This document shows positions 1 through 64,000 of a stretch of 64,000 bases of DNA, piece by piece. Below the pieces are notes generated by a model. The model did not search any database. It was not told the DNA's origin and saw only the letters and a program-made list of their open reading frames with translations. The translations under genes were made by a program, and so were the position numbers. Source of the DNA: an uncultured Mycoplasmatota bacterium. Lineage in GTDB: Bacteria; Bacillota_I; Bacilli_A; RF39; UBA660. Numbering within the stretch: position 1 is the stretch's first letter; each line of letters begins with the position of its first letter. The stretch spans positions 12,813-76,812 of the forward strand of contig URZY01000003.1 of NCBI GenBank assembly GCA_900552495.1, in the 5' to 3' direction.

Positions 1-137
1 TCCAAAATATTAACATTATCATCAGTCACTGCCGTTCTTAAAGATTTTTCTTCATCTAAATCTAGGTAGCAACTATTTTTATTATTAGATATTTTTTTAT
101 TAAAATCGCCTTGGTAAATTTTTGGTAATTTTTTCAT
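1..137 (-). CDS. hypothetical protein, N-terminal fragment (gene continues past window start)
   Basis: ATG at 135-137 (minus) lies 6 nt after a GAGGAG Shine-Dalgarno. The open frame MKKLPKIYQGDFNKK... runs to position 1. Absent from the ORF track because it is truncated. Confidence 0.4.
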   Translation of the reverse strand, partial: MKKLPKIYQGDFNKKISNNKNSCYLDLDEEKSLRTAVTDDNVNIL

Positions 138-214
138 GTTTCTCTCCTCTATATATTTTATGTTTTTTTATTAATTTTAGTCAAAGAGTTACATACTAAT
201 ATTAGGTGATAAAA

Positions 215-1333
215 ATGAAAACAAAAATCAATGGGGATATCTTATGGTTTGTTGGGGCTTTCTTTATTATTAGTTTGATAGCTATTTCGTCGGCAGCAAT
301 ATATACTTCAAAAGACTTGGGAAATTTAGTTTTAAAACAAACTATTTGGTATTTTATAGGTGGACTCGTCATTCTTATTATATATAAATTGGGAAATAAG
401 TTTCTATATCAAGCAACTTGGGGGCTTTATATAATTGGGATTATTTCTTTAATTTTATTATTATTTTTGGGAAAGCCAATTAATAATAGTAGATGTTGGT
501 TTGTAATTCCTGGAATTGGAAGTGTTCAACCTAGTGAGTTTATGAAACTCTTTATAATGTTGGCTCTTGGAAATCTTATTTATCAGTTTCGAAAAGAAAA
601 GACTGCACCAACCATAAAGGAGGAATTTGTTTTTATTTTAAAAACGGGCTGTATTATTTTGATTCCAGCAATTTTAACTTTTTTACAGCCAGATACTGGG
701 GCAGTAATCATTTATTTGATTATATATATGGCAATGATGTTTTTATCTGGCATTCGAATTAGATGGTTTTTAATTGCCCTAGGTATTTGCTTATTGGGAG
801 TTTTTCTTGTTGGTGGTATTTATTTTTTTAATGAAGAGTTATTTGTACAAGTATTTGGAACTTCTTTCTACTATCGTTTGGAAAGATTATTTATGTGGAA
901 AGATGGTGTTGGTTTGCAATTAGAAAATGCTATTAGTGCAATTGGTTCAAGTGGATTGTTCGGATATGGTTTTAAGAAGACACCTATTTATTTTCCAGAA
1001 GCGGCTACTGATTTTATATTTGCAGTTTATGCGTCTAATTTTGGTCTAATTGGGGTTACTATATTATTAATATTATTTCTTTTATTTGATTATTACATTA
1101 TTAGTTTAATGAGAAAGAAAAACAATAATCAAAGTAAATATATCTTGGCTGGTATTTTAGGAATGCTTTTATTTCAACAGGTACAAAATATTGGAATGAC
1201 AATTGGACTATTACCAATTACCGGTATTACTTTACCTTTTATTTCTTATGGTGGTTCTAGTTTAATATCTTATATGATTATTATTGGCATCATTATTAAT
1301 ATTGCCTCTGAAAAAAATAAAAGTTATAAATAA
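215..1333 (+). CDS. SEDS-family peptidoglycan glycosyltransferase (FtsW/RodA/SpoVE type)
   Basis: Polytopic membrane protein with the C-terminal SEDS signature LPITGITLPFISYGGSS. The track start (GTG 206) sits inside the AGGTGA RBS, so ATG 215 is the more likely start. Confidence 0.85.
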   Translation: MKTKINGDILWFVGAFFIISLIAISSAAIYTSKDLGNLVLKQTIWYFIGGLVILIIYKLGNKFLYQATWGLYIIGIISLILLLFLGKPINNSRCWFVIPGIGSVQPSEFMKLFIMLALGNLIYQFRKEKTAPTIKEEFVFILKTGCIILIPAILTFLQPDTGAVIIYLIIYMAMMFLSGIRIRWFLIALGICLLGVFLVGGIYFFNEELFVQVFGTSFYYRLERLFMWKDGVGLQLENAISAIGSSGLFGYGFKKTPIYFPEAATDFIFAVYASNFGLIGVTILLILFLLFDYYIISLMRKKNNNQSKYILAGILGMLLFQQVQNIGMTIGLLPITGITLPFISYGGSSLISYMIIIGIIINIASEKNKSYK

Positions 1334-1334
1334 A

Positions 1335-1355
1335 AACAGAGTTATTAACTCTGTT
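1335..1355. terminator. bidirectional hairpin between convergent SEDS and prsW genes
   Basis: 9-bp stem AACAGAGTT/AACTCTGTT with a 3-nt loop, flanked by an A-run and a T-run. Overlaps the prsW stop codon. Confidence 0.6.
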
Positions 1356-2400
1356 TGGAACCACATTTACTGCAATACTCTCCAGTAACTAAAGCCCCAC
1401 AGTTGTGGCAATAACTTACTGATGGTGGAAATGTTGAACCAACATAACCGGCAGATTGATTATTACTTTGAACATATCCTAAATCCGGCGCTGGTTGGAT
1501 ATTATTTTGGGTATAATCTCGATTAGTGGTTTGAATATAGCCGCCATTATTGCTACTACCTAGTGGTGTTTGATTAACATTTGGTGGGAATGGAATAGCT
1601 TGAGGAGTGAACCCTTGTTGGGAAAGGTTATTTTGATAATCTTGATTTGATTTAATTTGTTGATTATTATTAATATTTTGGTTTAATGTTGGTTTCTGGT
1701 CTTTGGGTTGATTTTTTCCAGCTAGTTGTTTTATCTTTTTAATTGCTCCAATATACAAAAATACAACAAATACTAGGAATAAAACTATAAAAATGCCTTG
1801 GCCAGTAAATAAACAGAAGTCATAAATACCATGAAGAATTGTTGGAGCTAAAACACTTAAAATTAGATTTTTTCGTTCCAAATCTCTTTTTCCTTGATAG
1901 GAATATACTTTAGCAACACTAAGGTAATATCCCATAAATACTGCGTCGCAAGCATGACCGGGAACGGCTAGTATTCCTCTAGCAATACCTACTGTTACTG
2001 ATTGATTATTGAAAACATATAAAAGGTTTTCAAAAAAAGCAAATCCCAACGACACAAATACAGCATAGACAATACCATCATAGACTTCATCATAAGCTTT
2101 ATTTTTATAAGAAAACAAATATGACATAAAAAATTTACAAAATTCTTCTACTAATGACACACCAATAAAGGCATAGGCCATAACTTCAAAAAATGTCATA
2201 TGTTCAGTGCCATTTGCCATAAATGGAAAAATCATATAAACAAGATCGGAGATACCTAATACCATGAAACAAGATGCTATTCCCATTAAAAATAATAATA
2301 CTAATAAGCCCCCTGGTTCTTTATTTTTGTCTTTTCGATATATATATGTCAAAATGACAACCACTGGGATTATTGCTAAAAATAATAATACTAATTGCAT
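1345..2400 (-). CDS. prsW: PrsW-family intramembrane glutamic/metalloprotease with Q/N-rich linker and C-terminal zinc ribbon
   Basis: Multi-TM protein carrying the PrsW motifs EEFCKF (EExxK) and HGIYDF (HxxxD). The tail ends in CHNCG-x9-CSKCG. Confidence 0.7.
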   Translation of the reverse strand: MQLVLLFLAIIPVVVILTYIYRKDKNKEPGGLLVLLFLMGIASCFMVLGISDLVYMIFPFMANGTEHMTFFEVMAYAFIGVSLVEEFCKFFMSYLFSYKNKAYDEVYDGIVYAVFVSLGFAFFENLLYVFNNQSVTVGIARGILAVPGHACDAVFMGYYLSVAKVYSYQGKRDLERKNLILSVLAPTILHGIYDFCLFTGQGIFIVLFLVFVVFLYIGAIKKIKQLAGKNQPKDQKPTLNQNINNNQQIKSNQDYQNNLSQQGFTPQAIPFPPNVNQTPLGSSNNGGYIQTTNRDYTQNNIQPAPDLGYVQSNNQSAGYVGSTFPPSVSYCHNCGALVTGEYCSKCGSKQS

Positions 2401-2493
2401 AGTATCACTCCTATCTTTATGTTTAGTATACCATGAATAGTTTTTTGTATAAGGCAGTTTTTGGCTTTTTTATATTTAGTGGTGTAAATTTGA

Positions 2494-2523
2494 CAAAAAG
2501 AAAACCTTGGTTATCCAAGGTTT
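2494..2523 (-). terminator. rho-independent terminator downstream of tRNA-Ala
   Basis: Minus strand reads AAACCTTGG-ATAA-CCAAGGTTT followed by TCTTTTTGT. Confidence 0.75.
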
Positions 2524-2534
2524 AAAATTCAATA

Positions 2535-2610
2535 TGGTGGAGCATAGCGGGATCGAACCGCTGACCTCCACGGTGCAAACGTGGCGCTCTCCCAGCTGAG
2601 CTAATGCCCC
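2535..2610 (-). tRNA. tRNA-Ala (anticodon UGC)
   Basis: Reverse complement is GGGGCATTAGCTCAGCTGGGAGAGCGCCACGTTTGCACCGTGGAGGTCAGCGGTTCGATCCCGCTATGCTCCACCA. It has a cloverleaf, the G3:U70 Ala identity pair and an encoded CCA. Confidence 0.95.
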
Positions 2611-2643
2611 ATAACTAACCGTTTTCTCGCAGTCAGTAATTAG

Positions 2644-2672
2644 ATTTTAGCATAGGCAATTTTTATTGTCAA
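2644..2672 (-). promoter_or_regulatory. sigma-A type promoter for tRNA-Ala
   Basis: Minus strand has TTGACA, a 17-nt spacer, then TAAAAT, about 35 nt upstream of the tRNA 5' end. Confidence 0.6.
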
Positions 2673-2680
2673 CATCTTTT

Positions 2681-3433
2681 TTATATTTTTTTATATTTTT
2701 TGGTAAGATAATCATTTTCAAGATAGTATTCACTACCCTCTCTGATTAAATGACGGTTATTTCTATAGAAATGATCTTTATTAGTAATAAGTTTACTCTT
2801 ATTGAAAGTGTAACTATTTAAGTATCTTTCTAACAAAAATTTTTCATAGGATAGATTTATCTTTTCTTTTTCTTTTTTTATTTTCAATAGTAAAAAAGAT
2901 GTTATTAGTAAAACATTTAACTTTAAATTGGAAAGATTAAGTAAAAAATAACCAAGGGTAACTAGATAACTAATTCTAATTGTAATAATGAGACTTAATT
3001 TATAAGGAAATGCTTGGGTTAGAAAAAGATTTAGTAACCTTCCGCCATCAAGGGGACAAATTGGTAATAAATTAAAAAATAATATTCCATAATGATAAGC
3101 TGCAAAAATATTATGGTATTGTGGAAATATTGATATTAATAAACAATATGTTCCTATTTGAAATAGCGGTCCTGCTATCAATATTAAAAATTCCTTTAAT
3201 GGTTTTTCATTTAAAGCCATATCGAATTTAGAAATTCCGCCGAGCGGATATATATAAATTTTATCAACTTCTATGTGGAATAATATAGCAACTAGAAAGT
3301 GACCTAGTTCATGGCAAATAATTAATGTTGAGATTGTAAGAAATGGAATAAATGAAGCTGTAAGAATGGCTATAATTGCAAAAAAGTAAACTAATGGATT
3401 TATTTCTAAATATTTAGATATAATCCTTATAAT
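2681..3433 (-). CDS. M50 site-2 metalloprotease (SpoIVFB-like); start codon unresolved
   Basis: The track ORF starts at ATG 3220. The same frame stays open up to 3433 and encodes the catalytic HELGH (3299-3313) and the YPLGG motif (3236-3250). No ATG/GTG/TTG exists upstream of HELGH in that frame. Confidence 0.65.
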   Translation of the reverse strand: MIRIISKYLEINPLVYFFAIIAILTASFIPFLTISTLIICHELGHFLVAILFHIEVDKIYIYPLGGISKFDMALNEKPLKEFLILIAGPLFQIGTYCLLISIFPQYHNIFAAYHYGILFFNLLPICPLDGGRLLNLFLTQAFPYKLSLIITIRISYLVTLGYFLLNLSNLKLNVLLITSFLLLKIKKEKEKINLSYEKFLLERYLNSYTFNKSKLITNKDHFYRNNRHLIREGSEYYLENDYLTKKYKKI

Positions 3434-3986
3434 TTAAAGCTTGACCATCTTTTTGAAATACTAAATACAATTTCTTTGATTTAGCTTCGCCAAGGTAATC
3501 ACCTTTTTCGATATAGTCATATAGTTTTATATTAGATGTTTCAATATTTGAATAGAAGACATCTACTCCATTAGTTTGCTCTAAAATAATAGTTTGACCA
3601 TAATCTTCTTTTTCGCCAATAAAAATTACTATTCCACTTTCTAAGGCGGGAACCATGTACTTATCAGCAACAGTTAACGCTACACCATCTTTATAAGCAT
3701 GCTTTTCTTTATATTCAATTTTTTCATTAAAAACAGGAACATCATCATATAATAGTTTATCTAATGATATAATATCTCCAAAATATTTTTTATATAATTC
3801 TTTAGCTTGTGTAAATTTCAAACTATTTTCATAAACATTTTTTTCAATAAAAACCTTATTTTTGGGATTTTGTTTTATTAAAATCATTCCTATTAAAAAA
3901 ATTAAAATAGTAAGTAAAACCCTAGTAAGAGCAGTTCTTATTTTTTTCTTTAGTGTTAGTTTTTTCTTTAGAACTTTGTTTGGCAT
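3414..3986 (-). CDS. membrane-anchored LytM/M23-like protein (SpoIVFA-like position)
   Basis: N-terminal TM segment and a C-terminal beta-rich LytM-like region (GDYLGEA...YLVFQKDGQ). It lies directly upstream of the M50 protease and overlaps it, as spoIVFA-spoIVFB do. Confidence 0.45.
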   Translation of the reverse strand: MPNKVLKKKLTLKKKIRTALTRVLLTILIFLIGMILIKQNPKNKVFIEKNVYENSLKFTQAKELYKKYFGDIISLDKLLYDDVPVFNEKIEYKEKHAYKDGVALTVADKYMVPALESGIVIFIGEKEDYGQTIILEQTNGVDVFYSNIETSNIKLYDYIEKGDYLGEAKSKKLYLVFQKDGQALNYKDYI

Positions 3987-4027
3987 ATTTTTCTCCTTTG
4001 TATAAAAATATGCAAGGTGGCGAAAGA

Positions 4028-4498
4028 TTATGCTTTTTTTATTTTTTCAAATGATAAATAGATTATTTCAGCATAGATAATATTTAAAATAAGTGAGTGA
4101 CTTATCTTATAGGTTAATCGACTGATGTCTAAAGGGATTATTTGAAATAGAAAAAGCGTTGAAGCAGTTAAAAGTTCAAAACTAGCAATTATTAGTGGAA
4201 TAAAAAAAAGTATTTTTACTTTAGTAATTTTAAAATACTTATAGATATACTTTGAAAGAACCCCAATAACACTAAATATTATTAGATGAAACAAGAAAAG
4301 ATTAGTATAAAGCATATCATATATTAGACCGGTTAGAGCAATTAGAATAAAGTAGGTTCTTTCATTTTTTTTGTAAAAATTATAAATTAAAAATATATTA
4401 GAAATTGTAATTAGCGGGATAAAAAACGAAGTATTGGGAATACAACTTGTTAGCAAACCGTCTAATAGAAGTCCAATTATTAATAAGATGATAATCAT
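4028..4498 (-). CDS. mreD: rod shape-determining protein MreD
   Basis: 156-aa protein with 5 TM segments, immediately downstream of mreC with a 4-nt overlap. Confidence 0.7.
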   Translation of the reverse strand: MIIILLIIGLLLDGLLTSCIPNTSFFIPLITISNIFLIYNFYKKNERTYFILIALTGLIYDMLYTNLFLFHLIIFSVIGVLSKYIYKYFKITKVKILFFIPLIIASFELLTASTLFLFQIIPLDISRLTYKISHSLILNIIYAEIIYLSFEKIKKA

Positions 4499-5283
4499 TT
4501 CTTTTCCTCCTCTAATAAGACCGTAACATAGTGAATATTATTGTAATCTTGTTTTGGAGAAACATAAACAATTTGACTTAAATTATATTTATCTGTTTCT
4601 GTTTTTACGACTGTGCCAATAAAGATTCCTTGCGGCATTTGTCCTAACCCACTGGTTAAAACAACATCACCCTTATTTATCTTGGTATTTTTATCAATGG
4701 CTGAAACTTTTAAGAGATTATTTTTTTCATCATAACCATTGAGAATTGCGTAGTGATCTTTATTGTCAATTCTTATAACGACACTTGTTTTATATGTAAC
4801 GTCTGAGGTTGTCAGTAGTTTTACTTCACTCGTCTTATTGGTGGTTTTGCTTATTTTACCAATTAAGCCATTTTTGGTAATAACTGCCATATCCTTTTTT
4901 ATGCCATCACTCTTGCCTTTATCAATAGTAATAGAATTAAACCAATAAGAACTATTTCTAGAAATTATTGAAGCATTAGTTGTAGTATACTCTGTTAAAG
5001 TGGAATTTAAGTCGAGTAATTCTTTTAATTCCTGAATTTCCTTTTCTAATGAGGCATTGATGTTTTTCTGAATAAGATAACTTTCTGACTGATCGGTTTG
5101 TTCTTCTTCTGAAATTGCCGCTACTGGAGCAACCAATAATTTATTTATATTTGATAAATAGTCTTTGAGATGGATTTCAAAAGGAAAATAGTCTCTATTT
5201 AATTTTAAAGATAGTGTCAGCGTACTTAATAACAAAACAAAAACTAATATTTTTTTAATGATATTTTTGTGTTTCTTTTTCAT
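4495..5283 (-). CDS. mreC: rod shape-determining protein MreC
   Basis: N-terminal TM, coiled coil (EIQELKELLDLN) and the C-terminal motif VVLTSGLGQMPQGIFIGTV. Confidence 0.85.
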   Translation of the reverse strand: MKKKHKNIIKKILVFVLLLSTLTLSLKLNRDYFPFEIHLKDYLSNINKLLVAPVAAISEEEQTDQSESYLIQKNINASLEKEIQELKELLDLNSTLTEYTTTNASIISRNSSYWFNSITIDKGKSDGIKKDMAVITKNGLIGKISKTTNKTSEVKLLTTSDVTYKTSVVIRIDNKDHYAILNGYDEKNNLLKVSAIDKNTKINKGDVVLTSGLGQMPQGIFIGTVVKTETDKYNLSQIVYVSPKQDYNNIHYVTVLLEEEKK

Positions 5284-5981
5284 AATAACTCCTTTACTTT
5301 GGTTGATTTTCTTTCATAAAAACTATAGTAATTATCTTTTCCAATAATTAAATGATCAACTACTGGAATTCCTTGGATTTGACCAATTTTCATTATTTGG
5401 TTTGTGAAATCAATATCGGCGTTACTTGGTGTTGTATCATTTGACGGATGATTATGAAGACAAATTATGTAAGCTGCGCTCAAGAGATAAGCTTCTTTAA
5501 AAACTTCACGTGGGTGAACAACACTTTCATTAATAGTGCCAATAAAAAGCAACTTTTTAGAAATTAATTGTCTCTTTGTATTAAAATATAATGCATAAAA
5601 ATATTCTTGATTTTTACTAATAAATAAATTACGAAGAGCAAGATAAATCTTTTGGGGATTTCCTAGTTCTATTAATTCTTGACTAATAGGGAGAAAGATT
5701 CTTCTTCCTAATTCAATTGTTGCGAGTAGTTCTATTGCTTTTACCTCTCCTATTCCTTTTATTTGAATAAGACTATTGAAAGTTATATTTTTAAAGTTTT
5801 GAAGAGAATTATTTTTTAGTATTTCTGTCGATAAATCCTTTACATTTTTATTTTTAGTACCTGTTTTTAAAATAATTGCTAATAACTCGGCATCACTTAA
5901 ATATGTAGGTCCGACTTGTTTTAGTCTTTCTCTTGGGCGTTCTCCAAAGGGAATCTCTTTTATTTTGTACATCTTACCCAC
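5280..5981 (-). CDS. radC: RadC-family JAB-domain protein
   Basis: N-terminal ERPRERL, an HhH segment (IKGIGEVKAIELL) and the JAB motif HNHPSNDTTPS. Confidence 0.9.
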   Translation of the reverse strand: MGKMYKIKEIPFGERPRERLKQVGPTYLSDAELLAIILKTGTKNKNVKDLSTEILKNNSLQNFKNITFNSLIQIKGIGEVKAIELLATIELGRRIFLPISQELIELGNPQKIYLALRNLFISKNQEYFYALYFNTKRQLISKKLLFIGTINESVVHPREVFKEAYLLSAAYIICLHNHPSNDTTPSNADIDFTNQIMKIGQIQGIPVVDHLIIGKDNYYSFYERKSTKVKELL

Positions 5982-6016
5982 CTCAATAGTATTATTAACT
6001 AAAAGATTGATAATTC

Positions 6017-6478
6017 TTACTGTTTTTTAATAATTTCTTCATATGAAGCTAAAACAACTTCTTCAATAGTAAGAATTTCATCCTTAGTAGTTGCTGAATT
6101 TAGCAGTAAATCGAATTGAGTAACATTACTTTCAAATTCTGGATTATTAAGCTTTACTTCTTTGATATAAATTTGATACCCATCTTCTTCATAAAGCGAT
6201 TTCAGTTTTTTGGCAATTGTTTCTGATTTAGTTATGCCGAGGTAGACATAATATTTTGAGTTTTCTTCATTGACTAATTTAACATTTAGATTTTTTGTAT
6301 TCTCCTCGAGAATTGTTTTTGAGGTATAGGATCCCTCCTGAATAAAATAATAAGTGGTTCCGTCAGCAAAAACATTGGCAAGAGAAAGATTCGTCGCATA
6401 GATTTTACCTCCCACGACGAGCCCTAATAGGAGAATTGCAAGACCTAATACTATTTGTTTTTTCATTATTATCACCAA
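6017..6478 (-). CDS. membrane-anchored protein with SPOR-like domain
   Basis: N-terminal TM. The segment YYFIQEGSYTS...YYVYLGITKSETIAKKLKSLY follows a SPOR-like pattern. Confidence 0.35.
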   Translation of the reverse strand: MVIIMKKQIVLGLAILLLGLVVGGKIYATNLSLANVFADGTTYYFIQEGSYTSKTILEENTKNLNVKLVNEENSKYYVYLGITKSETIAKKLKSLYEEDGYQIYIKEVKLNNPEFESNVTQFDLLLNSATTKDEILTIEEVVLASYEEIIKKQ

Positions 6479-6540
6479 GTATATAATAACTGAACTCTTA
6501 GAAGATTTTTGTCGATAATATGACTAAGTTGATAATTTGG

Positions 6541-6570
6541 CATAAAAAAAGATCCATTAATGGATCTTTT
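6541..6570 (-). terminator. rho-independent terminator after the 809-aa membrane protein gene
   Basis: 10-bp stem AAAAGATCCA/TGGATCTTTT with a 4-nt loop, followed by a T-run on the minus strand. Confidence 0.7.
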
Positions 6571-8998
6571 ATTTTTTTATAACTAAATTACGCCCACAGT
6601 TTTTGCAGAAATTACCTTTTTGCTTATTAGGTGTTCCGCATGATGGACAAAAATTTCCGACGCTATTTTCTTTATTTGGCACTGTTTCTTTCTTAACCTC
6701 TTGAAGCTTTTTAGGGATAACTGGCTCTGCTAAAATAATATTTTCGCGAATGGAAGTGATTGGTTGTTTTTTCTTTACTTGATTTTCTAAATTTATCTTT
6801 TCCCTTGAGGTAACTGAAGGGGTGATAATTTTCTTATCTTTATTTAGTTCCTTATATGTAGCGAAGATAATGATACTTAAACCTACTAATAGTAAATATA
6901 TCCAAAAAGGAATAATTCCCCAATAATCCCATAATTGAGTAATAATATTTATGATTAAAATAACAATACTGGTGTAAAAAAGCCTTTTATATTCAGAATC
7001 ATTAAAGATCACAAAAATTATTATTAACGCAAGGAGCCCGATATAAATTCCTACTTCTAGGTAACCACTAAAAATAATTGTGGCGGTAAAGAAGGAATAG
7101 AAAACGGTGGCGAGTATATCTTTAGATTTTTTATCGTTGATTAGATATTTTATGATTAGGAATATAACATATAGTATTAAAATATTAATGGCTATAATTT
7201 TGTATACATAATATCTATAATCTAAGTTTTGAATGATACTTAATAATGGTATAGTAAATGATAAATAATTTATTATACTTAGCCTTTTCTCTTTAATTGT
7301 CATTGTTAAAAGACCAAATACTAAAAGAATCAAGATATTAGCATATAAGCTTGGTAACAATGTATGAGCTAAAATATGTAAATTTAAGAGAATAAAAATA
7401 TAGACAAAAACTTTAGCTGGTATCGCTTTAGAACGTAGGAAAATATATAGACTCTCAAGAACTAAAATAATACTAGCAACTACGTTTAAGGCGTCAATGT
7501 TAATTAAAAAACTTAAAATAGTAGCAATGATGATATAAATTAAATAGTATTCTTTAACTTTCTTAGATTTAAAAATACAATCGATTATTGTATATATAAG
7601 TCCACAAGTAATTAGATTAAAGATAGCAGGAATTTCAAAGTAAGTCTTTGAGATAAAATTTAAAAGAGCAGTAACAAAATAGAATATTATAATTGGTTGA
7701 TAGAAGAAATCAACTTTATTATCTTCTTTAATTAAATTCAAACTACCAATAGCGCTTATTATTAGGTAAATGAAGGTTACGACAACGCCTTCTAGAGTAT
7801 TAGCAAATAAATAGTAACTAACAATTATAAACGATACTAAATGGTAAAGCACTTGGCAAGTAACATTTAATGCTTTGTCTTTAGCCAATGGTGTATATTT
7901 TGTGATGCTTACAATAATTGAAATAGTCATAAAAGTTATTAGCATTGCATTGGCATCATCTGGAATAGCAATTCCTAAAGATAAAATTATTAAAATAAAG
8001 CTGATGATTCCGGTAGCCACGCTATCAAGGGCAGATGATGTTTTTGTTGCTTGAAGTAACATATCTAAAATATTAATAATACATGTAATAATAAGTAATA
8101 TTAAATTAGAATCAAAACTGTTCATTATAATAAGTGGAAAATACATGTATGTTATTAGTAAAGAGAACTTTTCAAAGGATGTCTTCTTTGGTTTGCAAAA
8201 AATATTTATTAGAAAAGTTACTGAGGTCATTATTAGTAAAATTGCCATGGCTGGGATAGATGCAAAGCTCAAATACATAAATATAGCTAAGTAACTACTG
8301 GTATGGGCTAAATATTTGCATTCATGGTCTTTAAATTTATAAGCGACTAAATAAAAGGCAGTAGCTATTAGGGTGTAGGTAATAGCATAAACGAGATTGC
8401 TCCCCTCGCCCGCATAACTAAACCATGTTGAATATGGGGCAAAATAACCAATGCCAATAAATGTTAAAACTAAAAAAGCTAAACCTAACATGAAATATCC
8501 TTTAGTTGTTGACTCTATTTTTAGTACTTTTTCAGAGAAAACCGATAAGCCTAAGAATAATACTCCCATAATGATTAAGAAAAGCAGTTTGATGGGATCT
8601 GTTATGAATTCCCAACTTGTTGTCGCAAATAGAATTCCAGATATCAAGACCATAACTAGCCCGATTTTTAGAAGAATATCAATTCTTTTAGAATCGGCAG
8701 AGATGTTATCTTTAGGTGGTGAGTTAGTGCTATTGGGCTTAGCTGAGGAAATTTCGTCAAATGAAATAAACAATAAAACAGCGGCTAATTGATTAAAGAT
8801 AATTGAGATTATAGCGATAATTAATAATATTGTTCTTTTTCTCTGTAAATCCTCAAGGGATAGTAAACTATTAGCTAGAAGAATAATTCCGATTGCTAGT
8901 AATGGAATAGCTAAAGCAGGTAAAAATGAGATAAAAAATAGAGAGAATATTGTATATGTATATCCTGAAACTTTAATTAAATTATTGGCATTTGTCAT
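6569..8998 (-). CDS. large polytopic membrane protein (more than 20 predicted TM segments) with C-terminal double-CxxC zinc ribbon
   Basis: 809 aa, almost entirely hydrophobic helices. The cytoplasmic tail ends in CPSCG-x10-CKNCG. Confidence 0.6.
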   Translation of the reverse strand: MTNANNLIKVSGYTYTIFSLFFISFLPALAIPLLAIGIILLANSLLSLEDLQRKRTILLIIAIISIIFNQLAAVLLFISFDEISSAKPNSTNSPPKDNISADSKRIDILLKIGLVMVLISGILFATTSWEFITDPIKLLFLIIMGVLFLGLSVFSEKVLKIESTTKGYFMLGLAFLVLTFIGIGYFAPYSTWFSYAGEGSNLVYAITYTLIATAFYLVAYKFKDHECKYLAHTSSYLAIFMYLSFASIPAMAILLIMTSVTFLINIFCKPKKTSFEKFSLLITYMYFPLIIMNSFDSNLILLIITCIINILDMLLQATKTSSALDSVATGIISFILIILSLGIAIPDDANAMLITFMTISIIVSITKYTPLAKDKALNVTCQVLYHLVSFIIVSYYLFANTLEGVVVTFIYLIISAIGSLNLIKEDNKVDFFYQPIIIFYFVTALLNFISKTYFEIPAIFNLITCGLIYTIIDCIFKSKKVKEYYLIYIIIATILSFLINIDALNVVASIILVLESLYIFLRSKAIPAKVFVYIFILLNLHILAHTLLPSLYANILILLVFGLLTMTIKEKRLSIINYLSFTIPLLSIIQNLDYRYYVYKIIAINILILYVIFLIIKYLINDKKSKDILATVFYSFFTATIIFSGYLEVGIYIGLLALIIIFVIFNDSEYKRLFYTSIVILIINIITQLWDYWGIIPFWIYLLLVGLSIIIFATYKELNKDKKIITPSVTSREKINLENQVKKKQPITSIRENIILAEPVIPKKLQEVKKETVPNKENSVGNFCPSCGTPNKQKGNFCKNCGRNLVIKK

Positions 8999-9060
8999 AA
9001 TAGGCCTCCTTACTATATTTAAGTATAATATATTTAGTTAGTTATGTCTATTAGTAGATC

Positions 9061-9102
9061 AAAAAAAGATAAGTTCTAGACTGTTAAAGTGCACTTATCT
9101 TT
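9061..9102 (-). terminator. rho-independent terminator of valS
   Basis: Minus strand has stem AAAGATAAGT/ACTTATCTTT followed by TTTTTGA, directly after the valS stop. Confidence 0.6.
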
Positions 9103-9108
9103 TTGCGA

Positions 9109-11646
9109 TTACATATTTTTTAAGTTGGCTAACTTTTCTTCTTCTTCAGCTAACTTTTGACGGTCCATTTCAACAATATTAGCAGGGGCCTTGTTTACAT
9201 AATTTTCATTTGATAAAAGTCCTTTACGACGAGCAATAGATGCCTCCAATTTCTTTATTTCTTCTTCTATAGCTTTAGTGTCAATTGTTTCTTGCTCGAA
9301 AAAATATGTAATTGTAATATTAGCGGACTTATAGTTTACACTAATCATGCCATCTTTTGGCTGAGTATTAAGATTTTCATCTGTTATTTTTAACTGTGAT
9401 TTGTAAATACTAGTTAAGTTTTCATTACTACAAGTTAATTTTACTAGAGCCGTTTTAGTAATTTTGTTTGTAGCTTTTAAATTACGGATAGCAACGATAT
9501 CTTCTAAAACTTTTTCTAGTTGTGCTGATTCTTCTTTGTAAATAGCTTTTTTATTATAAGTTGGATAAGAAGAAATCATAATTGATTCCGTTTCTTTGAT
9601 TGGAAGCATTGAATAGATTTCTTCTGTTACATATGGCATAAATGGATGCAACAATTTAAGAATATCTGTTAATGTATCTAAAAGAATGGTTTTTGTTGTC
9701 TGTGTTTGTCCTGTTTTAGTAAGCTCAATATACCAGTCACAAAAATCTTCCCAAATGAAACTATATAATTCGGCGCCTACATTATGAAAATCATATTTAT
9801 CCATATTTTTAATAGTAGTCTTAATTAGCTCATTTTTCTTAGTTAAAATCCACTTATCATATAGTGTAAGATCATCATTATTTATTTTACGTTCTTTCAA
9901 GTCCTGAATATTCATTAATACGAAGCGAGACGCATTCCATAATTTATTAATAAAATTCCATGATGATTTAACCTTTTCTTCATCATAGCGTAAATCCATT
10001 CCAGGTGCTGAATTGGTCGTTAAAAAGTATCTTAAAGCATCACAACCATAATTTTCAATTACATCCATTGGGTCAACACCATTTCCTAATGACTTTGACA
10101 TTTTACGTCCATCTTTATCACGAATAAGGCCATGGATTAAACAATCTTTAAATGGGCGTTTGCCTGTAAACTCTAATCCTTGAAAAGTCATTCTGTTTAC
10201 CCAAAATGGAATAATGTCATAGCCAGTTACCAAAACATTATTTGGATAATAGCGATCTAGGAGCTCCGTGCTTTCTGGCCAACCTAAAGTTGAAAATGGC
10301 CATAAAGCTGATGAGAACCAAGTGTCTAAAACATCCGGATCTTGAACCCAGCCTTCTCCAGGGCAATCAGCCTGTACTTTTACTTTATCGTCTTTGTACC
10401 AAGCAGGGATTCTATGCCCCCACCAAAGTTGTCTAGAAATACACCAATCATATGTTATTTCCATCCAGTGATTCATTGTCTTTTCGTAACGTGATGGAAC
10501 AAAATTTACCTTAGTATCTTTATTCTTTTGATTTTCTAAAACGCGATCTGCTAATGGGCGCATCTTGACAAACCATTGTTTAGATAGATAAGGCTCTACA
10601 ACTGCATCACTTCTTTCAGAATGTCCTACTGAGTGTGTCATTTCTTCTATCTTTATTAATAAATTTTGAGCTTTTAAGTCTTCTAATAAGGCTTTGCGAC
10701 ATTCTTCACGGGTCATCCCACAATACTTACCGGCATTTTCGTTCATAGTAGCATTGGGATTCATGACAACTATTCTTTCTAAATTATGTCTGTTACCTAC
10801 TTCAAAGTCGTTTGGGTCATGTGCCGGAGTAATTTTAACTACTCCTGTTCCAAATTCTGGGTCAGCATGTTCATCACCTACAATTGGAATAGGCTTATTA
10901 ACAATTGGTAAAATAACATTCTTACCAATTAAATCTTTGTAGCGATTATCATTGGGGTTAACTGCAACGGCGGTATCACCAAATAATGTTTCAGGGCGAG
11001 TTGTCGCTACTTCTAAATAACGATCTTCTCCTTCCAAATAGTATTTTAAGTGATAGAAAGCGCCTTTATCTTCTTTGTAAATTACCTCTTCAGTTGATAG
11101 TGCAGTCATCTGTTCTGGGTCCCAATTAATAATACGCTCGCCACGATAGATTAATCCTTTATTATAGAGATCAATAAACACTTGGTTTACCGCTTTGCTT
11201 AAGCCTTCATCTAATGTAAACCTTTCTTTTGTGTAATCTACTGAAATTCCCATTTTAGCCCATTGATCGTGGATTGTTTCAGCATATTCATGTTTCCAAG
11301 CCCATGCTTGCTCTAACCAATCTTCTCTTTTCATATCACGAGGTCTTATTCCTTGTTCTTTTAGTCGCTTATCTACTTTTGCTTGTGTAGCGATTCCTGC
11401 ATGATCCATTCCTGGTAACCATAAACAGTCATACCCTTGCATTCTCTTGTATCTAATTATTATATCTTGAAGAGTTACATCCCATGCGTGTCCTAAATGT
11501 AATTTACCAGTTACATTTGGTGGAGGAATTACAATACAGAATGGTGTTTTGTCACTTTTACTGTCAGCTTTAAAATAGCCTTTTGTTTTCCAATTTTCAT
11601 ATTTGCCTTGTTCAACTTCATGTGGATTATATTTTTTATCTAACAT
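9109..11646 (-). CDS. valS: valine--tRNA ligase
   Basis: HIGH region [18 protein letters not shown], and a C-terminal coiled coil. ATG 11646 is 8 nt after AGAGGA, so it is preferred over the track start at 11655. Confidence 0.95.
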
Positions 11647-11696
11647 TATTATCATCCTCTTTCTTTTTATAAAATCAATTCTTTAAATTTTACCTA

Positions 11697-11867
11697 TTAA
11701 TTACAGTTAATAAAATGTGGAAGTAAGCTGCAAGCAGTCTTTACTTTGGCGACGAGAGGGTCATTGGTTGCAATAATACAAGGAGTTATTGTAATCTTAT
11801 AGAAATTTTTGGATATTATTAGCTTGTTTTTACTGGATGTAGTTTCTGCATTTCTTATCTTAGACAT
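11697..11867 (-). CDS. 56-aa ORF between T-box terminator and valS (MSKIRNAETTSSKNK...HFINCN)
   Basis: AAGGAGG (11873-11879) lies 5 nt upstream of ATG 11867. No recognisable family, so coding status is uncertain. Confidence 0.3.
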   Translation of the reverse strand: MSKIRNAETTSSKNKLIISKNFYKITITPCIIATNDPLVAKVKTACSLLPHFINCN

Positions 11868-11880
11868 TTTTACCTCCTTA

Positions 11881-12106
11881 AAATAAAAGACAAGTCCATC
11901 CAAAAGGACGAACTTGTCGTGGTACCACCTTAATTTCTATCGTTTTGATAGCTTGATATTTTTAACGGAACTAACCGGGAATACTTACTATTTAATTCAG
12001 AATTCATGCTCCATCGCTACCTTCAATATAGTTCTTTATCCATTCACACCAAATATGGACTCTCTTCAAAAGACTTAATATTTACTCCTCGATTTCTTTG
12101 CATCTG
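11881..12106 (-). promoter_or_regulatory. T-box riboswitch leader (valS)
   Basis: Minus strand carries the T-box sequence AATTAAGGTGGTACCACGACA. It overlaps a 13-bp terminator stem (GACAAGTTCGTCC/GGATGGACTTGTC, 11889-11918) followed by TTTTATTTT. A candidate GUA specifier sits in ...UUGAAGGUAGCG.... Confidence 0.85.
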
Positions 12107-12112
12107 GTTATG

Positions 12113-12141
12113 ATTATATACTAATTTTTATTGTTTTTCAA
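12113..12141 (-). promoter_or_regulatory. sigma-A type promoter of the valS leader
   Basis: Minus strand has TTGAAA, 17 nt, then TATAAT. Confidence 0.65.
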
Positions 12142-12148
12142 CATTTTT

Positions 12149-13885
12149 TTAGTTTTGAGGTGAAGTTATTTCTGATTCATATAATTGGCGATAGTTTTTA
12201 TTTGTTTTTAATAGTTCTTCATGTGTTCCTTCCGCTTCAATTCCGCCTTCATTTAAAAATAAAATTCTATCGCAATGAACAACTGTACTTAAGCGGTGAG
12301 CTATCATTAAAATTGTGTAGTTTTTTTGAAGATTAGCAATAGCCTGTTGAATATTATATTGCGTTTCATTATCAAGTGCAGACGTTGCTTCATCAAATAG
12401 TATTATTTCTGTTTTTTGTACAAAAGCTCTAGCAATAGCTAAGCGCTGCCGTTGTCCTCCACTTAAACTAATTCCTCCCTCTCCTATTACTGTATCATAT
12501 CCATTTGGTAACATTGTTATAAAATCGTGAAGACAAGCCAATTTGCATGCCTTAATCATCTCGTCTTCTGAAAGATTTTCTTTTACTAAACGAAGATTAT
12601 CACGAATGCTCATATTGAAAATATAAGGATTTTGGCTAATTATAGTGATATTTCCACGGATAGAGTCTTTATCTAGCTTATTAATATTTACGCCATCAAT
12701 TGTAATCTCTCCCGAATGAATATCATACATTTTACAAATTAAATTAAATATAGTAGATTTCCCTACTCCTGATTTTCCAACAAAAGCGACGGTTGTATTT
12801 GCTTTAATGTCAAAAGAGAGATTTTTTAGAACGTCTCTTTCATTGTCGTAAGAAAAAGTAACATTTTTAAATGATAAATTACCCCTTATACGATTTAGGT
12901 GATGATTACCAAATTTCTCTTTTTGAAAATCATTACTCTCAATTATAGCAAAAATTCTGGACGACGATAGATTAAAGTCTTTTACTGCATTTAAAAGCAT
13001 ACTAGCATAGCTAACAATTGAGGTTACTCGAGACATATAATTGTGAACTACAATAGCGCTAGCAACTTCTAATTGTCCTTTTATTATGAGAATAACTAAG
13101 AGAAATATCATGCCCGTATCATATAAATCAATTAAAGTTCCTCTTAGGAGGCTATAATTTCGATCGACCTTTTGCATAGCATATCGATGTTGGTTTAAAT
13201 CAGTTACCTTAAAATGTAATTCCTTCATAAAACTTTTTTCAGCATTGAGCATTTTTATATCGCGGACTCCGCGCACTAGTTCACCAACAAATCCAGACGT
13301 ATTCTCATGTTTCTTTCTATATATTTTGTCTTTTTCATTATAAAGTTTTATTCGTTTGCTTTCTACAAAGTAAATTGAAAGTATCATTATTAAAAGATAG
13401 AAGAAAGCAAGTTTATTTATAATGAACACGGCGGCAAAAATTCCAATATCTGTGATAATGCTTGAAAGGTAATAATTTAGAACATTAAAGATGTCAGCTA
13501 TTCTGCTTGTGTCATTTGTTAGACGTTGTATAAAAACACCCGACGAATTTGCATCGATACTTTTATTTTCAAGTTTTAAAATCTCTGCTCCTAGTGCGCT
13601 TTGAACTTCTGTGAATGTCTCGCGGTATATTACCTGTGAAAAATACTTTGTTCCATAATTGATTAAATTTCTGGAAAGTTCTACAGCTAAAATTACTAGG
13701 CTGATATATAAAACTTGTTTAAATTCATTACTAGTTAAGCTAACTATTACATTGGCACTAAGAATTGGAATAAAAATACTTATCAAAATTGAGATTATAT
13801 TGAATATTATATAAAAGATTAATTTTAATTTTTGTTTTTTAGTATAACGCCATGCATATTTTATATTTTCAAGTAATTCTTTCAT
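12149..13885 (-). CDS. ABC exporter, fused permease/ATPase (MsbA/LmrA type)
   Basis: Six N-terminal TM segments, Walker A GKSGVGKST, signature LSGGQRQR and Walker B ILFDEATSALD. Confidence 0.9.
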   Translation of the reverse strand: MKELLENIKYAWRYTKKQKLKLIFYIIFNIISILISIFIPILSANVIVSLTSNEFKQVLYISLVILAVELSRNLINYGTKYFSQVIYRETFTEVQSALGAEILKLENKSIDANSSGVFIQRLTNDTSRIADIFNVLNYYLSSIITDIGIFAAVFIINKLAFFYLLIMILSIYFVESKRIKLYNEKDKIYRKKHENTSGFVGELVRGVRDIKMLNAEKSFMKELHFKVTDLNQHRYAMQKVDRNYSLLRGTLIDLYDTGMIFLLVILIIKGQLEVASAIVVHNYMSRVTSIVSYASMLLNAVKDFNLSSSRIFAIIESNDFQKEKFGNHHLNRIRGNLSFKNVTFSYDNERDVLKNLSFDIKANTTVAFVGKSGVGKSTIFNLICKMYDIHSGEITIDGVNINKLDKDSIRGNITIISQNPYIFNMSIRDNLRLVKENLSEDEMIKACKLACLHDFITMLPNGYDTVIGEGGISLSGGQRQRLAIARAFVQKTEIILFDEATSALDNETQYNIQQAIANLQKNYTILMIAHRLSTVVHCDRILFLNEGGIEAEGTHEELLKTNKNYRQLYESEITSPQN

Positions 13886-13976
13886 CTATCACACCTCACT
13901 ACTTTGTTTTATTATAGCACATTGTTTATGCTATTAGTGAAATCTTTGTGAAGTTAGTTGGCGATATTAAATTTTT

Positions 13977-14984
13977 ATGATACTATATAGTGGTTTAAAT
14001 CGTTTGGTGGTGGTTGATGTGTCAATAAAGAAACTAAAATTATTTTTAACATATTCAGCTATTATTGGAGTGCTTGGTAGTGGTGGATATATGAAATTTT
14101 GTCGCGATAAAGCTAACGATTTTTCTGCAAAGACAAAAAATTATATTTCGAAATTTGAAGATGATGATTTTGAAATTGCTGCTCATCGTGGCTGTACTTT
14201 TGAAGAAGTGGAAAATACAATGCCAGCATTAAAGGCTGCAAGTGAAGCCGGTTTTGTGGATTATATTGAACTTGATACGCGGCTTAGCGGTGATGGTAAA
14301 TTAGTTGTTGCTCATAATTCATCGGTTAATGAAGACTGGTTTTCTTCGACAAATATTTCTAAAACAAATTCTTTTGATCTAGAAAATGGCAATTATAGAT
14401 ATTTCCCTCCTATCTTTGATGATTTTGTGAAATCATTTTTTAATCCAACTGAAGGAGTTATTATACAAGAAAGACTAATTAATACTTTTGGAAAGGAATT
14501 TTCTGTTCCAAGTATTGACGATGCGATCAAGGCATGTGGCGATAAGACAATCCTAATTGATTTAAAGTTTAGTAATAATCAAGCAAGATTTTACGAAACC
14601 ATAAAAGAATTTCTTGCAAAAAATGATGGTCATAATATTATTTTACAAAGTGCTGATTTAGATGCCTTAAGAGCTTTGCAAGTAACTTTTCCTCAGTATA
14701 AATATTTAGCTATTGTTGATTCTGAAGATGATTTTTCTAAATGTATAACCTTTGATATACTTGGTGTTAGAAAAAATTTAATTAATACACCGGACGTGAT
14801 GACATATTTAGAAGATGGTAAAAAGTTATCTGTTTGGACAGTTAATTCAATTGAGGATGTTGACTTAGTTATGGAAGCTACGGGAGATTATGCAACTGAA
14901 TTAATTTATGTCACGGACTATCCACAGATTGTTGCTACTCATCTTGGTGAGTCAACTTTGCAAAAGAAAAAGGTTACTAATTAA
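13977..14984 (+). CDS. glycerophosphodiester phosphodiesterase family protein, membrane anchored
   Basis: GDPD motifs AAHRG, ENT and IELD. The true start may be GTG near 14008, after a GGTGGTGG RBS. Confidence 0.7.
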   Translation: MILYSGLNRLVVVDVSIKKLKLFLTYSAIIGVLGSGGYMKFCRDKANDFSAKTKNYISKFEDDDFEIAAHRGCTFEEVENTMPALKAASEAGFVDYIELDTRLSGDGKLVVAHNSSVNEDWFSSTNISKTNSFDLENGNYRYFPPIFDDFVKSFFNPTEGVIIQERLINTFGKEFSVPSIDDAIKACGDKTILIDLKFSNNQARFYETIKEFLAKNDGHNIILQSADLDALRALQVTFPQYKYLAIVDSEDDFSKCITFDILGVRKNLINTPDVMTYLEDGKKLSVWTVNSIEDVDLVMEATGDYATELIYVTDYPQIVATHLGESTLQKKKVTN

Positions 14985-15694
14985 TTGGTAACCTTTTCTA
15001 CTTCTTTATATGTTTTTCCCTTTAAGTCAATTACTGCTTTTGTAATTTTTAAGTTTTGGGCTAACTTGCCAGATTGGGAATCACTAACCCTTTCTTGAGA
15101 AACAATTCTTTTTATGTTATCCCAGCCATCAATTACCTTTCCAAATGCTGCATATTCACCATCAAGATATGAGGCTTCTCCTAGCATAATAAAGAATTGG
15201 CTTCCAGCTGAATCATATGATTGACTCCTAGCCATTGAAACAATTTTTTCTTCATGTTTCAAATCATTTTTGTAACCATTTGAAGAAAATTCTCCCTTTA
15301 TTGTATATCCTGGTCCGCCATTTCCTTGGCCGTTTGGATCCCCACCTTGTAAAACAAAACCTGGCACTAATCTATGAAATGTATTATTGTCATAGAATCC
15401 ACTCTGGACTAATGATATAAAGTTATTTACTGTGTTTTCTGCAATTTCTGGATATAGTTCAATTACTATAGAACCATATCCTTCGATATGCATTGCAACA
15501 ACTGGATTTTCTGTATTATATTGGTCTAAATTCATATTATTACCTTCTATTTCATAATTAATATTTAATAATTCCTCTTTTTGAGTTGATTTATTTTTAT
15601 TATCTTTTGTAATAAGCAGAATTGTTACTAAGACAATTAAAATTACTAAAATTACACTAATCATTATTAGATTATTTTTTTTGTTATTATCCAT
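14981..15694 (-). CDS. cyclophilin-type peptidyl-prolyl isomerase, membrane anchored
   Basis: FHRLVPGFVLQGGDP and the GSQFFI motif, plus an N-terminal TM. Confidence 0.9.
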   Translation of the reverse strand: MDNNKKNNLIMISVILVILIVLVTILLITKDNKNKSTQKEELLNINYEIEGNNMNLDQYNTENPVVAMHIEGYGSIVIELYPEIAENTVNNFISLVQSGFYDNNTFHRLVPGFVLQGGDPNGQGNGGPGYTIKGEFSSNGYKNDLKHEEKIVSMARSQSYDSAGSQFFIMLGEASYLDGEYAAFGKVIDGWDNIKRIVSQERVSDSQSGKLAQNLKITKAVIDLKGKTYKEVEKVTN

Positions 15695-17084
15695 TTTTCT
15701 TTTCCTTTGCTAATATATCTCTAGCTGCGACTAACCCAGTGGCAGCTGCAACAACTATGTTACCAGCTTTGCCGGCCCCATCTCCTATAAAATAGATTTC
15801 CTCATTTTCAAGTTTAAAACTGTTATTTGTTGTTATCTCATTACTAAAGAACTTGATTTCTGGACCATATAGAAGCGTTTCATCATTATTTACCCCTGGA
15901 ATTATTTTATCTAATTTCTCTAATCCTTCTAATATGTTAGTGATGATTCGATGAGGCAATACTAACGCCAAGTCACCGGCTACACAGTCTTTTAATGTTG
16001 GCTCAATAAAACCTTTTTCTATTCTTTTCCATGTAGAACGACGACCATGACGTAAATCTTTAAGTGATTGAATTATCGGTTTTGAGTCACCCAGAACATT
16101 GGCTATTTTAGCAATAGATTCTCCGTATTCACGGGTATTAGTTACAGGCTCAGTTAAATTAACACGACTTATAAAAGCAAAATTGCTATTATTTGATTTT
16201 ATGTCCTTTAATGCGTGTCCGTTTACACATATATACCCATAATAATTCTCCTTAGCAACAAAGCCACCTGGATTAGTACAAAAGGTCCTTATCTCATCGC
16301 CATATGTATCAGTTTTTATAAATATTGTTGGATCGTAAATAACATTGGTAATCTTTTCTAATATTTCTTTTCTTACCTCTACTCTTACGCCAATTTCAAT
16401 ACTTTGTGATAAATACGGAATTTTATATTTGTCTGCAAGTTCTTGAATCCACTTAGCGCCTGTTCTACCCGGTGCGACGACAATTTTTGTTCCTTCTAAT
16501 TTTTTATCTTTATTGTAGATGACTTCATATTTTCCATTTTTTGGAACAATATCTTGTACGTCAGCATTCTCAAATAAATCGACACCTTTTTTCTCTAAAT
16601 AATTACTAAATTCCTCAATATATTCTGGAAGATGATCGCTTCCTAAATGCTTTTGCTTTATTAAAAGCAAGCGAGCCCCAGAAATTGCAACTTGTCGTTT
16701 TATCTCTTCTGCTTCACTTATATTGCTCGGATAAATATCACTATCCATATGAAATTTAGTAAATATTTTTTCTGTGTCGTCAATCAGCTGGTTTGCTGCA
16801 CTTTCAGACATGTATTTGAACAAATCACTTTTTCCTAATTTCGGTATGAAATTTAACTTACCATCCGAGAATGTTCCTGCCCCACCATATCCAGATAGAA
16901 TTCTACATGGATTACAGTTTGCGCATGCAGTTTTATTTTTATTCATTGGGCAAAATCTTCCCGATACTTTTTTTCCTTTGTCTAACAACGCAATTTTAAG
17001 TTTTTGCGAATTAGTTATTAGTTCATAAGCGGCAAATAATCCGGCTGGGCCGGCTCCGATAATGATTACGTCATATTTCATCAA
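15687..17084 (-). CDS. FAD-dependent oxidoreductase (COG2509-like)
   Basis: N-terminal dinucleotide fold VIIIGAGPAGLFAA and C-terminal IGDGAG. Confidence 0.75.
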   Translation of the reverse strand: MMKYDVIIIGAGPAGLFAAYELITNSQKLKIALLDKGKKVSGRFCPMNKNKTACANCNPCRILSGYGGAGTFSDGKLNFIPKLGKSDLFKYMSESAANQLIDDTEKIFTKFHMDSDIYPSNISEAEEIKRQVAISGARLLLIKQKHLGSDHLPEYIEEFSNYLEKKGVDLFENADVQDIVPKNGKYEVIYNKDKKLEGTKIVVAPGRTGAKWIQELADKYKIPYLSQSIEIGVRVEVRKEILEKITNVIYDPTIFIKTDTYGDEIRTFCTNPGGFVAKENYYGYICVNGHALKDIKSNNSNFAFISRVNLTEPVTNTREYGESIAKIANVLGDSKPIIQSLKDLRHGRRSTWKRIEKGFIEPTLKDCVAGDLALVLPHRIITNILEGLEKLDKIIPGVNNDETLLYGPEIKFFSNEITTNNSFKLENEEIYFIGDGAGKAGNIVVAAATGLVAARDILAKEKKNG

Positions 17085-17200
17085 ATCACCATATTCATTT
17101 TAACATACTTTTTTTTGTTTTGACTAATAAATTTGTAAATTAATTTATTTCTCCTAGTAAGCAAGCATATTTTTTGCTAAAATAGAATTGGTGATAATAG

Positions 17201-18115
17201 ATGACACGTGAAGAATTAAATCAAGAAAAACAACAAGAAATCATTGCTGCTGAACGTAGGGAGCGACGAAAAAAAATTACGATCTTAGTCTTTAAAATAC
17301 TTTGTGCAATTGTCGTTGGGTTTACAGTTTTTTATTTGTATACCACTTATATTTCCTCTGGACTTTTAACAATTAAGGAAAATCGTATAATTGATAAGAA
17401 TTTACCTAATAATTTTTCTGGACTTAAAGTAATTCAAATATCAGATTTGCATTATGGAACAACAGTATTTCAAACAGAAGTAGAAGAATTGGTTAGAAAG
17501 ATCAATAAAAGAAAGCCGGACTTGGTAATTTTTACTGGGGATTTGGTAGATAAGAACTATGACATTAATACGAGCGAGCAAGAAGAACTAATTAATTTGT
17601 TAAAGAAGATTAAAGCTACATTGGGAAAATATGCGGTTCCAGGAGAAGAAGATGATGATTTATTTTACATAATTATGAAGCAAAGTGAATTCAATGTTTT
17701 AGAAAATGACTATGACTTAATATACAAAGATAATATGCAGCCAATTATTTTAATTGGATTAGGTACAGATGTATCTTCAAAAAGTATTTCTAATGGTTTT
17801 GCTTATTTTAATGATCCAACACATAATAGTAATATTTATACAATTGTAGCAGGTCATGATCCTGATTCTATTGATGCGGTCCTTAACAGCCATGAGGTAA
17901 ACCTATATTTGGCTGGTCATTCTCATAACGGTACCATTAGACTTCCTATAATTGGTGGAATATACAAAAAAGACGGAGCAAATAAATATATTGATGAATA
18001 CTATAAAGTTGGAAAAACGAAACTATATATATCTAGTGGATTAGGAACTACTGAACCTGGATTTAGACTATTTTGTAGGCCAAGTTTTAATTTTTTTAGA
18101 ATTTCTACTAGGTAA
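17201..18115 (+). CDS. membrane-anchored calcineurin-like metallophosphoesterase
   Basis: Motifs ISDLHYG, FTGDLVD and GHSHNG. Confidence 0.8.
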   Translation: MTREELNQEKQQEIIAAERRERRKKITILVFKILCAIVVGFTVFYLYTTYISSGLLTIKENRIIDKNLPNNFSGLKVIQISDLHYGTTVFQTEVEELVRKINKRKPDLVIFTGDLVDKNYDINTSEQEELINLLKKIKATLGKYAVPGEEDDDLFYIIMKQSEFNVLENDYDLIYKDNMQPIILIGLGTDVSSKSISNGFAYFNDPTHNSNIYTIVAGHDPDSIDAVLNSHEVNLYLAGHSHNGTIRLPIIGGIYKKDGANKYIDEYYKVGKTKLYISSGLGTTEPGFRLFCRPSFNFFRISTR

Positions 18116-19170
18116 TTTGTTCCTTTTTTGAAGATGGATACCTCATCTTCTTTTTTTTCCTCATTTTTATAAATATTTACTCTACCTATTGTTTCATTAT
18201 TTAATTTTATTTGAACATATCCTATTATTTCTTTAATTTCGCTTTCGTTAAAAAGTATAACCTTGGTTTTAATATTTTCTCTTTCTTTTTTTGTTAGTGG
18301 ATATACAAAAGAGTTTTTTAAATGAACTTTATTTTTATATTTGGAGTTTTCCAATTTAAATGTTTCCTTATTTATTATTGTATAATTCTTGTATTTACTG
18401 TAAATGTTTTCATATAAACTTTTATGAGTATCATATGTATCAGAATCATTTAAAGATACTATGCTTAAACTCAATCCATCTTTTTCTGCTGTTGTTACAA
18501 GTGTCTTGCCAGCATCTGGAGTATAGCCATTCTTCCCACCAGTGCAGTATTCATACATATTTAATAGTTTATTTCTATTATACCAAAGATAGGCCTTATT
18601 TTTAGTTTTTGCAGAATATTTTTTCGTTTTAGATATTTTCATGTATTGCTTATTTCTACTTGCATATTGAGAAAGCAAGGCCATATCATAGGCCGTCGAA
18701 TAATTCTTTGTGTAGTCGTCAAGACCATGTGGATTTTCAAATGTTGTATTATTCATACCTAATTCTTTTGCTTTTTTATTCATCATCTCTACAAACTTTT
18801 CTTCTGTACCGCCTATATTAATTGACAGTGTTTTAGCTGCATCGTTTCCACTTCTTAATATTAAACCGTATAATAAATTTTTAATTGTAATTTTTTCGCC
18901 AACTTCTATATATATGTTTGTTCCATACATATCAAGGATTTCGTTGCCAACCTTTATCGTGTCATCAAGGTTAGCATTTTCGATAGTCAAGATTGCAGTC
19001 ATTATTTTTGTAGTTGATGCAATTAGCCTTTTCTCATTAATATTATTTTTATATAGCACTCTACCTGTTGCATTATCAATCACTATGCTTGATGCCGAAT
19101 TGTCTTTTGCTGATATATTAATTGGAAAAAATAACATGACCAAAAATAAACATAAAAAAAATCTTGTCAT
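18001..19170 (-). CDS. D-alanyl-D-alanine carboxypeptidase (PBP5/DacB type)
   Basis: Signal peptide, SxxK (ASTTKIMT), SGN (RSGND) and a KNG/KTG-like box. The last ~38 codons overlap the convergent phosphoesterase gene. Confidence 0.85.
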   Translation of the reverse strand: MTRFFLCLFLVMLFFPINISAKDNSASSIVIDNATGRVLYKNNINEKRLIASTTKIMTAILTIENANLDDTIKVGNEILDMYGTNIYIEVGEKITIKNLLYGLILRSGNDAAKTLSINIGGTEEKFVEMMNKKAKELGMNNTTFENPHGLDDYTKNYSTAYDMALLSQYASRNKQYMKISKTKKYSAKTKNKAYLWYNRNKLLNMYEYCTGGKNGYTPDAGKTLVTTAEKDGLSLSIVSLNDSDTYDTHKSLYENIYSKYKNYTIINKETFKLENSKYKNKVHLKNSFVYPLTKKERENIKTKVILFNESEIKEIIGYVQIKLNNETIGRVNIYKNEEKKEDEVSIFKKGTNYLVEILKKLKLGLQNSLNPGSVVPNPLDIYSFVFPTL

Positions 19171-19233
19171 AGCATCACCTTTTTTTATAATTCTATTCGA
19201 ACTTTTAAAAAAAATGCGAATAATATTTATGAG

Positions 19234-19995
19234 GTGATTATTATAAATACAGATATAGAAAATCTCATTGAGACATTAAAGAAAATAAAAATGAGAGGCT
19301 GGATAGATATGACGCGTGCTGGATATGGTGAAAATGGTCTTTTTTTGGAATCTTTACTTAACATTAAACATAATGATTTACCTATACCAGACTATAACGA
19401 TATTGAGTTGAAAGTGCAAAGTAAATATTCTGAGTACCCTATTACACTTTTTAGTCTTGATTTGAATGGTCCCGGGCCAATGGAATTACAAAGACTAGTT
19501 GCAAGATATGGCGCTTATGATTCAATGTATCCAAACAGTAAAATTCTTTATATAAGATTAAATCACAAAGAATATACTAAATGGGGGAAATCATTAAAAA
19601 TGAAATTGCATTATAATAAATATGAAAAAAAATTGTATATACATGTTTCACATAAAAACGGTAAAACAATTGAGATAAAATCTTTTTGGCATATTAATTC
19701 TATTCTTTCTACAATGCAAAGAAAACTAAGCAATCTTTGCGTTGTAGAATGTCAGACTAAAACAAATAATTTTTCAAAGTACATTTACTATTCAAATTTT
19801 AAATTGTATAAATTATTAAGTCATGACAACTTTATAAAGGCTCTACTTAATGGAAAAATATTTGTTCATATAAAATATGGAATATATAAAAGTGGGCCAA
19901 AAGCAGGGCTACCATATAATCATGGAATATCATTTCAAGTATACTTTAAAGATTTAAATAATATTTTCGAAGAGGTTTTTTTGCAAAAAAAATAG
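19234..19995 (+). CDS. PD-(D/E)XK nuclease-like protein, probably MvaI/BcnI restriction-endonuclease family
   Basis: The segment GENGLFLESLLNIKHNDLPIPDYNDIELKVQ...ITLFS fits the family's GxxxE...PD...ELK core as recalled from memory. The C-terminal KSGPKAGLPYNHGISFQV fits too. The start is uncertain because GTG 19234 lies inside GAGGTGA. Confidence 0.5.
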   Translation: MIIINTDIENLIETLKKIKMRGWIDMTRAGYGENGLFLESLLNIKHNDLPIPDYNDIELKVQSKYSEYPITLFSLDLNGPGPMELQRLVARYGAYDSMYPNSKILYIRLNHKEYTKWGKSLKMKLHYNKYEKKLYIHVSHKNGKTIEIKSFWHINSILSTMQRKLSNLCVVECQTKTNNFSKYIYYSNFKLYKLLSHDNFIKALLNGKIFVHIKYGIYKSGPKAGLPYNHGISFQVYFKDLNNIFEEVFLQKK

Positions 19996-20011
19996 TACTT
20001 GTTAAAGTACT
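19994..20011. terminator. bidirectional hairpin between the nuclease gene and the tRNA array
   Basis: AGTACTT-GTTA-AAGTACT, flanked by A8 on one side and a T-rich run on the other. Confidence 0.55.
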
Positions 20012-20048
20012 TTATTCATCGAACCCAATGTATGAGCTAAAAAACAAA

Positions 20049-20125
20049 TGGTCGGGAAGACAGGATTTGAACCTGCAACCCCTTGGTCCCAAACCAAGTG
20101 CTCTACCAAGTTGAGCCACTTCCCG
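20049..20125 (-). tRNA. tRNA-Pro (UGG)
   Basis: Reverse complement is CGGGAAGTGGCTCAA...CTTGG-TTTGGGA-CCAAG...CTTCCCGACCA, which folds as a cloverleaf with an encoded CCA. Confidence 0.92.
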
Positions 20126-20133
20126 ATAATTAA

Positions 20134-20210
20134 TGGTGCGCTCGAAGGGATTCGAACCCCTGACCTTTTGGTTCGTAGCCAAACACTCTATCCAACTGAG
20201 CTACGAGCGC
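20134..20210 (-). tRNA. tRNA-Arg (ACG)
   Basis: Reverse complement is GCGCTCGTAGCTCAGTTGGATAGAG...TTTGG-CTACGAA-CCAAA...CGAGCGCACCA. Confidence 0.92.
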
Positions 20211-20247
20211 ATGACTATGACTATGTCAGTCAGGCAATTAATAAAAC

Positions 20248-20323
20248 TGGTGGCTCCAGCGGGAATCGAACCAGCGACACAGGGATTTTCAGTCCCTTGC
20301 TCTACCAACTGAGCTATGAAGCC
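20248..20323 (-). tRNA. tRNA-Phe (GAA)
   Basis: Reverse complement is GGCTTCATAGCTCAGTTGGTAGAGC-AAGGGA-CTGAAAA-TCCCT...GGAGCCACCA. Confidence 0.92.
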
Positions 20324-20331
20324 AAATATAA

Positions 20332-20408
20332 TGGCGGTCTCAACGGGACTCGAACCCGCGATCTTCTGCGTGACAGGCAGACGTGTTAACCAGCTGCACC
20401 ATGAGACC
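20332..20408 (-). tRNA. tRNA-Asp (GUC)
   Basis: Reverse complement is GGTCTCATGGTGCAGCTGGTTAACAC...TCTGC-CTGTCAC-GCAGA...TGAGACCGCCA. Confidence 0.92.
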
Positions 20409-20421
20409 AAAATAATTAAAT

Positions 20422-20498
20422 TGGTTGCGGGAGAAGGATTTGAACCTACGACCTCTGGGTTATGAGCCCAGCGAGCTACCGAACTGCTCCATCCCGCG
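20422..20498 (-). tRNA. initiator tRNA-fMet (CAU)
   Basis: Reverse complement is CGCGGGATGGAGCAGTTCGGTAGCTCGCTGGGCTCATAACCCAGAGG.... It has the C1-A72 mismatch and three G:C pairs closing the anticodon stem. Confidence 0.9.
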
Positions 20499-20518
20499 AT
20501 ATTACTATTAAAACTATA

Positions 20519-20611
20519 TGGCGGAGGAAAAGGGATTCGAACCCCTGCGCCGCTCGCACGACCTCCCGGTTTTCAAGACCGGTCCCTTCAACCAGACTTG
20601 GGTATTCCTCC
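20519..20611 (-). tRNA. tRNA-Ser (UGA), long variable arm
   Basis: Reverse complement is GGAGGAATACCCAAGTCTGGTTGAAGGGA-CCGGT-CTTGAAA-ACCGG plus a long variable arm, ending ...TTCCTCCGCCA. Length 93 nt. Confidence 0.9.
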
Positions 20612-20637
20612 AATTCGTCATTTATGACGTTGAATTG

Positions 20638-20667
20638 ATTATATCATAATTTTTTTTGTTTAGTCAA
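20638..20667 (-). promoter_or_regulatory. internal sigma-A type promoter splitting the tRNA array
   Basis: Minus strand has TTGACT, 18 nt, then TATAAT, inside the 104-nt gap between tRNA-Leu and tRNA-Ser. Confidence 0.55.
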
Positions 20668-20715
20668 TAATCTCTTCTTTTTATTTAAAAACTCTTATCT
20701 GAGTAATTAACAAGA

Positions 20716-20804
20716 TGGTGCCTAAGGCCGGACTTGAACCGGCACGAGGGTTGATTCTCGCAGGATTTTAAGTCCTGTGCGTCTACCAATTCCGCCACTC
20801 AGGC
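20716..20804 (-). tRNA. tRNA-Leu (UAA), long variable arm
   Basis: Reverse complement is GCCTGAGTGGCGGAATTGGTAGACGCA-CAGGA-CTTAAAA-TCCTG...CTTAGGCACCA. Confidence 0.9.
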
Positions 20805-20807
20805 ACA

Positions 20808-20883
20808 TGGTGACCTGTATGAGATTCGAACTCATGACCCTTTGATTAAAAGTCAAATGCTCTACCAACTGAGCTAACAGATC
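20808..20883 (-). tRNA. tRNA-Lys (UUU)
   Basis: Reverse complement is GATCTGTTAGCTCAGTTGGTAGAGCA-TTTGA-CTTTTAA-TCAAA...ACAGGTCACCA. Confidence 0.92.
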
Positions 20884-20894
20884 ATAATTATAAA

Positions 20895-20969
20895 TGGCTG
20901 CCTCGGTTAGATTCGAACTAACGCATGTCAGAGTCAAAGTCTGATGCCTTACCACTTGGCTACGAGGCA
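20895..20969 (-). tRNA. tRNA-Gln (UUG)
   Basis: Reverse complement is TGCCTCGTAGCCAAGTGGTAAGGCA-TCAGA-CTTTGAC-TCTGA...CGAGGCAGCCA. Confidence 0.9.
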
Positions 20970-20977
20970 ATCTTAAG

Positions 20978-21062
20978 TGGTGGAGAGAGATGGATTCGAA
21001 CCATCGAACTCAATGAGAACAGATTTACAGTCTGTCGCGTTTAGCCTCTTCGCTACCTCTCC
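20978..21062 (-). tRNA. tRNA-Tyr (GUA), long variable arm
   Basis: Reverse complement is GGAGAGGTAGCGAAGAGGCTAAACGCG-ACAGA-CTGTAAA-TCTGT...TCTCTCCACCA. Confidence 0.9.
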
Positions 21063-21070
21063 AAAAAAAA

Positions 21071-21146
21071 TGGTGCCGAAAACAGGACTTGAACCCGTAA
21101 CCTACTGATTACAAATCAGTTGCTCTACCAATTGAGCTATTTCGGC
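21071..21146 (-). tRNA. tRNA-Thr (UGU)
   Basis: Reverse complement is GCCGAAATAGCTCAATTGGTAGAGCA-ACTGA-TTTGTAA-TCAGT...TTTCGGCACCA. Confidence 0.92.
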
Positions 21147-21147
21147 A

Positions 21148-21224
21148 TGGTGGGCGATACAGGACTCGAACCTGTGACCCCCTGCTTGTAAGGCAGGTGC
21201 TCTAACCAACTGAGCTAATCGCCC
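21148..21224 (-). tRNA. tRNA-Val (UAC)
   Basis: Reverse complement is GGGCGATTAGCTCAGTTGGTTAGAGCA-CCTGC-CTTACAA-GCAGG...ATCGCCCACCA. Confidence 0.92.
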
Positions 21225-21247
21225 GAACAAATCAGTTGACGTAATTT

Positions 21248-21276
21248 AATATACCAATTATTAGTTTTTTTGTCAA
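21248..21276 (-). promoter_or_regulatory. sigma-A type promoter of the tRNA array
   Basis: Minus strand has TTGACA, 17 nt, then TATATT, about 25 nt upstream of tRNA-Val. Confidence 0.6.
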
Positions 21277-21294
21277 CGCTTTTTCTGTTTTTTT

Positions 21295-21660
21295 TTAATT
21301 TTTTATGTTTTTCTCTGAAATTTCTTTTATTTTTGTATCTACCCAATTATTAAGTGCTGATGTTAAAGTTGAAAAACCACTTTTTGTTTCTACTATTCTC
21401 TGACTTTTCTTACCATTAATTCTATAATCAACATCCTTTATACTAAGCTTTATTTTTCCATCTTTTTCGTCTTCTATTACTTTTGCCTCGATTATTTCTC
21501 CTAGTTTTACATAATCATGTATGTTTCTAACGTAGTTAGTACTTATCTCCGAGATATGAATTAACCCACTCTTACTTTCATCAACATTTACAAAAATACC
21601 ATATTTTTCTATTCCTGTTACATACCCTTTTACTAAATCACCTTTTTTATACGTCACCAT
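21295..21660 (-). CDS. S1 RNA-binding domain protein (YabR/GSP13-like)
   Basis: N-terminal S1 fold GDLVKGYVTGIEKYGIFVNV...GLIHISEIS. Confidence 0.8.
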   Translation of the reverse strand: MVTYKKGDLVKGYVTGIEKYGIFVNVDESKSGLIHISEISTNYVRNIHDYVKLGEIIEAKVIEDEKDGKIKLSIKDVDYRINGKKSQRIVETKSGFSTLTSALNNWVDTKIKEISEKNIKN

Positions 21661-21761
21661 CTACTACACCTTCCTTGTATATTATATCATCATTATATAT
21701 ATATAACAAGAATTAAGTTTACTGGTGGTATTTTTTGTGATATAATTTCTTTGGTGATTTT

Positions 21762-21998
21762 ATGAAAAGTGATGAGATAACTAATAAAATTATTTTACTT
21801 ATTGATAAATTGAAGCCTTTTCTTATTAACGATGGAGGAAACCTTGAATTTGTCAAATATGAGGACAATATAGTTTATGTGCGAATGCTTGGTGCATGCA
21901 AAGATTGTGCAATGATGGACATTACATTAAAGGAAGGCATTGAAGAAATTATTGTTAGTGAAATTCCTGAAGTCAAAGAAGTTAGAAATATAGATTAG
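21762..21998 (+). CDS. NifU-like (Nfu C-terminal domain) iron-sulfur assembly protein
   Basis: 78 aa with the motifs DGGNLEFV and GACKDC (CxxC). Confidence 0.85.
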   Translation: MKSDEITNKIILLIDKLKPFLINDGGNLEFVKYEDNIVYVRMLGACKDCAMMDITLKEGIEEIIVSEIPEVKEVRNID

Positions 21999-22000
21999 TT

Positions 22001-22849
22001 TTATAACCAATCTATTTTTTTTATATCCTGTTTTTTTGTAAATTCTTTATATATTTCTTTTAATCGATTTTCGTAGTTAGTAATTTCGGAAATCAACATT
22101 TTAAATTGCATATTATTAATCGCAGAGACCAATAATCCATCATAGTAATAATTAGGAAATATTAATCTTGCATACACTAATTCCAAATTTATATTTTCAT
22201 AATTTGAAAGTAATTGATTTAATTTGGTGGTTGTTATATCCTGTTTTCTAATTATTTTTCTTATTTTTTCACTTAATTCTCTCTCTTCAATATCAACAAT
22301 CAAGTTAAGTGGATTATAAAGTTCGCCTTCTTCTAATACTCTATAAGTTAAAATCTGAGTTTTATTTTCTGGGTTCAAACCGTTAACATATGCTATGGCC
22401 GTTTCTGCCATAGAATCATAATAGTTATATATTGTTATATCATACTCTTCTTTAGAATTTTTATTAATTATTTTGCTATAATAGTCTTTCTTTTTTATCC
22501 ATAATTTTTTCCAGTCTGTTTTTACTATTTCTCCATTTATCTTAGTGGTGAGTTTTATAGGAGATGATAAATTTGCTTTGATTTTATGAGTTTCTAGTAG
22601 TACATAATTGTGACCGTTTAATATACTATATAGTTGATTGTCTTTGCTTTTTTGAATGTAATAAAACCTTTCTCTTAAATGTTCTTGCTCTATTATTTGA
22701 TTAATATTTTCTAATTCATCCAACTTATCTGTCTCACAAAGAATATATCTTTTTTCTCCATCCTTAATTCTAATACTATTTTTCACCTTATAAATTGTGG
22801 GATCTTTTAAATTATAATTATACTTTAAAAAATATTTCATACGCATCAC
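22001..22849 (-). CDS. CotS/YutH-like spore-coat kinase-fold protein, catalytic residues apparently degenerate
   Basis: Its size, its position near yutD and the NifU-like gene, and the C-terminal pattern ...LNLIVDIEERELSEKI... resemble the CotS family. The canonical HxD...N is missing. Confidence 0.35.
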   Translation of the reverse strand: MMRMKYFLKYNYNLKDPTIYKVKNSIRIKDGEKRYILCETDKLDELENINQIIEQEHLRERFYYIQKSKDNQLYSILNGHNYVLLETHKIKANLSSPIKLTTKINGEIVKTDWKKLWIKKKDYYSKIINKNSKEEYDITIYNYYDSMAETAIAYVNGLNPENKTQILTYRVLEEGELYNPLNLIVDIEERELSEKIRKIIRKQDITTTKLNQLLSNYENINLELVYARLIFPNYYYDGLLVSAINNMQFKMLISEITNYENRLKEIYKEFTKKQDIKKIDWL

Positions 22850-22864
22850 TTATTTATATATATG

Positions 22865-22898
22865 CAAAAAAAAACAAACAAGAACTATTTTGCTCTTG
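22865..22898 (-). terminator. rho-independent terminator after the 494-aa gene
   Basis: Minus strand has CAAGAGC-AAAATA-GTTCTTG followed by TTTGTTTTTTTTT. Confidence 0.6.
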
Positions 22899-24369
22899 CT
22901 TGTGAAACCTTCATTTCTGCTGCACCGCTTGCCATTAAACTAATCATTTGATCTATTTCACGCTCTGTTGCTTGATTTTGTTCGCTAAGTTCTTGATATG
23001 ATTGATTTCTAGCATTTAAAGTAGCTTCATAACTTTCAACATAACTTCTGAACTCCCCAACAGTTCTATTATATCTTTGTTGGTTGGCTTGAAGTCTCTC
23101 TTGTGCTGCTTCATATTTGTGGTCAATGATTTCTTCTTCTCTCTGTAATATTCTTAGCTTATCCATATATGCTTGTATATCGCCAACTGATGAATGAATA
23201 GTCATATGATTATCATAATCTCCACTTCTGTCTGGAGCAATTATAGACATTTCTCTTTCATTTCTACTTTCTTGTGCTGTATCCGATATTTTTGTTGCAA
23301 CTCTTACATTCTGATCACCTTTTGGTTCAATTACAAGACCTTTAAATTCACGTAATGGAGTTAATGCTTTTTTGGGCGTATGAATTGCTGGCATTATCCT
23401 ATTTATTTTGTCACCGAACGGTGAAATTGCTGGAATATCTTTTTCCTGCTGAGATGGGATATTAGTTGCTAAAGATTTTTTTCTATCTATTCTTGTAATT
23501 CTAAAATCTTCATCTATATCCTCTCTTTTCATACGATAAGTTCCATCATCATTTATAAACTTATTTACTTTAGCTGGTGAACTTTCATTACTACTAACTT
23601 TAATCTTTTCCATTTCTTCATTTATAGCAGCGGCAAGTTCTTCTGGATTTATTCTTGGTGTAACATCTATTTGGCTTAAAGAGTCAGCAACTGCATCTGT
23701 AATTTCTTGCTTTGAAATTGGTGAATTATCCGATTGTTGTTCTGGTGTTGGAACTGGTGCAGGCTTAGAAATTTGATTATCTTTATCTTCTGCCATTATT
23801 CTTTGAACTTCTGCAGCTATTTTCTCTTGTTGTTCACGCATTTGTTCATCAACTTGCTCTTGTTGTGGGGTTTTAATTGCAATTGACTCTGGTTTCGTAC
23901 TAGTAGTGGTTGACTGTTTCTCAACCACAGTTTCATTTCCGTTAATAATTTCATCTTTTACATCATCAGGAACTCCATATAAAGAGTTTCTATTGTATTG
24001 TAAGTTCTTTATCATTGTGTCTTTTAATTTAATTGCGCGCGAATTTACAAATTCTTCTGTTAAATAATTACCTGTTTCTAAAAAGTTAATCTTTGATTCA
24101 AGTTTGGCTATAGCTGTTGTCTTACTTAAAAGTTTTCTTTCTGACTTATCACGAGGAGAACCAGGTGTTAATTGGCTACCCTTGAATTCCATAGATACTA
24201 ACTTTTCTTTGTCTGAAATTAATTTGCTTTTTAATCTATTTAGCCTGAATTTTTTAAATCTTTCTTGCATTTGTTTGAATGAAGCAGGTTTACATTTTAT
24301 TTTTTTTATTCTAATATGTCCGAATTTGTGTGTTCTACTATCTGCATCTACTAATTCAACAGTCGCCAT
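22885..24369 (-). CDS. hypothetical protein: basic N-terminus, P/Q/E-rich middle, C-terminal coiled coil
   Basis: 494-aa ORF with no recognised motif. Confidence 0.5.
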   Translation of the reverse strand: MATVELVDADSRTHKFGHIRIKKIKCKPASFKQMQERFKKFRLNRLKSKLISDKEKLVSMEFKGSQLTPGSPRDKSERKLLSKTTAIAKLESKINFLETGNYLTEEFVNSRAIKLKDTMIKNLQYNRNSLYGVPDDVKDEIINGNETVVEKQSTTTSTKPESIAIKTPQQEQVDEQMREQQEKIAAEVQRIMAEDKDNQISKPAPVPTPEQQSDNSPISKQEITDAVADSLSQIDVTPRINPEELAAAINEEMEKIKVSSNESSPAKVNKFINDDGTYRMKREDIDEDFRITRIDRKKSLATNIPSQQEKDIPAISPFGDKINRIMPAIHTPKKALTPLREFKGLVIEPKGDQNVRVATKISDTAQESRNEREMSIIAPDRSGDYDNHMTIHSSVGDIQAYMDKLRILQREEEIIDHKYEAAQERLQANQQRYNRTVGEFRSYVESYEATLNARNQSYQELSEQNQATEREIDQMISLMASGAAEMKVSQARAK

Positions 24370-24391
24370 AAACTATACCTCCTTATATTTC

Positions 24392-24670
24392 TTATTCAGC
24401 TTTTGACAATTCTCTTAATACATCTTTTACGCGGCTCCACTCTTCTTCATCTTCAACACCTAAAAGCTTTGCTTCACCAGATGAACGGTCAACGTGAGAA
24501 ACGTAAACTGTTATGTTGTCATTTTCGTCTTTTTCATTTTTTGTATATACAACATATTCCTTTTTTGTATCTTTAAACTCGAAGGCAATTACTACTTCAA
24601 CTTCTTCGATTGAACCATCGTCAGCTACGATAGACATCATTTTCTTCTCTAATTCTTGATTTTCTGTCAT
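24392..24670 (-). CDS. DUF1292 (YrzB/UPF0473) family protein
   Basis: 92-aa acidic protein with the pattern DDGSIEEVEVVIAFEF...KEYVVYT. Confidence 0.65.
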   Translation of the reverse strand: MTENQELEKKMMSIVADDGSIEEVEVVIAFEFKDTKKEYVVYTKNEKDENDNITVYVSHVDRSSGEAKLLGVEDEEEWSRVKDVLRELSKAE

Positions 24671-24736
24671 ATGAGAAATCCTCCCTTATTATTCATATAT
24701 TATAATTCTAACATATTTTTGAATAATTACAATAGT

Positions 24737-25015
24737 TTACTTAATTTTTTTTAACAGAAAAACCTTTGCTCCATAGCTACAATAATTGGATATATAATCA
24801 TCTAAAGTCTTAATATCATTGATTTTAGTTGCTTTTTTATTTGTACTTTCGTTATATCCTTTTAATCTAACTTTTTCATATGAATAATCACCAAATATAT
24901 AATCAAAGTCGTCAAAATAGTCTGTTATTTTTTCAGATAATTCATCTTTATTCAAACAGTTATTATCGTTTCTAATTATTTCATATATCGTTCCATTTAT
25001 TTCAATCTTCTTCAT
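24737..25015 (-). CDS. YutD-like (DUF1027) protein
   Basis: 92 aa. YEIIRN...FDDFDYIFGDYSYEKVRLKGY matches the YutD signature DYIVGDW-Y..LRLKGF. Confidence 0.6.
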   Translation of the reverse strand: MKKIEINGTIYEIIRNDNNCLNKDELSEKITDYFDDFDYIFGDYSYEKVRLKGYNESTNKKATKINDIKTLDDYISNYCSYGAKVFLLKKIK

Positions 25016-25061
25016 AATACACCTCGTACCAATTATATCATATTTTGAAAAATAATATTAA

Positions 25062-25775
25062 TTAATTGTCAGCTTGATTTGGATATGATTTTTCTAATTG
25101 TTTCTCATAATACTGCTCTGGAATAATACCTTGAATAATTTTTATTGTAAGGGGAGCTTCTATTTTAATCTTATTGTTTTTGGAAGAAACTGGCAAACTT
25201 ACTCTCTCTTCTATTTCTATCACAGCTGTTACTTCTACCACCAAGCTGTTAAAACCATAGGAAGTTAATTTGGTTTTTATTTTCGTTGTTAATCCACCTT
25301 TAAAACTCATTTTGAGCGGTATATAAGGGCCATAATTTGCATAAAAAGCATTGTTTTTTAGAGTTCCAAATGGCACTTCACATATAACACCACCATCAAC
25401 TTTTTTAAATCTGCCAAACTTTAAATCAGTCGCAATTGGAAATTTTTCTATTTTTCCTTCTTCTAAAGCTAATAAATCTTTGTAAATTTCATCATATATT
25501 ATTCGTAGTAGACGATTTACTTCTTGTGTATTATAATCAAGCAGCTCAACTTCACCATTAGTTGTTTTTTCGATAACAAATAGTTCATTTAAACTGTTAT
25601 TTTCGAGTATTTTATTAATACGACTATTTACAATATTAGAAACTATTCGTGTTGATTCAACATTGACATATGTGTATAACTGCTTGGTTAATTGCTTTCC
25701 CAATTTATCAATCAAAAAAAAAGAAATTATTAGAGCTAAGACACATATTATTACAAATTTTTGAAGTTTATTCAT
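25062..25775 (-). CDS. yunB: sporulation protein YunB
   Basis: N-terminal TM and the pattern ...VPFGTLKNN...YGPYIPLKMSF.G...TKIKTKLTSYGFNS...IQGIIPEQYY, colinear with B. subtilis YunB. Confidence 0.65.
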   Translation of the reverse strand: MNKLQKFVIICVLALIISFFLIDKLGKQLTKQLYTYVNVESTRIVSNIVNSRINKILENNSLNELFVIEKTTNGEVELLDYNTQEVNRLLRIIYDEIYKDLLALEEGKIEKFPIATDLKFGRFKKVDGGVICEVPFGTLKNNAFYANYGPYIPLKMSFKGGLTTKIKTKLTSYGFNSLVVEVTAVIEIEERVSLPVSSKNNKIKIEAPLTIKIIQGIIPEQYYEKQLEKSYPNQADN

Positions 25776-26000
25776 ATATATTTGTCTTAACTAAAATAAC
25801 ATCCTCTCCTATTTTGGTAATATCTTTCCACAAAATTTGGGAATCCAATTCTTTATTAAGTGAAAATAGCCGCCTTGATGATTCGAGAATTAATGATTCA
25901 ACAGAACCATCCTCTAAAATGTTAACATCTATAATCGAACCGACATTTTTACCATCGGTAATGTTAATTATTTTTTTGACTGCAATTCTGAAAGTCGCAT
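25768..26000 (-). pseudogene. ylmC: YlmC/YmxH-family (PRC-barrel) sporulation protein interrupted at an A7 tract
   Basis: The ATG 26000 frame gives MRLSELQSKK and then TAA (25968-25970). The -1 frame continues IINITDGKNVGSIIDVNILEDGSVESLILE...GEDVILVKTNIYE to 25768. The junction is TC-AAAAAAA-T (plus-strand T7 at 25971-25977). Confidence 0.75.
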
Positions 26001-26048
26001 AATATCACCTAATACAATATATGTTTTTTTCTTGTTTTTATACTAATA

Positions 26049-26828
26049 CTAACGTAGTGTTTTTTTCAATTGTTTAATAGCCCCTTTCTCTAATCTTGAT
26101 ACTTGTGCTTGACTAATGCTTAACTCATCAGCAATTTCCATTTGGGTTTTCCCTATTATGAATCTTTGGTCAAGAATATATTTTTCGCGCTCTTCTAAAT
26201 TATCAATTGCTGCAGAAACCGCTAATTTTGTAGATAGCTCATTACTATTGGATCTTTTATCTTCAATTTGATCACATAAATAAATAGTATCCCCTCCATC
26301 ATTATAGATGGGTTCATACATACTAACAGGTTCTTTTAAGGATTCTAAGGCGGTGACTACATCATAGGGTTCCACTTCCAATCGACAAGCTAAATCTTCA
26401 ATTGACATTTCAATTCCAAATTCATTATGGTATTCCTCTTTTAATTTTAATGCTTTATATGCTAGGTCTTTAAGAGAACGGCTTACTCTAATACTACTAG
26501 TGTTATCGCGGATATAGCGTTTTACTTCTCCTAAAATCATTGGAACCGCATAGGTTGAGAATTTGACTTCATGGGATAAGTCAAAATTGTCAATTGCTTT
26601 TAAGAGCCCGATACAGCCAATCTGAAAAAGATCATCCATGTTTTCTGTTCTATTCATAAATTTTCTTAGTATTGATAAAACTAGTTTTAAGTTTCCCTGT
26701 ACCAGTAAGTCACGTGCAAATTCATCGCCACTTTGCATCTTTCTAAAAAGTTCATTCATTTCCTCCTGTTTTAATACTATTATATCATTTGTATTAATAC
26801 CGCTTATTTCTACCTTGTATTTTGCCAT
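26049..26828 (-). CDS. sigG: sporulation sigma factor SigG
   Basis: Near-colinear with B. subtilis SigG: KVEISG...VLKQEEMNELFRKMQSGD...DDLFQIGCIGLLKAIDNFDLSHEVKFSTYAVPMI.GE.KRY.RDN..IRVSRSL. ATG 26828 lies 8 nt after GAGGAGAG. Confidence 0.85.
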   Translation of the reverse strand: MAKYKVEISGINTNDIIVLKQEEMNELFRKMQSGDEFARDLLVQGNLKLVLSILRKFMNRTENMDDLFQIGCIGLLKAIDNFDLSHEVKFSTYAVPMILGEVKRYIRDNTSSIRVSRSLKDLAYKALKLKEEYHNEFGIEMSIEDLACRLEVEPYDVVTALESLKEPVSMYEPIYNDGGDTIYLCDQIEDKRSNSNELSTKLAVSAAIDNLEEREKYILDQRFIIGKTQMEIADELSISQAQVSRLEKGAIKQLKKTLR

Positions 26829-26892
26829 ATAAAAATCTCTCCTCACATCAATAGTGGTTGGAGAGATTATTTTTTATTCACTTTTTTCTATT

Positions 26893-27708
26893 TTAATACT
26901 TTTCTAAAAATGAATTTTTAGTACCATCTTTTTTTGTAGCAAGGACTGTATCAATATTGACATTTTCACTCGAAGCAAAAATATTATAAGCTACGTTAGG
27001 ATTAACTTTTTCTAATTCTTTAATTAGTTGCTTTACTTCTAGACGCTTTGAGTCTTTTAAACTATCCTTTTCTGTAAATTTACAGGCACAATTAATAAAT
27101 TCTAAATGATTGTAGTTTTTCCAGGCAATTATTGATTCTTCACGAACTAGATATAGGGGTCTAATAAGTTCCATTCCCTCGAAATTGGTACTTTTTAATT
27201 TAGGCATCATACTTTTATATTCCCCACCATAAAGAATTGAAAGCATTATTGTCTCTATTACATCATCAAAGTGATGACCTAGTGCTATTTTATTGCATCC
27301 TAATTGCTTAGCATGATCATATAAAAAACCGCGACGCATTCTAGCACATAAATAACAAGGCGAAGCAGCAGCATGTCTGTCTACAATATTAAAAATATCG
27401 GAGTTAAATATTTGAATTGGTATTCCTAGACATTTAGCATTATCAATTATTTTTTGGAGATTTTTCTCGTTATAGCCAGGATTCATCACAAGATAGACTA
27501 AATCAAAATTAATTTTTCCATGTTTTTTTATTTCTTCTAAACATTTAGCTAATAAAACAGAATCTTTTCCGCCTGAAATGCATACTGCTATTTTATCATT
27601 TTCTTGAATAAGTTCATAATCTCTAACTGCTTTAGTAAAAGGTCGCCATATAGATTTACGGAATTTGGTAATAATACTTCGCTCGATTTCTTGTTGTTGC
27701 CTTAGCAT
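26893..27708 (-). CDS. ttcA: tRNA 2-thiocytidine biosynthesis protein TtcA (PP-loop ATPase)
   Basis: PP-loop CISGGKDS and the CxxC motif PCYLCARMRRG. Confidence 0.8.
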   Translation of the reverse strand: MLRQQQEIERSIITKFRKSIWRPFTKAVRDYELIQENDKIAVCISGGKDSVLLAKCLEEIKKHGKINFDLVYLVMNPGYNEKNLQKIIDNAKCLGIPIQIFNSDIFNIVDRHAAASPCYLCARMRRGFLYDHAKQLGCNKIALGHHFDDVIETIMLSILYGGEYKSMMPKLKSTNFEGMELIRPLYLVREESIIAWKNYNHLEFINCACKFTEKDSLKDSKRLEVKQLIKELEKVNPNVAYNIFASSENVNIDTVLATKKDGTKNSFLEKY

Positions 27709-27720
27709 ATTATCGCCCGC

Positions 27721-28236
27721 TTAGTCTTCCCGTTCAAGATAATCAGCTCCTTTATGTGGCTCCTCACGCAACAAATCATTGTAATCTTGCTGGCGAAGAG
27801 CTTCGTATATTGCAATAGCAACACTATTGGAAACATTTAATGCCCGTACGTTTGCTGTCATTGGAATTCTCATGCATCTATCTAAACTATCCTTTAATAT
27901 TTCTTTTGGTATTCCAGTTGATTCCTTGCCAAAAATGAAATAGAGATTTTTATTTTCTTTATTTGTGAAATCAAAACTTGTATGGGGCTTATGACCGTAA
28001 CGAGTAAAAAAGTAATACTCTCCTGGATTTTTGGACCTAAATTCTTCAAAACTTTCATAAACCTCTAAATCCAATTTATCAATATAATTTACACCACTTC
28101 TTTTTAAATGAGCATCATCAATTGAAAAACCCAGTGGCTTTATTAAATGTAGTTTGGTATTGGTTGCGACACATGTTCGCATAATATTTCCTTTGTTTTG
28201 TGGAATCTCTGGCTGATATAAAACTATATTATTCAT
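27721..28236 (-). CDS. trmL: SpoU/TrmL-type tRNA 2'-O-methyltransferase
   Basis: NIVLYQPEIPQNKGNIMRTC...LHLIKPLGF..DD..LKRSG and the C-terminal SPOUT knot motif LNVSNSVAIAIYE. Confidence 0.8.
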   Translation of the reverse strand: MNNIVLYQPEIPQNKGNIMRTCVATNTKLHLIKPLGFSIDDAHLKRSGVNYIDKLDLEVYESFEEFRSKNPGEYYFFTRYGHKPHTSFDFTNKENKNLYFIFGKESTGIPKEILKDSLDRCMRIPMTANVRALNVSNSVAIAIYEALRQQDYNDLLREEPHKGADYLERED

Positions 28237-28264
28237 ACTTCCTCCTTATAAATATAAAAGGAGA

Positions 28265-28792
28265 TTACTCTCCTATTCTATGTAATTCTATAAATTGTTG
28301 GGTTTTTGAGATGGTAAGTCTTTCGTTATTCTTAGGTTGTAAAATGTGGACTGTTTTCCCCTCTTCTAGGGCGATAATAGCTGGAAACTGATCAGTCAAT
28401 TTAACTCTAGATGTGTATGTTTCATTGAATGTCTTTACAAAAGTTTCTTTTTCGTCTAGCGAAATATTTAAGTAAATAAGTTCATTTTGCAACTCTTTTC
28501 TAGTAACTAATTTCTTTAAATCCTTCTCATAATTACGACAAGATTCATCGCTAGCGGTACAAATATATAAAAGAACTGTTGGATTTTCGGAGATAAAGTG
28601 CTCTAATTCTTCACTAGTTATTTCTGATAAAGTTCCCCTTATTACAGGAATTTCTAGTTTACTTTCTTGATAAACACTATATACATTACATAAATAGACT
28701 GTTACAACTATAGCAACCAAAAATATTAAGCCTATTATTAAATAGTTTTTTACACCAATATTTCTTTCGGATTGCTTTGCTTTTTCTTTCAT
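28265..28792 (-). CDS. membrane-anchored thioredoxin-fold-like hypothetical protein
   Basis: N-terminal TM, 175 aa, no canonical CxxC. Confidence 0.4.
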   Translation of the reverse strand: MKEKAKQSERNIGVKNYLIIGLIFLVAIVVTVYLCNVYSVYQESKLEIPVIRGTLSEITSEELEHFISENPTVLLYICTASDESCRNYEKDLKKLVTRKELQNELIYLNISLDEKETFVKTFNETYTSRVKLTDQFPAIIALEEGKTVHILQPKNNERLTISKTQQFIELHRIGE

Positions 28793-28857
28793 AAGTTCAC
28801 TTCCTTACCTATTAATATTCTATCACAAAGATTATACTTTTTACACTACAAAATAAA

Positions 28858-31032
28858 TTATTGGTAACTATTTACAATCTTTTCAATTGTCTTTTTTGTC
28901 TCATTATAAAAATCAAAGTGTAAACTTGAGGATGCTTTTTTATAAGTTGAATTATTCAACATAAAGTTCTCATAATTTAGTATATGTGTATTTATGCCAT
29001 CATAGAAGACTGGAAAAACTCTATTTTTTGAATCTACTAAACAGTAATCTTTTTCACTTGGAATAATTTCAAAGATATTACCTTTTATGAGCATATTCTC
29101 TATACGTCCGTAAGCATATATTTCTACATTAGGCGAAGCATTAAATGTTGAAATATATTTATCAATAAGGGCCAATTGCTCTGACTCTGATAGTTCTACA
29201 GAAAGAATTACTCTATCTACTTGTAATTGGTGTAAATAGTAAACTGTGTAAATATTATAAACATTTAATGGGTAATTTCCAATGCAGGTTATTTGTGGAG
29301 AAACTTCACAAAAATCAGAAATTACACATCTTTCAGTCATATTTTCTTCAAGATTTCTAATACAATGTGGTAACTGATAATACACTTTGGAGTTGTCTTT
29401 ATATTTTTGATAGATGATTTTATCTGCTACATATATAGATTTGAATCCTAAATCCAAACAGGTTTGTAATTGTTCTTCTGTTCTAACTGTAGCAGTTAGC
29501 CCTGGTAAATTTTTATTGATGGTTGGAGAGAATGCTGGAGAATTAATAGTTATAGCCTGTTCACTGTTGGTACGTAAAGCTATTAACTTGGTAACTAAAG
29601 TACGACGCAGGTCGTTTAATTCTTTAATAGAAATAAATATATCATCATCACTGTTAACAAGCGTTTTGTAACTGACAAATGGTGTGTTGCCTAATTTTTC
29701 TAATTGGGTGATAATTCTATCTTCTGTTATAGGGGCACTGATTGCTTTTGCAATTTTGTTTCCATATTCTTTAATGACATTAATGCCATCAGAAATTTCC
29801 ATTTCTAGCGGCTTATCAATTTTAGCATTTACGGTAATTGAGATTGGTACTTTGCGAGATGGTAGTAAAGTAAGTGAATTCAATAGCACAGAATCTTGTG
29901 TTTTACAAACAATATCCGGAAAATCTAAACCTATTTTATTATCAACGTAACATATATCTTCAACATGATTAGTTAAATTATAATTTTTATCATATAAATA
30001 ATTTACAATAAAACCTGTTTTACTATTTAAAAATCTAATTCCATCGTGCTGGTTTAGCGGTTTAGTTAATTTTATTTTTATTTTATCTTTAGTTGTCTCA
30101 ATAACTTGACCAATTTCTAAACCAATATGATTAGGGGTTTTTGGATTCATTAAATCTTTTGCTGGAGTTGCAAAAAGGTTTCCGGTTGTAAAATCACGAT
30201 TAAAAATTGTCTTTAGTTTATCCGTCTCCTCAAGTAGGTCAAGCTTTTTACCATCAATTAAGCGACGGTAGTAGTTGGTGATGAAACCAACATATTCGGG
30301 GCTCTTCATGCGCCCTTCAATTTTAAAACTGGTAATATTTGAGTCAAGTAGTGCTGATATCTTCGGCGCAGTATTTAATTCTTTAGTACTAAGCAAGTAT
30401 TGTTTGGTCTTTATGGTTTTTTGACCTTTTTTTAAAGTATATGGAAGGCGACAACTACCGGCACATTCACCTCTATTTCCACTTCTCGTACCTAACATGC
30501 TACTCATAAGACAACAACCAGAGTAACTGATACATAATGCTCCGTGAATGAAAACTTCCTTTTCGATGGGAACATCTATTGCATTTATTTCATCTAGTGT
30601 CATCTCCCTAGAAAAGACTACCCGCTTTACGCCAAGTTGATAAAATAGTTGGGCCGTCGCTTTTGATGAGGTATTGGCTTGAGTTGAGGCATGAACTTCT
30701 AAGTTGGGATATTTTTCACGGACTAAACATAACATACCAAAATCTTGAATTAAAATAGCATCAACCTTATGTTTGTGAAGAAATTCTACTTGCTCTAAAA
30801 AGGCCATGACTTCGTCATCTTTTACTAAAGTATTCATGGTAACGTAAACTTTCACACCATAGAGATGCGCATATTTTAAAGCTTCTAATATCTCCTCATT
30901 ATCAAAATTCTTAGCAAATTTTCTGGCTCCAAAAGATTTGCAACCTAAATAAACCGCATCAGCGCCATTGGCAACGGCTTGATATAGACTAGCCATATCA
31001 CCAGCAGGAACTAATAACTCATGTTTTGTCAT
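28858..31032 (-). CDS. U32-family peptidase-like protein (long fused form)
   Basis: U32 signature EVFIHGALCISYSGCCLMSS. Confidence 0.85.
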   Translation of the reverse strand: MTKHELLVPAGDMASLYQAVANGADAVYLGCKSFGARKFAKNFDNEEILEALKYAHLYGVKVYVTMNTLVKDDEVMAFLEQVEFLHKHKVDAILIQDFGMLCLVREKYPNLEVHASTQANTSSKATAQLFYQLGVKRVVFSREMTLDEINAIDVPIEKEVFIHGALCISYSGCCLMSSMLGTRSGNRGECAGSCRLPYTLKKGQKTIKTKQYLLSTKELNTAPKISALLDSNITSFKIEGRMKSPEYVGFITNYYRRLIDGKKLDLLEETDKLKTIFNRDFTTGNLFATPAKDLMNPKTPNHIGLEIGQVIETTKDKIKIKLTKPLNQHDGIRFLNSKTGFIVNYLYDKNYNLTNHVEDICYVDNKIGLDFPDIVCKTQDSVLLNSLTLLPSRKVPISITVNAKIDKPLEMEISDGINVIKEYGNKIAKAISAPITEDRIITQLEKLGNTPFVSYKTLVNSDDDIFISIKELNDLRRTLVTKLIALRTNSEQAITINSPAFSPTINKNLPGLTATVRTEEQLQTCLDLGFKSIYVADKIIYQKYKDNSKVYYQLPHCIRNLEENMTERCVISDFCEVSPQITCIGNYPLNVYNIYTVYYLHQLQVDRVILSVELSESEQLALIDKYISTFNASPNVEIYAYGRIENMLIKGNIFEIIPSEKDYCLVDSKNRVFPVFYDGINTHILNYENFMLNNSTYKKASSSLHFDFYNETKKTIEKIVNSYQ

Positions 31033-31077
31033 ATAATCACCCCAATTTGTATAATGATTATACCATAAAATGAACAG

Positions 31078-31464
31078 ATGTTACATTGCTATTACATATA
31101 TTTTATTATGAGGGACCAAGAAGAAACAATTAGACGACTTAATTTTGAAAATTGGATTTGGGTAACATTTATTGTGGTTTCAGCTTTAGATATTTATGGC
31201 GATGAACTAATTAAGAAAAGCATTACCGAAAATGATAAGGAGGCACAAACTAAGTCTGAAAACCTATTCATATTTTTATCATTATTTTCTATTCTAGTTT
31301 ATATTTATTTTCTTTATAGAAATTATTCTGATTACAAAAAATATCACAACGAATTATATGAAATTAGGCTGATAGCAAGTGGGATTATATTATTAGGATC
31401 AATATTATTATTGTACTTTCAATTAAATATAAATAATAATGACGATTTACCGTCTAATATTTAG
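31078..31464 (+). CDS. small 3-TM membrane protein (paralog 1)
   Basis: ORF in the track. The likely start is ATG 31108 (MRDQEET...), judged by alignment with the downstream paralog. Confidence 0.5.
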   Translation: MLHCYYIYFIMRDQEETIRRLNFENWIWVTFIVVSALDIYGDELIKKSITENDKEAQTKSENLFIFLSLFSILVYIYFLYRNYSDYKKYHNELYEIRLIASGIILLGSILLLYFQLNINNNDDLPSNI

Positions 31465-31484
31465 AATTTGTAATATATTTTACT

Positions 31485-31862
31485 ATGAATGAGAAATTTG
31501 AAAAACTAGAACAAATAGAGACTGAGAACTTTATATGAATTGTATACCTATTTATTATAGGAATTTCTTTTGTAGCAAATCATTATGAAAAAGAATACTA
31601 TGAAAATTGTGATGAGGAGGCGAAAAAAAGATATCAAACAATTAATATATTTATTTTCGGATTAGCACTACTTATTTACATATATTTTTTCAAAGAAAAC
31701 TATAAGACGATGCAAAATCTTACTTGCTATGATTCTGCAACAAAGATTAAATTTAATGAACTTAATTTTATTGCTTCATTATTAATTGTTATTGCAGGAA
31801 GTATTCTTTTATATATTGCAATATTTGATGATGACTTGGAAACAGAAATTTCATTTTCTTAA
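31485..31862 (+). pseudogene. tandem paralog of the 31078-31464 gene with in-frame TGA at codon 18
   Basis: The single frame ATG 31485 to TAA 31862 reads MNEKFEKLEQIETENFI*IVYLFIIG...LIYIYFFKENY...AGSILLYIAI. It aligns with paralog 1 (ENWIWV.., LVYIYFLYRNY, LGSILLLY). TGA 31536-31538 aligns with a Trp. Confidence 0.6.
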
Positions 31863-32080
31863 GAACAAGTTTTTTTTAGTGACATAAATTATTATAGGTG
31901 ATATGTTTGAAAAATAGACATCCATTCTTTTGTAGATGCAACTTTTGTAAACAAAAAAGAAGAAGTAGTGCCTTCTACCTTTCTTTGATACTAATATTTC
32001 TAATCGTTAGTTTCTATCAATTGTTGCTATTAATCTTTATAACAACTAAAATTAATGCCATTATCTTATTATTCGAATTT

Positions 32081-32941
32081 CTATTTATTGGGTTGTTGGT
32101 ATTTTTTATAATATTTTAATAGAAAATTATTTGTTTTGCTAACATAATCAACAGCATTTCTAACATTTATTAAATTGACAATTGTGGAGTTTTTAAATGT
32201 TAATTTCGGTGGTATAGCAATAAGGGCATTAAATAGCATTTGTTCCTCATTAGTATAAGTATATTTAGCTTGATATTGTTCAAATAACGAGGTCATTTCA
32301 ACATTTTTAAATTCATTGTGATAGAACGAAAGAAAATCATAGATGACTAAATCTCTAGTAGCATAATCCCAATTAATGAAGTATGGTTTTTCTCCTATTA
32401 GGAAGTGTTCTAAAGATAAGTTTTTATGAAGCATTACTGTTCGTTCTCTCGTTAAACTACTTTTTTCTTTATACCAATTGTCTAACTCTCCTTCTGAAAA
32501 TCTTAATGCCTTATAAAAGGTCGAAATGTTTATCATTAGCAGGTATTCAGCCGGAGACATAAATTCTCTAGTTTCTAGAAAATCTTGTAAATCTAGATAG
32601 TAATTGCGAAGATATGTTATTTTTTCTTTAATATCATTATATAACGCTTTAGTTTTTTCCAAATCAATCTCTTGATATGTTGTTGTTTTAACATGAAGAA
32701 TAATAAGATTATTAATTAATTCAATTGCTTTATCTGAATCTGGAATATTTAATTCTTCTATATAGGGATAGACTTCATACTGTGGAGTTATAGTTAATGG
32801 TTCTAAAAAATTATTAAAGCCTTTTAATCGTAGATAATTAAATGTGGTGGTGTTTTCCTTTTTGCGTAATTTATATAAATATTTTCCCTTATCGGTTTCA
32901 ACTATTTTAGATTTACTTTTATAATTAATTATCTTGGGCAT
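32081..32941 (-). CDS. YsxE/CotS-family spore-coat kinase-fold protein
   Basis: LHKNLSLEHFLIGEKPYFINWDYATRDLVIYDF mirrors the HGD....N...IDWD..D..DL kinase core. It overlaps the SpoVID-like gene, as in B. subtilis spoVID-ysxE. Confidence 0.55.
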   Translation of the reverse strand: MPKIINYKSKSKIVETDKGKYLYKLRKKENTTTFNYLRLKGFNNFLEPLTITPQYEVYPYIEELNIPDSDKAIELINNLIILHVKTTTYQEIDLEKTKALYNDIKEKITYLRNYYLDLQDFLETREFMSPAEYLLMINISTFYKALRFSEGELDNWYKEKSSLTRERTVMLHKNLSLEHFLIGEKPYFINWDYATRDLVIYDFLSFYHNEFKNVEMTSLFEQYQAKYTYTNEEQMLFNALIAIPPKLTFKNSTIVNLINVRNAVDYVSKTNNFLLKYYKKYQQPNK

Positions 32942-33677
32942 GATACGGAATGATTATTTTTGATCCAATTGAAAGGTTAGCTAAATCGTTATAATTTTCT
33001 AATTCCTCTTTAGTTGTTTTATATTTCTCTATTAAACTGTTAATGGTCTCTTCTTCTCTTAAAATATAAACTGAATATGTGGCATAAGTTTCTTCACTTT
33101 CGTTAATATTTTCAAATAATGAGCTTACGGTGGTTTCTTTTGTCTCTAACATTTCTTCTATCTCCATTTCTTCTTTTTCATTTATTTCTTCTTTAGTATT
33201 TGGTTGATCTCCATCACATTCACGAACTTCTTCTTCAACTTGAATAGTTTCTATTTTTTTAGGTTCATCTTGAAGTTCCGGTAGGCTATCAATACTATTT
33301 GATTCTAATGTTTCTGTTTTGGCTGGCTCTGATTTATCTTCTTCAATATCAATTATTTCTACTCCCTCAATCTTTACATCAATGTAACAAATTAGGGTGT
33401 AATCGTTTTCAATCTCATAATAAAAATCATCTATGTCAATGTGGGCAGTATCTAAATCAAGGCATTCAGTTAATAAAATGTCTGTTGGTAATTTATAAGA
33501 GAAGTCTTCTTCTATTCGTGAGGCTTCTGTTAGTTTGTAAGTTCCACTTACTAGGAACTCTCCTTCAATGCTATTAGAGTCCGTGAATTTTAAATTATGC
33601 TCTAGGGAAATAGCAGTTATTTCACCAATCATTGATGGAAACTCTATTTTTTTCTCAAAAGATATTGTTTTTTTCAT
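32925..33677 (-). CDS. SpoVID-like spore morphogenetic protein (acidic middle, C-terminal LysM)
   Basis: C-terminal LysM motif YSVYILREEETINSLIEKYKTTKEELENYNDL...GSKIIIP, an acidic E-rich linker, and synteny with the ysxE-like gene. Confidence 0.5.
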   Translation of the reverse strand: MKKTISFEKKIEFPSMIGEITAISLEHNLKFTDSNSIEGEFLVSGTYKLTEASRIEEDFSYKLPTDILLTECLDLDTAHIDIDDFYYEIENDYTLICYIDVKIEGVEIIDIEEDKSEPAKTETLESNSIDSLPELQDEPKKIETIQVEEEVRECDGDQPNTKEEINEKEEMEIEEMLETKETTVSSLFENINESEETYATYSVYILREEETINSLIEKYKTTKEELENYNDLANLSIGSKIIIPYHAQDN

Positions 33678-33716
33678 ATATTCCTCCTAAAAAATAGTAT
33701 GAAAAAAGAAGAACGT

Positions 33717-34403
33717 TTATTCTTCTTTTACTTTTATCTTTTGAATTTCTTTTACGGTTTTTTTGGCGGCTTCTCTTTTCTTGTAATTCCAAAAACCTCT
33801 TTTTTTAGATTCTTCTTCTAAATGTGTAAGTGTTGTTTCCCTAGCAAGTGGACTTGCATCATAAAATTCCGGTGCTATTGAAGCAATATAGTTAGTACTG
33901 GCAATAAAGAATGGCGTTGTTATTTCTGGAACTTCTCCATCCATGCAGGCGTCTATGACTATTGCATCATAACCTAAAGTTCTATATAAATCTTGCATCG
34001 AGAGATTAGCTGGAAGATTTCTTGTATCTAAGTTCCATGCGATGTAATTTTGAACCTTGAGATTCTTTTGATATGGAGACAATGCTCGCAACTCATTAAT
34101 TAAGCCAACGGCTGTATTTGCGACATCATTATAGTTAGGAAGCGTTCTATATTCAAAACGTTTACTTTCTAAAACCTCCGAAGCCATTTGGAGAAAGCGC
34201 TCATCTAGTAAGAAGAAAGCTGGCTCTTCCTCTAATGCAATACTTAAAGTATCAATAAACCACCCATAATCATCGGCGTCTTTATACATGTCTACTAAAT
34301 CTAATTCTGAAGCCATTATTAATAAACTTTTTAAATACATAATGTGTAATTTATCTCTTAGTTCAGATGACTCTTCTAATTCATTATAATTATCTTTTTC
34401 CAT
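33717..34403 (-). CDS. hypothetical acidic protein
   Basis: 228-aa ORF overlapping the lon stop. No motif recognised. Confidence 0.45.
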   Translation of the reverse strand: MEKDNYNELEESSELRDKLHIMYLKSLLIMASELDLVDMYKDADDYGWFIDTLSIALEEEPAFFLLDERFLQMASEVLESKRFEYRTLPNYNDVANTAVGLINELRALSPYQKNLKVQNYIAWNLDTRNLPANLSMQDLYRTLGYDAIVIDACMDGEVPEITTPFFIASTNYIASIAPEFYDASPLARETTLTHLEEESKKRGFWNYKKREAAKKTVKEIQKIKVKEE

Positions 34404-36714
34404 GTTTTTTACCTACTTTAAATAGACTTTTATAAATGTCTTTATAATTTTTGACTGTAATAAATTTGATATTATCTTTAACATCAGTTGGTATTTCATC
34501 TAAATCTTTTTTATTTTCTTCTGGAATAAATATTTTCTTAATTCCGGCACGATGTGCACCAATAACTTTTTCTTTTAAACCACCTATTCCTAGTACACGA
34601 CCTCTTAATGTTATTTCACCGGTCATAGCAATGTTTTTGTCAACAGCCTGGTTAGATAAAAGACTTATTAGGGCAGTTGTAATAGTAATACCAGCTGATG
34701 GTCCATCTTTGTTTACTGCACCCTCTGGAACATGGATATGTAGGTCATTATTATCAAAAACTGCTTCATCTAAACCAAACTTAGTCATATTTGCCTTGAT
34801 ATAACTTAAAGCAATATGACAAGATTCTTGCATTACTTCTCCTATGGAGCCAGTTATTGTTAAATCACCTTTCCCTTTATATAAAGTAGCTTCAACTGGC
34901 AAAATGTCACCACCAAAAATAGTATAAGCCATCGCATTAACAACACCAATTTCATTTTTTTCAGCTTTTTCTGTATACAAATATTTTTTCTTACCTAAAA
35001 ACTCTTCAATTGCTTTATTGTCAATATCATAAAAGGGCATGTTTTTTTCTAGAAGAATTTTCTTTACTATTTTTCTAAATAAAGTGGCAATCATTCTTTC
35101 TAATTCTCTAACGCCTGCCTCTTTAGTATAATTTCTAATTATTATTAATAGTGCTTCATCTGAGATTTGGACCTGTAATGGTGTTAGCCCGTGTTCCTCT
35201 AATTCCTTGGGTACTAAATGTCTCTTAGCAATATCTAATTTTTCATATTCAGTATAACTAGAAACATTGATTATTTCTAATCTATCTCTTAATTCATATG
35301 GTATTTGTTCAATATAATTTGCTGTTGCAATAAATAAAACCTTAGATAGATCAAATTCTTCTTCAATATAGTGGTCAGAAAATTTGCTATTTTGTTCTGG
35401 ATCGAGAACTTCTAATAAACTACTAGCCGGGTCTCCTTTAATATCTTTGGTCATCTTATCAATTTCATCAATTATAAAGACGGGGTTTGAAGTTCCGGCT
35501 TTTCTAATGCCTTGAATTATTCGACCGGGATTAGCTCCTACGTATGTTCTTCTGTGTCCTATTATTTCAGCTTCATCATTTATTCCGCCAACACTTATCT
35601 TAGCGGTCTTGCGGCCCAAACTTTTGGCGATACTTTGGGCTAGAGATGTTTTACCTACTCCTGGAGGTCCGACTAAGCACAAAATAGGACTACGTAAACT
35701 ATTAGTATTTTGTTTTACTGCTAAATACTCTAATATACGATCTTTTACATCATCTAAAGCGTAGTGTGAAGCGTCCAAGATATTTTTTACTTTTATTAAA
35801 TCGTTATTATCTTTAGTACAATTATTCCACGGAAGATTTAACATCCAATCTAGATATTCTCTAACAATTCCTAGTTCTGGAGAGTTACTATTTATTGATT
35901 CATAGCGAGCGATTTCTCTTTTTATTCTCTCCTTAATTTTAGGGGAACATTTTAATTTATTCATGCGATTTTTTAATTTGACAACCTCATCGTCTTTACT
36001 ATTTACTTCACCTAATTCTTGTTGCATCAATTTTATTTTTTCACGTAAGAAATACTCTTTTTGCGACTCAGTTAATTCACGTTCAACTTGTTCTTCTATT
36101 TGTTGTTCAAGTTCGATAAACTTAATATCTTCATTCATATCTTCAATAAGTTGTTTACAACGTTCAATTGGATCAACTATAGTAATATATTTTTTTTTCT
36201 TTTTATAATCCAATGTTAAAAAAGCTCCTGCTAAATCACAAAGTTCATTTAAATTAGTTACTTTGTTTAATTGTGTAATTACAGCATTACTCATATAAGG
36301 AACTTTTTCAATATACTGTTCTAATGATTTTAATAAAATATTGAAATAGTCTTTCTCACTATCTTTGCTAGTCTCTATAATTTCTTTATAATTAGCATAA
36401 TAAAATTTTTCTTCTTTTTGATAATTAGAAATTTCTACTCTTTTTAATCCCTCTATTACAACTCTAGTTTTGCCATTGGGAACAGCCATTTTAAATTTTA
36501 GTTTGCCTAACGTTCCATAACTTGGTAAATTGGTAACATCAATATCTAAGTTTTCCTCAATTGGATTTACTATTAACATTAAGTCACTTTCAAGTTTATC
36601 TATTATATTAATCATTTGTTTATCAAATGTATTATCATATTCTATTCTTACTTCGTTGTTTGGGAAGATAACCATATCATTAATTATTAGAACAAGAAGT
36701 TTTTCTCCTGTCAT
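34390..36714 (-). CDS. lon: ATP-dependent Lon protease (LonA)
   Basis: Walker A GPPGVGKTS and protease Ser-Lys motifs DGPSAGIT and KEKV. Confidence 0.95.
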   Translation of the reverse strand: MTGEKLLVLIINDMVIFPNNEVRIEYDNTFDKQMINIIDKLESDLMLIVNPIEENLDIDVTNLPSYGTLGKLKFKMAVPNGKTRVVIEGLKRVEISNYQKEEKFYYANYKEIIETSKDSEKDYFNILLKSLEQYIEKVPYMSNAVITQLNKVTNLNELCDLAGAFLTLDYKKKKKYITIVDPIERCKQLIEDMNEDIKFIELEQQIEEQVERELTESQKEYFLREKIKLMQQELGEVNSKDDEVVKLKNRMNKLKCSPKIKERIKREIARYESINSNSPELGIVREYLDWMLNLPWNNCTKDNNDLIKVKNILDASHYALDDVKDRILEYLAVKQNTNSLRSPILCLVGPPGVGKTSLAQSIAKSLGRKTAKISVGGINDEAEIIGHRRTYVGANPGRIIQGIRKAGTSNPVFIIDEIDKMTKDIKGDPASSLLEVLDPEQNSKFSDHYIEEEFDLSKVLFIATANYIEQIPYELRDRLEIINVSSYTEYEKLDIAKRHLVPKELEEHGLTPLQVQISDEALLIIIRNYTKEAGVRELERMIATLFRKIVKKILLEKNMPFYDIDNKAIEEFLGKKKYLYTEKAEKNEIGVVNAMAYTIFGGDILPVEATLYKGKGDLTITGSIGEVMQESCHIALSYIKANMTKFGLDEAVFDNNDLHIHVPEGAVNKDGPSAGITITTALISLLSNQAVDKNIAMTGEITLRGRVLGIGGLKEKVIGAHRAGIKKIFIPEENKKDLDEIPTDVKDNIKFITVKNYKDIYKSLFKVGKKHGKR

Positions 36715-36864
36715 CGATTACCCACCTCCAAATTTTAGTACTGCTTACTATTATATAATAAATTATTTTTTTTTCAATATTTTTGACTATTTTTTACGTT
36801 TTTTGTTTTACTAATAAGTATATTTCTTTTATTATCAAGGGACTTTTTAGAATGGTAATTATTG

Positions 36865-36896
36865 CCAGAAAAAAGACAACTATTTTTGTTGTCTTT
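36865..36896 (-). terminator. rho-independent terminator of tig
   Basis: Minus strand has AAAGACAAC-AAAAATA-GTTGTCTTT followed by TTTTCTGG. Confidence 0.7.
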
Positions 36897-36903
36897 TGTT
36901 TAA

Positions 36904-38202
36904 TTACTTATTTAGTTCTTTTAATAATTCCATTACTTTACGCATCTCTAAATCGTATTGAATCATTTCCAAACCGCCAAATTGTTTTAGGAACTCTTCT
37001 TTTTCCATTTGATATTTTTCAGCTAAATCTGTAGCTTCTTTTTCGGCTTCTTCTGTTGTTACTTCAATCTTTTCGATTGTCATAATTTCTTCAAGCATTA
37101 AACGATATAATACGTTTTGATATGCTTCTTTTTCTAGTTGAGCTTTTAATTCTTTTTCTGTTGTGCCTGTGAATTGATAGTATAAGTCTAAAGAAATACC
37201 TTGCATTTTCATTTGCTCTGTGAATCTACCAAGTAATCTTTCAACTTCTTCTTCTACCATTCCTTCTGGAATATCAACTTCCACATTTTTTGCTACTTCT
37301 TCTAAGATTTTATCTACATGTTTATTTTCAGCATCAACTTCCTTTTGAGCCTTAATTGAATCTTTAAGTGCTGTGCGTAATGTCTCTTCTGAATTTACAC
37401 CTTCCATACCTAAATCCTCGAAGAAATCCTCATCTAAGTCTCTTGCAATTTTTTGTTTAATTTCGTTAACTTTAACTTTAAATACTACTTTGGCGCCGGC
37501 TAAATCAGCTGCTCCATAATCTTCTGGGAATGTTAAATTAAGTTCCTTTTCTTCTCCAGTTTTCATTCCTTTTACTTGTTCTTCAAAGCCAGGAATGAAT
37601 GTATTTGAACCAATCTCTAGAGAATAGTTTTCTCCTTTTCCACCTTCGAATGCTACACCATCTTTGAAACCTTCAAAGTCGATGACAGCAACGTCACCCT
37701 CTTCAACACTACCTTCATCTTTTGTAGTTAATTCGGTATATCTTTCTAATAAGTGACCTAGTTCATGATTAACTTCTTCATCAGTTACTTCAACTTCTTC
37801 GGGCTTAATATTTAAACCTTTATATTTGTTAACTTTAACTTCAGGCTTAGTTATTATTTTGAATGAGAATTCAACAGCATTTTCATCAATGCTTTTTAAA
37901 TCAACAGCTGGTTGAACTACTGGAATTAATTTTGATTCTTCCATTGCCTTAACATAAGCATCTTGTAATACAACATCAGCGGCATCTAAAAATAATGACT
38001 CTTTGCCATAATGCTTTTCGTAAATATCTCTTGGTACTTTTCCTGTACGGAAACCATCTACTTTGGCCGTTTTTTGCTTTTTAGCAAAGGCTTTATCTAA
38101 AGCTTTCGTCCAGTCTTCTCCTTCTATTTTAATAACTACGTCATGAACGTTTTTAGTTTTTGTTTCTTTTGTTTCTTCTTTGACTTCTTTTGTTTTTGCC
38201 AT
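36904..38202 (-). CDS. tig: trigger factor
   Basis: GFRTGKVPRDIYEK ribosome-binding motif, a central FKBP domain (VAVIDFEGF.DG..FEGG), and a K/E-rich N-terminal extension. Confidence 0.9.
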   Translation of the reverse strand: MAKTKEVKEETKETKTKNVHDVVIKIEGEDWTKALDKAFAKKQKTAKVDGFRTGKVPRDIYEKHYGKESLFLDAADVVLQDAYVKAMEESKLIPVVQPAVDLKSIDENAVEFSFKIITKPEVKVNKYKGLNIKPEEVEVTDEEVNHELGHLLERYTELTTKDEGSVEEGDVAVIDFEGFKDGVAFEGGKGENYSLEIGSNTFIPGFEEQVKGMKTGEEKELNLTFPEDYGAADLAGAKVVFKVKVNEIKQKIARDLDEDFFEDLGMEGVNSEETLRTALKDSIKAQKEVDAENKHVDKILEEVAKNVEVDIPEGMVEEEVERLLGRFTEQMKMQGISLDLYYQFTGTTEKELKAQLEKEAYQNVLYRLMLEEIMTIEKIEVTTEEAEKEATDLAEKYQMEKEEFLKQFGGLEMIQYDLEMRKVMELLKELNK

Positions 38203-38261
38203 TTGTATCCCTCCAACGTCTATATTATACAGTATAATTTACCTGAAAACAACAACTTTTA

Positions 38262-38741
38262 TTAATTATCTTTCTTCCCTAAAAATCTTTCACAAATTCT
38301 TTTTCCTAATGATTTAGGTTTTTCTTTTTGAGCAAACATTTTACTCACTACAGCAGAGTAATTATTTTCCTCATCTAAAAGTTGATAGGCTTCCGCTTGA
38401 GAAACTTCACGATTTTTGAAAAAAGTGTAATAGCCATGACTTTCAAGTGATGCACCGGTGCAATATTCTGAAACGCTTCCATCATCAACTTGATAAGCAA
38501 TTATATGACTAGGTACGCCCATAGCTTTATATAAATTAGCTGTCTCCTTATTATATTTTTCAATTTCACATTCTAATTGAGGTGTTATCGCACCAGGATT
38601 ATCACCACCATATGTTAATTCTACTCTTCCGCGTTCTCTTTCATATAAGTCTGGATAGTGCTCCTGTAGTATTTGAAATAATGACCTGTTATTAACAGTC
38701 ACTAACCTTTCTGTTAATGGTATTTTGTAATATTTATGCAT
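38262..38741 (-). CDS. hypothetical protein
   Basis: 159-aa ORF preceded by a GAGGAGGG RBS. No motif recognised. Confidence 0.5.
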   Translation of the reverse strand: MHKYYKIPLTERLVTVNNRSLFQILQEHYPDLYERERGRVELTYGGDNPGAITPQLECEIEKYNKETANLYKAMGVPSHIIAYQVDDGSVSEYCTGASLESHGYYTFFKNREVSQAEAYQLLDEENNYSAVVSKMFAQKEKPKSLGKRICERFLGKKDN

Positions 38742-38933
38742 TTTTTCCCTCCTCTTTTATAATTGTGTTTGAATTTAATTCTTGCTTATTATATCAAAAA
38801 ATATATTTTTTTTCTAACGTTTATCTACGATGACAAGAAATTTCATAAATAATTTGTAATGTTTGACACTTTCTTTACACTTTCTAATTGTAAATAACTT
38901 TTATAATTAAGGTTTTTTAGGGACTTATGATTG

Positions 38934-39437
38934 TTAATTCAATTCCAAACTTAGATTAAATTCAATTTGATTTTTTGGTTCAAGTTGGCGATACTTGACA
39001 CCGCACACATCAAATAATCTTTTGGAAGCAATTATTGATTCTGTTGTAGCATATTTATCCGATAAATATATTACTTCCTTTATTCCAGATTGAATAATTT
39101 CTTTGGCACATTCATTACAAGGAAATAAATCAACATAGATTTTCGCACCCTCAAGATCTTTTTTACTTCCTCGATAATTTAAAATTGCATTTCTTTCAGC
39201 ATGAACAACATACAAATATTTTGTTTCAAGGGGGCTCCCTTCCCTTTCCCATGGAAAATTAGCATCATCAAAACCATTAGGAGCACCATTGTATCCTATT
39301 GATAAAATGCGGTTATCATTGCTAACTACACAAGCACCTACTTGAGTATTAGGGTCTTTACTCCTTTTAGCAGTTAACTTAGCAACGGCCATAAAATACT
39401 CATCCCAACTTAAAATTTTATTATTTTTATTTTTCAT
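38934..39437 (-). CDS. comEB: dCMP deaminase (ComEB type)
   Basis: Zinc motifs HAERNA and PCNECAK. Confidence 0.9.
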   Translation of the reverse strand: MKNKNNKILSWDEYFMAVAKLTAKRSKDPNTQVGACVVSNDNRILSIGYNGAPNGFDDANFPWEREGSPLETKYLYVVHAERNAILNYRGSKKDLEGAKIYVDLFPCNECAKEIIQSGIKEVIYLSDKYATTESIIASKRLFDVCGVKYRQLEPKNQIEFNLSLELN

Positions 39438-39593
39438 AAATTATTACCTCCCTATTTCAATCAATTATAGCTAATTATAGCATATTTTTAGTCATTTAGA
39501 TTAGCTTTTTTCAAGATGACTAGTTAGAAAAATATAATTTTTTAAAGATATTTTAGGAGTTTCATGATAGAATATTGATAGGAAGTGATGAAG

Positions 39594-40595
39594 ATGCAAA
39601 AAACTATATTAACAGGATTAAGACCAACTGGTAATTTACACTTGGGTCACTATTTTGGGGCTTGTAGTAATTATTTGAAATTACAAGATGATTATGATTT
39701 TTATTTAGAAATTGCTGACGTTCAAGCTTTAACTGATAATTTTGATAATCCTGAAAAAGTAAGAACTAATGTTTACGAAATTACAAAAGATTTATTGGCG
39801 ATTGGCATGGATCCTAAAAAAGTACATTTTTTTATTCAATCAAAGATACCAGAAATTGCAGAATTAACAATTTTTTATTCTAATCTAGTAACGGTTTCAA
39901 GATTAGAGAGAAATCCAACTGTAAAAAATGAAATTGCACAAAAGAAAGATTTGTTTGGAAATAATGGTGAAAGTATTACTTATGGTTTTTTAGGGTATCC
40001 AGTTAGCCAAGCAGCCGATATAACAGCTTTTGATGGGGAGGTTGTTCCTGTTGGTGATGATCAGTTGCCATTACTTGAACAGTGCCGAGAAATAGTTCGT
40101 AAATTTAATTCTATCTATGGAGAAATATTAAAAGAACCTCAACAAGTTTTGAGTGAAGTCACTAGAGTTAAAGGATTAGATGGAAATGATAAGATGGGAA
40201 AAAGTTTAGGTAATGCTATTTATTTAGTAGATGACTATGAAACCATAAAAAAGAAGATTATGGGTGCTGTTACTGATCCTAATAAAATAAAAAAAGATGA
40301 TCCTGCAAATCCTGATGTATGTATGGTATATTATTATCATAAATTAGTTAATAAGACAAAATTAGAAACAGTGTGTAGTGAATGTAAAAAAGGAAATCGT
40401 GGCTGTGTACAATGTAAAAAAGAACTTATTGAAGCAATGCACGAATTTTTGACGCCTATCCAAGAAAAGAGAAAATTCTATGAGGATAATCCGGATGAAG
40501 TAAGAAAGATTCTTGAAGTAGGAACTGAACAAGCACGAAATAAGGCAATAAAGAAAATGGCAGAAGTCAAAAGAGCAATGAAAATTGATTATTAG
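39594..40595 (+). CDS. trpS: tryptophan--tRNA ligase
   Basis: TGLRPTGNLHLGHY (HIGH) and KMGKS (KMSKS). ATG 39594, after a GGAAG RBS, is preferred over GTG 39585. Confidence 0.92.
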   Translation: MQKTILTGLRPTGNLHLGHYFGACSNYLKLQDDYDFYLEIADVQALTDNFDNPEKVRTNVYEITKDLLAIGMDPKKVHFFIQSKIPEIAELTIFYSNLVTVSRLERNPTVKNEIAQKKDLFGNNGESITYGFLGYPVSQAADITAFDGEVVPVGDDQLPLLEQCREIVRKFNSIYGEILKEPQQVLSEVTRVKGLDGNDKMGKSLGNAIYLVDDYETIKKKIMGAVTDPNKIKKDDPANPDVCMVYYYHKLVNKTKLETVCSECKKGNRGCVQCKKELIEAMHEFLTPIQEKRKFYEDNPDEVRKILEVGTEQARNKAIKKMAEVKRAMKIDY

Positions 40596-40610
40596 TGTTT
40601 TCTTATAGCA

Positions 40611-40686
40611 AAAAAAGTAGACAGAAAATGAAGTGAACCCGATTGTGAATCGTTTGGTGGTTGCTTCAAAAATTGTCTACTTTTTT
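40611..40686. terminator. 76-nt compound hairpin between convergent trpS and the 214-aa gene
   Basis: Outer 13-bp stem AAAAAAGTAGACA/TGTCTACTTTTTT, inner GAAG/CTTC and AACC/GGTT segments, and an apical CGATT-GTG-AATCG. The A6/T6 flanks suit bidirectional termination. Confidence 0.45.
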
Positions 40687-41321
40687 ATATATGTTAATCT
40701 AACAATATCATACAATTTATTATGTTTTTTAGAATAATTCTCTGTTAAATCTTTTTTTATGCGCATATATTTATCATAAAATGATAAATCATCTTTTTTA
40801 AATAATTCTTCATAAAGAAAGTTTAACTTTTCAATATTATTTTCTTCATAGAGATTATCCATTTCTTTTAAGAGATAACGTTTCTTTTTTACTTCTTGAC
40901 GTGTTAAAAAATAATCTTTTGAATTCTTACTTAATATTTTATAAGTAATTGGTTCTTCTCTTAAATCGGCTGCTTCCTCTATTAAGTCCTCTTCTTCATC
41001 TAGTAGAAGAGAACTTTTACTTATCACTTCTCCCGATTCATTAAATTCTAGTGCTATGACTTTATTTAAATCAGAGAACAAGGTGGCGTAATCTAAGTTA
41101 GTTGATTTTTTATAAAGAGATGTCTCTCCTTTTATTTTGTCTAGTAAATCGTTATTGACTTTTACTTTCTTATTTAGGAGATCATCCAAAGTTTTAGTTG
41201 ATACCCTTAATAAAGGAATTCTTTTTATATGTTCAGGATAATCTTTATCATCCCATTCAAAGAATTCAATAATTCTTTCATCATCAGTAAAGTTTAATAA
41301 TACATCATAAATATATGTCAT
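40677..41321 (-). CDS. conserved Firmicute-type hypothetical protein
   Basis: 214-aa ORF starting MTYIYDVLLNFTDD...FFEWDD. Family not assigned with confidence. Confidence 0.5.
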   Translation of the reverse strand: MTYIYDVLLNFTDDERIIEFFEWDDKDYPEHIKRIPLLRVSTKTLDDLLNKKVKVNNDLLDKIKGETSLYKKSTNLDYATLFSDLNKVIALEFNESGEVISKSSLLLDEEEDLIEEAADLREEPITYKILSKNSKDYFLTRQEVKKKRYLLKEMDNLYEENNIEKLNFLYEELFKKDDLSFYDKYMRIKKDLTENYSKKHNKLYDIVRLTYIKK

Positions 41322-41530
41322 TTTATTCTTTCCTTTCTAATGTTTAATCCTATTATTACTAGTAATATTCCAAGTGGTAAAAGATAGCCTTCACCAGCAG
41401 TAAATAAAAATATTAAATATTCTTTAATAGTATAACCAAAAGAAAATAAATTAATGTATATGATTGTATAAATTAATCCATATATCATTAAAATAAAACC
41501 GAGAATTAAAAATAGTAGCTTTAGTATCAT
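41318..41530 (-). CDS. small 2-TM membrane protein
   Basis: 70-aa hydrophobic ORF with a 4-nt overlap onto the downstream gene. Confidence 0.45.
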   Translation of the reverse strand: MILKLLFLILGFILMIYGLIYTIIYINLFSFGYTIKEYLIFLFTAGEGYLLPLGILLVIIGLNIRKERIK

Positions 41531-41591
41531 AATTTACTTTATGTACTTAATTATTTATATATACAAGAAAAGAAAGTCAAATTTAGACTTT

Positions 41592-42668
41592 CTATTCTTT
41601 ATGATCTATTTGTTTTACTACTTCTACTTCAACTTTATTTATTGCCTCAAATTTTTTAGTAATTTTATCTGTAGTTATTGTGACATTTTCAACATCTTTA
41701 TTAACAGTTTGAATACTCTTGGCTAGTTTATCCCAACGTTCCTTATAACGAGAGAACTCTAATCCTAGTTTATTTAGTTCTTCATGAATAATGGATGTAT
41801 ATTTATCACGTTCCATATTTTTGATAATCATTTCTACAACGGTAAGCGTTGAGATCAAAGTTGTTGGTGAAGTAATCCAAACTCGTTTTTTGTAGGCATA
41901 ATTAATAATATCTTGGTGATAGGCATTTACCTCGGCAAAAATTGCTTCAGCTGGGAGAAAAAGAATAGCTTGTTCGGCAGTTTCCCCGGGAATTATATAT
42001 TTACTACTAATCGCATCTATATGTTTTTTCATATCTTGTTTAAACATCTTTTCATAGTTATCTCGCATATCTTGAGATAATTTCTTATCAACCATTAATT
42101 GATAGTGCTCTAGTGGAAACTTAGAATCGATTGCGATAGTTCCTAAGGGTTCTGGTGCGAAAACAACAGAATCAGCTATAACTCCAGTTGATAAAGTGTA
42201 TTGTAATTTAAAGATATTATCATTTTTCTCACCAAAGACACTTGTTAAAATATGCTTCAAATTTACTTCCCCAAAAATTCCCCTGGTCTTTTTGTCTGTT
42301 AAAATACTTTGGAGGCTAACAATATCCGTAGAAAGTGTTTCAATTTTCTTTTGTGCTTCGTCAATTTTTGATAAGCGTTCAATAACATTCATAAAAGTTT
42401 TATTAGTTTTTTCGAAATTTTCATCAAGACGAGTATTGACCTTTTCATTAATGGCTAAAAGTCGTCTTTCTAATTGCTCATTTAAATCTTGAAAATCTTT
42501 ATTCATATTACGACTCAACTCAGATTTAAAGTCACCCATTTCTTTCATCATGCTTACTTCTAATTTGCCAAGACGTTCTGTTATGTTACTTTCATTAATA
42601 TTTTTAAATAAGGAAATAACTCCTATAATTAATATTATTATTAATAAAATTATAATTATATAATCCAT
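41592..42668 (-). CDS. rmuC: DNA recombination protein RmuC
   Basis: N-terminal TM, a long coiled coil, and the RmuC core IAIDSKFPLEHY. Confidence 0.8.
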   Translation of the reverse strand: MDYIIIILLIIILIIGVISLFKNINESNITERLGKLEVSMMKEMGDFKSELSRNMNKDFQDLNEQLERRLLAINEKVNTRLDENFEKTNKTFMNVIERLSKIDEAQKKIETLSTDIVSLQSILTDKKTRGIFGEVNLKHILTSVFGEKNDNIFKLQYTLSTGVIADSVVFAPEPLGTIAIDSKFPLEHYQLMVDKKLSQDMRDNYEKMFKQDMKKHIDAISSKYIIPGETAEQAILFLPAEAIFAEVNAYHQDIINYAYKKRVWITSPTTLISTLTVVEMIIKNMERDKYTSIIHEELNKLGLEFSRYKERWDKLAKSIQTVNKDVENVTITTDKITKKFEAINKVEVEVVKQIDHKE

Positions 42669-42686
42669 AGTATCTACCTACTCTTT

Positions 42687-43265
42687 CTATTCTATTTTAA
42701 ATTTTTTGGAAATATATTTTGTAATAAAGTATGCTGCTAGTAATATGAAAACTATAAATAGGATTGCTTTTATATTGGTTAAACTCTCAATAAGGCTTTT
42801 ACCAATATAGGCCCAAAATGTTATCATAAATATTTTGCCAACAGGTAAGGCCGTTAGATATTTTTTCTTTGATACACCAGTAACGCCAGCTAAAAGATTA
42901 ATAAAACAAGATGGAGCAAATGGTAAGGTTATTAATAAGACTAAATGTGTTATTCTTATTTTCTTGAAACCGGCTGTTTTTTCTAGAATTTTATTTTTAG
43001 TACTTTCTTTTACTAACTTAAAAACTATATTATTAGATAGATAATAAAAAAATAGATATGTTAAGGTACTACCAAGAGTTGTGGCTATCCAAGATAGAAT
43101 AATTCCGGGAAAAAAGCCAAAGGCATTAACATTAAGTGTTACAAAAGCTCCTAGAGGTAAAATAGGGAAAAATGATTCAACCAAAACTAGAAGGAAACCT
43201 ATTAAAAATCCTCCATCCTCTATTAAAGAAGTTGCTATTTCTATTAATTCACTTAATGTTGCCAT
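42687..43265 (-). CDS. DedA/TVP38-TMEM64 family membrane protein
   Basis: 192 aa with about 5 TM segments and DedA-like topology. Confidence 0.6.
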   Translation of the reverse strand: MATLSELIEIATSLIEDGGFLIGFLLVLVESFFPILPLGAFVTLNVNAFGFFPGIILSWIATTLGSTLTYLFFYYLSNNIVFKLVKESTKNKILEKTAGFKKIRITHLVLLITLPFAPSCFINLLAGVTGVSKKKYLTALPVGKIFMITFWAYIGKSLIESLTNIKAILFIVFILLAAYFITKYISKKFKIE

Positions 43266-43298
43266 ATAATCACCTTCTTGTTTTATTATAGTATAATT

Positions 43299-43610
43299 CT
43301 ATTTCCTTAACAAGTAATTATTGAATCCACCCGTTATGTTGACAGTATGATAGCCTTTTGAATTTAATTTTTGAACTAGTTTTTGACTACTGGAGCCAGA
43401 TTGACAATATATATAATATGTTGAATTCTTATTTAAATATTTTTCTGGTGCCAATTCGAGTAAATCTCTTGATATATTTTTAGCAGTAGGAATTCTGTTT
43501 AATTGATATTCATAATTTGTTCTAATATCTACTATATTCACAGGTTTATTTGAATATAGTAGATTTAGTAGTTCTGTAATTTCTATACTATTCATATTAT
43601 TCACCTCCAT
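43299..43610 (-). CDS. single-domain rhodanese-like sulfurtransferase
   Basis: 103 aa with the active-site loop YCQSGSSS. Confidence 0.8.
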   Translation of the reverse strand: MEVNNMNSIEITELLNLLYSNKPVNIVDIRTNYEYQLNRIPTAKNISRDLLELAPEKYLNKNSTYYIYCQSGSSSQKLVQKLNSKGYHTVNITGGFNNYLLRK

Positions 43611-43621
43611 TATATTAGATG

Positions 43622-43651
43622 AAAAAAAAAGAATCTAGGTTATAGATTCTT
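43622..43651 (-). terminator. strong rho-independent terminator closing the Tad/T4SS operon
   Basis: Minus strand has AAGAATCTA-TAACC-TAGATTCTT followed by T7 then C. Confidence 0.8.
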
Positions 43652-44891
43652 ACTTAACTATATAAGGGTCTTCTGAGGTACCGCTACCACTTTTATACAT
43701 CACTTCATCACTCAAATATACTACTGGTCTAATTCGAGCCCAATTTAATGCTTTCTTAGCAGTTATACCATTACCTGGGGTTACTTGATAAGCATCTGTT
43801 GTAGATCCAGCTACGGCTGTTGCTAACCACCAATCATTACTGTCTACTAAGTAATTATAATTTTTACAAGTTAAATTCATAGGTGCTTTACAACTAGTAT
43901 CAACACTGGCATTCATAAAGTCAGCAGCTGTAAGTAAACTTATTTTTTGGTCTCTTTCTACTTCCTTACACTCTACTGCTTGCTCGGCCCCGGCTTGATT
44001 AGTAGCCCTTTTGCCTTTGCATACATTATGTACTACGATTCTTGATTTATCTTTATCACTTAATAGAACTTCAGTAATTGATTCATCAGTAGAATTATAT
44101 AATTCATCTAATTTCTCTTTTATTCTACTAGAGGAATAATTATTTATTCCAGCATCATAACTTGCTTCCTCACTATATCTATCATCCCAAGAAGACAATG
44201 TTGTTAACGGCTCTGCTCTAACTAATACAACATTATTAGCGGAGTTAATTTTTACAATTCTCCATAGAGCGCTATCTAATTGAACATAGTTATTTACTTG
44301 TTCACCACGGAAAACGTAATTACCATCCTTATTATAAAGACCATATCCTGAAGTTACTATTTTGTTGTCGTCTCTTATAACACGATATAATGCGGTTGTG
44401 GTATACGCTTCACCACAATCCAATTTGGGAATATAACTATATGTTGTTCCTGTCTTTTGAACTTTTACTGAACCAGTACAAGCTGTGTCTGTATATTTTG
44501 TCATCTCTTTCATTTTTCCTTCAGCTATTAATACTGATATATCAACAGTTTGAGTCCCACCATCTTTTTTAGGTAGACTTTCTGGGTGATCTTTAAAATA
44601 TGACTCGGCAGCGTTGCTCATAATTTGTTCAATATCTTCATATGACTTTTTTCCACCAGTTAGTGATGTTACAAAAATTATTAGTAAAACGCCAATCACA
44701 ATAACGACAATAGCCAAAAGCATCATTTTAATTAGCTTAGCTTTCCCCTCTTCATTACTTGGTGTGTTACTTTTATTACCATTTGATGTTGTATCTTCTA
44801 AGTCGAAATCCTCTTCCTCGTTTTCTTCTAACTCTTCAGCAATGATTTCTTTTCCGGTATTTTTATCTACGTTAAAATTCATCTTATCCAT
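43650..44891 (-). CDS. type II membrane protein, acidic cytoplasmic N-terminus and large Cys-containing ectodomain (last gene of the Tad/T4SS block)
   Basis: 413 aa with one TM at about residues 55-78. C-terminal pattern WWLATA...IRPVVYL...GSGTSEDPYIV. Confidence 0.55.
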   Translation of the reverse strand: MDKMNFNVDKNTGKEIIAEELEENEEEDFDLEDTTSNGNKSNTPSNEEGKAKLIKMMLLAIVVIVIGVLLIIFVTSLTGGKKSYEDIEQIMSNAAESYFKDHPESLPKKDGGTQTVDISVLIAEGKMKEMTKYTDTACTGSVKVQKTGTTYSYIPKLDCGEAYTTTALYRVIRDDNKIVTSGYGLYNKDGNYVFRGEQVNNYVQLDSALWRIVKINSANNVVLVRAEPLTTLSSWDDRYSEEASYDAGINNYSSSRIKEKLDELYNSTDESITEVLLSDKDKSRIVVHNVCKGKRATNQAGAEQAVECKEVERDQKISLLTAADFMNASVDTSCKAPMNLTCKNYNYLVDSNDWWLATAVAGSTTDAYQVTPGNGITAKKALNWARIRPVVYLSDEVMYKSGSGTSEDPYIVK

Positions 44892-44908
44892 ATGTATATC
44901 TCCTTTTA

Positions 44909-47338
44909 TTAATTATCAAAAAAGTCATCGAAGAAGTCATCATCATTGTCATCATCAGTAAGTGTTAAGTCAGCAGTTGGTTGTGGTACTTCTTTTATCG
45001 GTTCTACCATTTTTTCTTCTAAAGGTTTAAGTGGTTTATTTTCTTTAGGATCTGTTGCATTTATAAAATCGTCTAAACTAGCGATTGGTGAGGCGCTAGT
45101 AGATGCCTTTGGTACTGCTACTGGTCTAGTTTGAGGTGTGGCAACAGGTTTATTAACCACTTCTTTAGATGAAAGTGGACTAACTTTATTTTCTTCTTTA
45201 GCTCTTTTCTCTTCGGCTTCTAATTCAGCAATTTTAGCGTCAATCTTTTTTACCAATTCATCAACATCAAAACCTAAGTCATCATCCTCTATTGGCTTCG
45301 AAGTTGATTTTGTTTGTGGTTTTATTTGTTGCATAGTTGGTCGTGATGGAAAAATTGGCGTATTTGAGAAATCTTTAATTGCCTCTGATGATGCTTCGTT
45401 AGAAACACTTCTGCCACGAACCATACCACCCATTCTTGGTGCGTTACCCATTACCCTTTTTTCTTCCTGCTCATAAGGACTACGAGTTAAGAAGTCTGGA
45501 TACTGATTTTGATTTTGAACTGGTTTATCAAAAGGTTCTGGTTCTTTGTGCATAAAATCTGTAGGATTCATTCTTGGCATTGGCTGCTTTTGAGGTGGAG
45601 TTTGATTTGTACTATTCATCATTTCAAGCAGTTTTTTCTTTTTTTGTTCCTTAACAAACTCTTTAATATCAAAGGTTGAAACTTGGCGTTTTTTTCGAAC
45701 TGGGTACTTGGCTGTTGGATATTTTTTACCCCAGTCCAATTTGAAGTATGGAGTAAACTTTGTTTTGAATGGTTGTTTACGCATACGAAGGATTATCACT
45801 TCAAACTGTTTCATACGTTGTAAGTCTGAAACTGTTACTAGTGGTGTGGAAGCGGTTTTATCGTCCTTTTTGGATTTAACTTCTCCACACATTTTTGATA
45901 TTTCTTCTAAGGCTTTTAATTCTGTTGTAATTAAATAAATAGTGTTACCACAGTTACCTCTAATTGTCTCAGCATCTTCTTTTCCATATACAGAATCTAA
46001 TTGAGCAAAGTTTTGAATAATCATTGTAAATCTTATGCCACGTGAACGAGCGGCTGTAATCATCGTTGTTACATCTTTTAGAGGTGGCATATTGGCAAAT
46101 TCATCCAATAAGAAATTTGTTCTTACAGGAAGTTTTCCACCATGTCTTTGTGCAACGGAAATTAGGGTTTCATAAATTTGTTTTAAAAGAATAGTGACCA
46201 AGGAATGATAGGTTTTCTTTTCGTCTTGAATTACAATGAAAACAGCGGTTGGCCTTTCACCTATACTTTCTAAATCAACATCACTATACGATAGCATTTC
46301 ACTAAGATTATCACGTGAAGCAAATAATTTAACTTTTTGTTTAAATACCGATAGGATACTTCCTTTTGTCTCAGTTGGTGCCATAATGGTAGAGGAAGCA
46401 TTGATGGCAGCTGCGCTAGCAGGATCTTTTCCCGCAAAGTATTCTTTAATATAAGTTGAGCCACCAAATTTTTCTTCTCCTACTGTTGTCGCTAGAGAAA
46501 TACTATTGATATTTATTTCCTCAGGTTTAGCATCTTCAAATAAGCCTAGCGCTACTCCTGAAAAATAATCAGCAGAGGTTTTTTCCCAAAAAGGATCTGC
46601 ATTTTTATTTGAATCATCGTAAAGAATATTTAAAGCTAGGTCGTCTAGCAACTCAATTGCTTTATCCTGTTTACCGGTTTTATACATCTTATATGGTAAA
46701 GACATTGGGTTCCATGCATTACCATTTTGCGGATCACGAAAATTTAATAGTAATATTTGATAACCACGAGCTCGTAACATGTTGCTTGTTTTCTCATAAA
46801 TTTCACCTTTAGGGTCAGTAATAATCATTGATTCTCTGGCTTTGGCTAAACTGTGTACTTGTGGTAATATTACAGTTTGAGTTTTACCGGAACCAGTTGC
46901 TCCGATAACTAAAGAGTGATATTCACTATTATCAACCCACATTTCCTTTTCATTTAAAATGATAGGAACTCCAGCTGCCTTAGCATTACGTTGCTGAATT
47001 TCTACTCTCTCAAGTTCTTCTTTTATTTCTTTATCTTTAGCCCATCTTGAATAACCTTTATCTTTTTTGTCGGTTGTAATTCCAAAACCTTTTTCTCTTT
47101 CAAAGAAGTATGAGCTGACACTAACAAATAATCCTCCTAGTGTTAATAAATAAAATACAATAGTTGGAAATATATAATCAGGTCCAAAGGCAGGAAATGG
47201 ATTAAACCCAGCAAAAGTTCCTTCGGCAGCAAAGGTTGACAAATTGACAACAGCAATGGCAATTATATATAAAAGGACTAAGGCAAAGCCACCAAATATA
47301 AGCCAATCTTCTAAATCTGCACGTAATTTAAGTTTCAT
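44909..47338 (-). CDS. VirD4/TraG-type type IV coupling protein with ~270-aa low-complexity C-terminal extension
   Basis: Two N-terminal TM segments, Walker A VIGATGSGKTQ, ITDPKGE, and Walker B-like LLDEFANMP. The tail is P/Q/K-rich and ends DDDNDDDFFDDFFDN. Confidence 0.8.
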   Translation of the reverse strand: MKLKLRADLEDWLIFGGFALVLLYIIAIAVVNLSTFAAEGTFAGFNPFPAFGPDYIFPTIVFYLLTLGGLFVSVSSYFFEREKGFGITTDKKDKGYSRWAKDKEIKEELERVEIQQRNAKAAGVPIILNEKEMWVDNSEYHSLVIGATGSGKTQTVILPQVHSLAKARESMIITDPKGEIYEKTSNMLRARGYQILLLNFRDPQNGNAWNPMSLPYKMYKTGKQDKAIELLDDLALNILYDDSNKNADPFWEKTSADYFSGVALGLFEDAKPEEININSISLATTVGEEKFGGSTYIKEYFAGKDPASAAAINASSTIMAPTETKGSILSVFKQKVKLFASRDNLSEMLSYSDVDLESIGERPTAVFIVIQDEKKTYHSLVTILLKQIYETLISVAQRHGGKLPVRTNFLLDEFANMPPLKDVTTMITAARSRGIRFTMIIQNFAQLDSVYGKEDAETIRGNCGNTIYLITTELKALEEISKMCGEVKSKKDDKTASTPLVTVSDLQRMKQFEVIILRMRKQPFKTKFTPYFKLDWGKKYPTAKYPVRKKRQVSTFDIKEFVKEQKKKKLLEMMNSTNQTPPQKQPMPRMNPTDFMHKEPEPFDKPVQNQNQYPDFLTRSPYEQEEKRVMGNAPRMGGMVRGRSVSNEASSEAIKDFSNTPIFPSRPTMQQIKPQTKSTSKPIEDDDLGFDVDELVKKIDAKIAELEAEEKRAKEENKVSPLSSKEVVNKPVATPQTRPVAVPKASTSASPIASLDDFINATDPKENKPLKPLEEKMVEPIKEVPQPTADLTLTDDDNDDDFFDDFFDN

Positions 47339-47388
47339 ATTACTACTTCCTTTCTCTCTTATTATAACCTAACTTTAAAGAAATGTCA

Positions 47389-48171
47389 TTATTGATTTGT
47401 AATCAATATTTTAAATTCATTACCAGTAAACTTATATAGCATATCAACTGGTTTATTAACACTATATCTTCCACAACTCACAACTAATTCATAAATATTG
47501 TCATTATCAATGTCCATAATAGCACTCAAATACGGTTTACAACCATTTGTTCCAGTATTTTTATCAACATCAGTATAAATTGGATAAATTTGACTGTTTT
47601 TAACCATAAAAACAAAGGAAAATACTTTTTCAGGATTAAAGTCTAGGGCAAAAGCATTGCTAGCAAAATATAGTGTCTCGTTTTGTCCATCGCTATCAAG
47701 ATCGATAGTTATTTCTTCAGAAACAGTATACAATGATGATGTACTTAATTTATTTTCTTTTAATACTTTATTAACATGATAATAATTTCTAATTGGATTT
47801 AAATCAAAACTTTTTACTTTTATGTCATAGTTTGAGCGAAAAGCAAGAATAGTTCCTTCTTTATTAATAGCTTTTTTACTTGCGTCGAAAATAAACCATT
47901 TGTTTCCATCGTTCCAAAGATAATATTTGCCTAACTTCTTATTATCTAAGTAGACATTATAGTCTAGCCAGTTAAGACTTTCAATGGTTTTAGAATTAGT
48001 AACATTAAGCCATTTATTATCAGAATAATTCCATATGGTACTATCCCCAACGATAATAGTAGTTGCGTCTTTACTTTTAGCTATATTTTCTCTTCCAAAA
48101 GCAAAGTACATACCTATTGTAAAAGCAATTAATATTAATAGTATCACAACATATCTTTTTTTCTTTTTCAT
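47389..48171 (-). CDS. bitopic membrane protein with DxDxDG-like loops (candidate VirB8/TcpC-position component)
   Basis: N-terminal TM. The ectodomain carries DLDSDGQNE and DIDNDNIYE. Any role is inferred from position and topology only. Confidence 0.4.
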   Translation of the reverse strand: MKKKKRYVVILLILIAFTIGMYFAFGRENIAKSKDATTIIVGDSTIWNYSDNKWLNVTNSKTIESLNWLDYNVYLDNKKLGKYYLWNDGNKWFIFDASKKAINKEGTILAFRSNYDIKVKSFDLNPIRNYYHVNKVLKENKLSTSSLYTVSEEITIDLDSDGQNETLYFASNAFALDFNPEKVFSFVFMVKNSQIYPIYTDVDKNTGTNGCKPYLSAIMDIDNDNIYELVVSCGRYSVNKPVDMLYKFTGNEFKILITNQ

Positions 48172-48174
48172 ATG

Positions 48175-50502
48175 TTACCCCTCCACTTTAAAGCAAGCTA
48201 ATCTACTTGTATTTTGCCAATTGTATTGTCCCCATAAGTCGGTTGAGGTACTACCGGGATCCATCATTAGAACTTGCGAACCAGAAACAGTATCAATTGC
48301 TACCCAGTGTTGTCCAGTATTGCCTTTTACTTCGGCAGTTACGTAGCAACCATTATTTAGTAGTTCTGTAATCGCATTAAGTTTTTGTTGTTTTGAGTAA
48401 CCAGATACAGCGTATGAGCCTTGATATTTAAAGGTTGGAGCGGCAAGTGAGGCAGCAGACCAAACAAAGTTTCCACCACTAACAAAGCCACCATTTTTAC
48501 TAAGATATTCAACGAATGTTCCAGGATTAAAATCAGTAATCGTTGTAGGAACGCCACTTTTAGCGATTAGAATTGCAACAGAAGTAGCCAAACAGCCGAT
48601 TTGTTTGATTGTTTTACCGCTATTGCCTAGGTAAACGCCAGCCCATGGTCCTTCATATTGTTTCCAACTGGCAAATGGTCCTGTTGAAGCATTACCACAT
48701 GATGAGGATCCGGAAGTATTACATGACATTTTTTGAACATCAGCAGCTCCATATGGTCTAGCTGAAGAGTTATAAACCTCTAGGAGAATTTGCTTATAAT
48801 TCATCCCTGAATTAGCATAGTTTGTGAATTTATTGGACTCTGTAGATAAATATCCCGCTGAAATTATATATCCTTCAGCATTAACTAAAACTTCTCCTTC
48901 GGTGGCAGCTGCTGCAGTACGTAATTGGTGATCAGCAGCTAGAGCATCCCTTGTTCTAATAGCACCGCTGTGATTAGTACCACTTCGAACTATTCCGCCT
49001 TGTCCATCACCACCGCCCATATAAGAACAGCCTTCATTGATATTACAGAAAACTTGATCGGCAACGCAGGAAGATATTTGTAACACCCATTGGTTGCCCT
49101 CTTGCTCCAACTTTTTTCCAGCAGCATTACCCATAGCTGTCGGTCTTGCTAAAGCGAAGCTTCTAGCGGCTACCATTTGTGCCTTTAAAGCCTCCATTGG
49201 GGCATATGATCCTATTTCAGCGTTGGCCACACCTGCAACGTACTCTTCGAATGGTACCATATCTTGATCAATTGGGGTTGTGTAACTTCCATTTCCATAA
49301 GGTGAACCACATTCCATTAACCGTACCATTAGATTGGAAATTTGCATTGGCTTAGAGACATTACCACCACCTGGGATGTAGAAGCCTTTTATATCATAAG
49401 TACAGGAACCAGAGGCAGCACAACTAAGAGTGGAATCCTTGCCAATGAAGCTATAGTATCTTTCTATATAGTCAAAGACATCTTCAGCTAACTGTTCTCG
49501 GGCTGATTGTGAATATCTTGGAAAGTAACTGGCAAAAATATCATTAATTAAATTATCTTTAAAAGTTGTTTCACTGTACATATTTCCACTAAACATTGCA
49601 TTGGCAATTTCTTCAATTCTAGCGGTTGTCATATAATCATAATCATAATCACTATTATTAACATTCAATACATGATAAACGGCTACTACCTTGAGCGAAT
49701 CTACTGTTTTTCCATTAGCTTGAAATGATAGTTTTACATCGTTAACTCTTTCATAAAAAGCCTGAGCGTCTTCACTAGTGGCACTAAAGACTATTTCACC
49801 AGTATCTTCACCAGTAAGAGCACTAATACCTAAGGCATCATCAAAATCGTTAACACCTCCACCAATAATAGAAATTACCATTAAAAATAGCATTAATAAA
49901 CCAAATGCAGGCAAAACAGGTAGTAAAACTTTTTTAATGTCAATGGTTCCTTTAAGAAAGGCTAAAAAGTCCGTATCTTTGTTATTAACATCTTCTTCGG
50001 GATTTTCTGACTCATTTGGGTCATCAAAAAAACTTGAAGGCTGTTTTTTACCTCCAAATCCACCTAGTTTGCCAAGTCCCCCTAGTCCACCAAATGAACT
50101 TTCTGATGAATCGCTTGAACCATCGGTACCATTTGTATTTTGGTTAGTCGGTGTAGTTGGAGTTGCTCCAGTAGCACCGTTGTACATAGAGGCTGCTTGA
50201 CCAACTTTATCGGTCATACCACTTTCATTCATTTTATTAATGCCATTTTGTAACTGACTGCCACCAGGCATTGTTTGATTAGTTCTATTTAAGGCTTTTC
50301 CTAAAGCTTCTGAACTCTTACCTTTTGTTGCTTTATCTGCTACTTTAACAGCGGCCCCTGCGGCCATTGCATAAGGATTTTTAGTAGCAATGGCTACGTC
50401 AGCGGCTTTTTTGACAGTATTTGTATTATTGCGTTCATTTCGTTCTTTTTGGGACATTTGATTATCGCCACGATTTGCTTCATACGCCATTGCTACCACC
50501 AC
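48175..50502 (-). CDS. bifunctional cell-wall hydrolase: SpoIID/LytB-like domain plus C-terminal papain-like Cys peptidase
   Basis: A TM at about residue 200, a SpoIID-like segment EEYVAGVANAEIG...EALKAQMVAARSFAL, and a C-terminal Cys/His pair GCLATSVAIL ... GQHWVAIDTV. Confidence 0.65.
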   Translation of the reverse strand: MVVAMAYEANRGDNQMSQKERNERNNTNTVKKAADVAIATKNPYAMAAGAAVKVADKATKGKSSEALGKALNRTNQTMPGGSQLQNGINKMNESGMTDKVGQAASMYNGATGATPTTPTNQNTNGTDGSSDSSESSFGGLGGLGKLGGFGGKKQPSSFFDDPNESENPEEDVNNKDTDFLAFLKGTIDIKKVLLPVLPAFGLLMLFLMVISIIGGGVNDFDDALGISALTGEDTGEIVFSATSEDAQAFYERVNDVKLSFQANGKTVDSLKVVAVYHVLNVNNSDYDYDYMTTARIEEIANAMFSGNMYSETTFKDNLINDIFASYFPRYSQSAREQLAEDVFDYIERYYSFIGKDSTLSCAASGSCTYDIKGFYIPGGGNVSKPMQISNLMVRLMECGSPYGNGSYTTPIDQDMVPFEEYVAGVANAEIGSYAPMEALKAQMVAARSFALARPTAMGNAAGKKLEQEGNQWVLQISSCVADQVFCNINEGCSYMGGGDGQGGIVRSGTNHSGAIRTRDALAADHQLRTAAAATEGEVLVNAEGYIISAGYLSTESNKFTNYANSGMNYKQILLEVYNSSARPYGAADVQKMSCNTSGSSSCGNASTGPFASWKQYEGPWAGVYLGNSGKTIKQIGCLATSVAILIAKSGVPTTITDFNPGTFVEYLSKNGGFVSGGNFVWSAASLAAPTFKYQGSYAVSGYSKQQKLNAITELLNNGCYVTAEVKGNTGQHWVAIDTVSGSQVLMMDPGSTSTDLWGQYNWQNTSRLACFKVEG

Positions 50503-50519
50503 CTTACTTCTTGATTAGA

Positions 50520-52310
50520 TTAGAATCCTCCACCTGTTCCAAAAGACTCTAACTCTTCTTTTGTTACAGCAACATTTATTCTCATACGTCTACTACCACA
50601 AACAAATAGAGCTTCTCCTTGAGAATAACGTTTTATACTTTCTTTTTCATTTTCATTTAAATCTATTAATAATGCTAAATCTTCTACAGCTTGTTTCTTT
50701 AAGCCCATTACTAAGTAATAAGATGCATTATCAAAAATTGCTTTTCCTTCTGTAATTACTGCTGGAGCAGCGAAATCACTAGGCTGTTGTGTAATAATAA
50801 TTGTTCCGGTATTATATTTACGCGCACGTCTTTGAACTTGGGCTAAGAATTCAGCTCCCTGCTGGTTACGATCACCTAGTAAAACATGAGCTTCATCGAC
50901 TAGCATGACTGTATCAACGCTTGCATCAAGACATAATCCCCAGGCATATTTTAAGACGTTAAATAGTAAAGCATTTCTAATATTGCTATCACTATTCATT
51001 AGTTCTTTTATATTAAATACCATAAAGTCACTATTTTTTCTTAGAGTTGTATGTCCATCAAAATAAAATCTTAATTCCTTAACGATTGGTCGAACTTCTA
51101 ATTCTAGTCTTTCCATAATATCACGTTCTTTTGTTTGATCTGTCATTGATAAAAGACGTCCTTTTATTGTGGCATAAACATCAGAAAAAACTGGAAAGTC
51201 AGCGGATGTAAAATGCGAAAAGTCAGTATCAAAGTCTATTCCAAAACGTTTATATGTATCTTGAACAACATCGCTAAACATAGCTAAAACATCATTAGCA
51301 ATAGTTGGGTTATAATACTTCATAAAGCCTTTTAAGAATTGTAAGGTTCTATTTAACACAGTATACCCCATTCCATTTTTTATTTCTTCCTCATCAGCAT
51401 CAAAGACTACTTCAAGGGGATTAATTAAACCAAAATCTCCACCTTTACCAATATCGATGGTATCGCCTCCAAATGATTTAGTAATATCTCTAAATTCATC
51501 TTCTGGGTCAATAATAACTATTTGACAACCATTTCTAATATGCGTTCTTAATAATAGTTTGGCTGCTGTTGATTTTCCGGAACCGGAAGTACCAAGAATA
51601 ATCATATTAGCATTGTTTCTATTATGTTCTTTTCTAATTTTATATAAGAATTGGTTAAACAAAATTACTCCACCGGAAAAATCAACACCCAATAATGTTG
51701 ATAGCCCTGGGTCTTTAATGCTATCAAAAATAAATGGATACATGGCTGCTACTGTAACTGATGGTATCGGAGTACCAATTCGTTGTTCAATATCTTGAGG
51801 TGGAAAAATTGGCAACATTGATTTTAAAACTTTTTCTTGTTCAAAACGTAAAGAAATTGCCTTTAACTCCATTGCATCAAGATAGTTTTTTACATTCATT
51901 TTCTTTAATTCTAAGGTTTCTTTAGTATCAGCAGAAACCATAATATGCATTTGAAAATCAAAGTTTCTAGCTTGGCTTCCTGCGATCATTGATGTAAAAT
52001 ATTCCAAGCTTTCAGCATCTTGACGATATCTTTCACGAAGCGTTTGATCACGTTCGTTTTGGTATTTTTCTTTTAAGTCAGCTATTTCTTTGTTTAACAT
52101 TTTAACCATATCTTGATATGGAACGGGAATATGCTTAATGACAATCTTAATTCCAGCCATATTAGTTAGGGATGCTAAATAACCTGGCGTTATATATTTA
52201 GGAAATGAAACAACAGTTAAAATTGTTGCATATTTGTCACTTATAAAAAAATCACTTGGTGAAAAATGTAGCCCTTTTGGAGCTAATTGGCTTCTTATTC
52301 CTGTACTCAT
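50520..52310 (-). CDS. VirB4/TrsE-type conjugation ATPase, ATPase portion
   Basis: Walker A ILGTSGSGKST and Walker B MLVDEAHVLL. 596 aa. Confidence 0.8.
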   Translation of the reverse strand: MSTGIRSQLAPKGLHFSPSDFFISDKYATILTVVSFPKYITPGYLASLTNMAGIKIVIKHIPVPYQDMVKMLNKEIADLKEKYQNERDQTLRERYRQDAESLEYFTSMIAGSQARNFDFQMHIMVSADTKETLELKKMNVKNYLDAMELKAISLRFEQEKVLKSMLPIFPPQDIEQRIGTPIPSVTVAAMYPFIFDSIKDPGLSTLLGVDFSGGVILFNQFLYKIRKEHNRNNANMIILGTSGSGKSTAAKLLLRTHIRNGCQIVIIDPEDEFRDITKSFGGDTIDIGKGGDFGLINPLEVVFDADEEEIKNGMGYTVLNRTLQFLKGFMKYYNPTIANDVLAMFSDVVQDTYKRFGIDFDTDFSHFTSADFPVFSDVYATIKGRLLSMTDQTKERDIMERLELEVRPIVKELRFYFDGHTTLRKNSDFMVFNIKELMNSDSNIRNALLFNVLKYAWGLCLDASVDTVMLVDEAHVLLGDRNQQGAEFLAQVQRRARKYNTGTIIITQQPSDFAAPAVITEGKAIFDNASYYLVMGLKKQAVEDLALLIDLNENEKESIKRYSQGEALFVCGSRRMRINVAVTKEELESFGTGGGF

Positions 52311-52861
52311 ACTGGCATCACTACTCCAAACTCAGTTGTACTTCCACCATTTAGGAAGTTATCTAGTACTATTCGTAAATCAGAATTACTTGCTTGAGCA
52401 GCTGCTAGACCGCATGTTGCTAAGCCGTTAATCATCATTCTTACTCTTTTTGCAAGAATATCTGGATCTTTAGATTTAAACAAGAAATAGTATTCTGTGT
52501 CAACAACATTATTATTAATAAAGGTTTGTCCTTTAGCAATATCTTGGGCAATTAATTTTCTAATTGCTGGGGAATGAGCATCATTATATAGCAATTGTAA
52601 TTGTGACATATAAACAGATATATCAACAGGTCGATCAGCTACAACTAGCCAAAATTCAAAATCAATTGTATTGTAGAAATTTTTTAGACTTATTAACATG
52701 TTGTCTTGTGCAATTGGATCAAGAATAAAAATGTTTTTCGGAGATATTTTTACTCCTGTTATTTTATGATTATCCGTTGTAATAATCATATTATTTTGTA
52801 TACCTTTTACTGGTAACCAAGCTTCAGTGGAACCATATCCACTACTTCTTTTTGTTGCCAC
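52307..52861 (-). CDS. VirB4 N-terminal-domain-like protein (separate ORF)
   Basis: 184 aa with the pattern WLPVKGIQNNMIITTDNHKITGVKISPKNIFIL, typical of the VirB4 N-terminus in Gram-positive systems. Its stop overlaps the next start in ATGA. Confidence 0.5.
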   Translation of the reverse strand: MATKRSSGYGSTEAWLPVKGIQNNMIITTDNHKITGVKISPKNIFILDPIAQDNMLISLKNFYNTIDFEFWLVVADRPVDISVYMSQLQLLYNDAHSPAIRKLIAQDIAKGQTFINNNVVDTEYYFLFKSKDPDILAKRVRMMINGLATCGLAAAQASNSDLRIVLDNFLNGGSTTEFGVVMPV

Positions 52862-53156
52862 TTTTAAAACACCAACCTTTCCATATATATGTTTGTGTAT
52901 TAGTTAAAAACTCATACATTTCTATTAAAACGTTCAGTACGTTATGATAATAAGGTAAAGGAAATACTAGAAAACCTGTTACAGCCGCTGGGCTCAACAC
53001 AAGTATGGTTACAAATGTTGAGCTTAGTGGCATAATTGCTAAAAATGTAAAAGTTATCATTACACCTGTACCAAATAACACTAAATCAAATGGTTTGAAC
53101 ATTCCCATGATTAATTTTCCTTTTTTGGTATTTGCGGGAATTAAATAGTTACGCAC
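52842..53156 (-). CDS. PrgI/TcpE/VirB3-like small membrane protein
   Basis: 104 aa. IPANTKKGKLIMGMFKPFDL is followed by two TM segments. The gene lies directly upstream of the VirB4-like genes. Confidence 0.5.
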   Translation of the reverse strand: MRNYLIPANTKKGKLIMGMFKPFDLVLFGTGVMITFTFLAIMPLSSTFVTILVLSPAAVTGFLVFPLPYYHNVLNVLIEMYEFLTNTQTYIWKGWCFKSGNKKK

Positions 53157-53179
53157 TATGTATCACACTCCTTTTAATT

Positions 53180-55315
53180 CTAAGGTCTTCCACCTCGACC
53201 TCCACGGCCGCCTCCGCCACCATGGCCTGATGAACCGAAGCTAGAGTCATCTGTTGTTCCACTAAAGTTATTAAGATCACGTTTATGTCCACCGATTTCA
53301 CCGATTATATCTCTGTCAGTATTTCCATCTGCTTTAGGTTTGTCAGGTAAGCTATCATAATCAAGATTTCCTATTGCTGAATCTCCAGAATCAACATTGG
53401 TTGTAAGTGGTGAACGATAAGTTCCTTCTCGTATAATATGACGTCCTGCAGCATCATCATATTTAGAACCATCTCTTCCATCAGCTTCCGCACTTCTATA
53501 GTTAACTTTATAAGCTGTTTCATTCTGGTGTCTACGTTTATCGCTAACACGTGGTGCAACACCAAAGTTGGCACGATCTTTGTCCATTTTTTCGTAAGCA
53601 GATTGAGCTTTAGCTGCTGCAGTTTGATAAGCATCATTCTTAGCATATGCTGCTTCATATCTAGCTTTAGCACTTGCTCTTTCGGCGTCAGTTGCTGTTG
53701 GTGATAAGTTGTTATATGCTGCGGCTGCCATATCAAGCTCACGTTTTGTAGTTTCAGCTTGGGCTTTTCTAACATCGCTTAAGTATTTTGCGTCAGCCAT
53801 ATCGGCACTTCCAATTCCTAGGAAGTCAGCTCGACGTTCTCTTGCTGCATAGTTAGCCCTATCAATCATACTACCAACAAATCCACCCTTGGCATCTTTA
53901 TCTCCTGTTTTAATCTTAGCCATAAGGTCTCTATTTTGATTCCATGAGTCTCCAATACCAAAACTTTTTCCTTGATTAAATGCAGCAGTTGCATTCTCGG
54001 CACCATTTAAAGCTCCTAATGCAAAACCTGCAGCACCACCACCGCCTAAAGCCATAGCAGTTCCACCCATAATAGCAGATAAACCTAAATTACCGCCAGA
54101 ACTCTTAATTCCAAGAACATTCATTATGAATTTAGGTGCTTGCTTAATAAAGAAGAACATTCCGATCCAAATAAAGATCATTGAAATTATTCCAACTACG
54201 CCTGTTCCTGTGTTAATTACAATACCATTTACAATCATATCTTGAATTAGGAATATAATGAAATATATTACTGCTAGATGTAAGAACAACTCTAGGTAGG
54301 TAGAAGTTAATGCTTTGGTCCAAGCACCAAAGGCTCCACCATCTTTACTTGGTTGAATATGACTGATAATTGGAATTGGCGCAATTAGTCGTAAGACAGC
54401 TAATTTTATTGAACGTATCGCAATAGTAATAATTTCTCCTAGTAATATCCAAATAAATATTACTGCTACAACAGTAGAAATAACTGGCATATAAGCGAAG
54501 ATATATTTATCTTTTCCAGTTAATCGTGGATATAAGGCAAGAATATCACTGAAGAAGCCGCCTTGAGTTTCACAACTCGCGTTTATTAAAGCCAGTATCT
54601 CATTTGGACTAGCATCATAGGCTGTATAGACATCTAAAGTTTCTTGATCTACATATTCACAGACACGATGATCTGGATTTGTTTCATCATCTAGGATTTC
54701 GCCATTTTCGTCTTTACCTTTAACGTTTAATCTAACAAAACCTTTTAAGACTGTAGATGTAAAAATATTGGCGGACTGTTTCAGTTTGGCGGCTTGTTTA
54801 TCCGCACCTGTTAAGGTATCATCATCTGTTGACGGTCCTCCAGTGGCGTTGTCTGTTGTACCTAATATGAGTCTTCCTAAAGTATTATTTTCTAAAATTC
54901 TTGTTTGTAATGAATATAATGTACCAAATAATAAACCATTATTATTAAGTTGAATTTCATATTCAGAGCGAGCTGCGGGAATGTTGATTGGTGTTAATAC
55001 AGCTAATAGAACAATCGCAGTAATAACTCGACTAATTATGTTGCCAAAGCCGGACTTTTTATCAGTAAATGTATCTGGATTCAAAATACCTTGAATGATT
55101 GTTACGGCAAGCTTAAATATCATAAATACACCTAGTATTAATTGAATACGGCCGTAAAAGTTTTTTATTGTTTCATTGGAAAAAATATCGGCACTAGCGA
55201 CATTGAACAATATTTCGTACATAAATCCTAGAACCCAATATGCAACACGATCTAGCAAGGCAAAAATGCTACGTATCAGGTCATTAATCGTGTTGGCATT
55301 CATGAAATCTGTCAT
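53180..55315 (-). CDS. VirB6/ConG/TcpH-like polytopic channel protein with Ala-rich coiled coil and RGG tail
   Basis: At least 7 TM segments in residues 15-430, then about 280 aa that are A/K/D-rich, ending GHGGGGGRGGRGGRP. Confidence 0.5.
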   Translation of the reverse strand: MTDFMNANTINDLIRSIFALLDRVAYWVLGFMYEILFNVASADIFSNETIKNFYGRIQLILGVFMIFKLAVTIIQGILNPDTFTDKKSGFGNIISRVITAIVLLAVLTPINIPAARSEYEIQLNNNGLLFGTLYSLQTRILENNTLGRLILGTTDNATGGPSTDDDTLTGADKQAAKLKQSANIFTSTVLKGFVRLNVKGKDENGEILDDETNPDHRVCEYVDQETLDVYTAYDASPNEILALINASCETQGGFFSDILALYPRLTGKDKYIFAYMPVISTVVAVIFIWILLGEIITIAIRSIKLAVLRLIAPIPIISHIQPSKDGGAFGAWTKALTSTYLELFLHLAVIYFIIFLIQDMIVNGIVINTGTGVVGIISMIFIWIGMFFFIKQAPKFIMNVLGIKSSGGNLGLSAIMGGTAMALGGGGAAGFALGALNGAENATAAFNQGKSFGIGDSWNQNRDLMAKIKTGDKDAKGGFVGSMIDRANYAARERRADFLGIGSADMADAKYLSDVRKAQAETTKRELDMAAAAYNNLSPTATDAERASAKARYEAAYAKNDAYQTAAAKAQSAYEKMDKDRANFGVAPRVSDKRRHQNETAYKVNYRSAEADGRDGSKYDDAAGRHIIREGTYRSPLTTNVDSGDSAIGNLDYDSLPDKPKADGNTDRDIIGEIGGHKRDLNNFSGTTDDSSFGSSGHGGGGGRGGRGGRP

Positions 55316-55343
55316 TTAATCTCACCTCTTTTACTGCGTTTAT

Positions 55344-56471
55344 TTATTGTAGTCCACAAGTTGCATTAGATGTTATACCAAATATATCTAATAGGGCTAT
55401 AACTAATTGTGGTAGGAAGAATAAACTTCCAGCTAATAATAATCTTGTAATTAATTTCTTTTGAGCTTTTTTCATTGCATCATCATCGCTTGTAACAATT
55501 ACTTTAGCAAAATCAATACCGCTCATTACAACGACGATGAATGGTCCAATTATTTTAATATAATTTAATATTCTTTGTAATAACCAAGCAACAGAATCTT
55601 CATCATTAACATTCCCAAGTAATCCATTATTGCCACAATCTTGTTGTTGATCATATCCTTCTAACCATTCATCCATATCTTCTTGCGTCACGTTGTCTTT
55701 AGCACCATATGTCCCAATATAAGCTAAAGAATTGGTCTCTGATCCGTCAGTTAAGTTATATCCTTTTACTTTTTTAGTAGAAAGTAAATATTCATAATTG
55801 TGAGTGGAAGTCTCTTTTACATTTCTATATATTGTTATACTTGAATTTATTTTATTATCTTTAAATACTTTATCAATTAATATTTTATCTAATTTAATAG
55901 TTACAACAGTTTTTTTGGTTGGTTTGATTGTAATACTTTCTGTAACGTTGTAGTATGTCTTACCATCAATTGACCATTCTAGTGTATTATCATTTAACAA
56001 TCTAAAGTATGGAATAAAATATTTTTCTTCTTGATAAATTCCCACACTGCCAATAGCAGTAGTATCTACTGCTTTTTTTACGGTAATATTTTTGTTTGCT
56101 AAAACTTCACTAGCACTTATTGTAGTACAAAGTCCATTACAATCTCTTTGGTTTTTTGGTTTAGTAAATATAGTTGTGAAAAGGTTGGACTCTTCAACTG
56201 TTATTGTTGGACAAATATAATTAATACTATTTTCCTTAGCCACTTTTAAATAATTCTCTTTAAAGTCTTGTTCATGATACCAATTATTAGTTCCATCTTC
56301 AAATGGAATTACTACTTTATCTTTATAAACTCTATATGTTAATGTTTCATTTTTATATTGATAATTACAGATCATTTTTTCATTACTTAACTCACTGGCT
56401 GAGACATTTTTAGGTATTATTAGAGCTAAAAGCAAAAATGCTGTTAGGCAGACTACTTGTTTTAATTTCAT
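55344..56471 (-). CDS. secreted protein with C-terminal VirB2/TrbC-like two-TM module
   Basis: Signal peptide (..NVSASE) and a ~280-aa ectodomain. The C-terminus IIGPFIVVVMSGIDFAKVIVTSDDDAMKKAQKKLITRLLLAGSLFF is paralogous to the 109-aa protein downstream. Confidence 0.55.
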   Translation of the reverse strand: MKLKQVVCLTAFLLLALIIPKNVSASELSNEKMICNYQYKNETLTYRVYKDKVVIPFEDGTNNWYHEQDFKENYLKVAKENSINYICPTITVEESNLFTTIFTKPKNQRDCNGLCTTISASEVLANKNITVKKAVDTTAIGSVGIYQEEKYFIPYFRLLNDNTLEWSIDGKTYYNVTESITIKPTKKTVVTIKLDKILIDKVFKDNKINSSITIYRNVKETSTHNYEYLLSTKKVKGYNLTDGSETNSLAYIGTYGAKDNVTQEDMDEWLEGYDQQQDCGNNGLLGNVNDEDSVAWLLQRILNYIKIIGPFIVVVMSGIDFAKVIVTSDDDAMKKAQKKLITRLLLAGSLFFLPQLVIALLDIFGITSNATCGLQ

Positions 56472-56556
56472 AAGATCACTCCAAATACATTATAACATAT
56501 TAAGTATAGCAAAATAAAAAAAAAATAGCAATTTATTTACTATTTTTTATTCTATG

Positions 56557-56886
56557 TTATTTTGCTGCTTCCCAGCAAGCTTTCCAACCATCTGTATTTC
56601 CAGTTCCACCTTTAGATACAATATCCATAATTGCTTGAACTAGGTATACTACAAAGAAAATTAATGCTGCATAAATACAACGTTTAATTAATCTACTTTG
56701 TGCTGCTTTAACCTCTTTTTCGTCACTGGCAATAACTGCTTTACCAAAATCAATAACGGCATATAAGATTAATACGATTGGAATAATTGCATATACAATA
56801 GGGAAAATACCATTTCTAATAATTTTTACTAATGGTAATAAACCACCACATGCGTCGATATCAGCTAATTGAAAAAATTCTAACAT
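56557..56886 (-). CDS. VirB2/TrbC-like pilin-like protein
   Basis: 109 aa with two TM segments separated by the charged loop ASDEKEVKAAQSRLIKR. A GAAGGAGAGG RBS precedes it. Confidence 0.55.
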   Translation of the reverse strand: MLEFFQLADIDACGGLLPLVKIIRNGIFPIVYAIIPIVLILYAVIDFGKAVIASDEKEVKAAQSRLIKRCIYAALIFFVVYLVQAIMDIVSKGGTGNTDGWKACWEAAK

Positions 56887-56901
56887 ACAAACCTCTCCTT
56901 C

Positions 56902-56937
56902 AATGTATATGATACATTATTTAATTTTTTTTGTCAA
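56902..56937 (-). promoter_or_regulatory. internal promoter with overlapping 7-3-7 palindrome upstream of the VirB2-like gene
   Basis: Minus strand has TTGACA, 17 nt, then TATCAT. The perfect inverted repeat AATGTAT-CAT-ATACATT (56902-56918) covers the -10 box and the start-site region. Confidence 0.5.
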
Positions 56938-56941
56938 TTAT

Positions 56942-58006
56942 CTAGCGTCTAAACAAACCAAATATTTTGCTACTGCTTGTAGTAACTTGAACAAGACCTA
57001 ATTTAGATAATAATCCAGTTATTGCCTCATTCTTCTTTCGATCATTTAGAGGGGGCAATGTATAAAAGAACTTTATACCTGCTTCGTATTCTAATTCACT
57101 AACTTCCTTTGTAGTCAGTAGAGATTGATTAAGAATTACTTTTTGGTTTTTTAGATTTGCAAAGATTTTGCTATTTTTTCTTATTAATTTATTTAATTTT
57201 AGTGTGCTTGATTCTATTAAGTATAGAACATCATCACAAATTGTGTTATCTTCATAATCATTTAGATCAATTAATATAACAGACATTCCATTATATCGTC
57301 CGACAACACCTCTTAGATCATTTGTATTTGAAGAGACCATAGCTTGATCGTTAAAGAATTGAAATTCATTTTTATTAACTTCTATTGCAACTACTTTATT
57401 TTCTCCAAATACTGATGTTAGCTCTTTTTTCATCATATAAATCAGGCTTGAGGCGCCGGCATGTTCTGACACTGATTTAACACCTAATCTTATGGTTCTA
57501 TTCATAATACCTTGTGGTGCCTGAACAGTTTGAATGTCATTTTTTGGCACATGCACTTGGACTGCTCCAGTCTCATTTAGCGCATTGGGATCTTGTGGGA
57601 TTGGTGATGGAGGTAATCCTCCACCTCCCATTTGTTGAATGTGAGCAACATCTTTATAAGTATTGGATTTTTTTAATAAGTATTTTACCCCTTCCAGATT
57701 AGTTGTAAAATTGTAAATTCCTAGTGTAACTAGTTGGGCTAAAAAATTAGGTGTACAAATGCTATTACCTTCAGGAATGAAAAATACTATTTTATCTGGA
57801 TCCAATCCCTCAGCTAAAATTTTAAACATTTTAACATCTGTATATCCTTTTATAGCAGTTACGTCAAGAACCATTTTGCTATAAAAGAAGTTCTTGAACA
57901 TTTCTACAATTTCATTGGCTCCATATGTTCCTGTAATACTTTTAATTACATCTATGTCAAGAGTGGCAATTTGTGCTTGTTGTTCATTCGCGATAATTAC
58001 ATTCAC
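56942..58006 (-). CDS. TadZ/CpaE-like protein (receiver-like N-domain plus ParA/MinD-like domain with degenerate P-loop)
   Basis: 354 aa. The C-terminal half RTIRLGVKSVSEHAGASSLIYMM...VILIDLND resembles a MinD/ParA fold, but the KGGxGK[ST] box is absent. Confidence 0.35.
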   Translation of the reverse strand: MNVIIANEQQAQIATLDIDVIKSITGTYGANEIVEMFKNFFYSKMVLDVTAIKGYTDVKMFKILAEGLDPDKIVFFIPEGNSICTPNFLAQLVTLGIYNFTTNLEGVKYLLKKSNTYKDVAHIQQMGGGGLPPSPIPQDPNALNETGAVQVHVPKNDIQTVQAPQGIMNRTIRLGVKSVSEHAGASSLIYMMKKELTSVFGENKVVAIEVNKNEFQFFNDQAMVSSNTNDLRGVVGRYNGMSVILIDLNDYEDNTICDDVLYLIESSTLKLNKLIRKNSKIFANLKNQKVILNQSLLTTKEVSELEYEAGIKFFYTLPPLNDRKKNEAITGLLSKLGLVQVTTSSSKIFGLFRR

Positions 58007-58012
58007 TTATTA

Positions 58013-58468
58013 TCACCACCCTACAACTATCGGCTTAGTATCACCCGAAACTTGAAATATTTTAAGTCCAGGTAATATTTTGTTGATAATTGGTATGTCG
58101 ATGTTTATTTGCGTAACTACCTTAAAATATGCTCTATCTTTAGTATCATCTGTACTGGATGTTGCAGGCTTAGCAATATCAATTTTTTTAAAGCAATAAC
58201 CATTGCCACATGTATATCCGTCCCCAGTCAAATCAAAATTGGGAGCATCATAGCCAAGCTGTTTCATATATTCTAGTATTTGGATATGACATTGATTATT
58301 TGCATCAATTGCACATTGGCCTTCATATTGTTCAAAGGTCGAAATAATTTTATTTTTTACTCTGAATGCTTTCGTATAGTTTACATTGAAAGCTAGATAT
58401 CCAGAAACTAAAACTAGGAAGACAACAATAATTACTAAGTTGACTACCCCACCAAAAGCATCACGCAT
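58013..58468 (-). CDS. prepilin-like (TadE/pseudopilin-like) protein
   Basis: The N-terminus MRDAFGG-VVNLVIIVVFLVLVSGYLAF is a short charged leader, then Gly, then a hydrophobic helix. Confidence 0.5.
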   Translation of the reverse strand: MRDAFGGVVNLVIIVVFLVLVSGYLAFNVNYTKAFRVKNKIISTFEQYEGQCAIDANNQCHIQILEYMKQLGYDAPNFDLTGDGYTCGNGYCFKKIDIAKPATSSTDDTKDRAYFKVVTQINIDIPIINKILPGLKIFQVSGDTKPIVVGW

Positions 58469-58487
58469 TTAAACACACCTTCTTTTC

Positions 58488-58646
58488 TTATCTTTCTACA
58501 ATGATTGTACCACCACTGATATTATCCCATTGAGCATTTAATGAATTTTGAATATTTGGCCACATAATCCAGAAGAATCCGATTACAGCAGCAATTGCTA
58601 TCAATGTAATAACTGTTAAGTTTAATTCACCTGTCGCATCTTTCAT
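58488..58646 (-). CDS. 52-aa Flp-like type IV pilin (not in ORF track)
   Basis: MKDATGELNLTVITLIAIAAVIGFFWIMWPNIQNSLNAQWDNISGGTIIVER. It has its own RBS and promoter, sits between the TadC-like and pseudopilin genes, and has the size and architecture of Flp pilins. Confidence 0.6.
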   Translation of the reverse strand: MKDATGELNLTVITLIAIAAVIGFFWIMWPNIQNSLNAQWDNISGGTIIVER

Positions 58647-58679
58647 TTACAATACACATCCTTTCATTATTCTAAATTT

Positions 58680-58708
58680 ATTATAACAAAATTATATTTG
58701 TTAAACAA
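58680..58708 (-). promoter_or_regulatory. extended -10 promoter directly upstream of the Flp-like pilin gene
   Basis: Minus strand has TTGTTT, 17 nt (ending in TGT), then TATAAT. Confidence 0.55.
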
Positions 58709-58724
58709 CTTTTTTTATGTTACT

Positions 58725-59534
58725 TTACATACTAAACATCATCATCATGGAAATTAGTATAACTAACATGACGCCAACTCCGGTTACTACAAGCATAACC
58801 ATTGTTTGTGACTCCATGAATCCTAGACGTTCTTTGTACTTCGTTTCTCTTGCTTTATTTTGTAAAGCAGATACTGTTTTAGAAAACATCATTAGACGTT
58901 CTTGCTTTTTTTCTTGAGAACCTAGTCCTAAACGATACAACAAACGCATCATACGCATTGAATCTCTTACAGGATAGGTATTGGCAAATTCCATGTATGG
59001 ATCGATTGTTGCATCACCAGCATTAATACGGTCAATTAATTTTCTTAAGCCTGGTTTGAATATTTCTGGAGCATCATCAATTGACTTACCTAAGGCGACT
59101 GGTACAGTATAGTGTTGAATTAAGATTTCCAAGCTCTTTAAATAGTATGGCAACATTACATCTATTTCATGTAAATGCTTTTTATAATAACTTTTTAACT
59201 GTGTATATGATGACTTAAATACTATATAAGCAACAAAGGCAGCTAAAACTAAATATAAAATTAGTTTTGAGTTTAGCATACCTTGTGAATCTCCACCACT
59301 TAGTGCAAAGGCTAAAACAATGAAGAAAGTTAAAATTCCATATGTTACTCTTTTCATATATAGTTGGTCAACATCAACATTCTCTCCATACCTTGCATAA
59401 ACTAGAAATTCATAATCACTCTCTTTTAAAGCTTCTAGATATTTTTCGTTATCTGCAAAAAATTTATTCTTATCAATGGTATTATTGTAGACGAATACAA
59501 AAATTAAAATTACTCCTATTAATACTATTTCCAT
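58725..59534 (-). CDS. TadC-like T2SS-F-family platform protein
   Basis: 269 aa. It has TM helices in the N-terminal half and at the C-terminus, around a cytoplasmic domain ...LPYYLKSLEILIQHYTVPVALGKSI...INAGDATIDPYMEFANTYP. Confidence 0.6.
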   Translation of the reverse strand: MEIVLIGVILIFVFVYNNTIDKNKFFADNEKYLEALKESDYEFLVYARYGENVDVDQLYMKRVTYGILTFFIVLAFALSGGDSQGMLNSKLILYLVLAAFVAYIVFKSSYTQLKSYYKKHLHEIDVMLPYYLKSLEILIQHYTVPVALGKSIDDAPEIFKPGLRKLIDRINAGDATIDPYMEFANTYPVRDSMRMMRLLYRLGLGSQEKKQERLMMFSKTVSALQNKARETKYKERLGFMESQTMVMLVVTGVGVMLVILISMMMMFSM

Positions 59535-60436
59535 TATTCAGCACCTACATTCTCATTATAATATTTTTCTCCTTTTAAAAGGAAATATGTATTACATATC
59601 AAAACAAAGTGAAGTAATACTTGAATATACCATCTCTCTAATAGAACTAAATATGTTTCGTCTCCTAGTAGGAATTGAACTAACATTACTAATAGGTATA
59701 ATGTAATACCAAATGATAAGAAATTTTTATGGAAGGATGCTCTTTCAATACGATCTCGATAAACGCTTTCAATCAGCATGTCAATATCAAGCTGCATGTT
59801 ATCTAGAGAATCGGCTGAGTTTCTAGCTCCTTCTTTGGTTATTTGTAAAAACAATTGGTGCATATTTTTAACTATATAGTACGGATAAAGTCCACTCATA
59901 TATTCTAATGCTTCATCAATTGTACCATTTTCATATGACATTTCAATCATTCTATTTACATCACTTAGAACTGGATCTTCTAAAATTCCAGAATTTCTTA
60001 CACCTTCTAGTGATTTTACGAATGATTGGGTAGTTGCAAATTCCATTATAACGTTTGAAGTATATACTTGTATTTGCTCAAAAATAAACTCTGAATAAAC
60101 CCTTTTACATCTTAGATATGCTAAGTACGGTACAAAAGAAACAGCCGCAATGGCATAAAAGATACTAATAACAATATTATAAAAGTATAAGTATGTTACA
60201 ACTCCAGCAAATCCTGCAAAAATTACTATTTGCATGATATATTGCTTGGTAGTGTATTCTTGTCCTAATTGCTTTGCTTTTTCTCTTACGACTTTAAATG
60301 AGAAAGGGGCGTATTTATCGTATACGGTTTGGACTTGATTGGTTATAAATTTTCCAATGTTTTGGCCTTGATAATTTCTATATAAGAAAATACCAACGAC
60401 AATTACTATCATTATTAATAATTCTTCAAAATACAT
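59534..60436 (-). CDS. TadB-like T2SS-F-family platform protein
   Basis: 300 aa. Cytoplasmic domain ...YENGTIDEALEYMSGLYPYYIVKNMHQLFLQITKEGARNSADSLDNM flanked by TM helices. Confidence 0.6.
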   Translation of the reverse strand: MYFEELLIMIVIVVGIFLYRNYQGQNIGKFITNQVQTVYDKYAPFSFKVVREKAKQLGQEYTTKQYIMQIVIFAGFAGVVTYLYFYNIVISIFYAIAAVSFVPYLAYLRCKRVYSEFIFEQIQVYTSNVIMEFATTQSFVKSLEGVRNSGILEDPVLSDVNRMIEMSYENGTIDEALEYMSGLYPYYIVKNMHQLFLQITKEGARNSADSLDNMQLDIDMLIESVYRDRIERASFHKNFLSFGITLYLLVMLVQFLLGDETYLVLLERWYIQVLLHFVLICNTYFLLKGEKYYNENVGAE

Positions 60437-60448
60437 AAATACTCCTTT

Positions 60449-61990
60449 CTACGCTGGCAAGCTTGCTGGTACTTGTGGTGTATCTGGTGCTAAAGCTTGG
60501 AGCGGTTGTTCAATGGTCTGAGGTATAACCGGGGCAAGTGGTACTGGAGTCTGCTCAGTTGTTACCGGGGCGGCCGGTTGTCCATCTAATACCAAGGCAG
60601 GAGTTGGTTCTGGTTGAGTTGGCAGTGCTGGTATTATTGGAGGAGCTACCGAAGTTACTGGTGCTTCTATAGTCTGTGGTGCTATTTGAGTTTGCTCAGT
60701 AGTTGGTACTTGCTCTAATTGTTGAACGGTTGGAAGTGGTTCACTCTCTGTTTTTAATTCAGTTGGCGCAGCCGATAATGGTGTTGGTTGCTGTTCTGTT
60801 AACGTTGCAACCGGTTGAGTTTCTTCACTAGCAGATGGGGCTGCTGGCGTACCAGGAGCATGTAATCCTGGAGTTGTCTCTTCTGTTGTATCGCCATTAC
60901 TGAAGTCTGCTTGTTGTGTTATTGGCATTTCCTCAGGTAATTTTTCTACAATAGCTTGAACATCAATATTTTGATTCTCCAAATATTGTAATAAATGGGC
61001 ACTTGGCTTACGCATGACGGGCTCTCTACCAAAAATTTTTTGGTAGATTACTCTAGATTGTGGAACATTATTATCATCAACATAAAATTCACAAACTTCA
61101 TCTAACTCACGATGAAATTTTCCACGTTCTTTACTATAGTAAGCTTTAATATGAACTCCCAATTGAATGTATCGATAAATTGTCGTTAAGAACTGATTTA
61201 CGTCCAAATCAGTTTCCATCAAACTGTAAAGACGGTATGGTATAGCCGATGCTTTATCAGCGTGGATGGTTGATAAGATATTGTGTCCTGAGGAGATTGA
61301 GTTACGCACTGCTGAGACTGCTTCAGCACTACGCACCTCCGATAAAAGAATCCATTTGGGATTCTGACGCATACAGGTTACTAAAACATCTGAGTAGCCG
61401 GCTACATTATTTGTCTTCATTGCAACAATGTCTCTTTGTGGAAAGATTTTATCCAAGTGAAGCTCTAATGTATCCTCAATGGTAATTATCTTTTCACTTG
61501 TTTTAGTATGGCTTGCTAGGTACTTAACAAATTCTGTTTTACCAGAACCAGTTTCTCCAGCAACCATAACATTACAGTGTCCCTGAACACATTTTATTAA
61601 TAAATCATGAATATCTTGGGTGAAATAATCATCTTTAATTAGTTTTTCTTTTTCTAGTCGAATCTTGGCTGGAGTTTTACGTATAACTAGAGCAATTCCA
61701 TTGGTTGCTATAGATTGATGAACAAAGTTAAGACGTAATTCTGCAGATTCAGCATCTAGAAAGGGTTTAGCATTATTAAATGTAGTACCCATAACATTGG
61801 AACACTGAAAAGCTAGTTTTTCAACAAACTCTTGAGTGGCTCCTTCTATTTCTACTCGTAGGGACCCTTGAGTTAGTGAACGTATCCAGATTTGTCCTCC
61901 GTTATCATACGAAATATCTGTTATATCATCATTGTCTAATAATGGACGAAATGGTCCAAAGTCTAGTTTGTCGAAGATATTTTCATTCAT
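60449..61990 (-). CDS. CpaF/TadA-type secretion ATPase with ~130-aa P/T/Q/A-rich C-terminal tail
   Basis: Walker A VAGETGSGKTE, Walker B region KWILLSEVR and His box LSTIHADKA. The tail is PGTPAAPSASEETQPVATLTEQQPTPL.... Confidence 0.8.
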   Translation of the reverse strand: MNENIFDKLDFGPFRPLLDNDDITDISYDNGGQIWIRSLTQGSLRVEIEGATQEFVEKLAFQCSNVMGTTFNNAKPFLDAESAELRLNFVHQSIATNGIALVIRKTPAKIRLEKEKLIKDDYFTQDIHDLLIKCVQGHCNVMVAGETGSGKTEFVKYLASHTKTSEKIITIEDTLELHLDKIFPQRDIVAMKTNNVAGYSDVLVTCMRQNPKWILLSEVRSAEAVSAVRNSISSGHNILSTIHADKASAIPYRLYSLMETDLDVNQFLTTIYRYIQLGVHIKAYYSKERGKFHRELDEVCEFYVDDNNVPQSRVIYQKIFGREPVMRKPSAHLLQYLENQNIDVQAIVEKLPEEMPITQQADFSNGDTTEETTPGLHAPGTPAAPSASEETQPVATLTEQQPTPLSAAPTELKTESEPLPTVQQLEQVPTTEQTQIAPQTIEAPVTSVAPPIIPALPTQPEPTPALVLDGQPAAPVTTEQTPVPLAPVIPQTIEQPLQALAPDTPQVPASLPA

Positions 61991-62027
61991 CTAACTCACA
62001 TCCCTTTAATTCTTTAATTCTTTTATT

Positions 62028-62822
62028 TTATTGTTCCGTCCAAACTGTAACTCTATTAATCCAGTCTTTTAATTGTTCACTACTAATTTCAAGATCGCCT
62101 GGTTCATCTTTCATGCTTTCATTTGTTGGTACTGGTATTAGGGTTGATTCGTAGGTTCGCAAGTATTCAGCTTTCTTTAGTAAAACATAATACTCTTCTG
62201 GTACAGCAAAGACAATCATTGCTGGTGTTCTTTGTTCATCCAAATTTGAGAATACTGGTTGTCCGCTAGAATCTTTTACAGCTAGAACCTTAACGTTAGA
62301 TAATAATTTACCTAACATAATTTTGTCTGAATCAGCTGTTGCTGCTTCACCTTCTGCTAATCTGTTTACAGCTTTTAAATAAATATCTATATAGTTACCT
62401 GGATAAATTGAGTTACCATAGGTTGTTGCTGTAGTAACAGACATGTTGTATAATACATATCCTTTTGGATAAGTAAGAATAATATTTGCAGGTAGTTGTT
62501 CTTTTTCTACAACTGTTCTTGTATAAAATAAGCTTCCTGCAGGAATAACTGTATCAGCACTTGAATATTTATCAATTACTTGGTTTTGAGCCGTTAATAC
62601 TTCTCCTTCTAACATTGAAGGGGGAACAGCTCTTGTACCAACCATATCGGCAGTTATTTGTGTACCTGGGTTAATTTGAACTTTTGCATAAGGCACATTA
62701 ACTGGGTTAATTGCTGATTGAACACGCATGTTATAAGCAACATATAGTATTACAATTGCAGCAATTATTCCGATTACAGTTACCGTATTTTTATTTTGTA
62801 AAAATTTCTTTAATCCTGTCAC
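62028..62822 (-). CDS. CpaB/RcpC-like SAF-domain pilus assembly protein
   Basis: N-terminal TM followed by the SAF-like segment VPYAKVQINPGTQITADMVGTRAVPPSMLEG. Confidence 0.6.
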   Translation of the reverse strand: MTGLKKFLQNKNTVTVIGIIAAIVILYVAYNMRVQSAINPVNVPYAKVQINPGTQITADMVGTRAVPPSMLEGEVLTAQNQVIDKYSSADTVIPAGSLFYTRTVVEKEQLPANIILTYPKGYVLYNMSVTTATTYGNSIYPGNYIDIYLKAVNRLAEGEAATADSDKIMLGKLLSNVKVLAVKDSSGQPVFSNLDEQRTPAMIVFAVPEEYYVLLKKAEYLRTYESTLIPVPTNESMKDEPGDLEISSEQLKDWINRVTVWTEQ

Positions 62823-62845
62823 CTTTTCATTCCTCTCCTTTTCTT

Positions 62846-63322
62846 TTAATCATTACTTCTTGAACCGATTGCTTTACCCATATCATCGTTAGGATCGGCT
62901 AAAGCATCTCTTGTAAAGTCATCCCTTGTGTAATCAGTTTCAATGATTGCATCTAGGTTTGTTGATATATTTGCTGATTCTCCAGAAAAGCTTAGTACTG
63001 TTAATGAATCTACCTTAACACTTACTTTTGGAGGAACTTCGTTAATATCATAAAAACTTATATAATATGAACGAGTATTGTCTACACTATCGGCAAATCG
63101 ACGAAGGAAGCTCTCAACGAACTTCTCTTTGTCAATTCTTATTAATGAGTTTAGTCGATAATATTCTGTATCAATAGCATCTTCCATAGCTGCTTCTGTT
63201 GTTTCTTTAACTAGGTAGTAGTCTAACTCGCCACCTGTTGAGTAGTTACTAATTACATTGATTAGTAATAATGCGATTAAGCTTAGTAAGATAATACCTA
63301 CTGTTAACATTCCCTTATTCAT
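62846..63322 (-). CDS. prepilin-like (pseudopilin) protein
   Basis: N-terminus MNKG-MLTVGIILLSLIALLLINVI followed by an acidic ectodomain. Confidence 0.45.
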   Translation of the reverse strand: MNKGMLTVGIILLSLIALLLINVISNYSTGGELDYYLVKETTEAAMEDAIDTEYYRLNSLIRIDKEKFVESFLRRFADSVDNTRSYYISFYDINEVPPKVSVKVDSLTVLSFSGESANISTNLDAIIETDYTRDDFTRDALADPNDDMGKAIGSRSND

Positions 63323-63339
63323 TTACTTCATCGACCTCC

Positions 63340-64000
63340 CTATTCATTATTTACTCCAGGATCTCCTGTTTTTAATACAGTTCCTGTTATGTCGTGTAAA
63401 TTAATATTACTTTCAATTGAACCCTCTGCAGAATTCCATAAGTTACTTAAGTATACGTTAACACCGTTTTTGGTAACGGTTTTTCCATTCCATGCACCAT
63501 AAGCATACTTCTTATTGTATTGTCTAATTTTTCTTAGTGTGGTTGGAGTTAAGTAGAATTGATAATCTAAGTATGAATCAACTGAATGTAGTTGATCAGC
63601 TGTTCCTTCAATTTCTTGAATTAAAGCAACTGGGTCAACATGATAATTTGGATTCTTTAATTCTAAGATTTTAGCATCTGATGTCCAGTTAAATCCGATA
63701 GGTCTTGTGTTTTCAGAAACTACACTAGATACTGTTCTATTAGGGAATAAATTAGCTCTGTCTACAGTTCTGACAACATAATTATCTAACCCTTTGGTTG
63801 TTTTATCGCATGGTGGATTTGTACAAGTTAGATCATCTGTTGTACAACACTTCTTGGTTGATTCATCGTCGATGTTACATACTTCATTTCTTAATCCATA
63901 GAAACAGCCAATATTGAAATTCCATCCAAAATATCCGAAATTTGTAGCTGTAGCTTTTATATTATAACCATTTGATGTATTGTCATTTGTTGCTAATTCA
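63340..64000 (-). CDS. C-terminal part of a larger secreted, Cys-rich protein (gene starts beyond the window)
   Basis: An uninterrupted minus-strand frame runs from 64000 to TAG 63340-63342: ...NFGYFGWNFNIGCFYGLRNEVCNIDDESTKKCCTTDDLTCTNPPCDK...GDPGVNNE. It contains no Met, so it is absent from the ORF track. Confidence 0.6.
   Translation of the reverse strand, partial: ELATNDNTSNGYNIKATATNFGYFGWNFNIGCFYGLRNEVCNIDDESTKKCCTTDDLTCTNPPCDKTTKGLDNYVVRTVDRANLFPNRTVSSVVSENTRPIGFNWTSDAKILELKNPNYHVDPVALIQEIEGTADQLHSVDSYLDYQFYLTPTTLRKIRQYNKKYAYGAWNGKTVTKNGVNVYLSNLWNSAEGSIESNINLHDITGTVLKTGDPGVNNE

Follow-up and report, generated by a model that had tools for sequence, protein, structure and literature searches.

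The minus-strand genes that fill the end of the 64,000-nucleotide stretch of DNA analysed here (the window), from a gut bacterium of the order RF39, are best explained, at a probability of about 0.6, as a chromosomally fixed, vertically inherited, domesticated relative of the pLS20/pAW63-type conjugation cluster with a built-in Tad-like sub-module. The block has recognisable homologies to such clusters, shares its architecture with plasmids, lies on the chromosome, is syntenic among RF39-type genomes and has no relaxase or integrase gene nearby. Its gene layout is already known from conjugative plasmids; the fixed, inherited chromosomal state is new.

Extent and organization of the block

The ORF listing gives 18 complete minus-strand ORFs plus one frame open past the window end, 19 genes in all from position 43650 onward (Table 1). 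The tight co-oriented spacing given in the preliminary description was reproduced from this listing, with overlaps of 1, 4 or 20 nt and gaps of 3–85 nt, the widest lying between 56557 and 56471. The block is longer than the window shows: the last frame reaches the window end, and related contigs add four genes upstream, as far as greA. Contigs with an identical ATPase carry there the complete Cys-rich protein (962 aa), then a sortase, an Ig-like surface protein of 600 aa and a membrane protein of 518 aa. The same colinear order was found in 80 species-level genomes and further metagenome contigs, which excludes a chance arrangement.

Table 1. Features of the block, with positions in the window
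Feature	Position	Strand	Basis
Terminator-like hairpin, 9 bp (2 G-C pairs), then U9	43622..43651	-	Sequence and fold
413-aa bitopic surface protein, final gene of block	43650..44891	-	Weak DUF6273, E 0.028
VirD4-type coupling protein, long low-complexity acidic tail	44909..47338	-	T4SS-DNA_transf 8.2e-57, TraG-D_C, TrwB_AAD_bind
260-aa bitopic protein	47389..48171	-	Kept between hydrolase and VirD4 in related loci
Membrane-anchored cell-wall hydrolase, SpoIID plus Cys/His C-terminal domain	48175..50502	-	Pfam SpoIID 3.7e-13; TIGR02669 1.2e-15
VirB4 ATPase domain	50520..52310	-	AAA_10, P-loop_TraG, DUF87
VirB4 N-terminal domain, own gene	52307..52861	-	NF045975 residues 100-276, E 1.2e-13
104-aa two-TM protein, VirB3/PrgI-like	52842..53156	-	hhalign vs DUF5592/PrgI: 57%, E 1e-4, 90 columns
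Extended VirB6-like polytopic channel protein	53180..55315	-	Profile and hhalign
375-aa secreted protein, C-terminal VirB2-like hairpin	55344..56471	-	T4SS_pilin E 0.0057, residues 292-342
Candidate VirB2-like pilin, a 109-aa membrane protein with two helices	56557..56886	-	Pfam T4SS_pilin E 0.008, below cutoff
Promoter-like site TTGACA-17-TATCAT	56909..56937	-	Top consensus match in block, 11/12
354-aa cytoplasmic protein, receiver-like N-domain plus ParA/MinD (SIMIBI)-fold C-domain	56942..58006	-	AF2 and Foldseek
151-aa N-terminally anchored protein, TadE/pseudopilin size	58013..58468	-	Size and N-terminal hydrophobicity
52-aa protein, Flp-pilin size, hydrophobic core	58488..58646	-	Size and N-terminal hydrophobicity
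Membrane protein, pLS20 gene 39 ortholog, remotely T2SSF-like	58725..59534	-	hhalign
Membrane protein, pLS20 gene 38 ortholog, remotely TadB/TadC (T2SSF)-like	59534..60436	-	Profiles, hhalign
Secretion ATPase, CpaF/VirB11 family	60449..61990	-	Pfam T2SSE 1.8e-27
CpaB/RcpC-like SAF-domain protein	62028..62822	-	Pfam RcpC and SAF, TIGR03177, hhalign
DUF5411 protein, N-terminal hydrophobic anchor, pseudopilin-like	62846..63322	-	Pfam DUF5411, E 9.9e-48
962-aa secreted Cys-rich protein (33 Cys), 3' end	63344..64000	-	Frame open to window end; start outside

The hairpin below the last gene, previously called a strong terminator, does run into U9, but it is AT-rich, its fold z-score is only -1.5, and it was missed by a consensus scan that requires at least three G-C pairs; at a genome GC of 30% a terminator here is plausible. 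The promoter-like site sits in the 55-nt gap separating the Tad-like half from the T4SS (type IV secretion system) half and could mean two transcription units; it is a lead only, because the total of consensus matches does not exceed that in shuffled sequence. GC content is slightly higher in the block than in its flanks.

One co-oriented cluster does join T4SS genes (VirB4, VirD4, VirB6-like) to a Tad-like set (CpaB, T2SSE ATPase, T2SSF-like pair, ParA/MinD-fold protein). Profile searches recovered most of the families expected, namely T2SSE, SAF/CpaB, AAA_10, T4SS-DNA_transf and, by hhalign at 95%, VirB6, but the Pfam T2SSF model was silent on both platform-like proteins.

The T4SS half

VirD4 scores 310 bits against NF045973 (CD1115 family; cutoff 250) and shares 27% identity with gene 48 of pLS20 (profile E 8.4e-70). 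In NCBIfam both VirB4 pieces score best with NF045975, the VirB4 of Mycoplasma integrative conjugative elements (ICEs), at 343.5 bits for the ATPase domain and 49.7 bits for the N-terminal piece, against a family cutoff of 590. The ATPase domain retains Walker A and B and varies between 593 and 598 aa (mostly 596) at about 86% mean pairwise identity; the N-terminal domain carries a precomputed assignment to PF26593 (TraC-like) and reaches 97.2% against its plasmid counterparts in hhalign. The two ORFs overlap by 4 nt, and this split (~182 aa plus 596 aa) is kept in every related locus that reaches it, so it is a genuine two-gene arrangement and not a frameshift; the same split occurs on pLS20, pAW63, pBMB68 and pZB18. 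The VirB3/PrgI-like gene lies immediately upstream of VirB4, as it does on plasmids.

The VirB6-like family profile matches pLS20 gene 49 at E 1.3e-8, and hhalign gives 95.4% against the VirB6/TrbL proteins of pLS20, pZB18 and pBMB68; there is also a weak match to NF045889, a Mycoplasma ICE transmembrane protein (E 0.007). The 109-aa pilin candidate was not significant in hhalign; the genes in its position are gene 45 on pLS20, whose 32.1 bits pass the T4SS_pilin cutoff, and TrbC/VirB2 on pZB18. The 375-aa family has an ectodomain of variable length, with proteins of about 127 to 532 aa across loci. The hydrolase, earlier called SpoIID plus peptidase, has a SpoIID domain; its C-terminal 150 aa match no Pfam family. 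On the plasmids its place is taken by NlpC/P60 or lytic transglycosylase/C40 enzymes. The 260-aa bitopic protein matches no family and possibly has a VirB8-like role. In most of the close loci the 413-aa protein comes after VirD4.

The Tad-like half and the surface proteins

The secretion ATPase ends in a variable Pro/Thr/Gln-rich tail. The VirB11 and TadA-type models of NCBIfam tie on it at 107 bits, both far under cutoff, and a PDB sequence search ranks CpaF (71.5 bits) and FlaI (70.6) above VirB11 (~52). It is 35% identical to pLS20 gene 37 (profile E 8e-54), and in a neighbor-joining tree it forms one clade with the pLS20, pZB18 and pBMB68 ATPases (bootstrap 96) outside the VirB11 clade, the grouping of this clade with CpaF being weak (bootstrap 42%). 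One related locus, L170, has no ATPase gene between CpaB and the platform genes.

The next two genes are paralogs. A diverse profile (A4) of the gene-38-like protein matches pLS20 gene 38 at E 3.6e-21 (hhalign 98.5%), and the gene-39-like protein reaches 95% (E 3.8e-8) against gene-39-like plasmid proteins. Against TadB/C, hhalign gives 75.9% for the gene-38-like protein, rising to 91.8% (E 7.5e-7) with a merged profile, and 93.2% (E 2.9e-7) for the gene-39-like merged profile, which also scores 96.5% against the TM300 superfamily; negative controls for the TadB/C comparison gave P of 0.2–0.8. The gene-38-like protein has no match in Pfam or a PDB sequence search, and Foldseek of its all-helical AF2 model (pLDDT 82) against the PDB returned nothing below E 1 and no platform domain. 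By profile comparison the pair is linked remotely to TadB/TadC, at 92–93% probability.

The CpaB-like protein just passes the Pfam cutoffs for RcpC (30.3 bits; cutoff 28.8) and SAF (21.6; cutoff 21), matches TIGR03177 at E 1.2e-11, and in hhalign reaches 98.7% (E 3e-16) against the SAF/CpaB proteins of pBMB68, Streptomyces and Ralstonia. The DUF5411 protein has a nearly invariant N-terminus, MNKGMLTVGIILL; pLS20 gene 36 matches DUF5411 at 1.4e-5, below the cutoff, and pBMB68 has an annotated DUF5411 gene in the equivalent position. In Clostridia, DUF5411 is found together with CpaF and PilC/GspF (PMC9523054).

Two small anchored proteins had been called Flp-like and TadE-like. Their size and N-terminal hydrophobicity fit, but no EY motif was seen, and profile comparison with Flp or TadE gave nothing significant. 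MK[AD]ATGELNLTVITLIAIAAVIGFFW is almost invariant in 71 orthologs of the 52-aa protein, which by eye resembles a Streptomyces small protein (...GQGTTEVAVITAVVIVVAAG); it has no Pfam match and no G/XXXXEY motif, and hhalign against Flp was not significant. The 151-aa protein has a conserved N-terminus, MRDAFGG(I/V)VNLVIIVVFL, and is duplicated in some lineages, many loci having two copies; hhalign gives weak matches only, to DUF4320/gene 40 (P 0.006) and TadE (P 0.012). The locus contains no prepilin peptidase (TadV). Because the peptidase, the Flp EY motif and a significant Flp/TadE profile match are all missing, the pilus stays a candidate.

For the 354-aa protein, the AF2 model (pLDDT 79.6) finds its best Foldseek matches in FlhF, HypB, MinD and ParA (E 1e-4 to 6e-4, probability 1.00). 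Its predicted architecture, a receiver plus a ParA/MinD fold, is TadZ-like, as had been suggested, but hhalign against TadZ/ParA sequences was not significant and there is no Pfam match. The P-loop is degenerate and lacks its lysine, and ...EHAGA(T/S)S is conserved.

The full-length gene of the Cys-rich protein was read from a related contig (L001, 5763-8651). The protein starts with a signal peptide and matches no Pfam family, and it lacks an LPXTG signal; it occupies the position of the large surface proteins on pLS20, pBMB68 and pZB18 and is probably the adhesin of the system.

Relationship to conjugative plasmids and other systems

The architecture had been thought undescribed, Tad-like and monoderm conjugation modules being regarded as separate loci. 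Neither view survives, since Bacillus subtilis pLS20, B. thuringiensis pBMB68 and Enterococcus faecium pZB18 carry the same co-oriented set in one cluster; the arrangement belongs to a known class of conjugative element, an outcome that the preliminary description had itself allowed for. In the pLS20-family gene tables (Val-Calvo et al. 2021, PMC8557374) the ATPase is named VirB11 and is followed by conserved unknowns, and for pAW63, which has a split VirB4, VirB11 is followed by conserved hypotheticals (PMC1196294); no Tad-like label appears in either.

The block shares with pLS20, where all of these lie in a single operon, a surface adhesin, a DUF5411-like protein (gene 36), the ‘VirB11’ ATPase (gene 37), platform-like homologs (38/39), small N-anchored proteins (40/41), a VirB2-like protein (45), a CD1115-family VirD4, an extended VirB6, a two-TM VirB3-like protein and a split VirB4 (51/52; VirB4 profile E 1e-40), although sequence identity is low (24–35%). 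Unlike the block, pLS20 is a plasmid: it encodes a MobL relaxase, has auxiliary relaxosome genes, is subject to quorum-sensing control and shows surface exclusion. It lacks a CpaB/SAF gene, and nothing on it with a ParA fold is detectably like the 354-aa protein; its VirD4 precedes VirB6, and its adhesin is a thioester protein rather than a Cys-rich protein accompanied by a sortase. The pAW63/pXO2/pBT9727-type plasmid pBMB68 reproduces the Tad-like half gene for gene, CpaB/SAF included: a large surface protein, DUF5411, a SAF-domain protein, an AAA (ParA-like) ATPase and a T2SS/T4P/T4SS ATPase, then two ~300-aa proteins, a small protein and DUF4320. Its co-oriented T4SS part comprises VirD4, TrbL/VirB6, PrgI, a 227-aa protein, VirB4 and an NlpC/P60 hydrolase, but the module order is reversed relative to the block. 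The layout recurs on pZB18, and these, unlike the block, are conjugative plasmids with MOBP relaxases.

A plasmid Tad locus from the monoderm Streptomyces runs, as the block does, from SAF/CpaB through a CpaF-family ATPase and two platform paralogs to a ~60-aa protein and TadE-sized proteins. Compared with Tad/Flp (type IVc) loci, CpaB is homologous and the platform paralogs match TadB/TadC as above, but the ATPase is a separate clade, Pfam matches to T2SSF, Flp and TadE, the G/XXXXEY motif and a TadV peptidase gene are missing, and classical Tad loci have no linked VirB4, VirB6 or VirD4. The thin pilus of R64 (IncI1), previously proposed as the nearest precedent, is a type IV filament system on a conjugative element and assists mating; it is a diderm type IVb system (PilQ/PilR/PilS/PilV), separate from the Dot/Icm-like transfer genes and not homologous in layout, and the Gram-positive plasmids are much closer. 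Mycoplasma ICEs are mobile and have wall-less hosts, and they are not known to carry CpaB, a T2SSE ATPase or a module for cell-wall hydrolysis. In phylogeny, RF39 lies interspersed among the Mollicutes.

That a Tad-type adhesive pilus and a separate T4SS merely lie side by side, functionally uncoupled, seems to us quite unlikely. The promoter-like site between the halves would suit two such machines, as would L170 and some divergent loci where the 518-aa membrane protein, which heads the block here, has its homolog downstream of VirD4 and the module order may differ; Tad-like genes were not seen in those divergent loci. The two sets nevertheless occur together in all RF39-type loci and on three or more distinct plasmid families, where either set may come first; the ATPase clade is otherwise common only to conjugative plasmids, and the platform protein and VirB4 show correlated divergence (rho 0.64).

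Chromosomal setting and inheritance

The block is flanked by housekeeping chromosomal genes, greA on one side and rhodanese-DedA-rmuC on the other. That it is not on a mobile element is its main oddity, one absent from the preliminary description. Relatives occur in 462 species genomes, and all 80 examined for synteny, from RF39-type gut Bacilli, preserve it; metagenome loci conserve the downstream half and right flank, and chromosomal genes follow the divergent relatives too. Pairwise divergence of VirD4 and VirB4 tracks that of rmuC (rho 0.85 and 0.81), and the mean identity of VirB4 (~86%) compares with 88% for GreA and 73% for RmuC. A Pfam-family search found no relaxase, integrase or replication gene among the called genes of the window and ~10 kb upstream (~74 kb of one genome), and tblastn for a single relaxase type, MobL, found nothing in 2.8 Mb of related loci.

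We therefore regard as very unlikely an integrated conjugative element, or its remnant, still serving its own horizontal spread. All recognisable relatives of known function are plasmid conjugation operons, VirD4 falls above cutoff in a conjugation family, and the slightly raised GC would be in keeping with such an element; against it stand the single insertion point in dozens of species, the co-divergence with rmuC and conservation at housekeeping level, the chromosomal flanks of divergent relatives and the lack of mobility genes in ~74 kb. Decay into a non-functional relic, which the divided VirB4 and the ParA-like protein without a P-loop lysine might suggest, is scarcely credible and effectively refuted by the conservation data: the VirB4 split is common to functional plasmids, Walker motifs are intact in the secretion ATPase, VirB4 and VirD4, core proteins average 67–87% identity between species, and ORF lengths are near-fixed (300 aa, with a few of 301–316, and 593–598 aa).

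Proposed function

As a domesticated conjugation cluster, the block would encode a monoderm channel (VirB3-like protein, split VirB4, extended VirB6, cell-wall hydrolase, VirD4 and VirB2-like small membrane proteins), a sub-module that descends from Tad (type IV filament) systems (CpaB, ATPase, platform pair, Flp- and TadE-sized proteins and a ParA/MinD-fold organiser) and an upstream surface set (Cys-rich and Ig-like proteins, sortase and membrane protein). The hydrolase would open the wall, and the Tad-like motor and platform may assemble the small anchored proteins into a short fibre or pseudopilus, carrying or positioning the channel and adhesins across the thick envelope. VirD4 would then hand a macromolecule, either DNA or protein, to VirB4/VirB6, which would transfer it into another cell on contact. 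This transfer function is inferred from homology only, as no substrate, relaxase or oriT was identified.

The closest parallel, by analogy, is the T4SS of Patescibacteria, which is monoderm, chromosomal, widespread in reduced genomes, mostly without a relaxase and equipped with VirB2-like pilins (Quinonero-Coronel et al. 2025, PMC12102498), and which its authors read as a non-conjugative co-option (PMC12102498; reviewed in PMC12857230). It differs from the block in phylum, and the reports on it describe neither a Tad-like sub-module nor an ATPase of the CpaF/VirB11 family (PMC12102498, PMC12857230). The same pattern (PMC12102498; PMC12857230) lends some weight to the idea that the machine was co-opted for uptake of DNA or nutrients, or for obligate contact with, attachment to or exploitation of another cell, the models being ComB of Helicobacter pylori, Ced of archaea and the T4SS that is essential in epibiotic Patescibacteria. 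The host lineage is uncultured and has a reduced genome (~1.4 Mb), the relaxase-less locus sits in the chromosome lineage-wide, and extensive adhesin and sortase genes are conserved alongside it; VirD4-type coupling proteins, on the other hand, typically mean export, and we consider such a role unlikely. It overlaps with the reading as a domesticated conjugation cluster and does not exclude it. Since that cluster is passed on as housekeeping loci are, its co-option was probably for a task of the cell's own and not for the spread of a mobile element.

Organization and Gene Content of the Block

The block is encoded on the minus strand of a window of ~30% GC and comprises, between 43650 and the window end, 18 complete open reading frames (ORFs) and one running off the end. 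Junctions were computed as overlaps of 1, 4, or 20 nt or gaps of 3-85 nt, in accord with the sizes given in the preliminary description. An AT-rich hairpin of 9 bp followed by nine U (43622-43651) lies downstream of the block and is a plausible terminator, although a consensus scan did not bear out its earlier designation as strong. Contigs with an identical ATPase show what lies beyond the window: the complete gene for the Cys-rich secreted protein (962 aa), then genes for a sortase, an Ig-like surface protein of 600 aa, and a membrane protein of 518 aa, with greA as the upstream limit; the block therefore extends past the window as a unit of about 23 genes. A promoter-like site within the 56886-56942 gap, between the block's Tad-like upstream half and its type IV secretion system (T4SS) downstream half, leaves room for two putative transcription units. 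Even so, the two halves occur together in all RF39-type loci and, in either order, on three families of plasmids.

Block proteins were assigned to families using Pfam and NCBIfam models (table). No significant Pfam or NCBIfam family match was obtained for the putative TadB/TadC pair, for the proteins previously likened to Flp, TadE, and TadZ, or for VirB6 and VirB3. The two VirB2-like proteins had only below-threshold T4SS_pilin scores, and the CedB and CedD P-loops appeared only as weak sub-threshold NCBIfam matches. A frameshift or pseudogene as the origin of the split VirB4 was rejected because the split recurs in related loci and on plasmids.

Predicted features of the block and the models or comparisons that identify them
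Feature	Coordinates	Strand	Evidence
DUF5411 protein	62846-63322	-	curated model
RcpC/CpaB with SAF domain	62028-62822	-	above Pfam cutoffs; TIGR03177 below its cutoff; hhalign 98.7%
T2SSE-family ATPase	60449-61990	-	curated model
TM300, membrane protein, TadB/TadC-like candidate	59534-60436	-	
TM269, membrane protein, TadB/TadC-like candidate	58725-59534	-	
p52, Flp-like candidate	58488-58646	-	
p151, TadE-like candidate	58013-58468	-	
p354, TadZ-like candidate	56942-58006	-	
p109, VirB2-like	56557-56886	-	
p375, VirB2-like with ectodomain	55344-56471	-	
p104, VirB3-like	52842-53156	-	
VirB4 N-terminal domain, separate upstream gene	52307-52861	-	NF045975; hhalign vs plasmid counterparts 97.2%
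VirB4 ATPase domain	50520-52310	-	AAA_10, P-loop_TraG, NF045975
SpoIID-domain hydrolase	48175-50502	-	curated model
p260	47389-48171	-	
VirD4 coupling protein, CD1115 family	44909-47338	-	NF045973, 310.1 bits vs cutoff 250
p413	43650-44891	-	

Several block proteins vary in length or copy number. Long low-complexity tails form the C-termini of VirD4 (44909-45650, residues about 560-809; acidic end, DDDNDDDFFDDFFDN) and of the ATPase (60449-60955, residues about 345-513; Pro/Thr/Gln-rich), and the ATPase ORF ranges from 394 to 737 aa among species around a core that is 70-92% identical. Orthologs of p375 range from about 127 to 532 aa; its ectodomain appears to have been gained, lost, or swapped with retention of the VirB2-like hairpin. 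The 151-aa gene is present as two tandem copies in many species, and five related loci (L023, L024, L029, L043, and L064) have a second Cys-rich and DUF5411 pair upstream of the 518-aa gene. The sortase, just past the window end (related locus L001, 4940-5785), is conserved and has the active-site motif TLTTC. Processing of a block protein by this enzyme was considered and dropped, as no block protein has a C-terminal LPXTG-type sorting signal.

Relatives on Conjugative Plasmids

The best matches in a translated plasmid search with the ATPase were Bacillus and Enterococcus conjugative plasmids. The single operon of pLS20 (PMC8557374) encodes an adhesin, an N-terminally anchored 126-aa protein (gene 36), an ATPase called "tadA" or VirB11 (gene 37), two membrane proteins of 268 and 243 aa (genes 38 and 39), and proteins of 120 and 47 aa (genes 40 and 41). 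It also encodes a 76-aa protein with two transmembrane segments (gene 45), a CD1115-family VirD4, an extended VirB6, a two-TM protein of 103 aa, VirB4 preceded by a 192-aa protein, and VirB8-like and VirB1-like proteins, with a relaxase farther on. pBMB68 of B. thuringiensis is closer to the block in content than pLS20, with VirD4, TrbL, PrgI, a 227-aa protein, VirB4, and NlpC/P60, next a large surface protein, DUF5411, a SAF-domain protein, an AAA (ParA-like) ATPase, and a secretion ATPase, and finally two ~300-aa proteins, a small protein, and DUF4320. The E. faecium plasmid pZB18 has the same layout, and the VirD4 annotation (CD1115 family) is common to pLS20, pBMB68, and pZB18. For pAW63, a 2005 paper lists "VirB11" followed by conserved hypothetical proteins of 278, 250, and 121 aa, as well as a 223-aa protein before VirB4 (PMC1196294).

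Most of these pLS20 proteins have significant homology to the block. The ATPase is 35% identical to gene 37 (profile E 8e-54), and VirB4 and VirD4 match their pLS20 counterparts with profile E values of 1.1e-40 (gene 52) and 8e-70. The VirB6-like protein matches that of pLS20 at E 1e-8 and plasmid VirB6 at 95.4% by hhalign; a diverse profile links TM300 to gene 38 at E 3.6e-21, hhalign gives 98.5% for this pair, and TM269 matches gene 39 at 95% (hhalign). The VirB3-like p104 reaches only 57% against its plasmid counterparts (E 1e-4), its position beside VirB4 being conserved. Gene 36 has a DUF5411 match below cutoff. Gene 45 passes the Pfam T4SS_pilin cutoff, although the plasmid lacks a VirB2 homolog according to the 2021 pLS20 paper (PMC8557374). 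An equivalence of p354 with pLS20 gene 47, proposed by position, was dropped after a negative hhalign comparison.

The block therefore has the split VirB4, the CD1115 VirD4, the ATPase with gene 38 and 39 homologs, and the extended VirB6 and VirB3-like protein of the pLS20/pAW63 class. The clusters on pLS20, pBMB68, pZB18, and pAW63 contradict the preliminary description, in which Tad-like and conjugation modules were separate loci in known systems and the architecture looked undescribed. The combined architecture is thus already known (pLS20, pAW63/pXO2-type, and pZB18); in one class of Gram-positive conjugation systems it is established, though under-annotated. Mating-pair formation of pLS20, pZB18, and pBMB68 (L169, L175, and L176 in our set) is typed by MOB-suite/PLSDB as MPF_T, a diderm class, perhaps on account of the VirB11-like ATPase.

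Ancestry of the Upstream Half

CpaB is a genuine SAF/RcpC homolog, as found in Tad systems. The block order of CpaB, ATPase, two membrane proteins, a ~55-aa protein, and a ~150-aa protein equals that of a Tad locus from the monoderm Streptomyces, which runs SAF protein, hypothetical protein, CpaF, T2SSF, T2SSF, a 62-aa protein, TadE, and TadE. In Clostridia, DUF5411 has been noted beside CpaF and PilC/GspF genes (PMC9523054).

The TM300 family matched a TadB/TadC alignment at 75.9% over 185 colinear columns (hhalign, diverse profiles), and the TM300 and TM269 profiles merged with their plasmid homologs reached 91.8% and 93.2% (E about 1e-7). The two families match each other at 96.5% (hhalign) and are therefore paralogs, as are TadB and TadC. 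Ten unrelated families of the same locus served as negative controls (P 0.2-0.8), and TadB/C aligned to E. coli HofC, as positive control, gave only 18.8%. A signal emerged only when diverse, merged alignments were compared profile to profile; A2 and A3, two alignments of low diversity, lacked the necessary depth (1% against each other, and 0.7% for A2 against TadB/C). Permissive Pfam and NCBIfam searches with the window proteins, 31 orthologs, and 10 distant homologs gave no match for TM300 or TM269, nor did profile searches of PDB, and a Foldseek search of PDB with the TM300 model (pLDDT 82) returned nothing below E 1 and no platform domain. The predicted link of this pair to T2SSF is accordingly one of remote homology, not of membership by curated model.

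The p354 model (pLDDT 79.6) has an N-terminal alpha/beta domain and a SIMIBI domain whose best PDB matches were FlhF, HypB, MinD, and ParA (Foldseek, E about 1e-4); no sequence-level match was found in Pfam or by hhalign against TadZ/ParA sequences. This predicted domain layout resembles the TadZ/CpaE architecture, in which an atypical receiver domain is joined to a ParA/MinD ATPase, albeit without the P-loop lysine.

The ATPase takes an intermediate position. CpaF gave its best PDB score, only 20 bits over VirB11, and NCBIfam ties VirB11 with a TadA-type model. It clades with the plasmid ATPases (bootstrap 96), groups weakly with CpaF (42%), and falls outside a well-supported VirB11 clade. 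It would thus be neither a canonical VirB11 nor a canonical CpaF, and the PDB and NCBIfam scores agree with this placement.

Pfam models for T2SSF, Flp, and TadE never matched, and p52 and p151 had no significant hhalign match to Flp and TadE; agreement with an Flp prepilin and TadE/TadF is confined to size, position, and a hydrophobic N-terminus. The invariant N-terminus of p52 (MKxATGELNLTVITLIAIAAVIG) lacks the Flp EY motif (G/XXXXEY), and comparison of p52, p109, and the p375 C-terminus with Flp or VirB2 references by hhalign was uninformative. The genes called in the window and in the 10 kb upstream of it include no prepilin peptidase (A24-type; TadV/CpaA). We read the upstream half as a sub-module that descends from Tad (type IV filament) systems and has become integral to this T4SS class, and not as a standard Tad pilus.

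Distribution and Inheritance

RF39 is an order of gut Bacilli that is abundant, uncultured, and small in genome size. When one genome per species was scanned with the ATPase as query, 462 genomes had a relative of it. The best 80 of these are metagenome-assembled genomes from the guts of humans, ruminants, rabbits, mice, and chickens; they bear the labels Bacilli, "uncultured Mycoplasma", Tenericutes, or Erysipelotrichaceae, and include Candidatus Faecimonas (GTDB genus CAG-877, order RF39; 1.4 Mb genome, 28% GC). Essentially all long-enough loci share the order greA, 518-aa protein, Ig-like protein, sortase, Cys-rich protein, DUF5411, CpaB, ATPase, TM300, and TM269, continuing with p52, p151 (one or two), p354, p109, p375, VirB6-like protein, p104, and the N- and C-terminal VirB4 genes. 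Metagenome loci centred on VirD4 complete the order with the hydrolase, p260, VirD4, and p413, followed by rhodanese, DedA/VTT, and rmuC, the same chromosomal neighbours as in the window. More divergent relatives also have chromosomal genes downstream, for example NAD salvage genes, spoVAD, and histidine kinases, and housekeeping flanks are kept across species.

Elsewhere in the window lie genes for housekeeping functions and sporulation, among them lon, tig, trpS, valS, mreCD, yunB, and one for a sigma factor. Amid housekeeping genes is one for an MvaI/BcnI-type restriction endonuclease (region 19234-19995, plus strand; L008 3891-4577). No Pfam family is recorded for several sizeable chromosomal ORFs outside the block at 6569-8998, 22885-24369, and 32081-34403 (all minus strand), one of 809 aa, one of 494 aa, and three of 228-286 aa.

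Relaxase, integrase, and replication families were absent from the called genes of the window and ~10 kb upstream, and tblastn with MobL, the pLS20 relaxase, gave no match in the window, nor in related loci totalling 2.8 Mb. Over this same range, the relaxase, oriT, and plasmid or ICE carriage typical of the pLS20/pAW63 class were not found. In pairwise comparison, VirD4 and VirB4 diverge in step with the flanking rmuC (Spearman 0.85 and 0.81, respectively), and mean between-species identity is 86-87% for VirB4, 88% for GreA, and 73% for RmuC. Given the conserved flanks, the rmuC-like divergence, the VirB4 identity, and the lack of mobile-element genes over this range, the block is therefore a chromosomal locus, inherited vertically and strongly constrained, and not a recognisable mobile element.

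A more distant chromosomal relative lies beside rplM-rpsI in a related lineage of 29% GC (L170 9209-14539 and L171), where CpaB directly precedes the TM300 and TM269 homologs, a p354 homolog, and a VirB6-like gene. In this relative, CpaB and the platform genes are not separated by an ATPase gene, and small pilin-like genes are lacking; its ATPase may have been lost or be encoded elsewhere. In the divergent metagenome loci L143, L144, L146, L154, L156, and L157, VirD4 and a few genes are followed by a homolog of the 518-aa membrane protein, which suggests the opposite order of the two halves in another lineage.

Proposed Function and Significance

We propose that the SpoIID-domain hydrolase would open the wall and that the membrane channel would consist of VirB3-like, VirB4, VirB6, and bitopic proteins. 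The CpaF/VirB11-family ATPase would sit on the two platform paralogs with CpaB and be positioned by the ParA-fold protein. Small N-anchored proteins, perhaps including the VirB2-like ones, could be built into a short fibre or pseudopilus that crosses the thick envelope and displays the Cys-rich and Ig-like adhesins, and VirD4 would recruit the substrate. On the related plasmids, the substrate is relaxase-bound DNA.

On the comparisons made here, the block is best described as a domesticated pLS20-type T4SS with a Tad-like sub-module, chromosomally fixed in a major uncultured gut lineage. To our knowledge, Gram-positive conjugation systems are usually described without pili and without a VirB11-type ATPase. 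In the literature searched we found no Tad-derived description of pLS20 genes 36-41, which are still given as unknown, including in a 2025 T4SS nomenclature review (PMC8557374, PMC12857230). The searched RF39 genomics literature makes no mention of such a system, and searches for RF39 with a T4SS or pilus, or for Tad-like and conjugative components with VirB4, returned no account, an absence that is not proof.

A precedent exists in the Patescibacteria, which have a chromosomal, relaxase-less, lineage-wide monoderm T4SS that is thought to have been co-opted and is essential in one species (PMC12102498, PMC12857230). Like that type (as defined in PMC12102498), the RF39 block is chromosomal, widely and vertically distributed in reduced genomes, and has no associated relaxase. 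It is conceivable, if improbable, that RF39 relies on the domesticated machine for obligate contact, namely attachment to and macromolecule exchange with other bacteria or host cells. If so, a conjugation machine would have become a core organ of its organism for a second time, independently of the Patescibacteria. It would also follow that the "VirB11 plus unknown genes" on plasmids of the pLS20/pAW63 type are a filament motor derived from Tad, by which monoderm T4SSs get through the thick wall.

If confirmed, a Tad-derived ATPase-platform-CpaB sub-module common to pLS20, pAW63, pZB18, and RF39 chromosomes would indicate that monoderm T4SSs equipped with a filament or pseudopilus motor form a widespread class. 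The relaxase-less presence of a conjugation-type machine at one chromosomal site in hundreds of RF39 species, with housekeeping-like conservation, would indicate a core cellular role in a gut lineage prevalent in humans and animals and so far uncultured. This machine could help account for horizontal gene flow in reduced-genome Bacilli. It would parallel the T4SS that is essential in epibiotic Patescibacteria and might inform attempts at cultivation, for instance by pointing to a partner-dependent lifestyle.

Follow-up and report, generated by a model that had tools for sequence, protein, structure and literature searches.

A 52-codon gene in a Tad-like module of a monoderm type IV secretion cluster encodes a candidate mini-pilin

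Comparative sequence analysis of the window (the whole 64-kb stretch of DNA presented above) indicates that a 52-codon open reading frame (ORF) on its minus strand is a real gene, under purifying selection and very widespread. Its 52-aa product is probably, though well short of certainly, the major subunit of a pilus or pseudopilus of the Tad type (type IV filament) that is assembled by the products of the surrounding genes. Judged by homology, these neighbors form a Tad-like module (DUF5411, CpaB/RcpC-like, CpaF/VirB11-family ATPase, TadB-like and TadC-like proteins), and gene content places this module as the upstream part of a Gram-positive (monoderm) type IV secretion system (T4SS) cluster rather than as a stand-alone Tad locus. 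From these comparisons, the small-protein family appears to be a previously unrecognized variant of type IV filament pilin.

The ORF begins with an ATG at position 58646, extends for 52 codons to a TAA that ends at 58488, and encodes MKDATGELNLTVITLIAIAAVIGFFWIMWPNIQNSLNAQWDNISGGTIIVER. A TAA is found in frame immediately 5' of this ATG, and the polar leader of the protein is therefore at most MKDATG. The leader is followed by a hydrophobic helix of residues ~8-29, the hydropathy maximum of the protein by Kyte-Doolittle analysis, and by a short amphipathic/variable tail. AlphaFold2 (AF2) modeled a single helix of residues 10-46 (mean pLDDT of 82). The protein thus has the Flp-like size and architecture described in the first-pass annotation and lies within the range of Flp-type pilins (about 45-80 aa, one N-terminal hydrophobic helix and a short tail). 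The net charge of its leader is -1; prepilin leaders are usually basic. A Glu adjoins Gly6 and would be at +1 if the protein were cut after this Gly, with none at +5. A search of all six frames of the 64-kb window for M[KRQN][DEAK][AGS]x1-3G followed by a hydrophobic stretch retrieved just two ORFs, those of 52 aa and 151 aa. The description of the gene as unannotated holds in the functional sense ('hypothetical protein' with no Pfam or NCBIfam family) but not in the sense of gene prediction, as orthologues do get called by gene callers.

The small gene was found at the same locus position in 79 of 80 species-level genomes with a dN/dS of ~0.14, and the conservation in related genomes on which its identification had been made to depend was thus confirmed. 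In the alignment of the gene, 40/44 third codon positions were variable compared to 14/44 second positions. The family of the 52-aa protein comprised 838 clusters at 90% identity and at least 531 at 50% identity, with a consensus N-terminus of MK[EAD]A[TS]GELN[LM]T followed by the hydrophobic helix. Approximately the first 26 residues were almost invariant, and both the length and the sequence of the C-terminal part were hypervariable. A second clade has a Cys-rich head of 30-50 aa at the C-terminus and carries the gene in two copies, as tandem paralogues. An invariant N-terminus joined to a hypervariable C-terminus is, as far as sequence can indicate, the pattern of a pilin. In the contexts inspected, the family was seen solely within the Tad-like module; its carriers are all uncultured and known from metagenome-assembled genomes alone.

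The gene had also been proposed to have its own extended -10 promoter. The parts of this putative element are a TTGTTT -35 (58708-58703), a 17-nt spacer, a TG (58688-58687) and a TATAAT -10 (58685-58680), i.e., TGtTATAAT at 58688-58680, with a predicted transcription start near 58673. A generic promoter scan of the region was uninformative in this AT-rich DNA (43 hits vs 46 expected from shuffled sequence) and did not list the element, as its -35 agrees at just 3 of 6 positions. The promoter was judged instead by conservation among orthologues. By this approach, 75 of the 81 distinct intergenic regions of orthologues contained TGnTA[TA]AAT. The element lay at -26 to -65 relative to the ATG (mostly -38 to -46), was preceded by a TTG-type -35 at a distance of about 17 nt, and was flanked by diverging bases. 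This recurrence far exceeds chance, and the promoter assignment was upheld. A GAAAGGA or GGAAGGA was present in essentially all of the orthologous intergenic regions.

Table 1. Predicted features of the Tad-like module and the adjoining T4SS genes, with positions in the window.
Feature	Position	Strand	Basis or remark
52-codon pilin-like gene	58488..58646	(-)	sequence, synteny, dN/dS, family size, AF2
Shine-Dalgarno GAAAGGA	58659..58665	(-)	12 nt 5' of ATG; conserved across orthologues
Putative extended -10 sigma-A-type promoter	58680..58708	(-)	sequence and conservation across orthologues
TadC-like, 269-aa polytopic membrane protein (second platform protein)	58725..59534	(-)	hhalign
TadB-like, 300-aa polytopic membrane protein (T2SSF platform family relative)	59534..60436	(-)	tblastn, hhalign
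CpaF/VirB11/FlaI-family secretion ATPase, 513 aa, P/T/Q-rich C-terminal tail	60449..61990	(-)	Pfam, PDB
CpaB/RcpC-like protein, 264 aa, SAF and RcpC domains	62028..62822	(-)	Pfam
DUF5411 protein, 158 aa, MNKG and hydrophobic helix	62846..63322	(-)	PF17424 E 1e-47
151-aa minor-pilin-like protein	58013..58468	(-)	MRDAFGG and hydrophobic helix, then variable Cys-containing domain
354-aa protein, possibly degenerate TadZ/CpaE-like (ParA/MinD-type)	56942..58006	(-)	weak hhalign
Downstream T4SS genes, same minus-strand cluster	44909..56886	(-)	Pfam, orthologous loci
VirB2-like candidates	56557-56886, 55344-56471	(-)	weak T4SS_pilin matches
VirB6-like	53180-55315	(-)	precomputed TrbL_4 matches in orthologous loci
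Small membrane protein, 104 aa	52842-53156	(-)	member of the cluster
TraC-like	52307-52861	(-)	precomputed TraC-like matches in orthologous loci
VirB4	50520-52310	(-)	Pfam
SpoIID-type wall hydrolase	48175-50502	(-)	Pfam
VirD4	44909-47338	(-)	Pfam

Homology was used to assign the neighboring genes. The 513-aa ATPase was matched by PF00437 (T2SSE, E 1.8e-27, 96 bits, GA 24.9) and had its best PDB sequence matches to CpaF (71.5 bits), FlaI (70.6 bits) and VirB11 (~52 bits); the NCBIfam VirB11 and TadA-conjugal models scored 107 bits each on this protein, under their own cutoffs. The 264-aa protein was matched by RcpC (PF16976, 30.3 bits, GA 28.8) and SAF (PF08666, 21.6 bits, GA 21), and by TIGR03177 CpaB at 44 bits, under the cutoff of 71. 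A type IV filament (TFF) system is generically defined by a secretion ATPase, IM platform and major pilin (Denise et al. 2019, PMC6668835). Of these components, the ATPase of the PilB/GspE/CpaF superfamily is represented by the 513-aa protein. The Tad accessory protein CpaB/RcpC, with its SAF and RcpC domains, is represented by the 264-aa protein.

The two platform proteins were linked to known families through plasmid homologues. The 300-aa protein matched a Priestia plasmid 'type II secretion system F family protein' by tblastn (E 8e-5), and its profile aligned with this PGAP-named T2SSF-family protein by hhalign (probability 97.1%, E 6.7e-11, 235 columns). Similarly, the profile of the 269-aa protein aligned with the gene after the T2SSF-family gene of a Priestia koreensis plasmid (probability 97.0%, E 8.5e-11, 201 columns). 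Homologues at E<=1e-3 numbered 7,571 for the 300-aa protein and 7,155 for the 269-aa protein. No direct Pfam, NCBIfam or PDB match was detected for the 269-aa protein, the 300-aa protein or the combined TadB-like profile. PF00482 (T2SSF) scored the Priestia protein and two Bacillus homologues at 24.2, 21.9 and 15.8 bits, all below the GA of 25.2, and the tentative link of the platform proteins to T2SSF is transitive through these sub-threshold scores. When compared to each other by hhalign, the 300-aa and 269-aa families were co-linear with no significant score (E 0.05). An AF2 model of the 269-aa protein, built from close relatives of 50-80% identity, had a pLDDT of 62.6 (below 50 in the conserved domain), and its Foldseek matches were meaningless because of this low pLDDT. 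Taken together, sequence homology supports the ATPase, CpaB-like, TadB-like and TadC-like assignments, and with them the earlier placement of the small gene just behind a TadC-like gene, here in a module that also has CpaB, a CpaF-type ATPase and a TadB-like protein.

The gene for the 151-aa protein was in tandem duplicate in 30 loci, and its product displayed weak hhalign similarity to the DUF4320 protein of a Bacillus module (E 4e-4, probability 34%). The 354-aa protein had no Pfam or PDB match and a weak hhalign similarity (E 0.011), confined to a degenerate P-loop region, to the AAA/ParA-like (AAA_31-type) ATPase of the Bacillus module. A genome scan with DUF5411 returned close relatives only, and none of the Clostridial operons was among them. 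On the Bacillus plasmids, DUF5411 is encoded together with CpaF and PilC/GspF, as reported for Clostridia (PMC9523054).

Comparison to established pilin families was largely negative. The HMM checks against PF04964 (Flp/Fap) and PF07811 (TadE) that the first-pass annotation had called for gave no hmmscan match for the 52-aa, 151-aa or DUF5411 protein even at E<=1, and none of the 136 family representatives matched PF04964 at E<=0.1. PF16982 (Flp1_like) matched 3/136 representatives weakly. The commonest weak match of the family was to PF07790 (archaeal type IV pilin N-terminus), which was sub-threshold in 13/136 representatives (best E 0.0038) and did not match the 52-aa protein of the window. 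The latter protein also had no match to PF18895 (VirB2/TrbC), no HMM or PDB sequence match among pilin families, and no tblastn match on plasmids. The two small-protein family profiles retrieved only unrelated TM helices from PDB, Foldseek with the single-helix model retrieved nothing, and megablast of the 56-64 kb region of the window against plasmids gave no match.

The canonical Flp motif G/XXXXEY is absent from the small-protein family, as had been noted for the leader of the window: the consensus, read as MK[EAD]A[TS]G-ELN[LM]T, has a Thr at +5 and no Tyr. A leader of the form M[KR][DE]AxG followed by a hydrophobic helix is common to the 52-aa and 151-aa families and to clade-2 DUF5411 proteins. 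In the 151-aa family, M[RKQ][DE]AxGG was found in nearly all of ~200 orthologue N-termini. DUF5411 proteins begin with MNK[GSA]MLTVGII in clade 1, to which the window belongs, and with MKExYWGYWLI in clade 2. Thus, of the three proteins originally proposed to have a prepilin-like N-terminus, the 151-aa protein does share the leader of the 52-aa protein, and DUF5411 does so in clade 2 but not in the clade of the window, where it starts with MNK[GSA]. Sharing of one leader by the 52-aa, 151-aa and (in clade 2) DUF5411 proteins is, at the sequence level, typical of major and minor pilins that belong to one system. A family sequence in which the canonical Flp leader (KG/QTLVEY) seemed to be naturally swapped onto the small-protein core (P0135) was rejected as a probable assembly chimera, because its sole source is a 729-bp contig with a coverage of 0.59.

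The called genes within +-10 kb of the small gene (loci L003-L009, L090 and L091) included no A24 prepilin peptidase; none was obvious elsewhere in the 64-kb window, and none was found in the Bacillus modules. As the 52-aa protein is outside PF04964, does not have G/XXXXEY and has no prepilin peptidase gene nearby, its cleavage after Gly6 and its assembly into a filament are offered here as conjecture. If processed, the 6-residue leader would be cut by a peptidase other than a locus-encoded A24 enzyme; otherwise it would be retained.

The genes downstream of the module, on the same strand, are those of a T4SS. This linkage was fixed in all loci examined, and the cluster occupies a chromosomal site of uncultured gut Bacilli. 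The first-pass annotation did not include the T4SS context. Because the module is embedded in a T4SS cluster, its likely function changes. In this gut Bacilli lineage, the cluster showed neither a relaxase nor an integrase. Proteins of 518, 952, 260 and 413 aa had no assigned function.

We compared the module to known systems. Like Flp/Tad systems, it has a ~50-aa pilin-like protein in which a short polar leader precedes a single hydrophobic helix and its short tail, and it encodes a CpaB/RcpC-like protein, a CpaF-type ATPase, two single-domain platform paralogues and nearby minor-pilin-like genes that share the leader. It also resembles the Tad systems of monoderms, which are without a secretin (Denise et al. 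2019, PMC6668835), in that a secretin is absent. By contrast to Flp/Tad, the module is without a PF04964 or PF07811 match and without G/XXXXEY, its Glu is beside the Gly and not at +5, its leader is of 6 residues only, and no TadV/CpaA peptidase gene is in the locus. In addition, the module includes DUF5411 and is joined to a T4SS operon, and its TadZ equivalent is uncertain.

A closer parallel in gene order was found in blocks of 'VirB11 plus unknown genes', i.e., pLS20 genes 36-41, pAW63/pXO2 CDS 17-23, and the DUF5411-SAF-AAA-CpaF-T2SSF modules of pXO1 and the B. cereus group. The order is the same in these blocks as in the window: a small TM protein is followed by a CpaF/VirB11-type ATPase, then by two ~250-300-aa membrane proteins and a ~120-150-aa TM protein, and finally by a ~45-85-aa ORF with a single TM helix, or two such ORFs in tandem. 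In published annotations, the genes of the block are listed as 'unknown' and pilus homologues as not present (PMC8557374). The ATPase of the window is 35% identical to the pLS20-family ATPase, and its TadB-like and TadC-like proteins are homologous to the pair of the Priestia/Bacillus plasmids. By contrast to the window, the small and mid-sized genes are swapped in order in pLS20, and the pLS20 counterpart (MLDQNADRMYW...) has no Gly ahead of the helix. The small and platform proteins gave no significant hhalign score against pLS20 p38, p39 and p41, and the pLS20 parallel therefore rests on architecture and the ATPase. The copy in the window further differs from the plasmid blocks in being chromosomal with no relaxase visible. 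In the Bacillus plasmid modules, including pXO1, the TadC-like gene is followed by two tandem ORFs of 67-82 aa, each with a long charged leader that ends in ...ENG/ESG ahead of a hydrophobic helix. These ORFs aligned in register, weakly, with the 52-aa family, and no T4SS genes were found within the inspected regions of the Bacillus modules.

The predicted operon of gut Clostridia (Miller, Stern and Burstein 2022), compared here by its description, likewise has DUF5411, a CpaF-type ATPase, a platform protein and a large surface/adhesin-like protein, but was reported without T4SS genes and with only an occasional PilA nearby. Genes for a type IV filament machine next to VirB4/VirD4-type transfer genes, with a possible role in mating contact, have precedents in the thin pilus of IncI R64/TP114 and in PAPI-1 (PMC12857230), and this arrangement is shared by the window. 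Those systems are, however, T4bP of diderms with PilS/PilV pilins, PilQ secretins and a PilU/PilD-type peptidase, whereas the machine in the window is Tad-like, monoderm and equipped with a putative novel pilin family. The 52-aa protein also resembles VirB2/TrbC-type pilins in being a small hydrophobic protein of a T4SS cluster, but it is a single-helix protein outside PF18895, and the VirB2-like candidates are other genes. VirB2-type pilins are two-helix hairpins.

Three other explanations of the ORF were weighed against a pilin. That it is a chance reading frame in AT-rich intergenic DNA can be dismissed with near certainty. The ORF is short, and ATG-to-stop runs and TATAAT strings are frequent in a genome of ~30% GC, yet the comparative data (conservation in 79/80 species, a dN/dS of 0.14, variation strongly biased to third positions, a family of hundreds of diverged clusters, and a conserved Shine-Dalgarno and promoter) refute this explanation. 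It is improbable, though less so, that the protein is a membrane peptide unrelated to assembly, such as a surface or entry-exclusion determinant, an immunity/toxin-like peptide or a signaling pro-peptide whose variable C-terminus confers specificity. The small size, single TM helix and hypervariable exposed tail are compatible with such a role, and small exclusion or signaling peptides are common in conjugative operons, as exemplified by the Phr peptide and Ses protein of pLS20 (PMC8557374). Against it, the gene holds an invariant slot right after the TadC-like gene, its leader is common to the adjacent minor-pilin-like genes, the family was unseen outside the module in the contexts inspected, and prepilin-like ORFs occupy the same slot in Bacillus modules that are devoid of T4SS genes in the regions examined.

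A more serious competitor, which we still consider rather unlikely, is that the 52-aa protein is an uncleaved single-pass membrane subunit of the T4SS/ATPase complex that never forms an extracellular fiber. It would then be a small stoichiometric component, like VirB3 or the small accessory proteins of T7SS/Sec, and its conserved N-terminus would serve for docking to the platform or ATPase instead of being a processing site. The cluster without a prepilin peptidase gene is consistent with this proposal, as are the short, non-basic leader with no Glu at +5, the pLS20 counterpart without a Gly before the helix, and the fact that no pili are reported for pLS20 or Gram-positive T4SSs (PMC8092201, PMC8557374, PMC12857230). 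However, a hypervariable and often Cys-rich C-terminal head and tandem paralogues are hard to fit to a buried stoichiometric role, and a dedicated, predicted strong promoter points to high copy number. Furthermore, a CpaF-type ATPase, two platform proteins, CpaB and minor-pilin-like genes together are a signature of filament assembly.

We therefore favor a pilin, and infer that the 52-aa protein may insert into the membrane, polymerize into a fiber and take part in transfer. In the mechanism proposed, the CpaF-like hexameric ATPase would power the TadB/TadC-like membrane platform, which would pull the single-helix subunit out of the membrane and stack subunits into a fiber. The 151-aa protein, and possibly DUF5411, would be minor or priming pilins with the common leader motif, and the CpaB-like protein would be an envelope-spanning collar. 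The predicted strong internal promoter just upstream of the small gene would provide the excess of subunit that the fiber needs. Since the module makes up the upstream portion of a monoderm T4SS cluster, the fiber would most likely serve the T4SS, either by making or stabilizing target-cell contact or by carrying the channel through the thick wall. The type IV pili of IncI/PAPI-1 make or stabilize such contact in Gram-negative conjugation. Given the apparent lack of a relaxase and an integrase, the hybrid machine of gut Bacilli may have been domesticated beyond plasmid/ICE transfer, e.g., for DNA/protein exchange or cell-cell attachment. Alternatively, the cluster may be the remnant of an ICE.

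How a Gram-positive donor contacts its recipient and crosses the thick wall is an open question, and Gram-positive T4SSs are said to lack pilins and pili in a December 2025 review (PMC12857230) and in the pLS20 literature (PMC8092201, PMC8557374). The Tad-like assembly module with its predicted highly expressed mini-pilin, wired into T4SS operons, is a concrete and widespread candidate for this step. Unannotated counterparts of the module exist in pLS20, pAW63/pXO2 and pXO1-type plasmids. That many Gram-positive T4SS clusters build a Tad-derived fiber from a new mini-pilin family, as suggested here for a cluster that is chromosomally fixed in hundreds of uncultured species of gut Bacilli, and by analogy for those plasmids, is a tentative extension that we consider possible but would not yet bet on. 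The family, for all its size (at least 531 clusters at 50% identity), is without a Pfam or NCBIfam model, and its members are readily lost when ORFs are filtered by length. Because its leader is atypical, the family is also relevant to the specificity rules for class III signal peptides, and pLS20 genes 36-41, pAW63 and pXO1-type plasmids provide tractable relatives of the module.

All of the features described in the first-pass annotation (the ORF, the promoter elements, and the MRDAFGG and MNKG starts of two neighbouring proteins) were found to be present in the sequence. An in-frame TAA is located immediately 5' of the ATG of the small ORF, thus the polar leader is exactly MKDATG. The hydropathy maximum of the 52-aa protein spans residues 8-29, and AlphaFold2 with the family alignment modelled the protein as a single continuous helix (residues 10-46, mean pLDDT 82). 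By search of 5.8 billion proteins, homologues were detected in 838 clusters at 90% identity; among the matches listed (120 of the 838 clusters), all were 47-67 aa in length, named 'hypothetical protein' or nameless, and without a Pfam domain. When representatives at 50% identity were searched exhaustively with a profile, 531 clusters were detected at E<=1e-3. When 80 species-level genome loci were retrieved using the upstream 269-aa protein as a query, the small ORF was found directly after the 269-aa gene in 79 of these, the sole exception being a locus in which the sequence stops about 330 bp past that gene. For the first 44 codons of 70 distinct orthologues, pooled dN/dS was about 0.14, and variable columns numbered 40 of 44 at third codon positions compared to 14 of 44 at second positions. 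Thus, the ORF, for which lack of conservation had been named as grounds for rejection, is a real gene that is conserved in related genomes and under selection; on these sequence grounds, a chance ORF is excluded.

The small ORF is separated from the stop codon of its upstream neighbour (58725) by 78 nt, which hold promoter elements as well as a Shine-Dalgarno sequence. A generic promoter scan was uninformative in this 30% GC DNA (43 matches vs. 46 expected). By comparison of distinct orthologous intergenic regions, TGnTA[TA]AAT was detected in 75 of 81, at positions -26 to -65 relative to the ATG, mostly -38 to -46. These regions carry a TTG-type -35 about 17 nt 5' of the -10 and GAAAGGA ahead of the start codon, while bases of the spacer and flanks vary freely. 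The pattern is a clear phylogenetic footprint of an internal extended -10 promoter predicted to serve the small gene, and the earlier TGnTATAAT proposal holds at this comparative level. There is no terminator 3' of the small gene, because the next ATG is just 19 nt downstream, and the promoter is predicted to read into the downstream genes as well.

Features of the small gene and its neighbours in the window
Feature	Position	Strand	Basis or remarks
DUF5411 protein	62846-63322	minus	PF17424, E 1e-47; starts MNKG, then hydrophobic stretch
CpaB/RcpC-like protein	62028-62822	minus	RcpC 30.3 bits (GA 28.8) and SAF
Secretion ATPase	60449-61990	minus	T2SSE, E 2e-27
TadB-like protein, 300 aa	59534-60436	minus	transitive T2SSF link via Priestia koreensis plasmid
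TadC-like protein, 269 aa	58725-59534	minus	transitive, via Priestia gene next to T2SSF-family gene
Predicted -35, TTGTTT	58708-58703	minus	sequence; 17-nt spacer to -10
TG of extended -10	58688-58687	minus	sequence
Predicted -10, TATAAT	58685-58680	minus	sequence
Shine-Dalgarno, GAAAGGA	58665-58659	minus	sequence
Pilin-like gene	58646->58488	minus	ATG, 52 codons, TAA; product MKDATGELNLTVITLIAIAAVIGFFWIMWPNIQNSLNAQWDNISGGTIIVER
151-aa protein	58013-58468	minus	starts MRDAFGG, then hydrophobic stretch
354-aa protein, candidate TadZ-like	56942-58006	minus	
Weak VirB2-like candidate, 109 aa	56557-56886	minus	Pfam
Weak VirB2-like candidate, 375 aa	55344-56471	minus	Pfam

The first ~26 residues of the small-ORF family were found to be near-invariant, even across 50%-identity representatives (MK[EAD]A[TS]GELN[LM]T[VL][VI]T..AIAA), and beyond about residue 45 the family is hypervariable in both sequence and length. 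A second, large clade of distant relatives (L090-L172) was reached by way of a representative of 94 aa and another 80 genome loci. Its members have a Cys-rich head of 30-50 residues and occur as two tandem pilin paralogues of 66-99 aa with the N-terminus MKEATGELNMT (e.g., locus L091, 10001-10552), the second with a conserved C-terminal C[PV][WY][KR]G. The 52-aa protein of the window is a minimal, tail-only member of its family. The pairing of a conserved assembly helix with an exposed part that varies, together with tandem paralogues, is the classical pilin pattern, and the family shows it. In the second clade, the paralogue pair is followed by two tandem minor-pilin-like genes with the start MRE[AV]IGGTWL. 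One 64-aa database protein (P0135; locus L251, 123-317), in which a canonical Flp leader (MRLKLNNKG/QTLVEYVLII) is fused to the AIAAVIGFFW... core of the small-ORF family, was set aside as a probable assembly chimera (single 729-bp contig, coverage 0.59).

A prepilin-like N-terminus had been proposed to be shared by the 52-aa, 151-aa and DUF5411 proteins. In the 151-aa family, which is tandemly duplicated in 30 loci, some 200 N-termini have M[RKQ][DE]A[FYILM]GG ahead of a hydrophobic helix. The DUF5411 N-termini were MNK[GSA]MLTVGII in the clade of the window and MKExYWGYWLI in the second clade. Of the ORFs in all six frames of the window, only those of 52 and 151 aa match the leader motif. 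Orthologue N-termini and six-frame scan together reveal the shared N-terminus to be a conserved feature, most pronounced in the pilin-like and 151-aa proteins.

The best solved relatives of the secretion ATPase were CpaF (71.5 bits), FlaI (70.6 bits) and VirB11 (about 52 bits), and the CpaB/RcpC-like protein scored 44 bits, under the cutoff, against TIGR03177 (CpaB). The 300-aa and 269-aa membrane proteins had no match in Pfam, NCBIfam or PDB, and the AF2 model of the latter was poor (pLDDT 62.6). By tblastn, the 300-aa protein was linked (E 8e-5) to a Priestia koreensis plasmid gene annotated as 'type II secretion system F family protein'. Use of hhalign matched the 300-aa family profile to this Priestia protein (probability 97.1%, E 6.7e-11, 235 columns) and the 269-aa family profile to the product of the next Priestia gene (probability 97.0%, E 8.5e-11); against Pfam T2SSF, the Priestia protein and two Bacillus homologues scored 24.2, 21.9 and 15.8 bits (gathering cutoff 25.2). 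The profile matches and T2SSF scores support, transitively only, the 'tadC-like' label originally given to the upstream gene. Residues ~345-513 of the CpaF-like ATPase form a low-complexity P/T/Q-rich C-terminal tail (about 170 residues), the length of which is highly variable, as orthologues range from 418 to 737 aa.

The same module was identified in Priestia/Bacillus plasmid loci, which encode Ig-like or SLH surface proteins, DUF5411, SAF/CpaB, a ParA-like AAA ATPase, CpaF/VirB11, T2SSF, a hypothetical protein and DUF4320. The TadB-like gene was found on 363 plasmids (357 from Bacillus, pXO1 included). Two tandem 67-82-aa ORFs follow the TadC-like gene on a B. cereus plasmid (L254, 7829-8377) and on a B. 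anthracis pXO1-type plasmid (L255, 7671-8153); each opens with an extended charged leader that ends in ...SENG/ML... or ...NESG/MHNLF... and leads into a hydrophobic helix, and the alignment with the family of the window is weak but in register (Gly-Gly and Asn-Asn, E 0.0025-0.009). These ORFs, annotated just as hypothetical, are candidate prepilins of the Bacillus DUF5411/CpaF modules. The closest described relatives of the module are blocks left unannotated in the literature. Genes 36-41 of pLS20 encode a 126-aa TM protein, a 'putative VirB11' and 268-, 243-, 120- and 47-aa proteins, all 'Unknown', and pilus homologues were reported to be absent (PMC8557374). This architecture was confirmed on a pLS20-family plasmid (NZ_CP063152.1), where two identical tandem 47-aa ORFs (3577-3890; MLDQNADRMYWVIGAVLVVGALIG...) are preceded by a 120-aa TM protein, also starting MLD..., and, further upstream, by the VirB11-like ATPase and two membrane proteins. 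The pLS20 block matches the window in architecture, whereas sequence similarity is not significant. A further unannotated block is CDS 17-23 of pAW63/pXO2 (PMC1196294), and a DUF5411-CpaF-PilC operon was predicted in Clostridia by Miller et al. 2022 (PMC9523054).

The Tad-like module makes up the upstream portion of a single long monoderm type IV secretion (T4SS) cluster encoded on the minus strand. Past the VirB2-like candidates, the order is VirB6-like (assigned by a TrbL_4 match in orthologues), a 104-aa membrane protein, TraC-like, VirB4, a SpoIID-type wall hydrolase and VirD4, an architecture constant in every locus examined, distant clade included. The 109-aa candidate is a two-TM hairpin with weak matches to PF18895 T4SS_pilin (E 0.008) and NCBIfam 'Mbov_0395 family pilin-like conjugal transfer protein' (E 0.065), and the C-terminus of the 375-aa candidate weakly matches PF18895 (E 0.006). 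Judged by sequence, both are possible VirB2-like pilins of a Gram-positive T4SS and, if true, would contrast with reviews that place such pilins only in Patescibacteria; a December 2025 review has VirB2/VirB5 pilins missing from Gram-positive T4SSs, Patescibacteria excepted, and treats T4P-T4SS hybrids for Gram-negative IncI and PAPI-1 systems alone (PMC12857230). Our literature search found no description of a Tad-like pilin in Gram-positive T4SS clusters, which does not prove absence. The VirB6-like 711-aa protein (53180-55315, minus) has a C-terminal Ala/Lys/Asp-rich long coiled region and a Gly/Arg tail (GGGGGRGGRGGRP). A 675-aa variant, just 68% identical, is present on contigs L003, L005 and L006, which are otherwise almost identical (97-100% in the genes neighbouring the variant).

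In the best-supported reading, which we consider reasonably probable, a Tad-type fibre or pseudopilus has the 52-aa protein as its major subunit. Excess subunit would be produced from its own promoter, inserted in the membrane, cleaved after Gly6, and extracted and polymerised by the CpaF-like ATPase via the TadB/TadC-like platform. The 151-aa protein, possibly also DUF5411, would prime the fibre, the CpaB-like protein would form a collar, and the fibre may serve the adjacent T4SS in target contact or wall crossing. The sequence comparisons establish the gene as real and selected, its promoter as conserved, the leader as shared, the machinery as homologous and the module as linked to the T4SS; cleavage after Gly6, polymerisation and function are inferred. 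Counting against a fibre, the 52-aa protein and its family had no match to a pilin HMM, PDB or Foldseek, the leader is acidic and of 6 residues, and the G/XXXXEY motif is missing, as the first-pass annotation had recognised. The small gene would work like Flp, yet it falls outside PF04964 on both HMM and motif; the initial interpretation is partly supported, in that the Flp-like pilin reading, promoter and shared leader stood at the comparative level, whereas PF04964 membership did not and the T4SS context had been missed.

A further point against the fibre is that no A24 peptidase gene was detected near the small gene in the loci examined, nor in the Bacillus modules; TFF systems lacking a peptidase of their own are known, and MSH loci, for example, rely on a shared one (PMC6668835). 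As a tentative alternative, clearly less probable than the fibre subunit, the 52-aa protein may stay uncleaved in the membrane as a subunit of the complex. A role as a small specificity, exclusion or signalling peptide appears unlikely, and a chance ORF is effectively refuted.

The cluster occupies 43650-64000 (minus) of the window, with the rmuC boundary at 41592-42668, and the remainder of the window encodes chromosomal housekeeping functions (RodA, MreCD, ValRS, Lon, trigger factor, RmuC). In a close relative (L173, 1-8000) the cluster starts just past greA, and two other species (L252/L253) share its terminal VirD4 / 413-aa protein / (DedA) / rmuC junction. A sortase and an Ig-like surface protein are also encoded in this greA-to-rmuC cluster, and no relaxase or integrase was detected by Pfam in the cluster of the window and relative L173; the cluster looks chromosomally fixed, not recently mobile. 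Its carriers are uncultured gut and rumen Bacilli known from metagenome-assembled genomes. Scans of a collection limited to a single genome per species yielded 266 relatives in one clade and 141 in the other, a total of more than 400 provided that both sets do not overlap. CotS-like spore-coat kinase-like proteins and a sporulation-type sigma factor are encoded in the housekeeping part of the window (22001-22849, 26049-26846 and 32081-32941, minus). Set against the labels of metagenome-assembled genomes closely related to the contig, 'uncultured Mycoplasma/Tenericutes' or 'Bacilli bacterium', these genes make the public taxonomic labels look unreliable.
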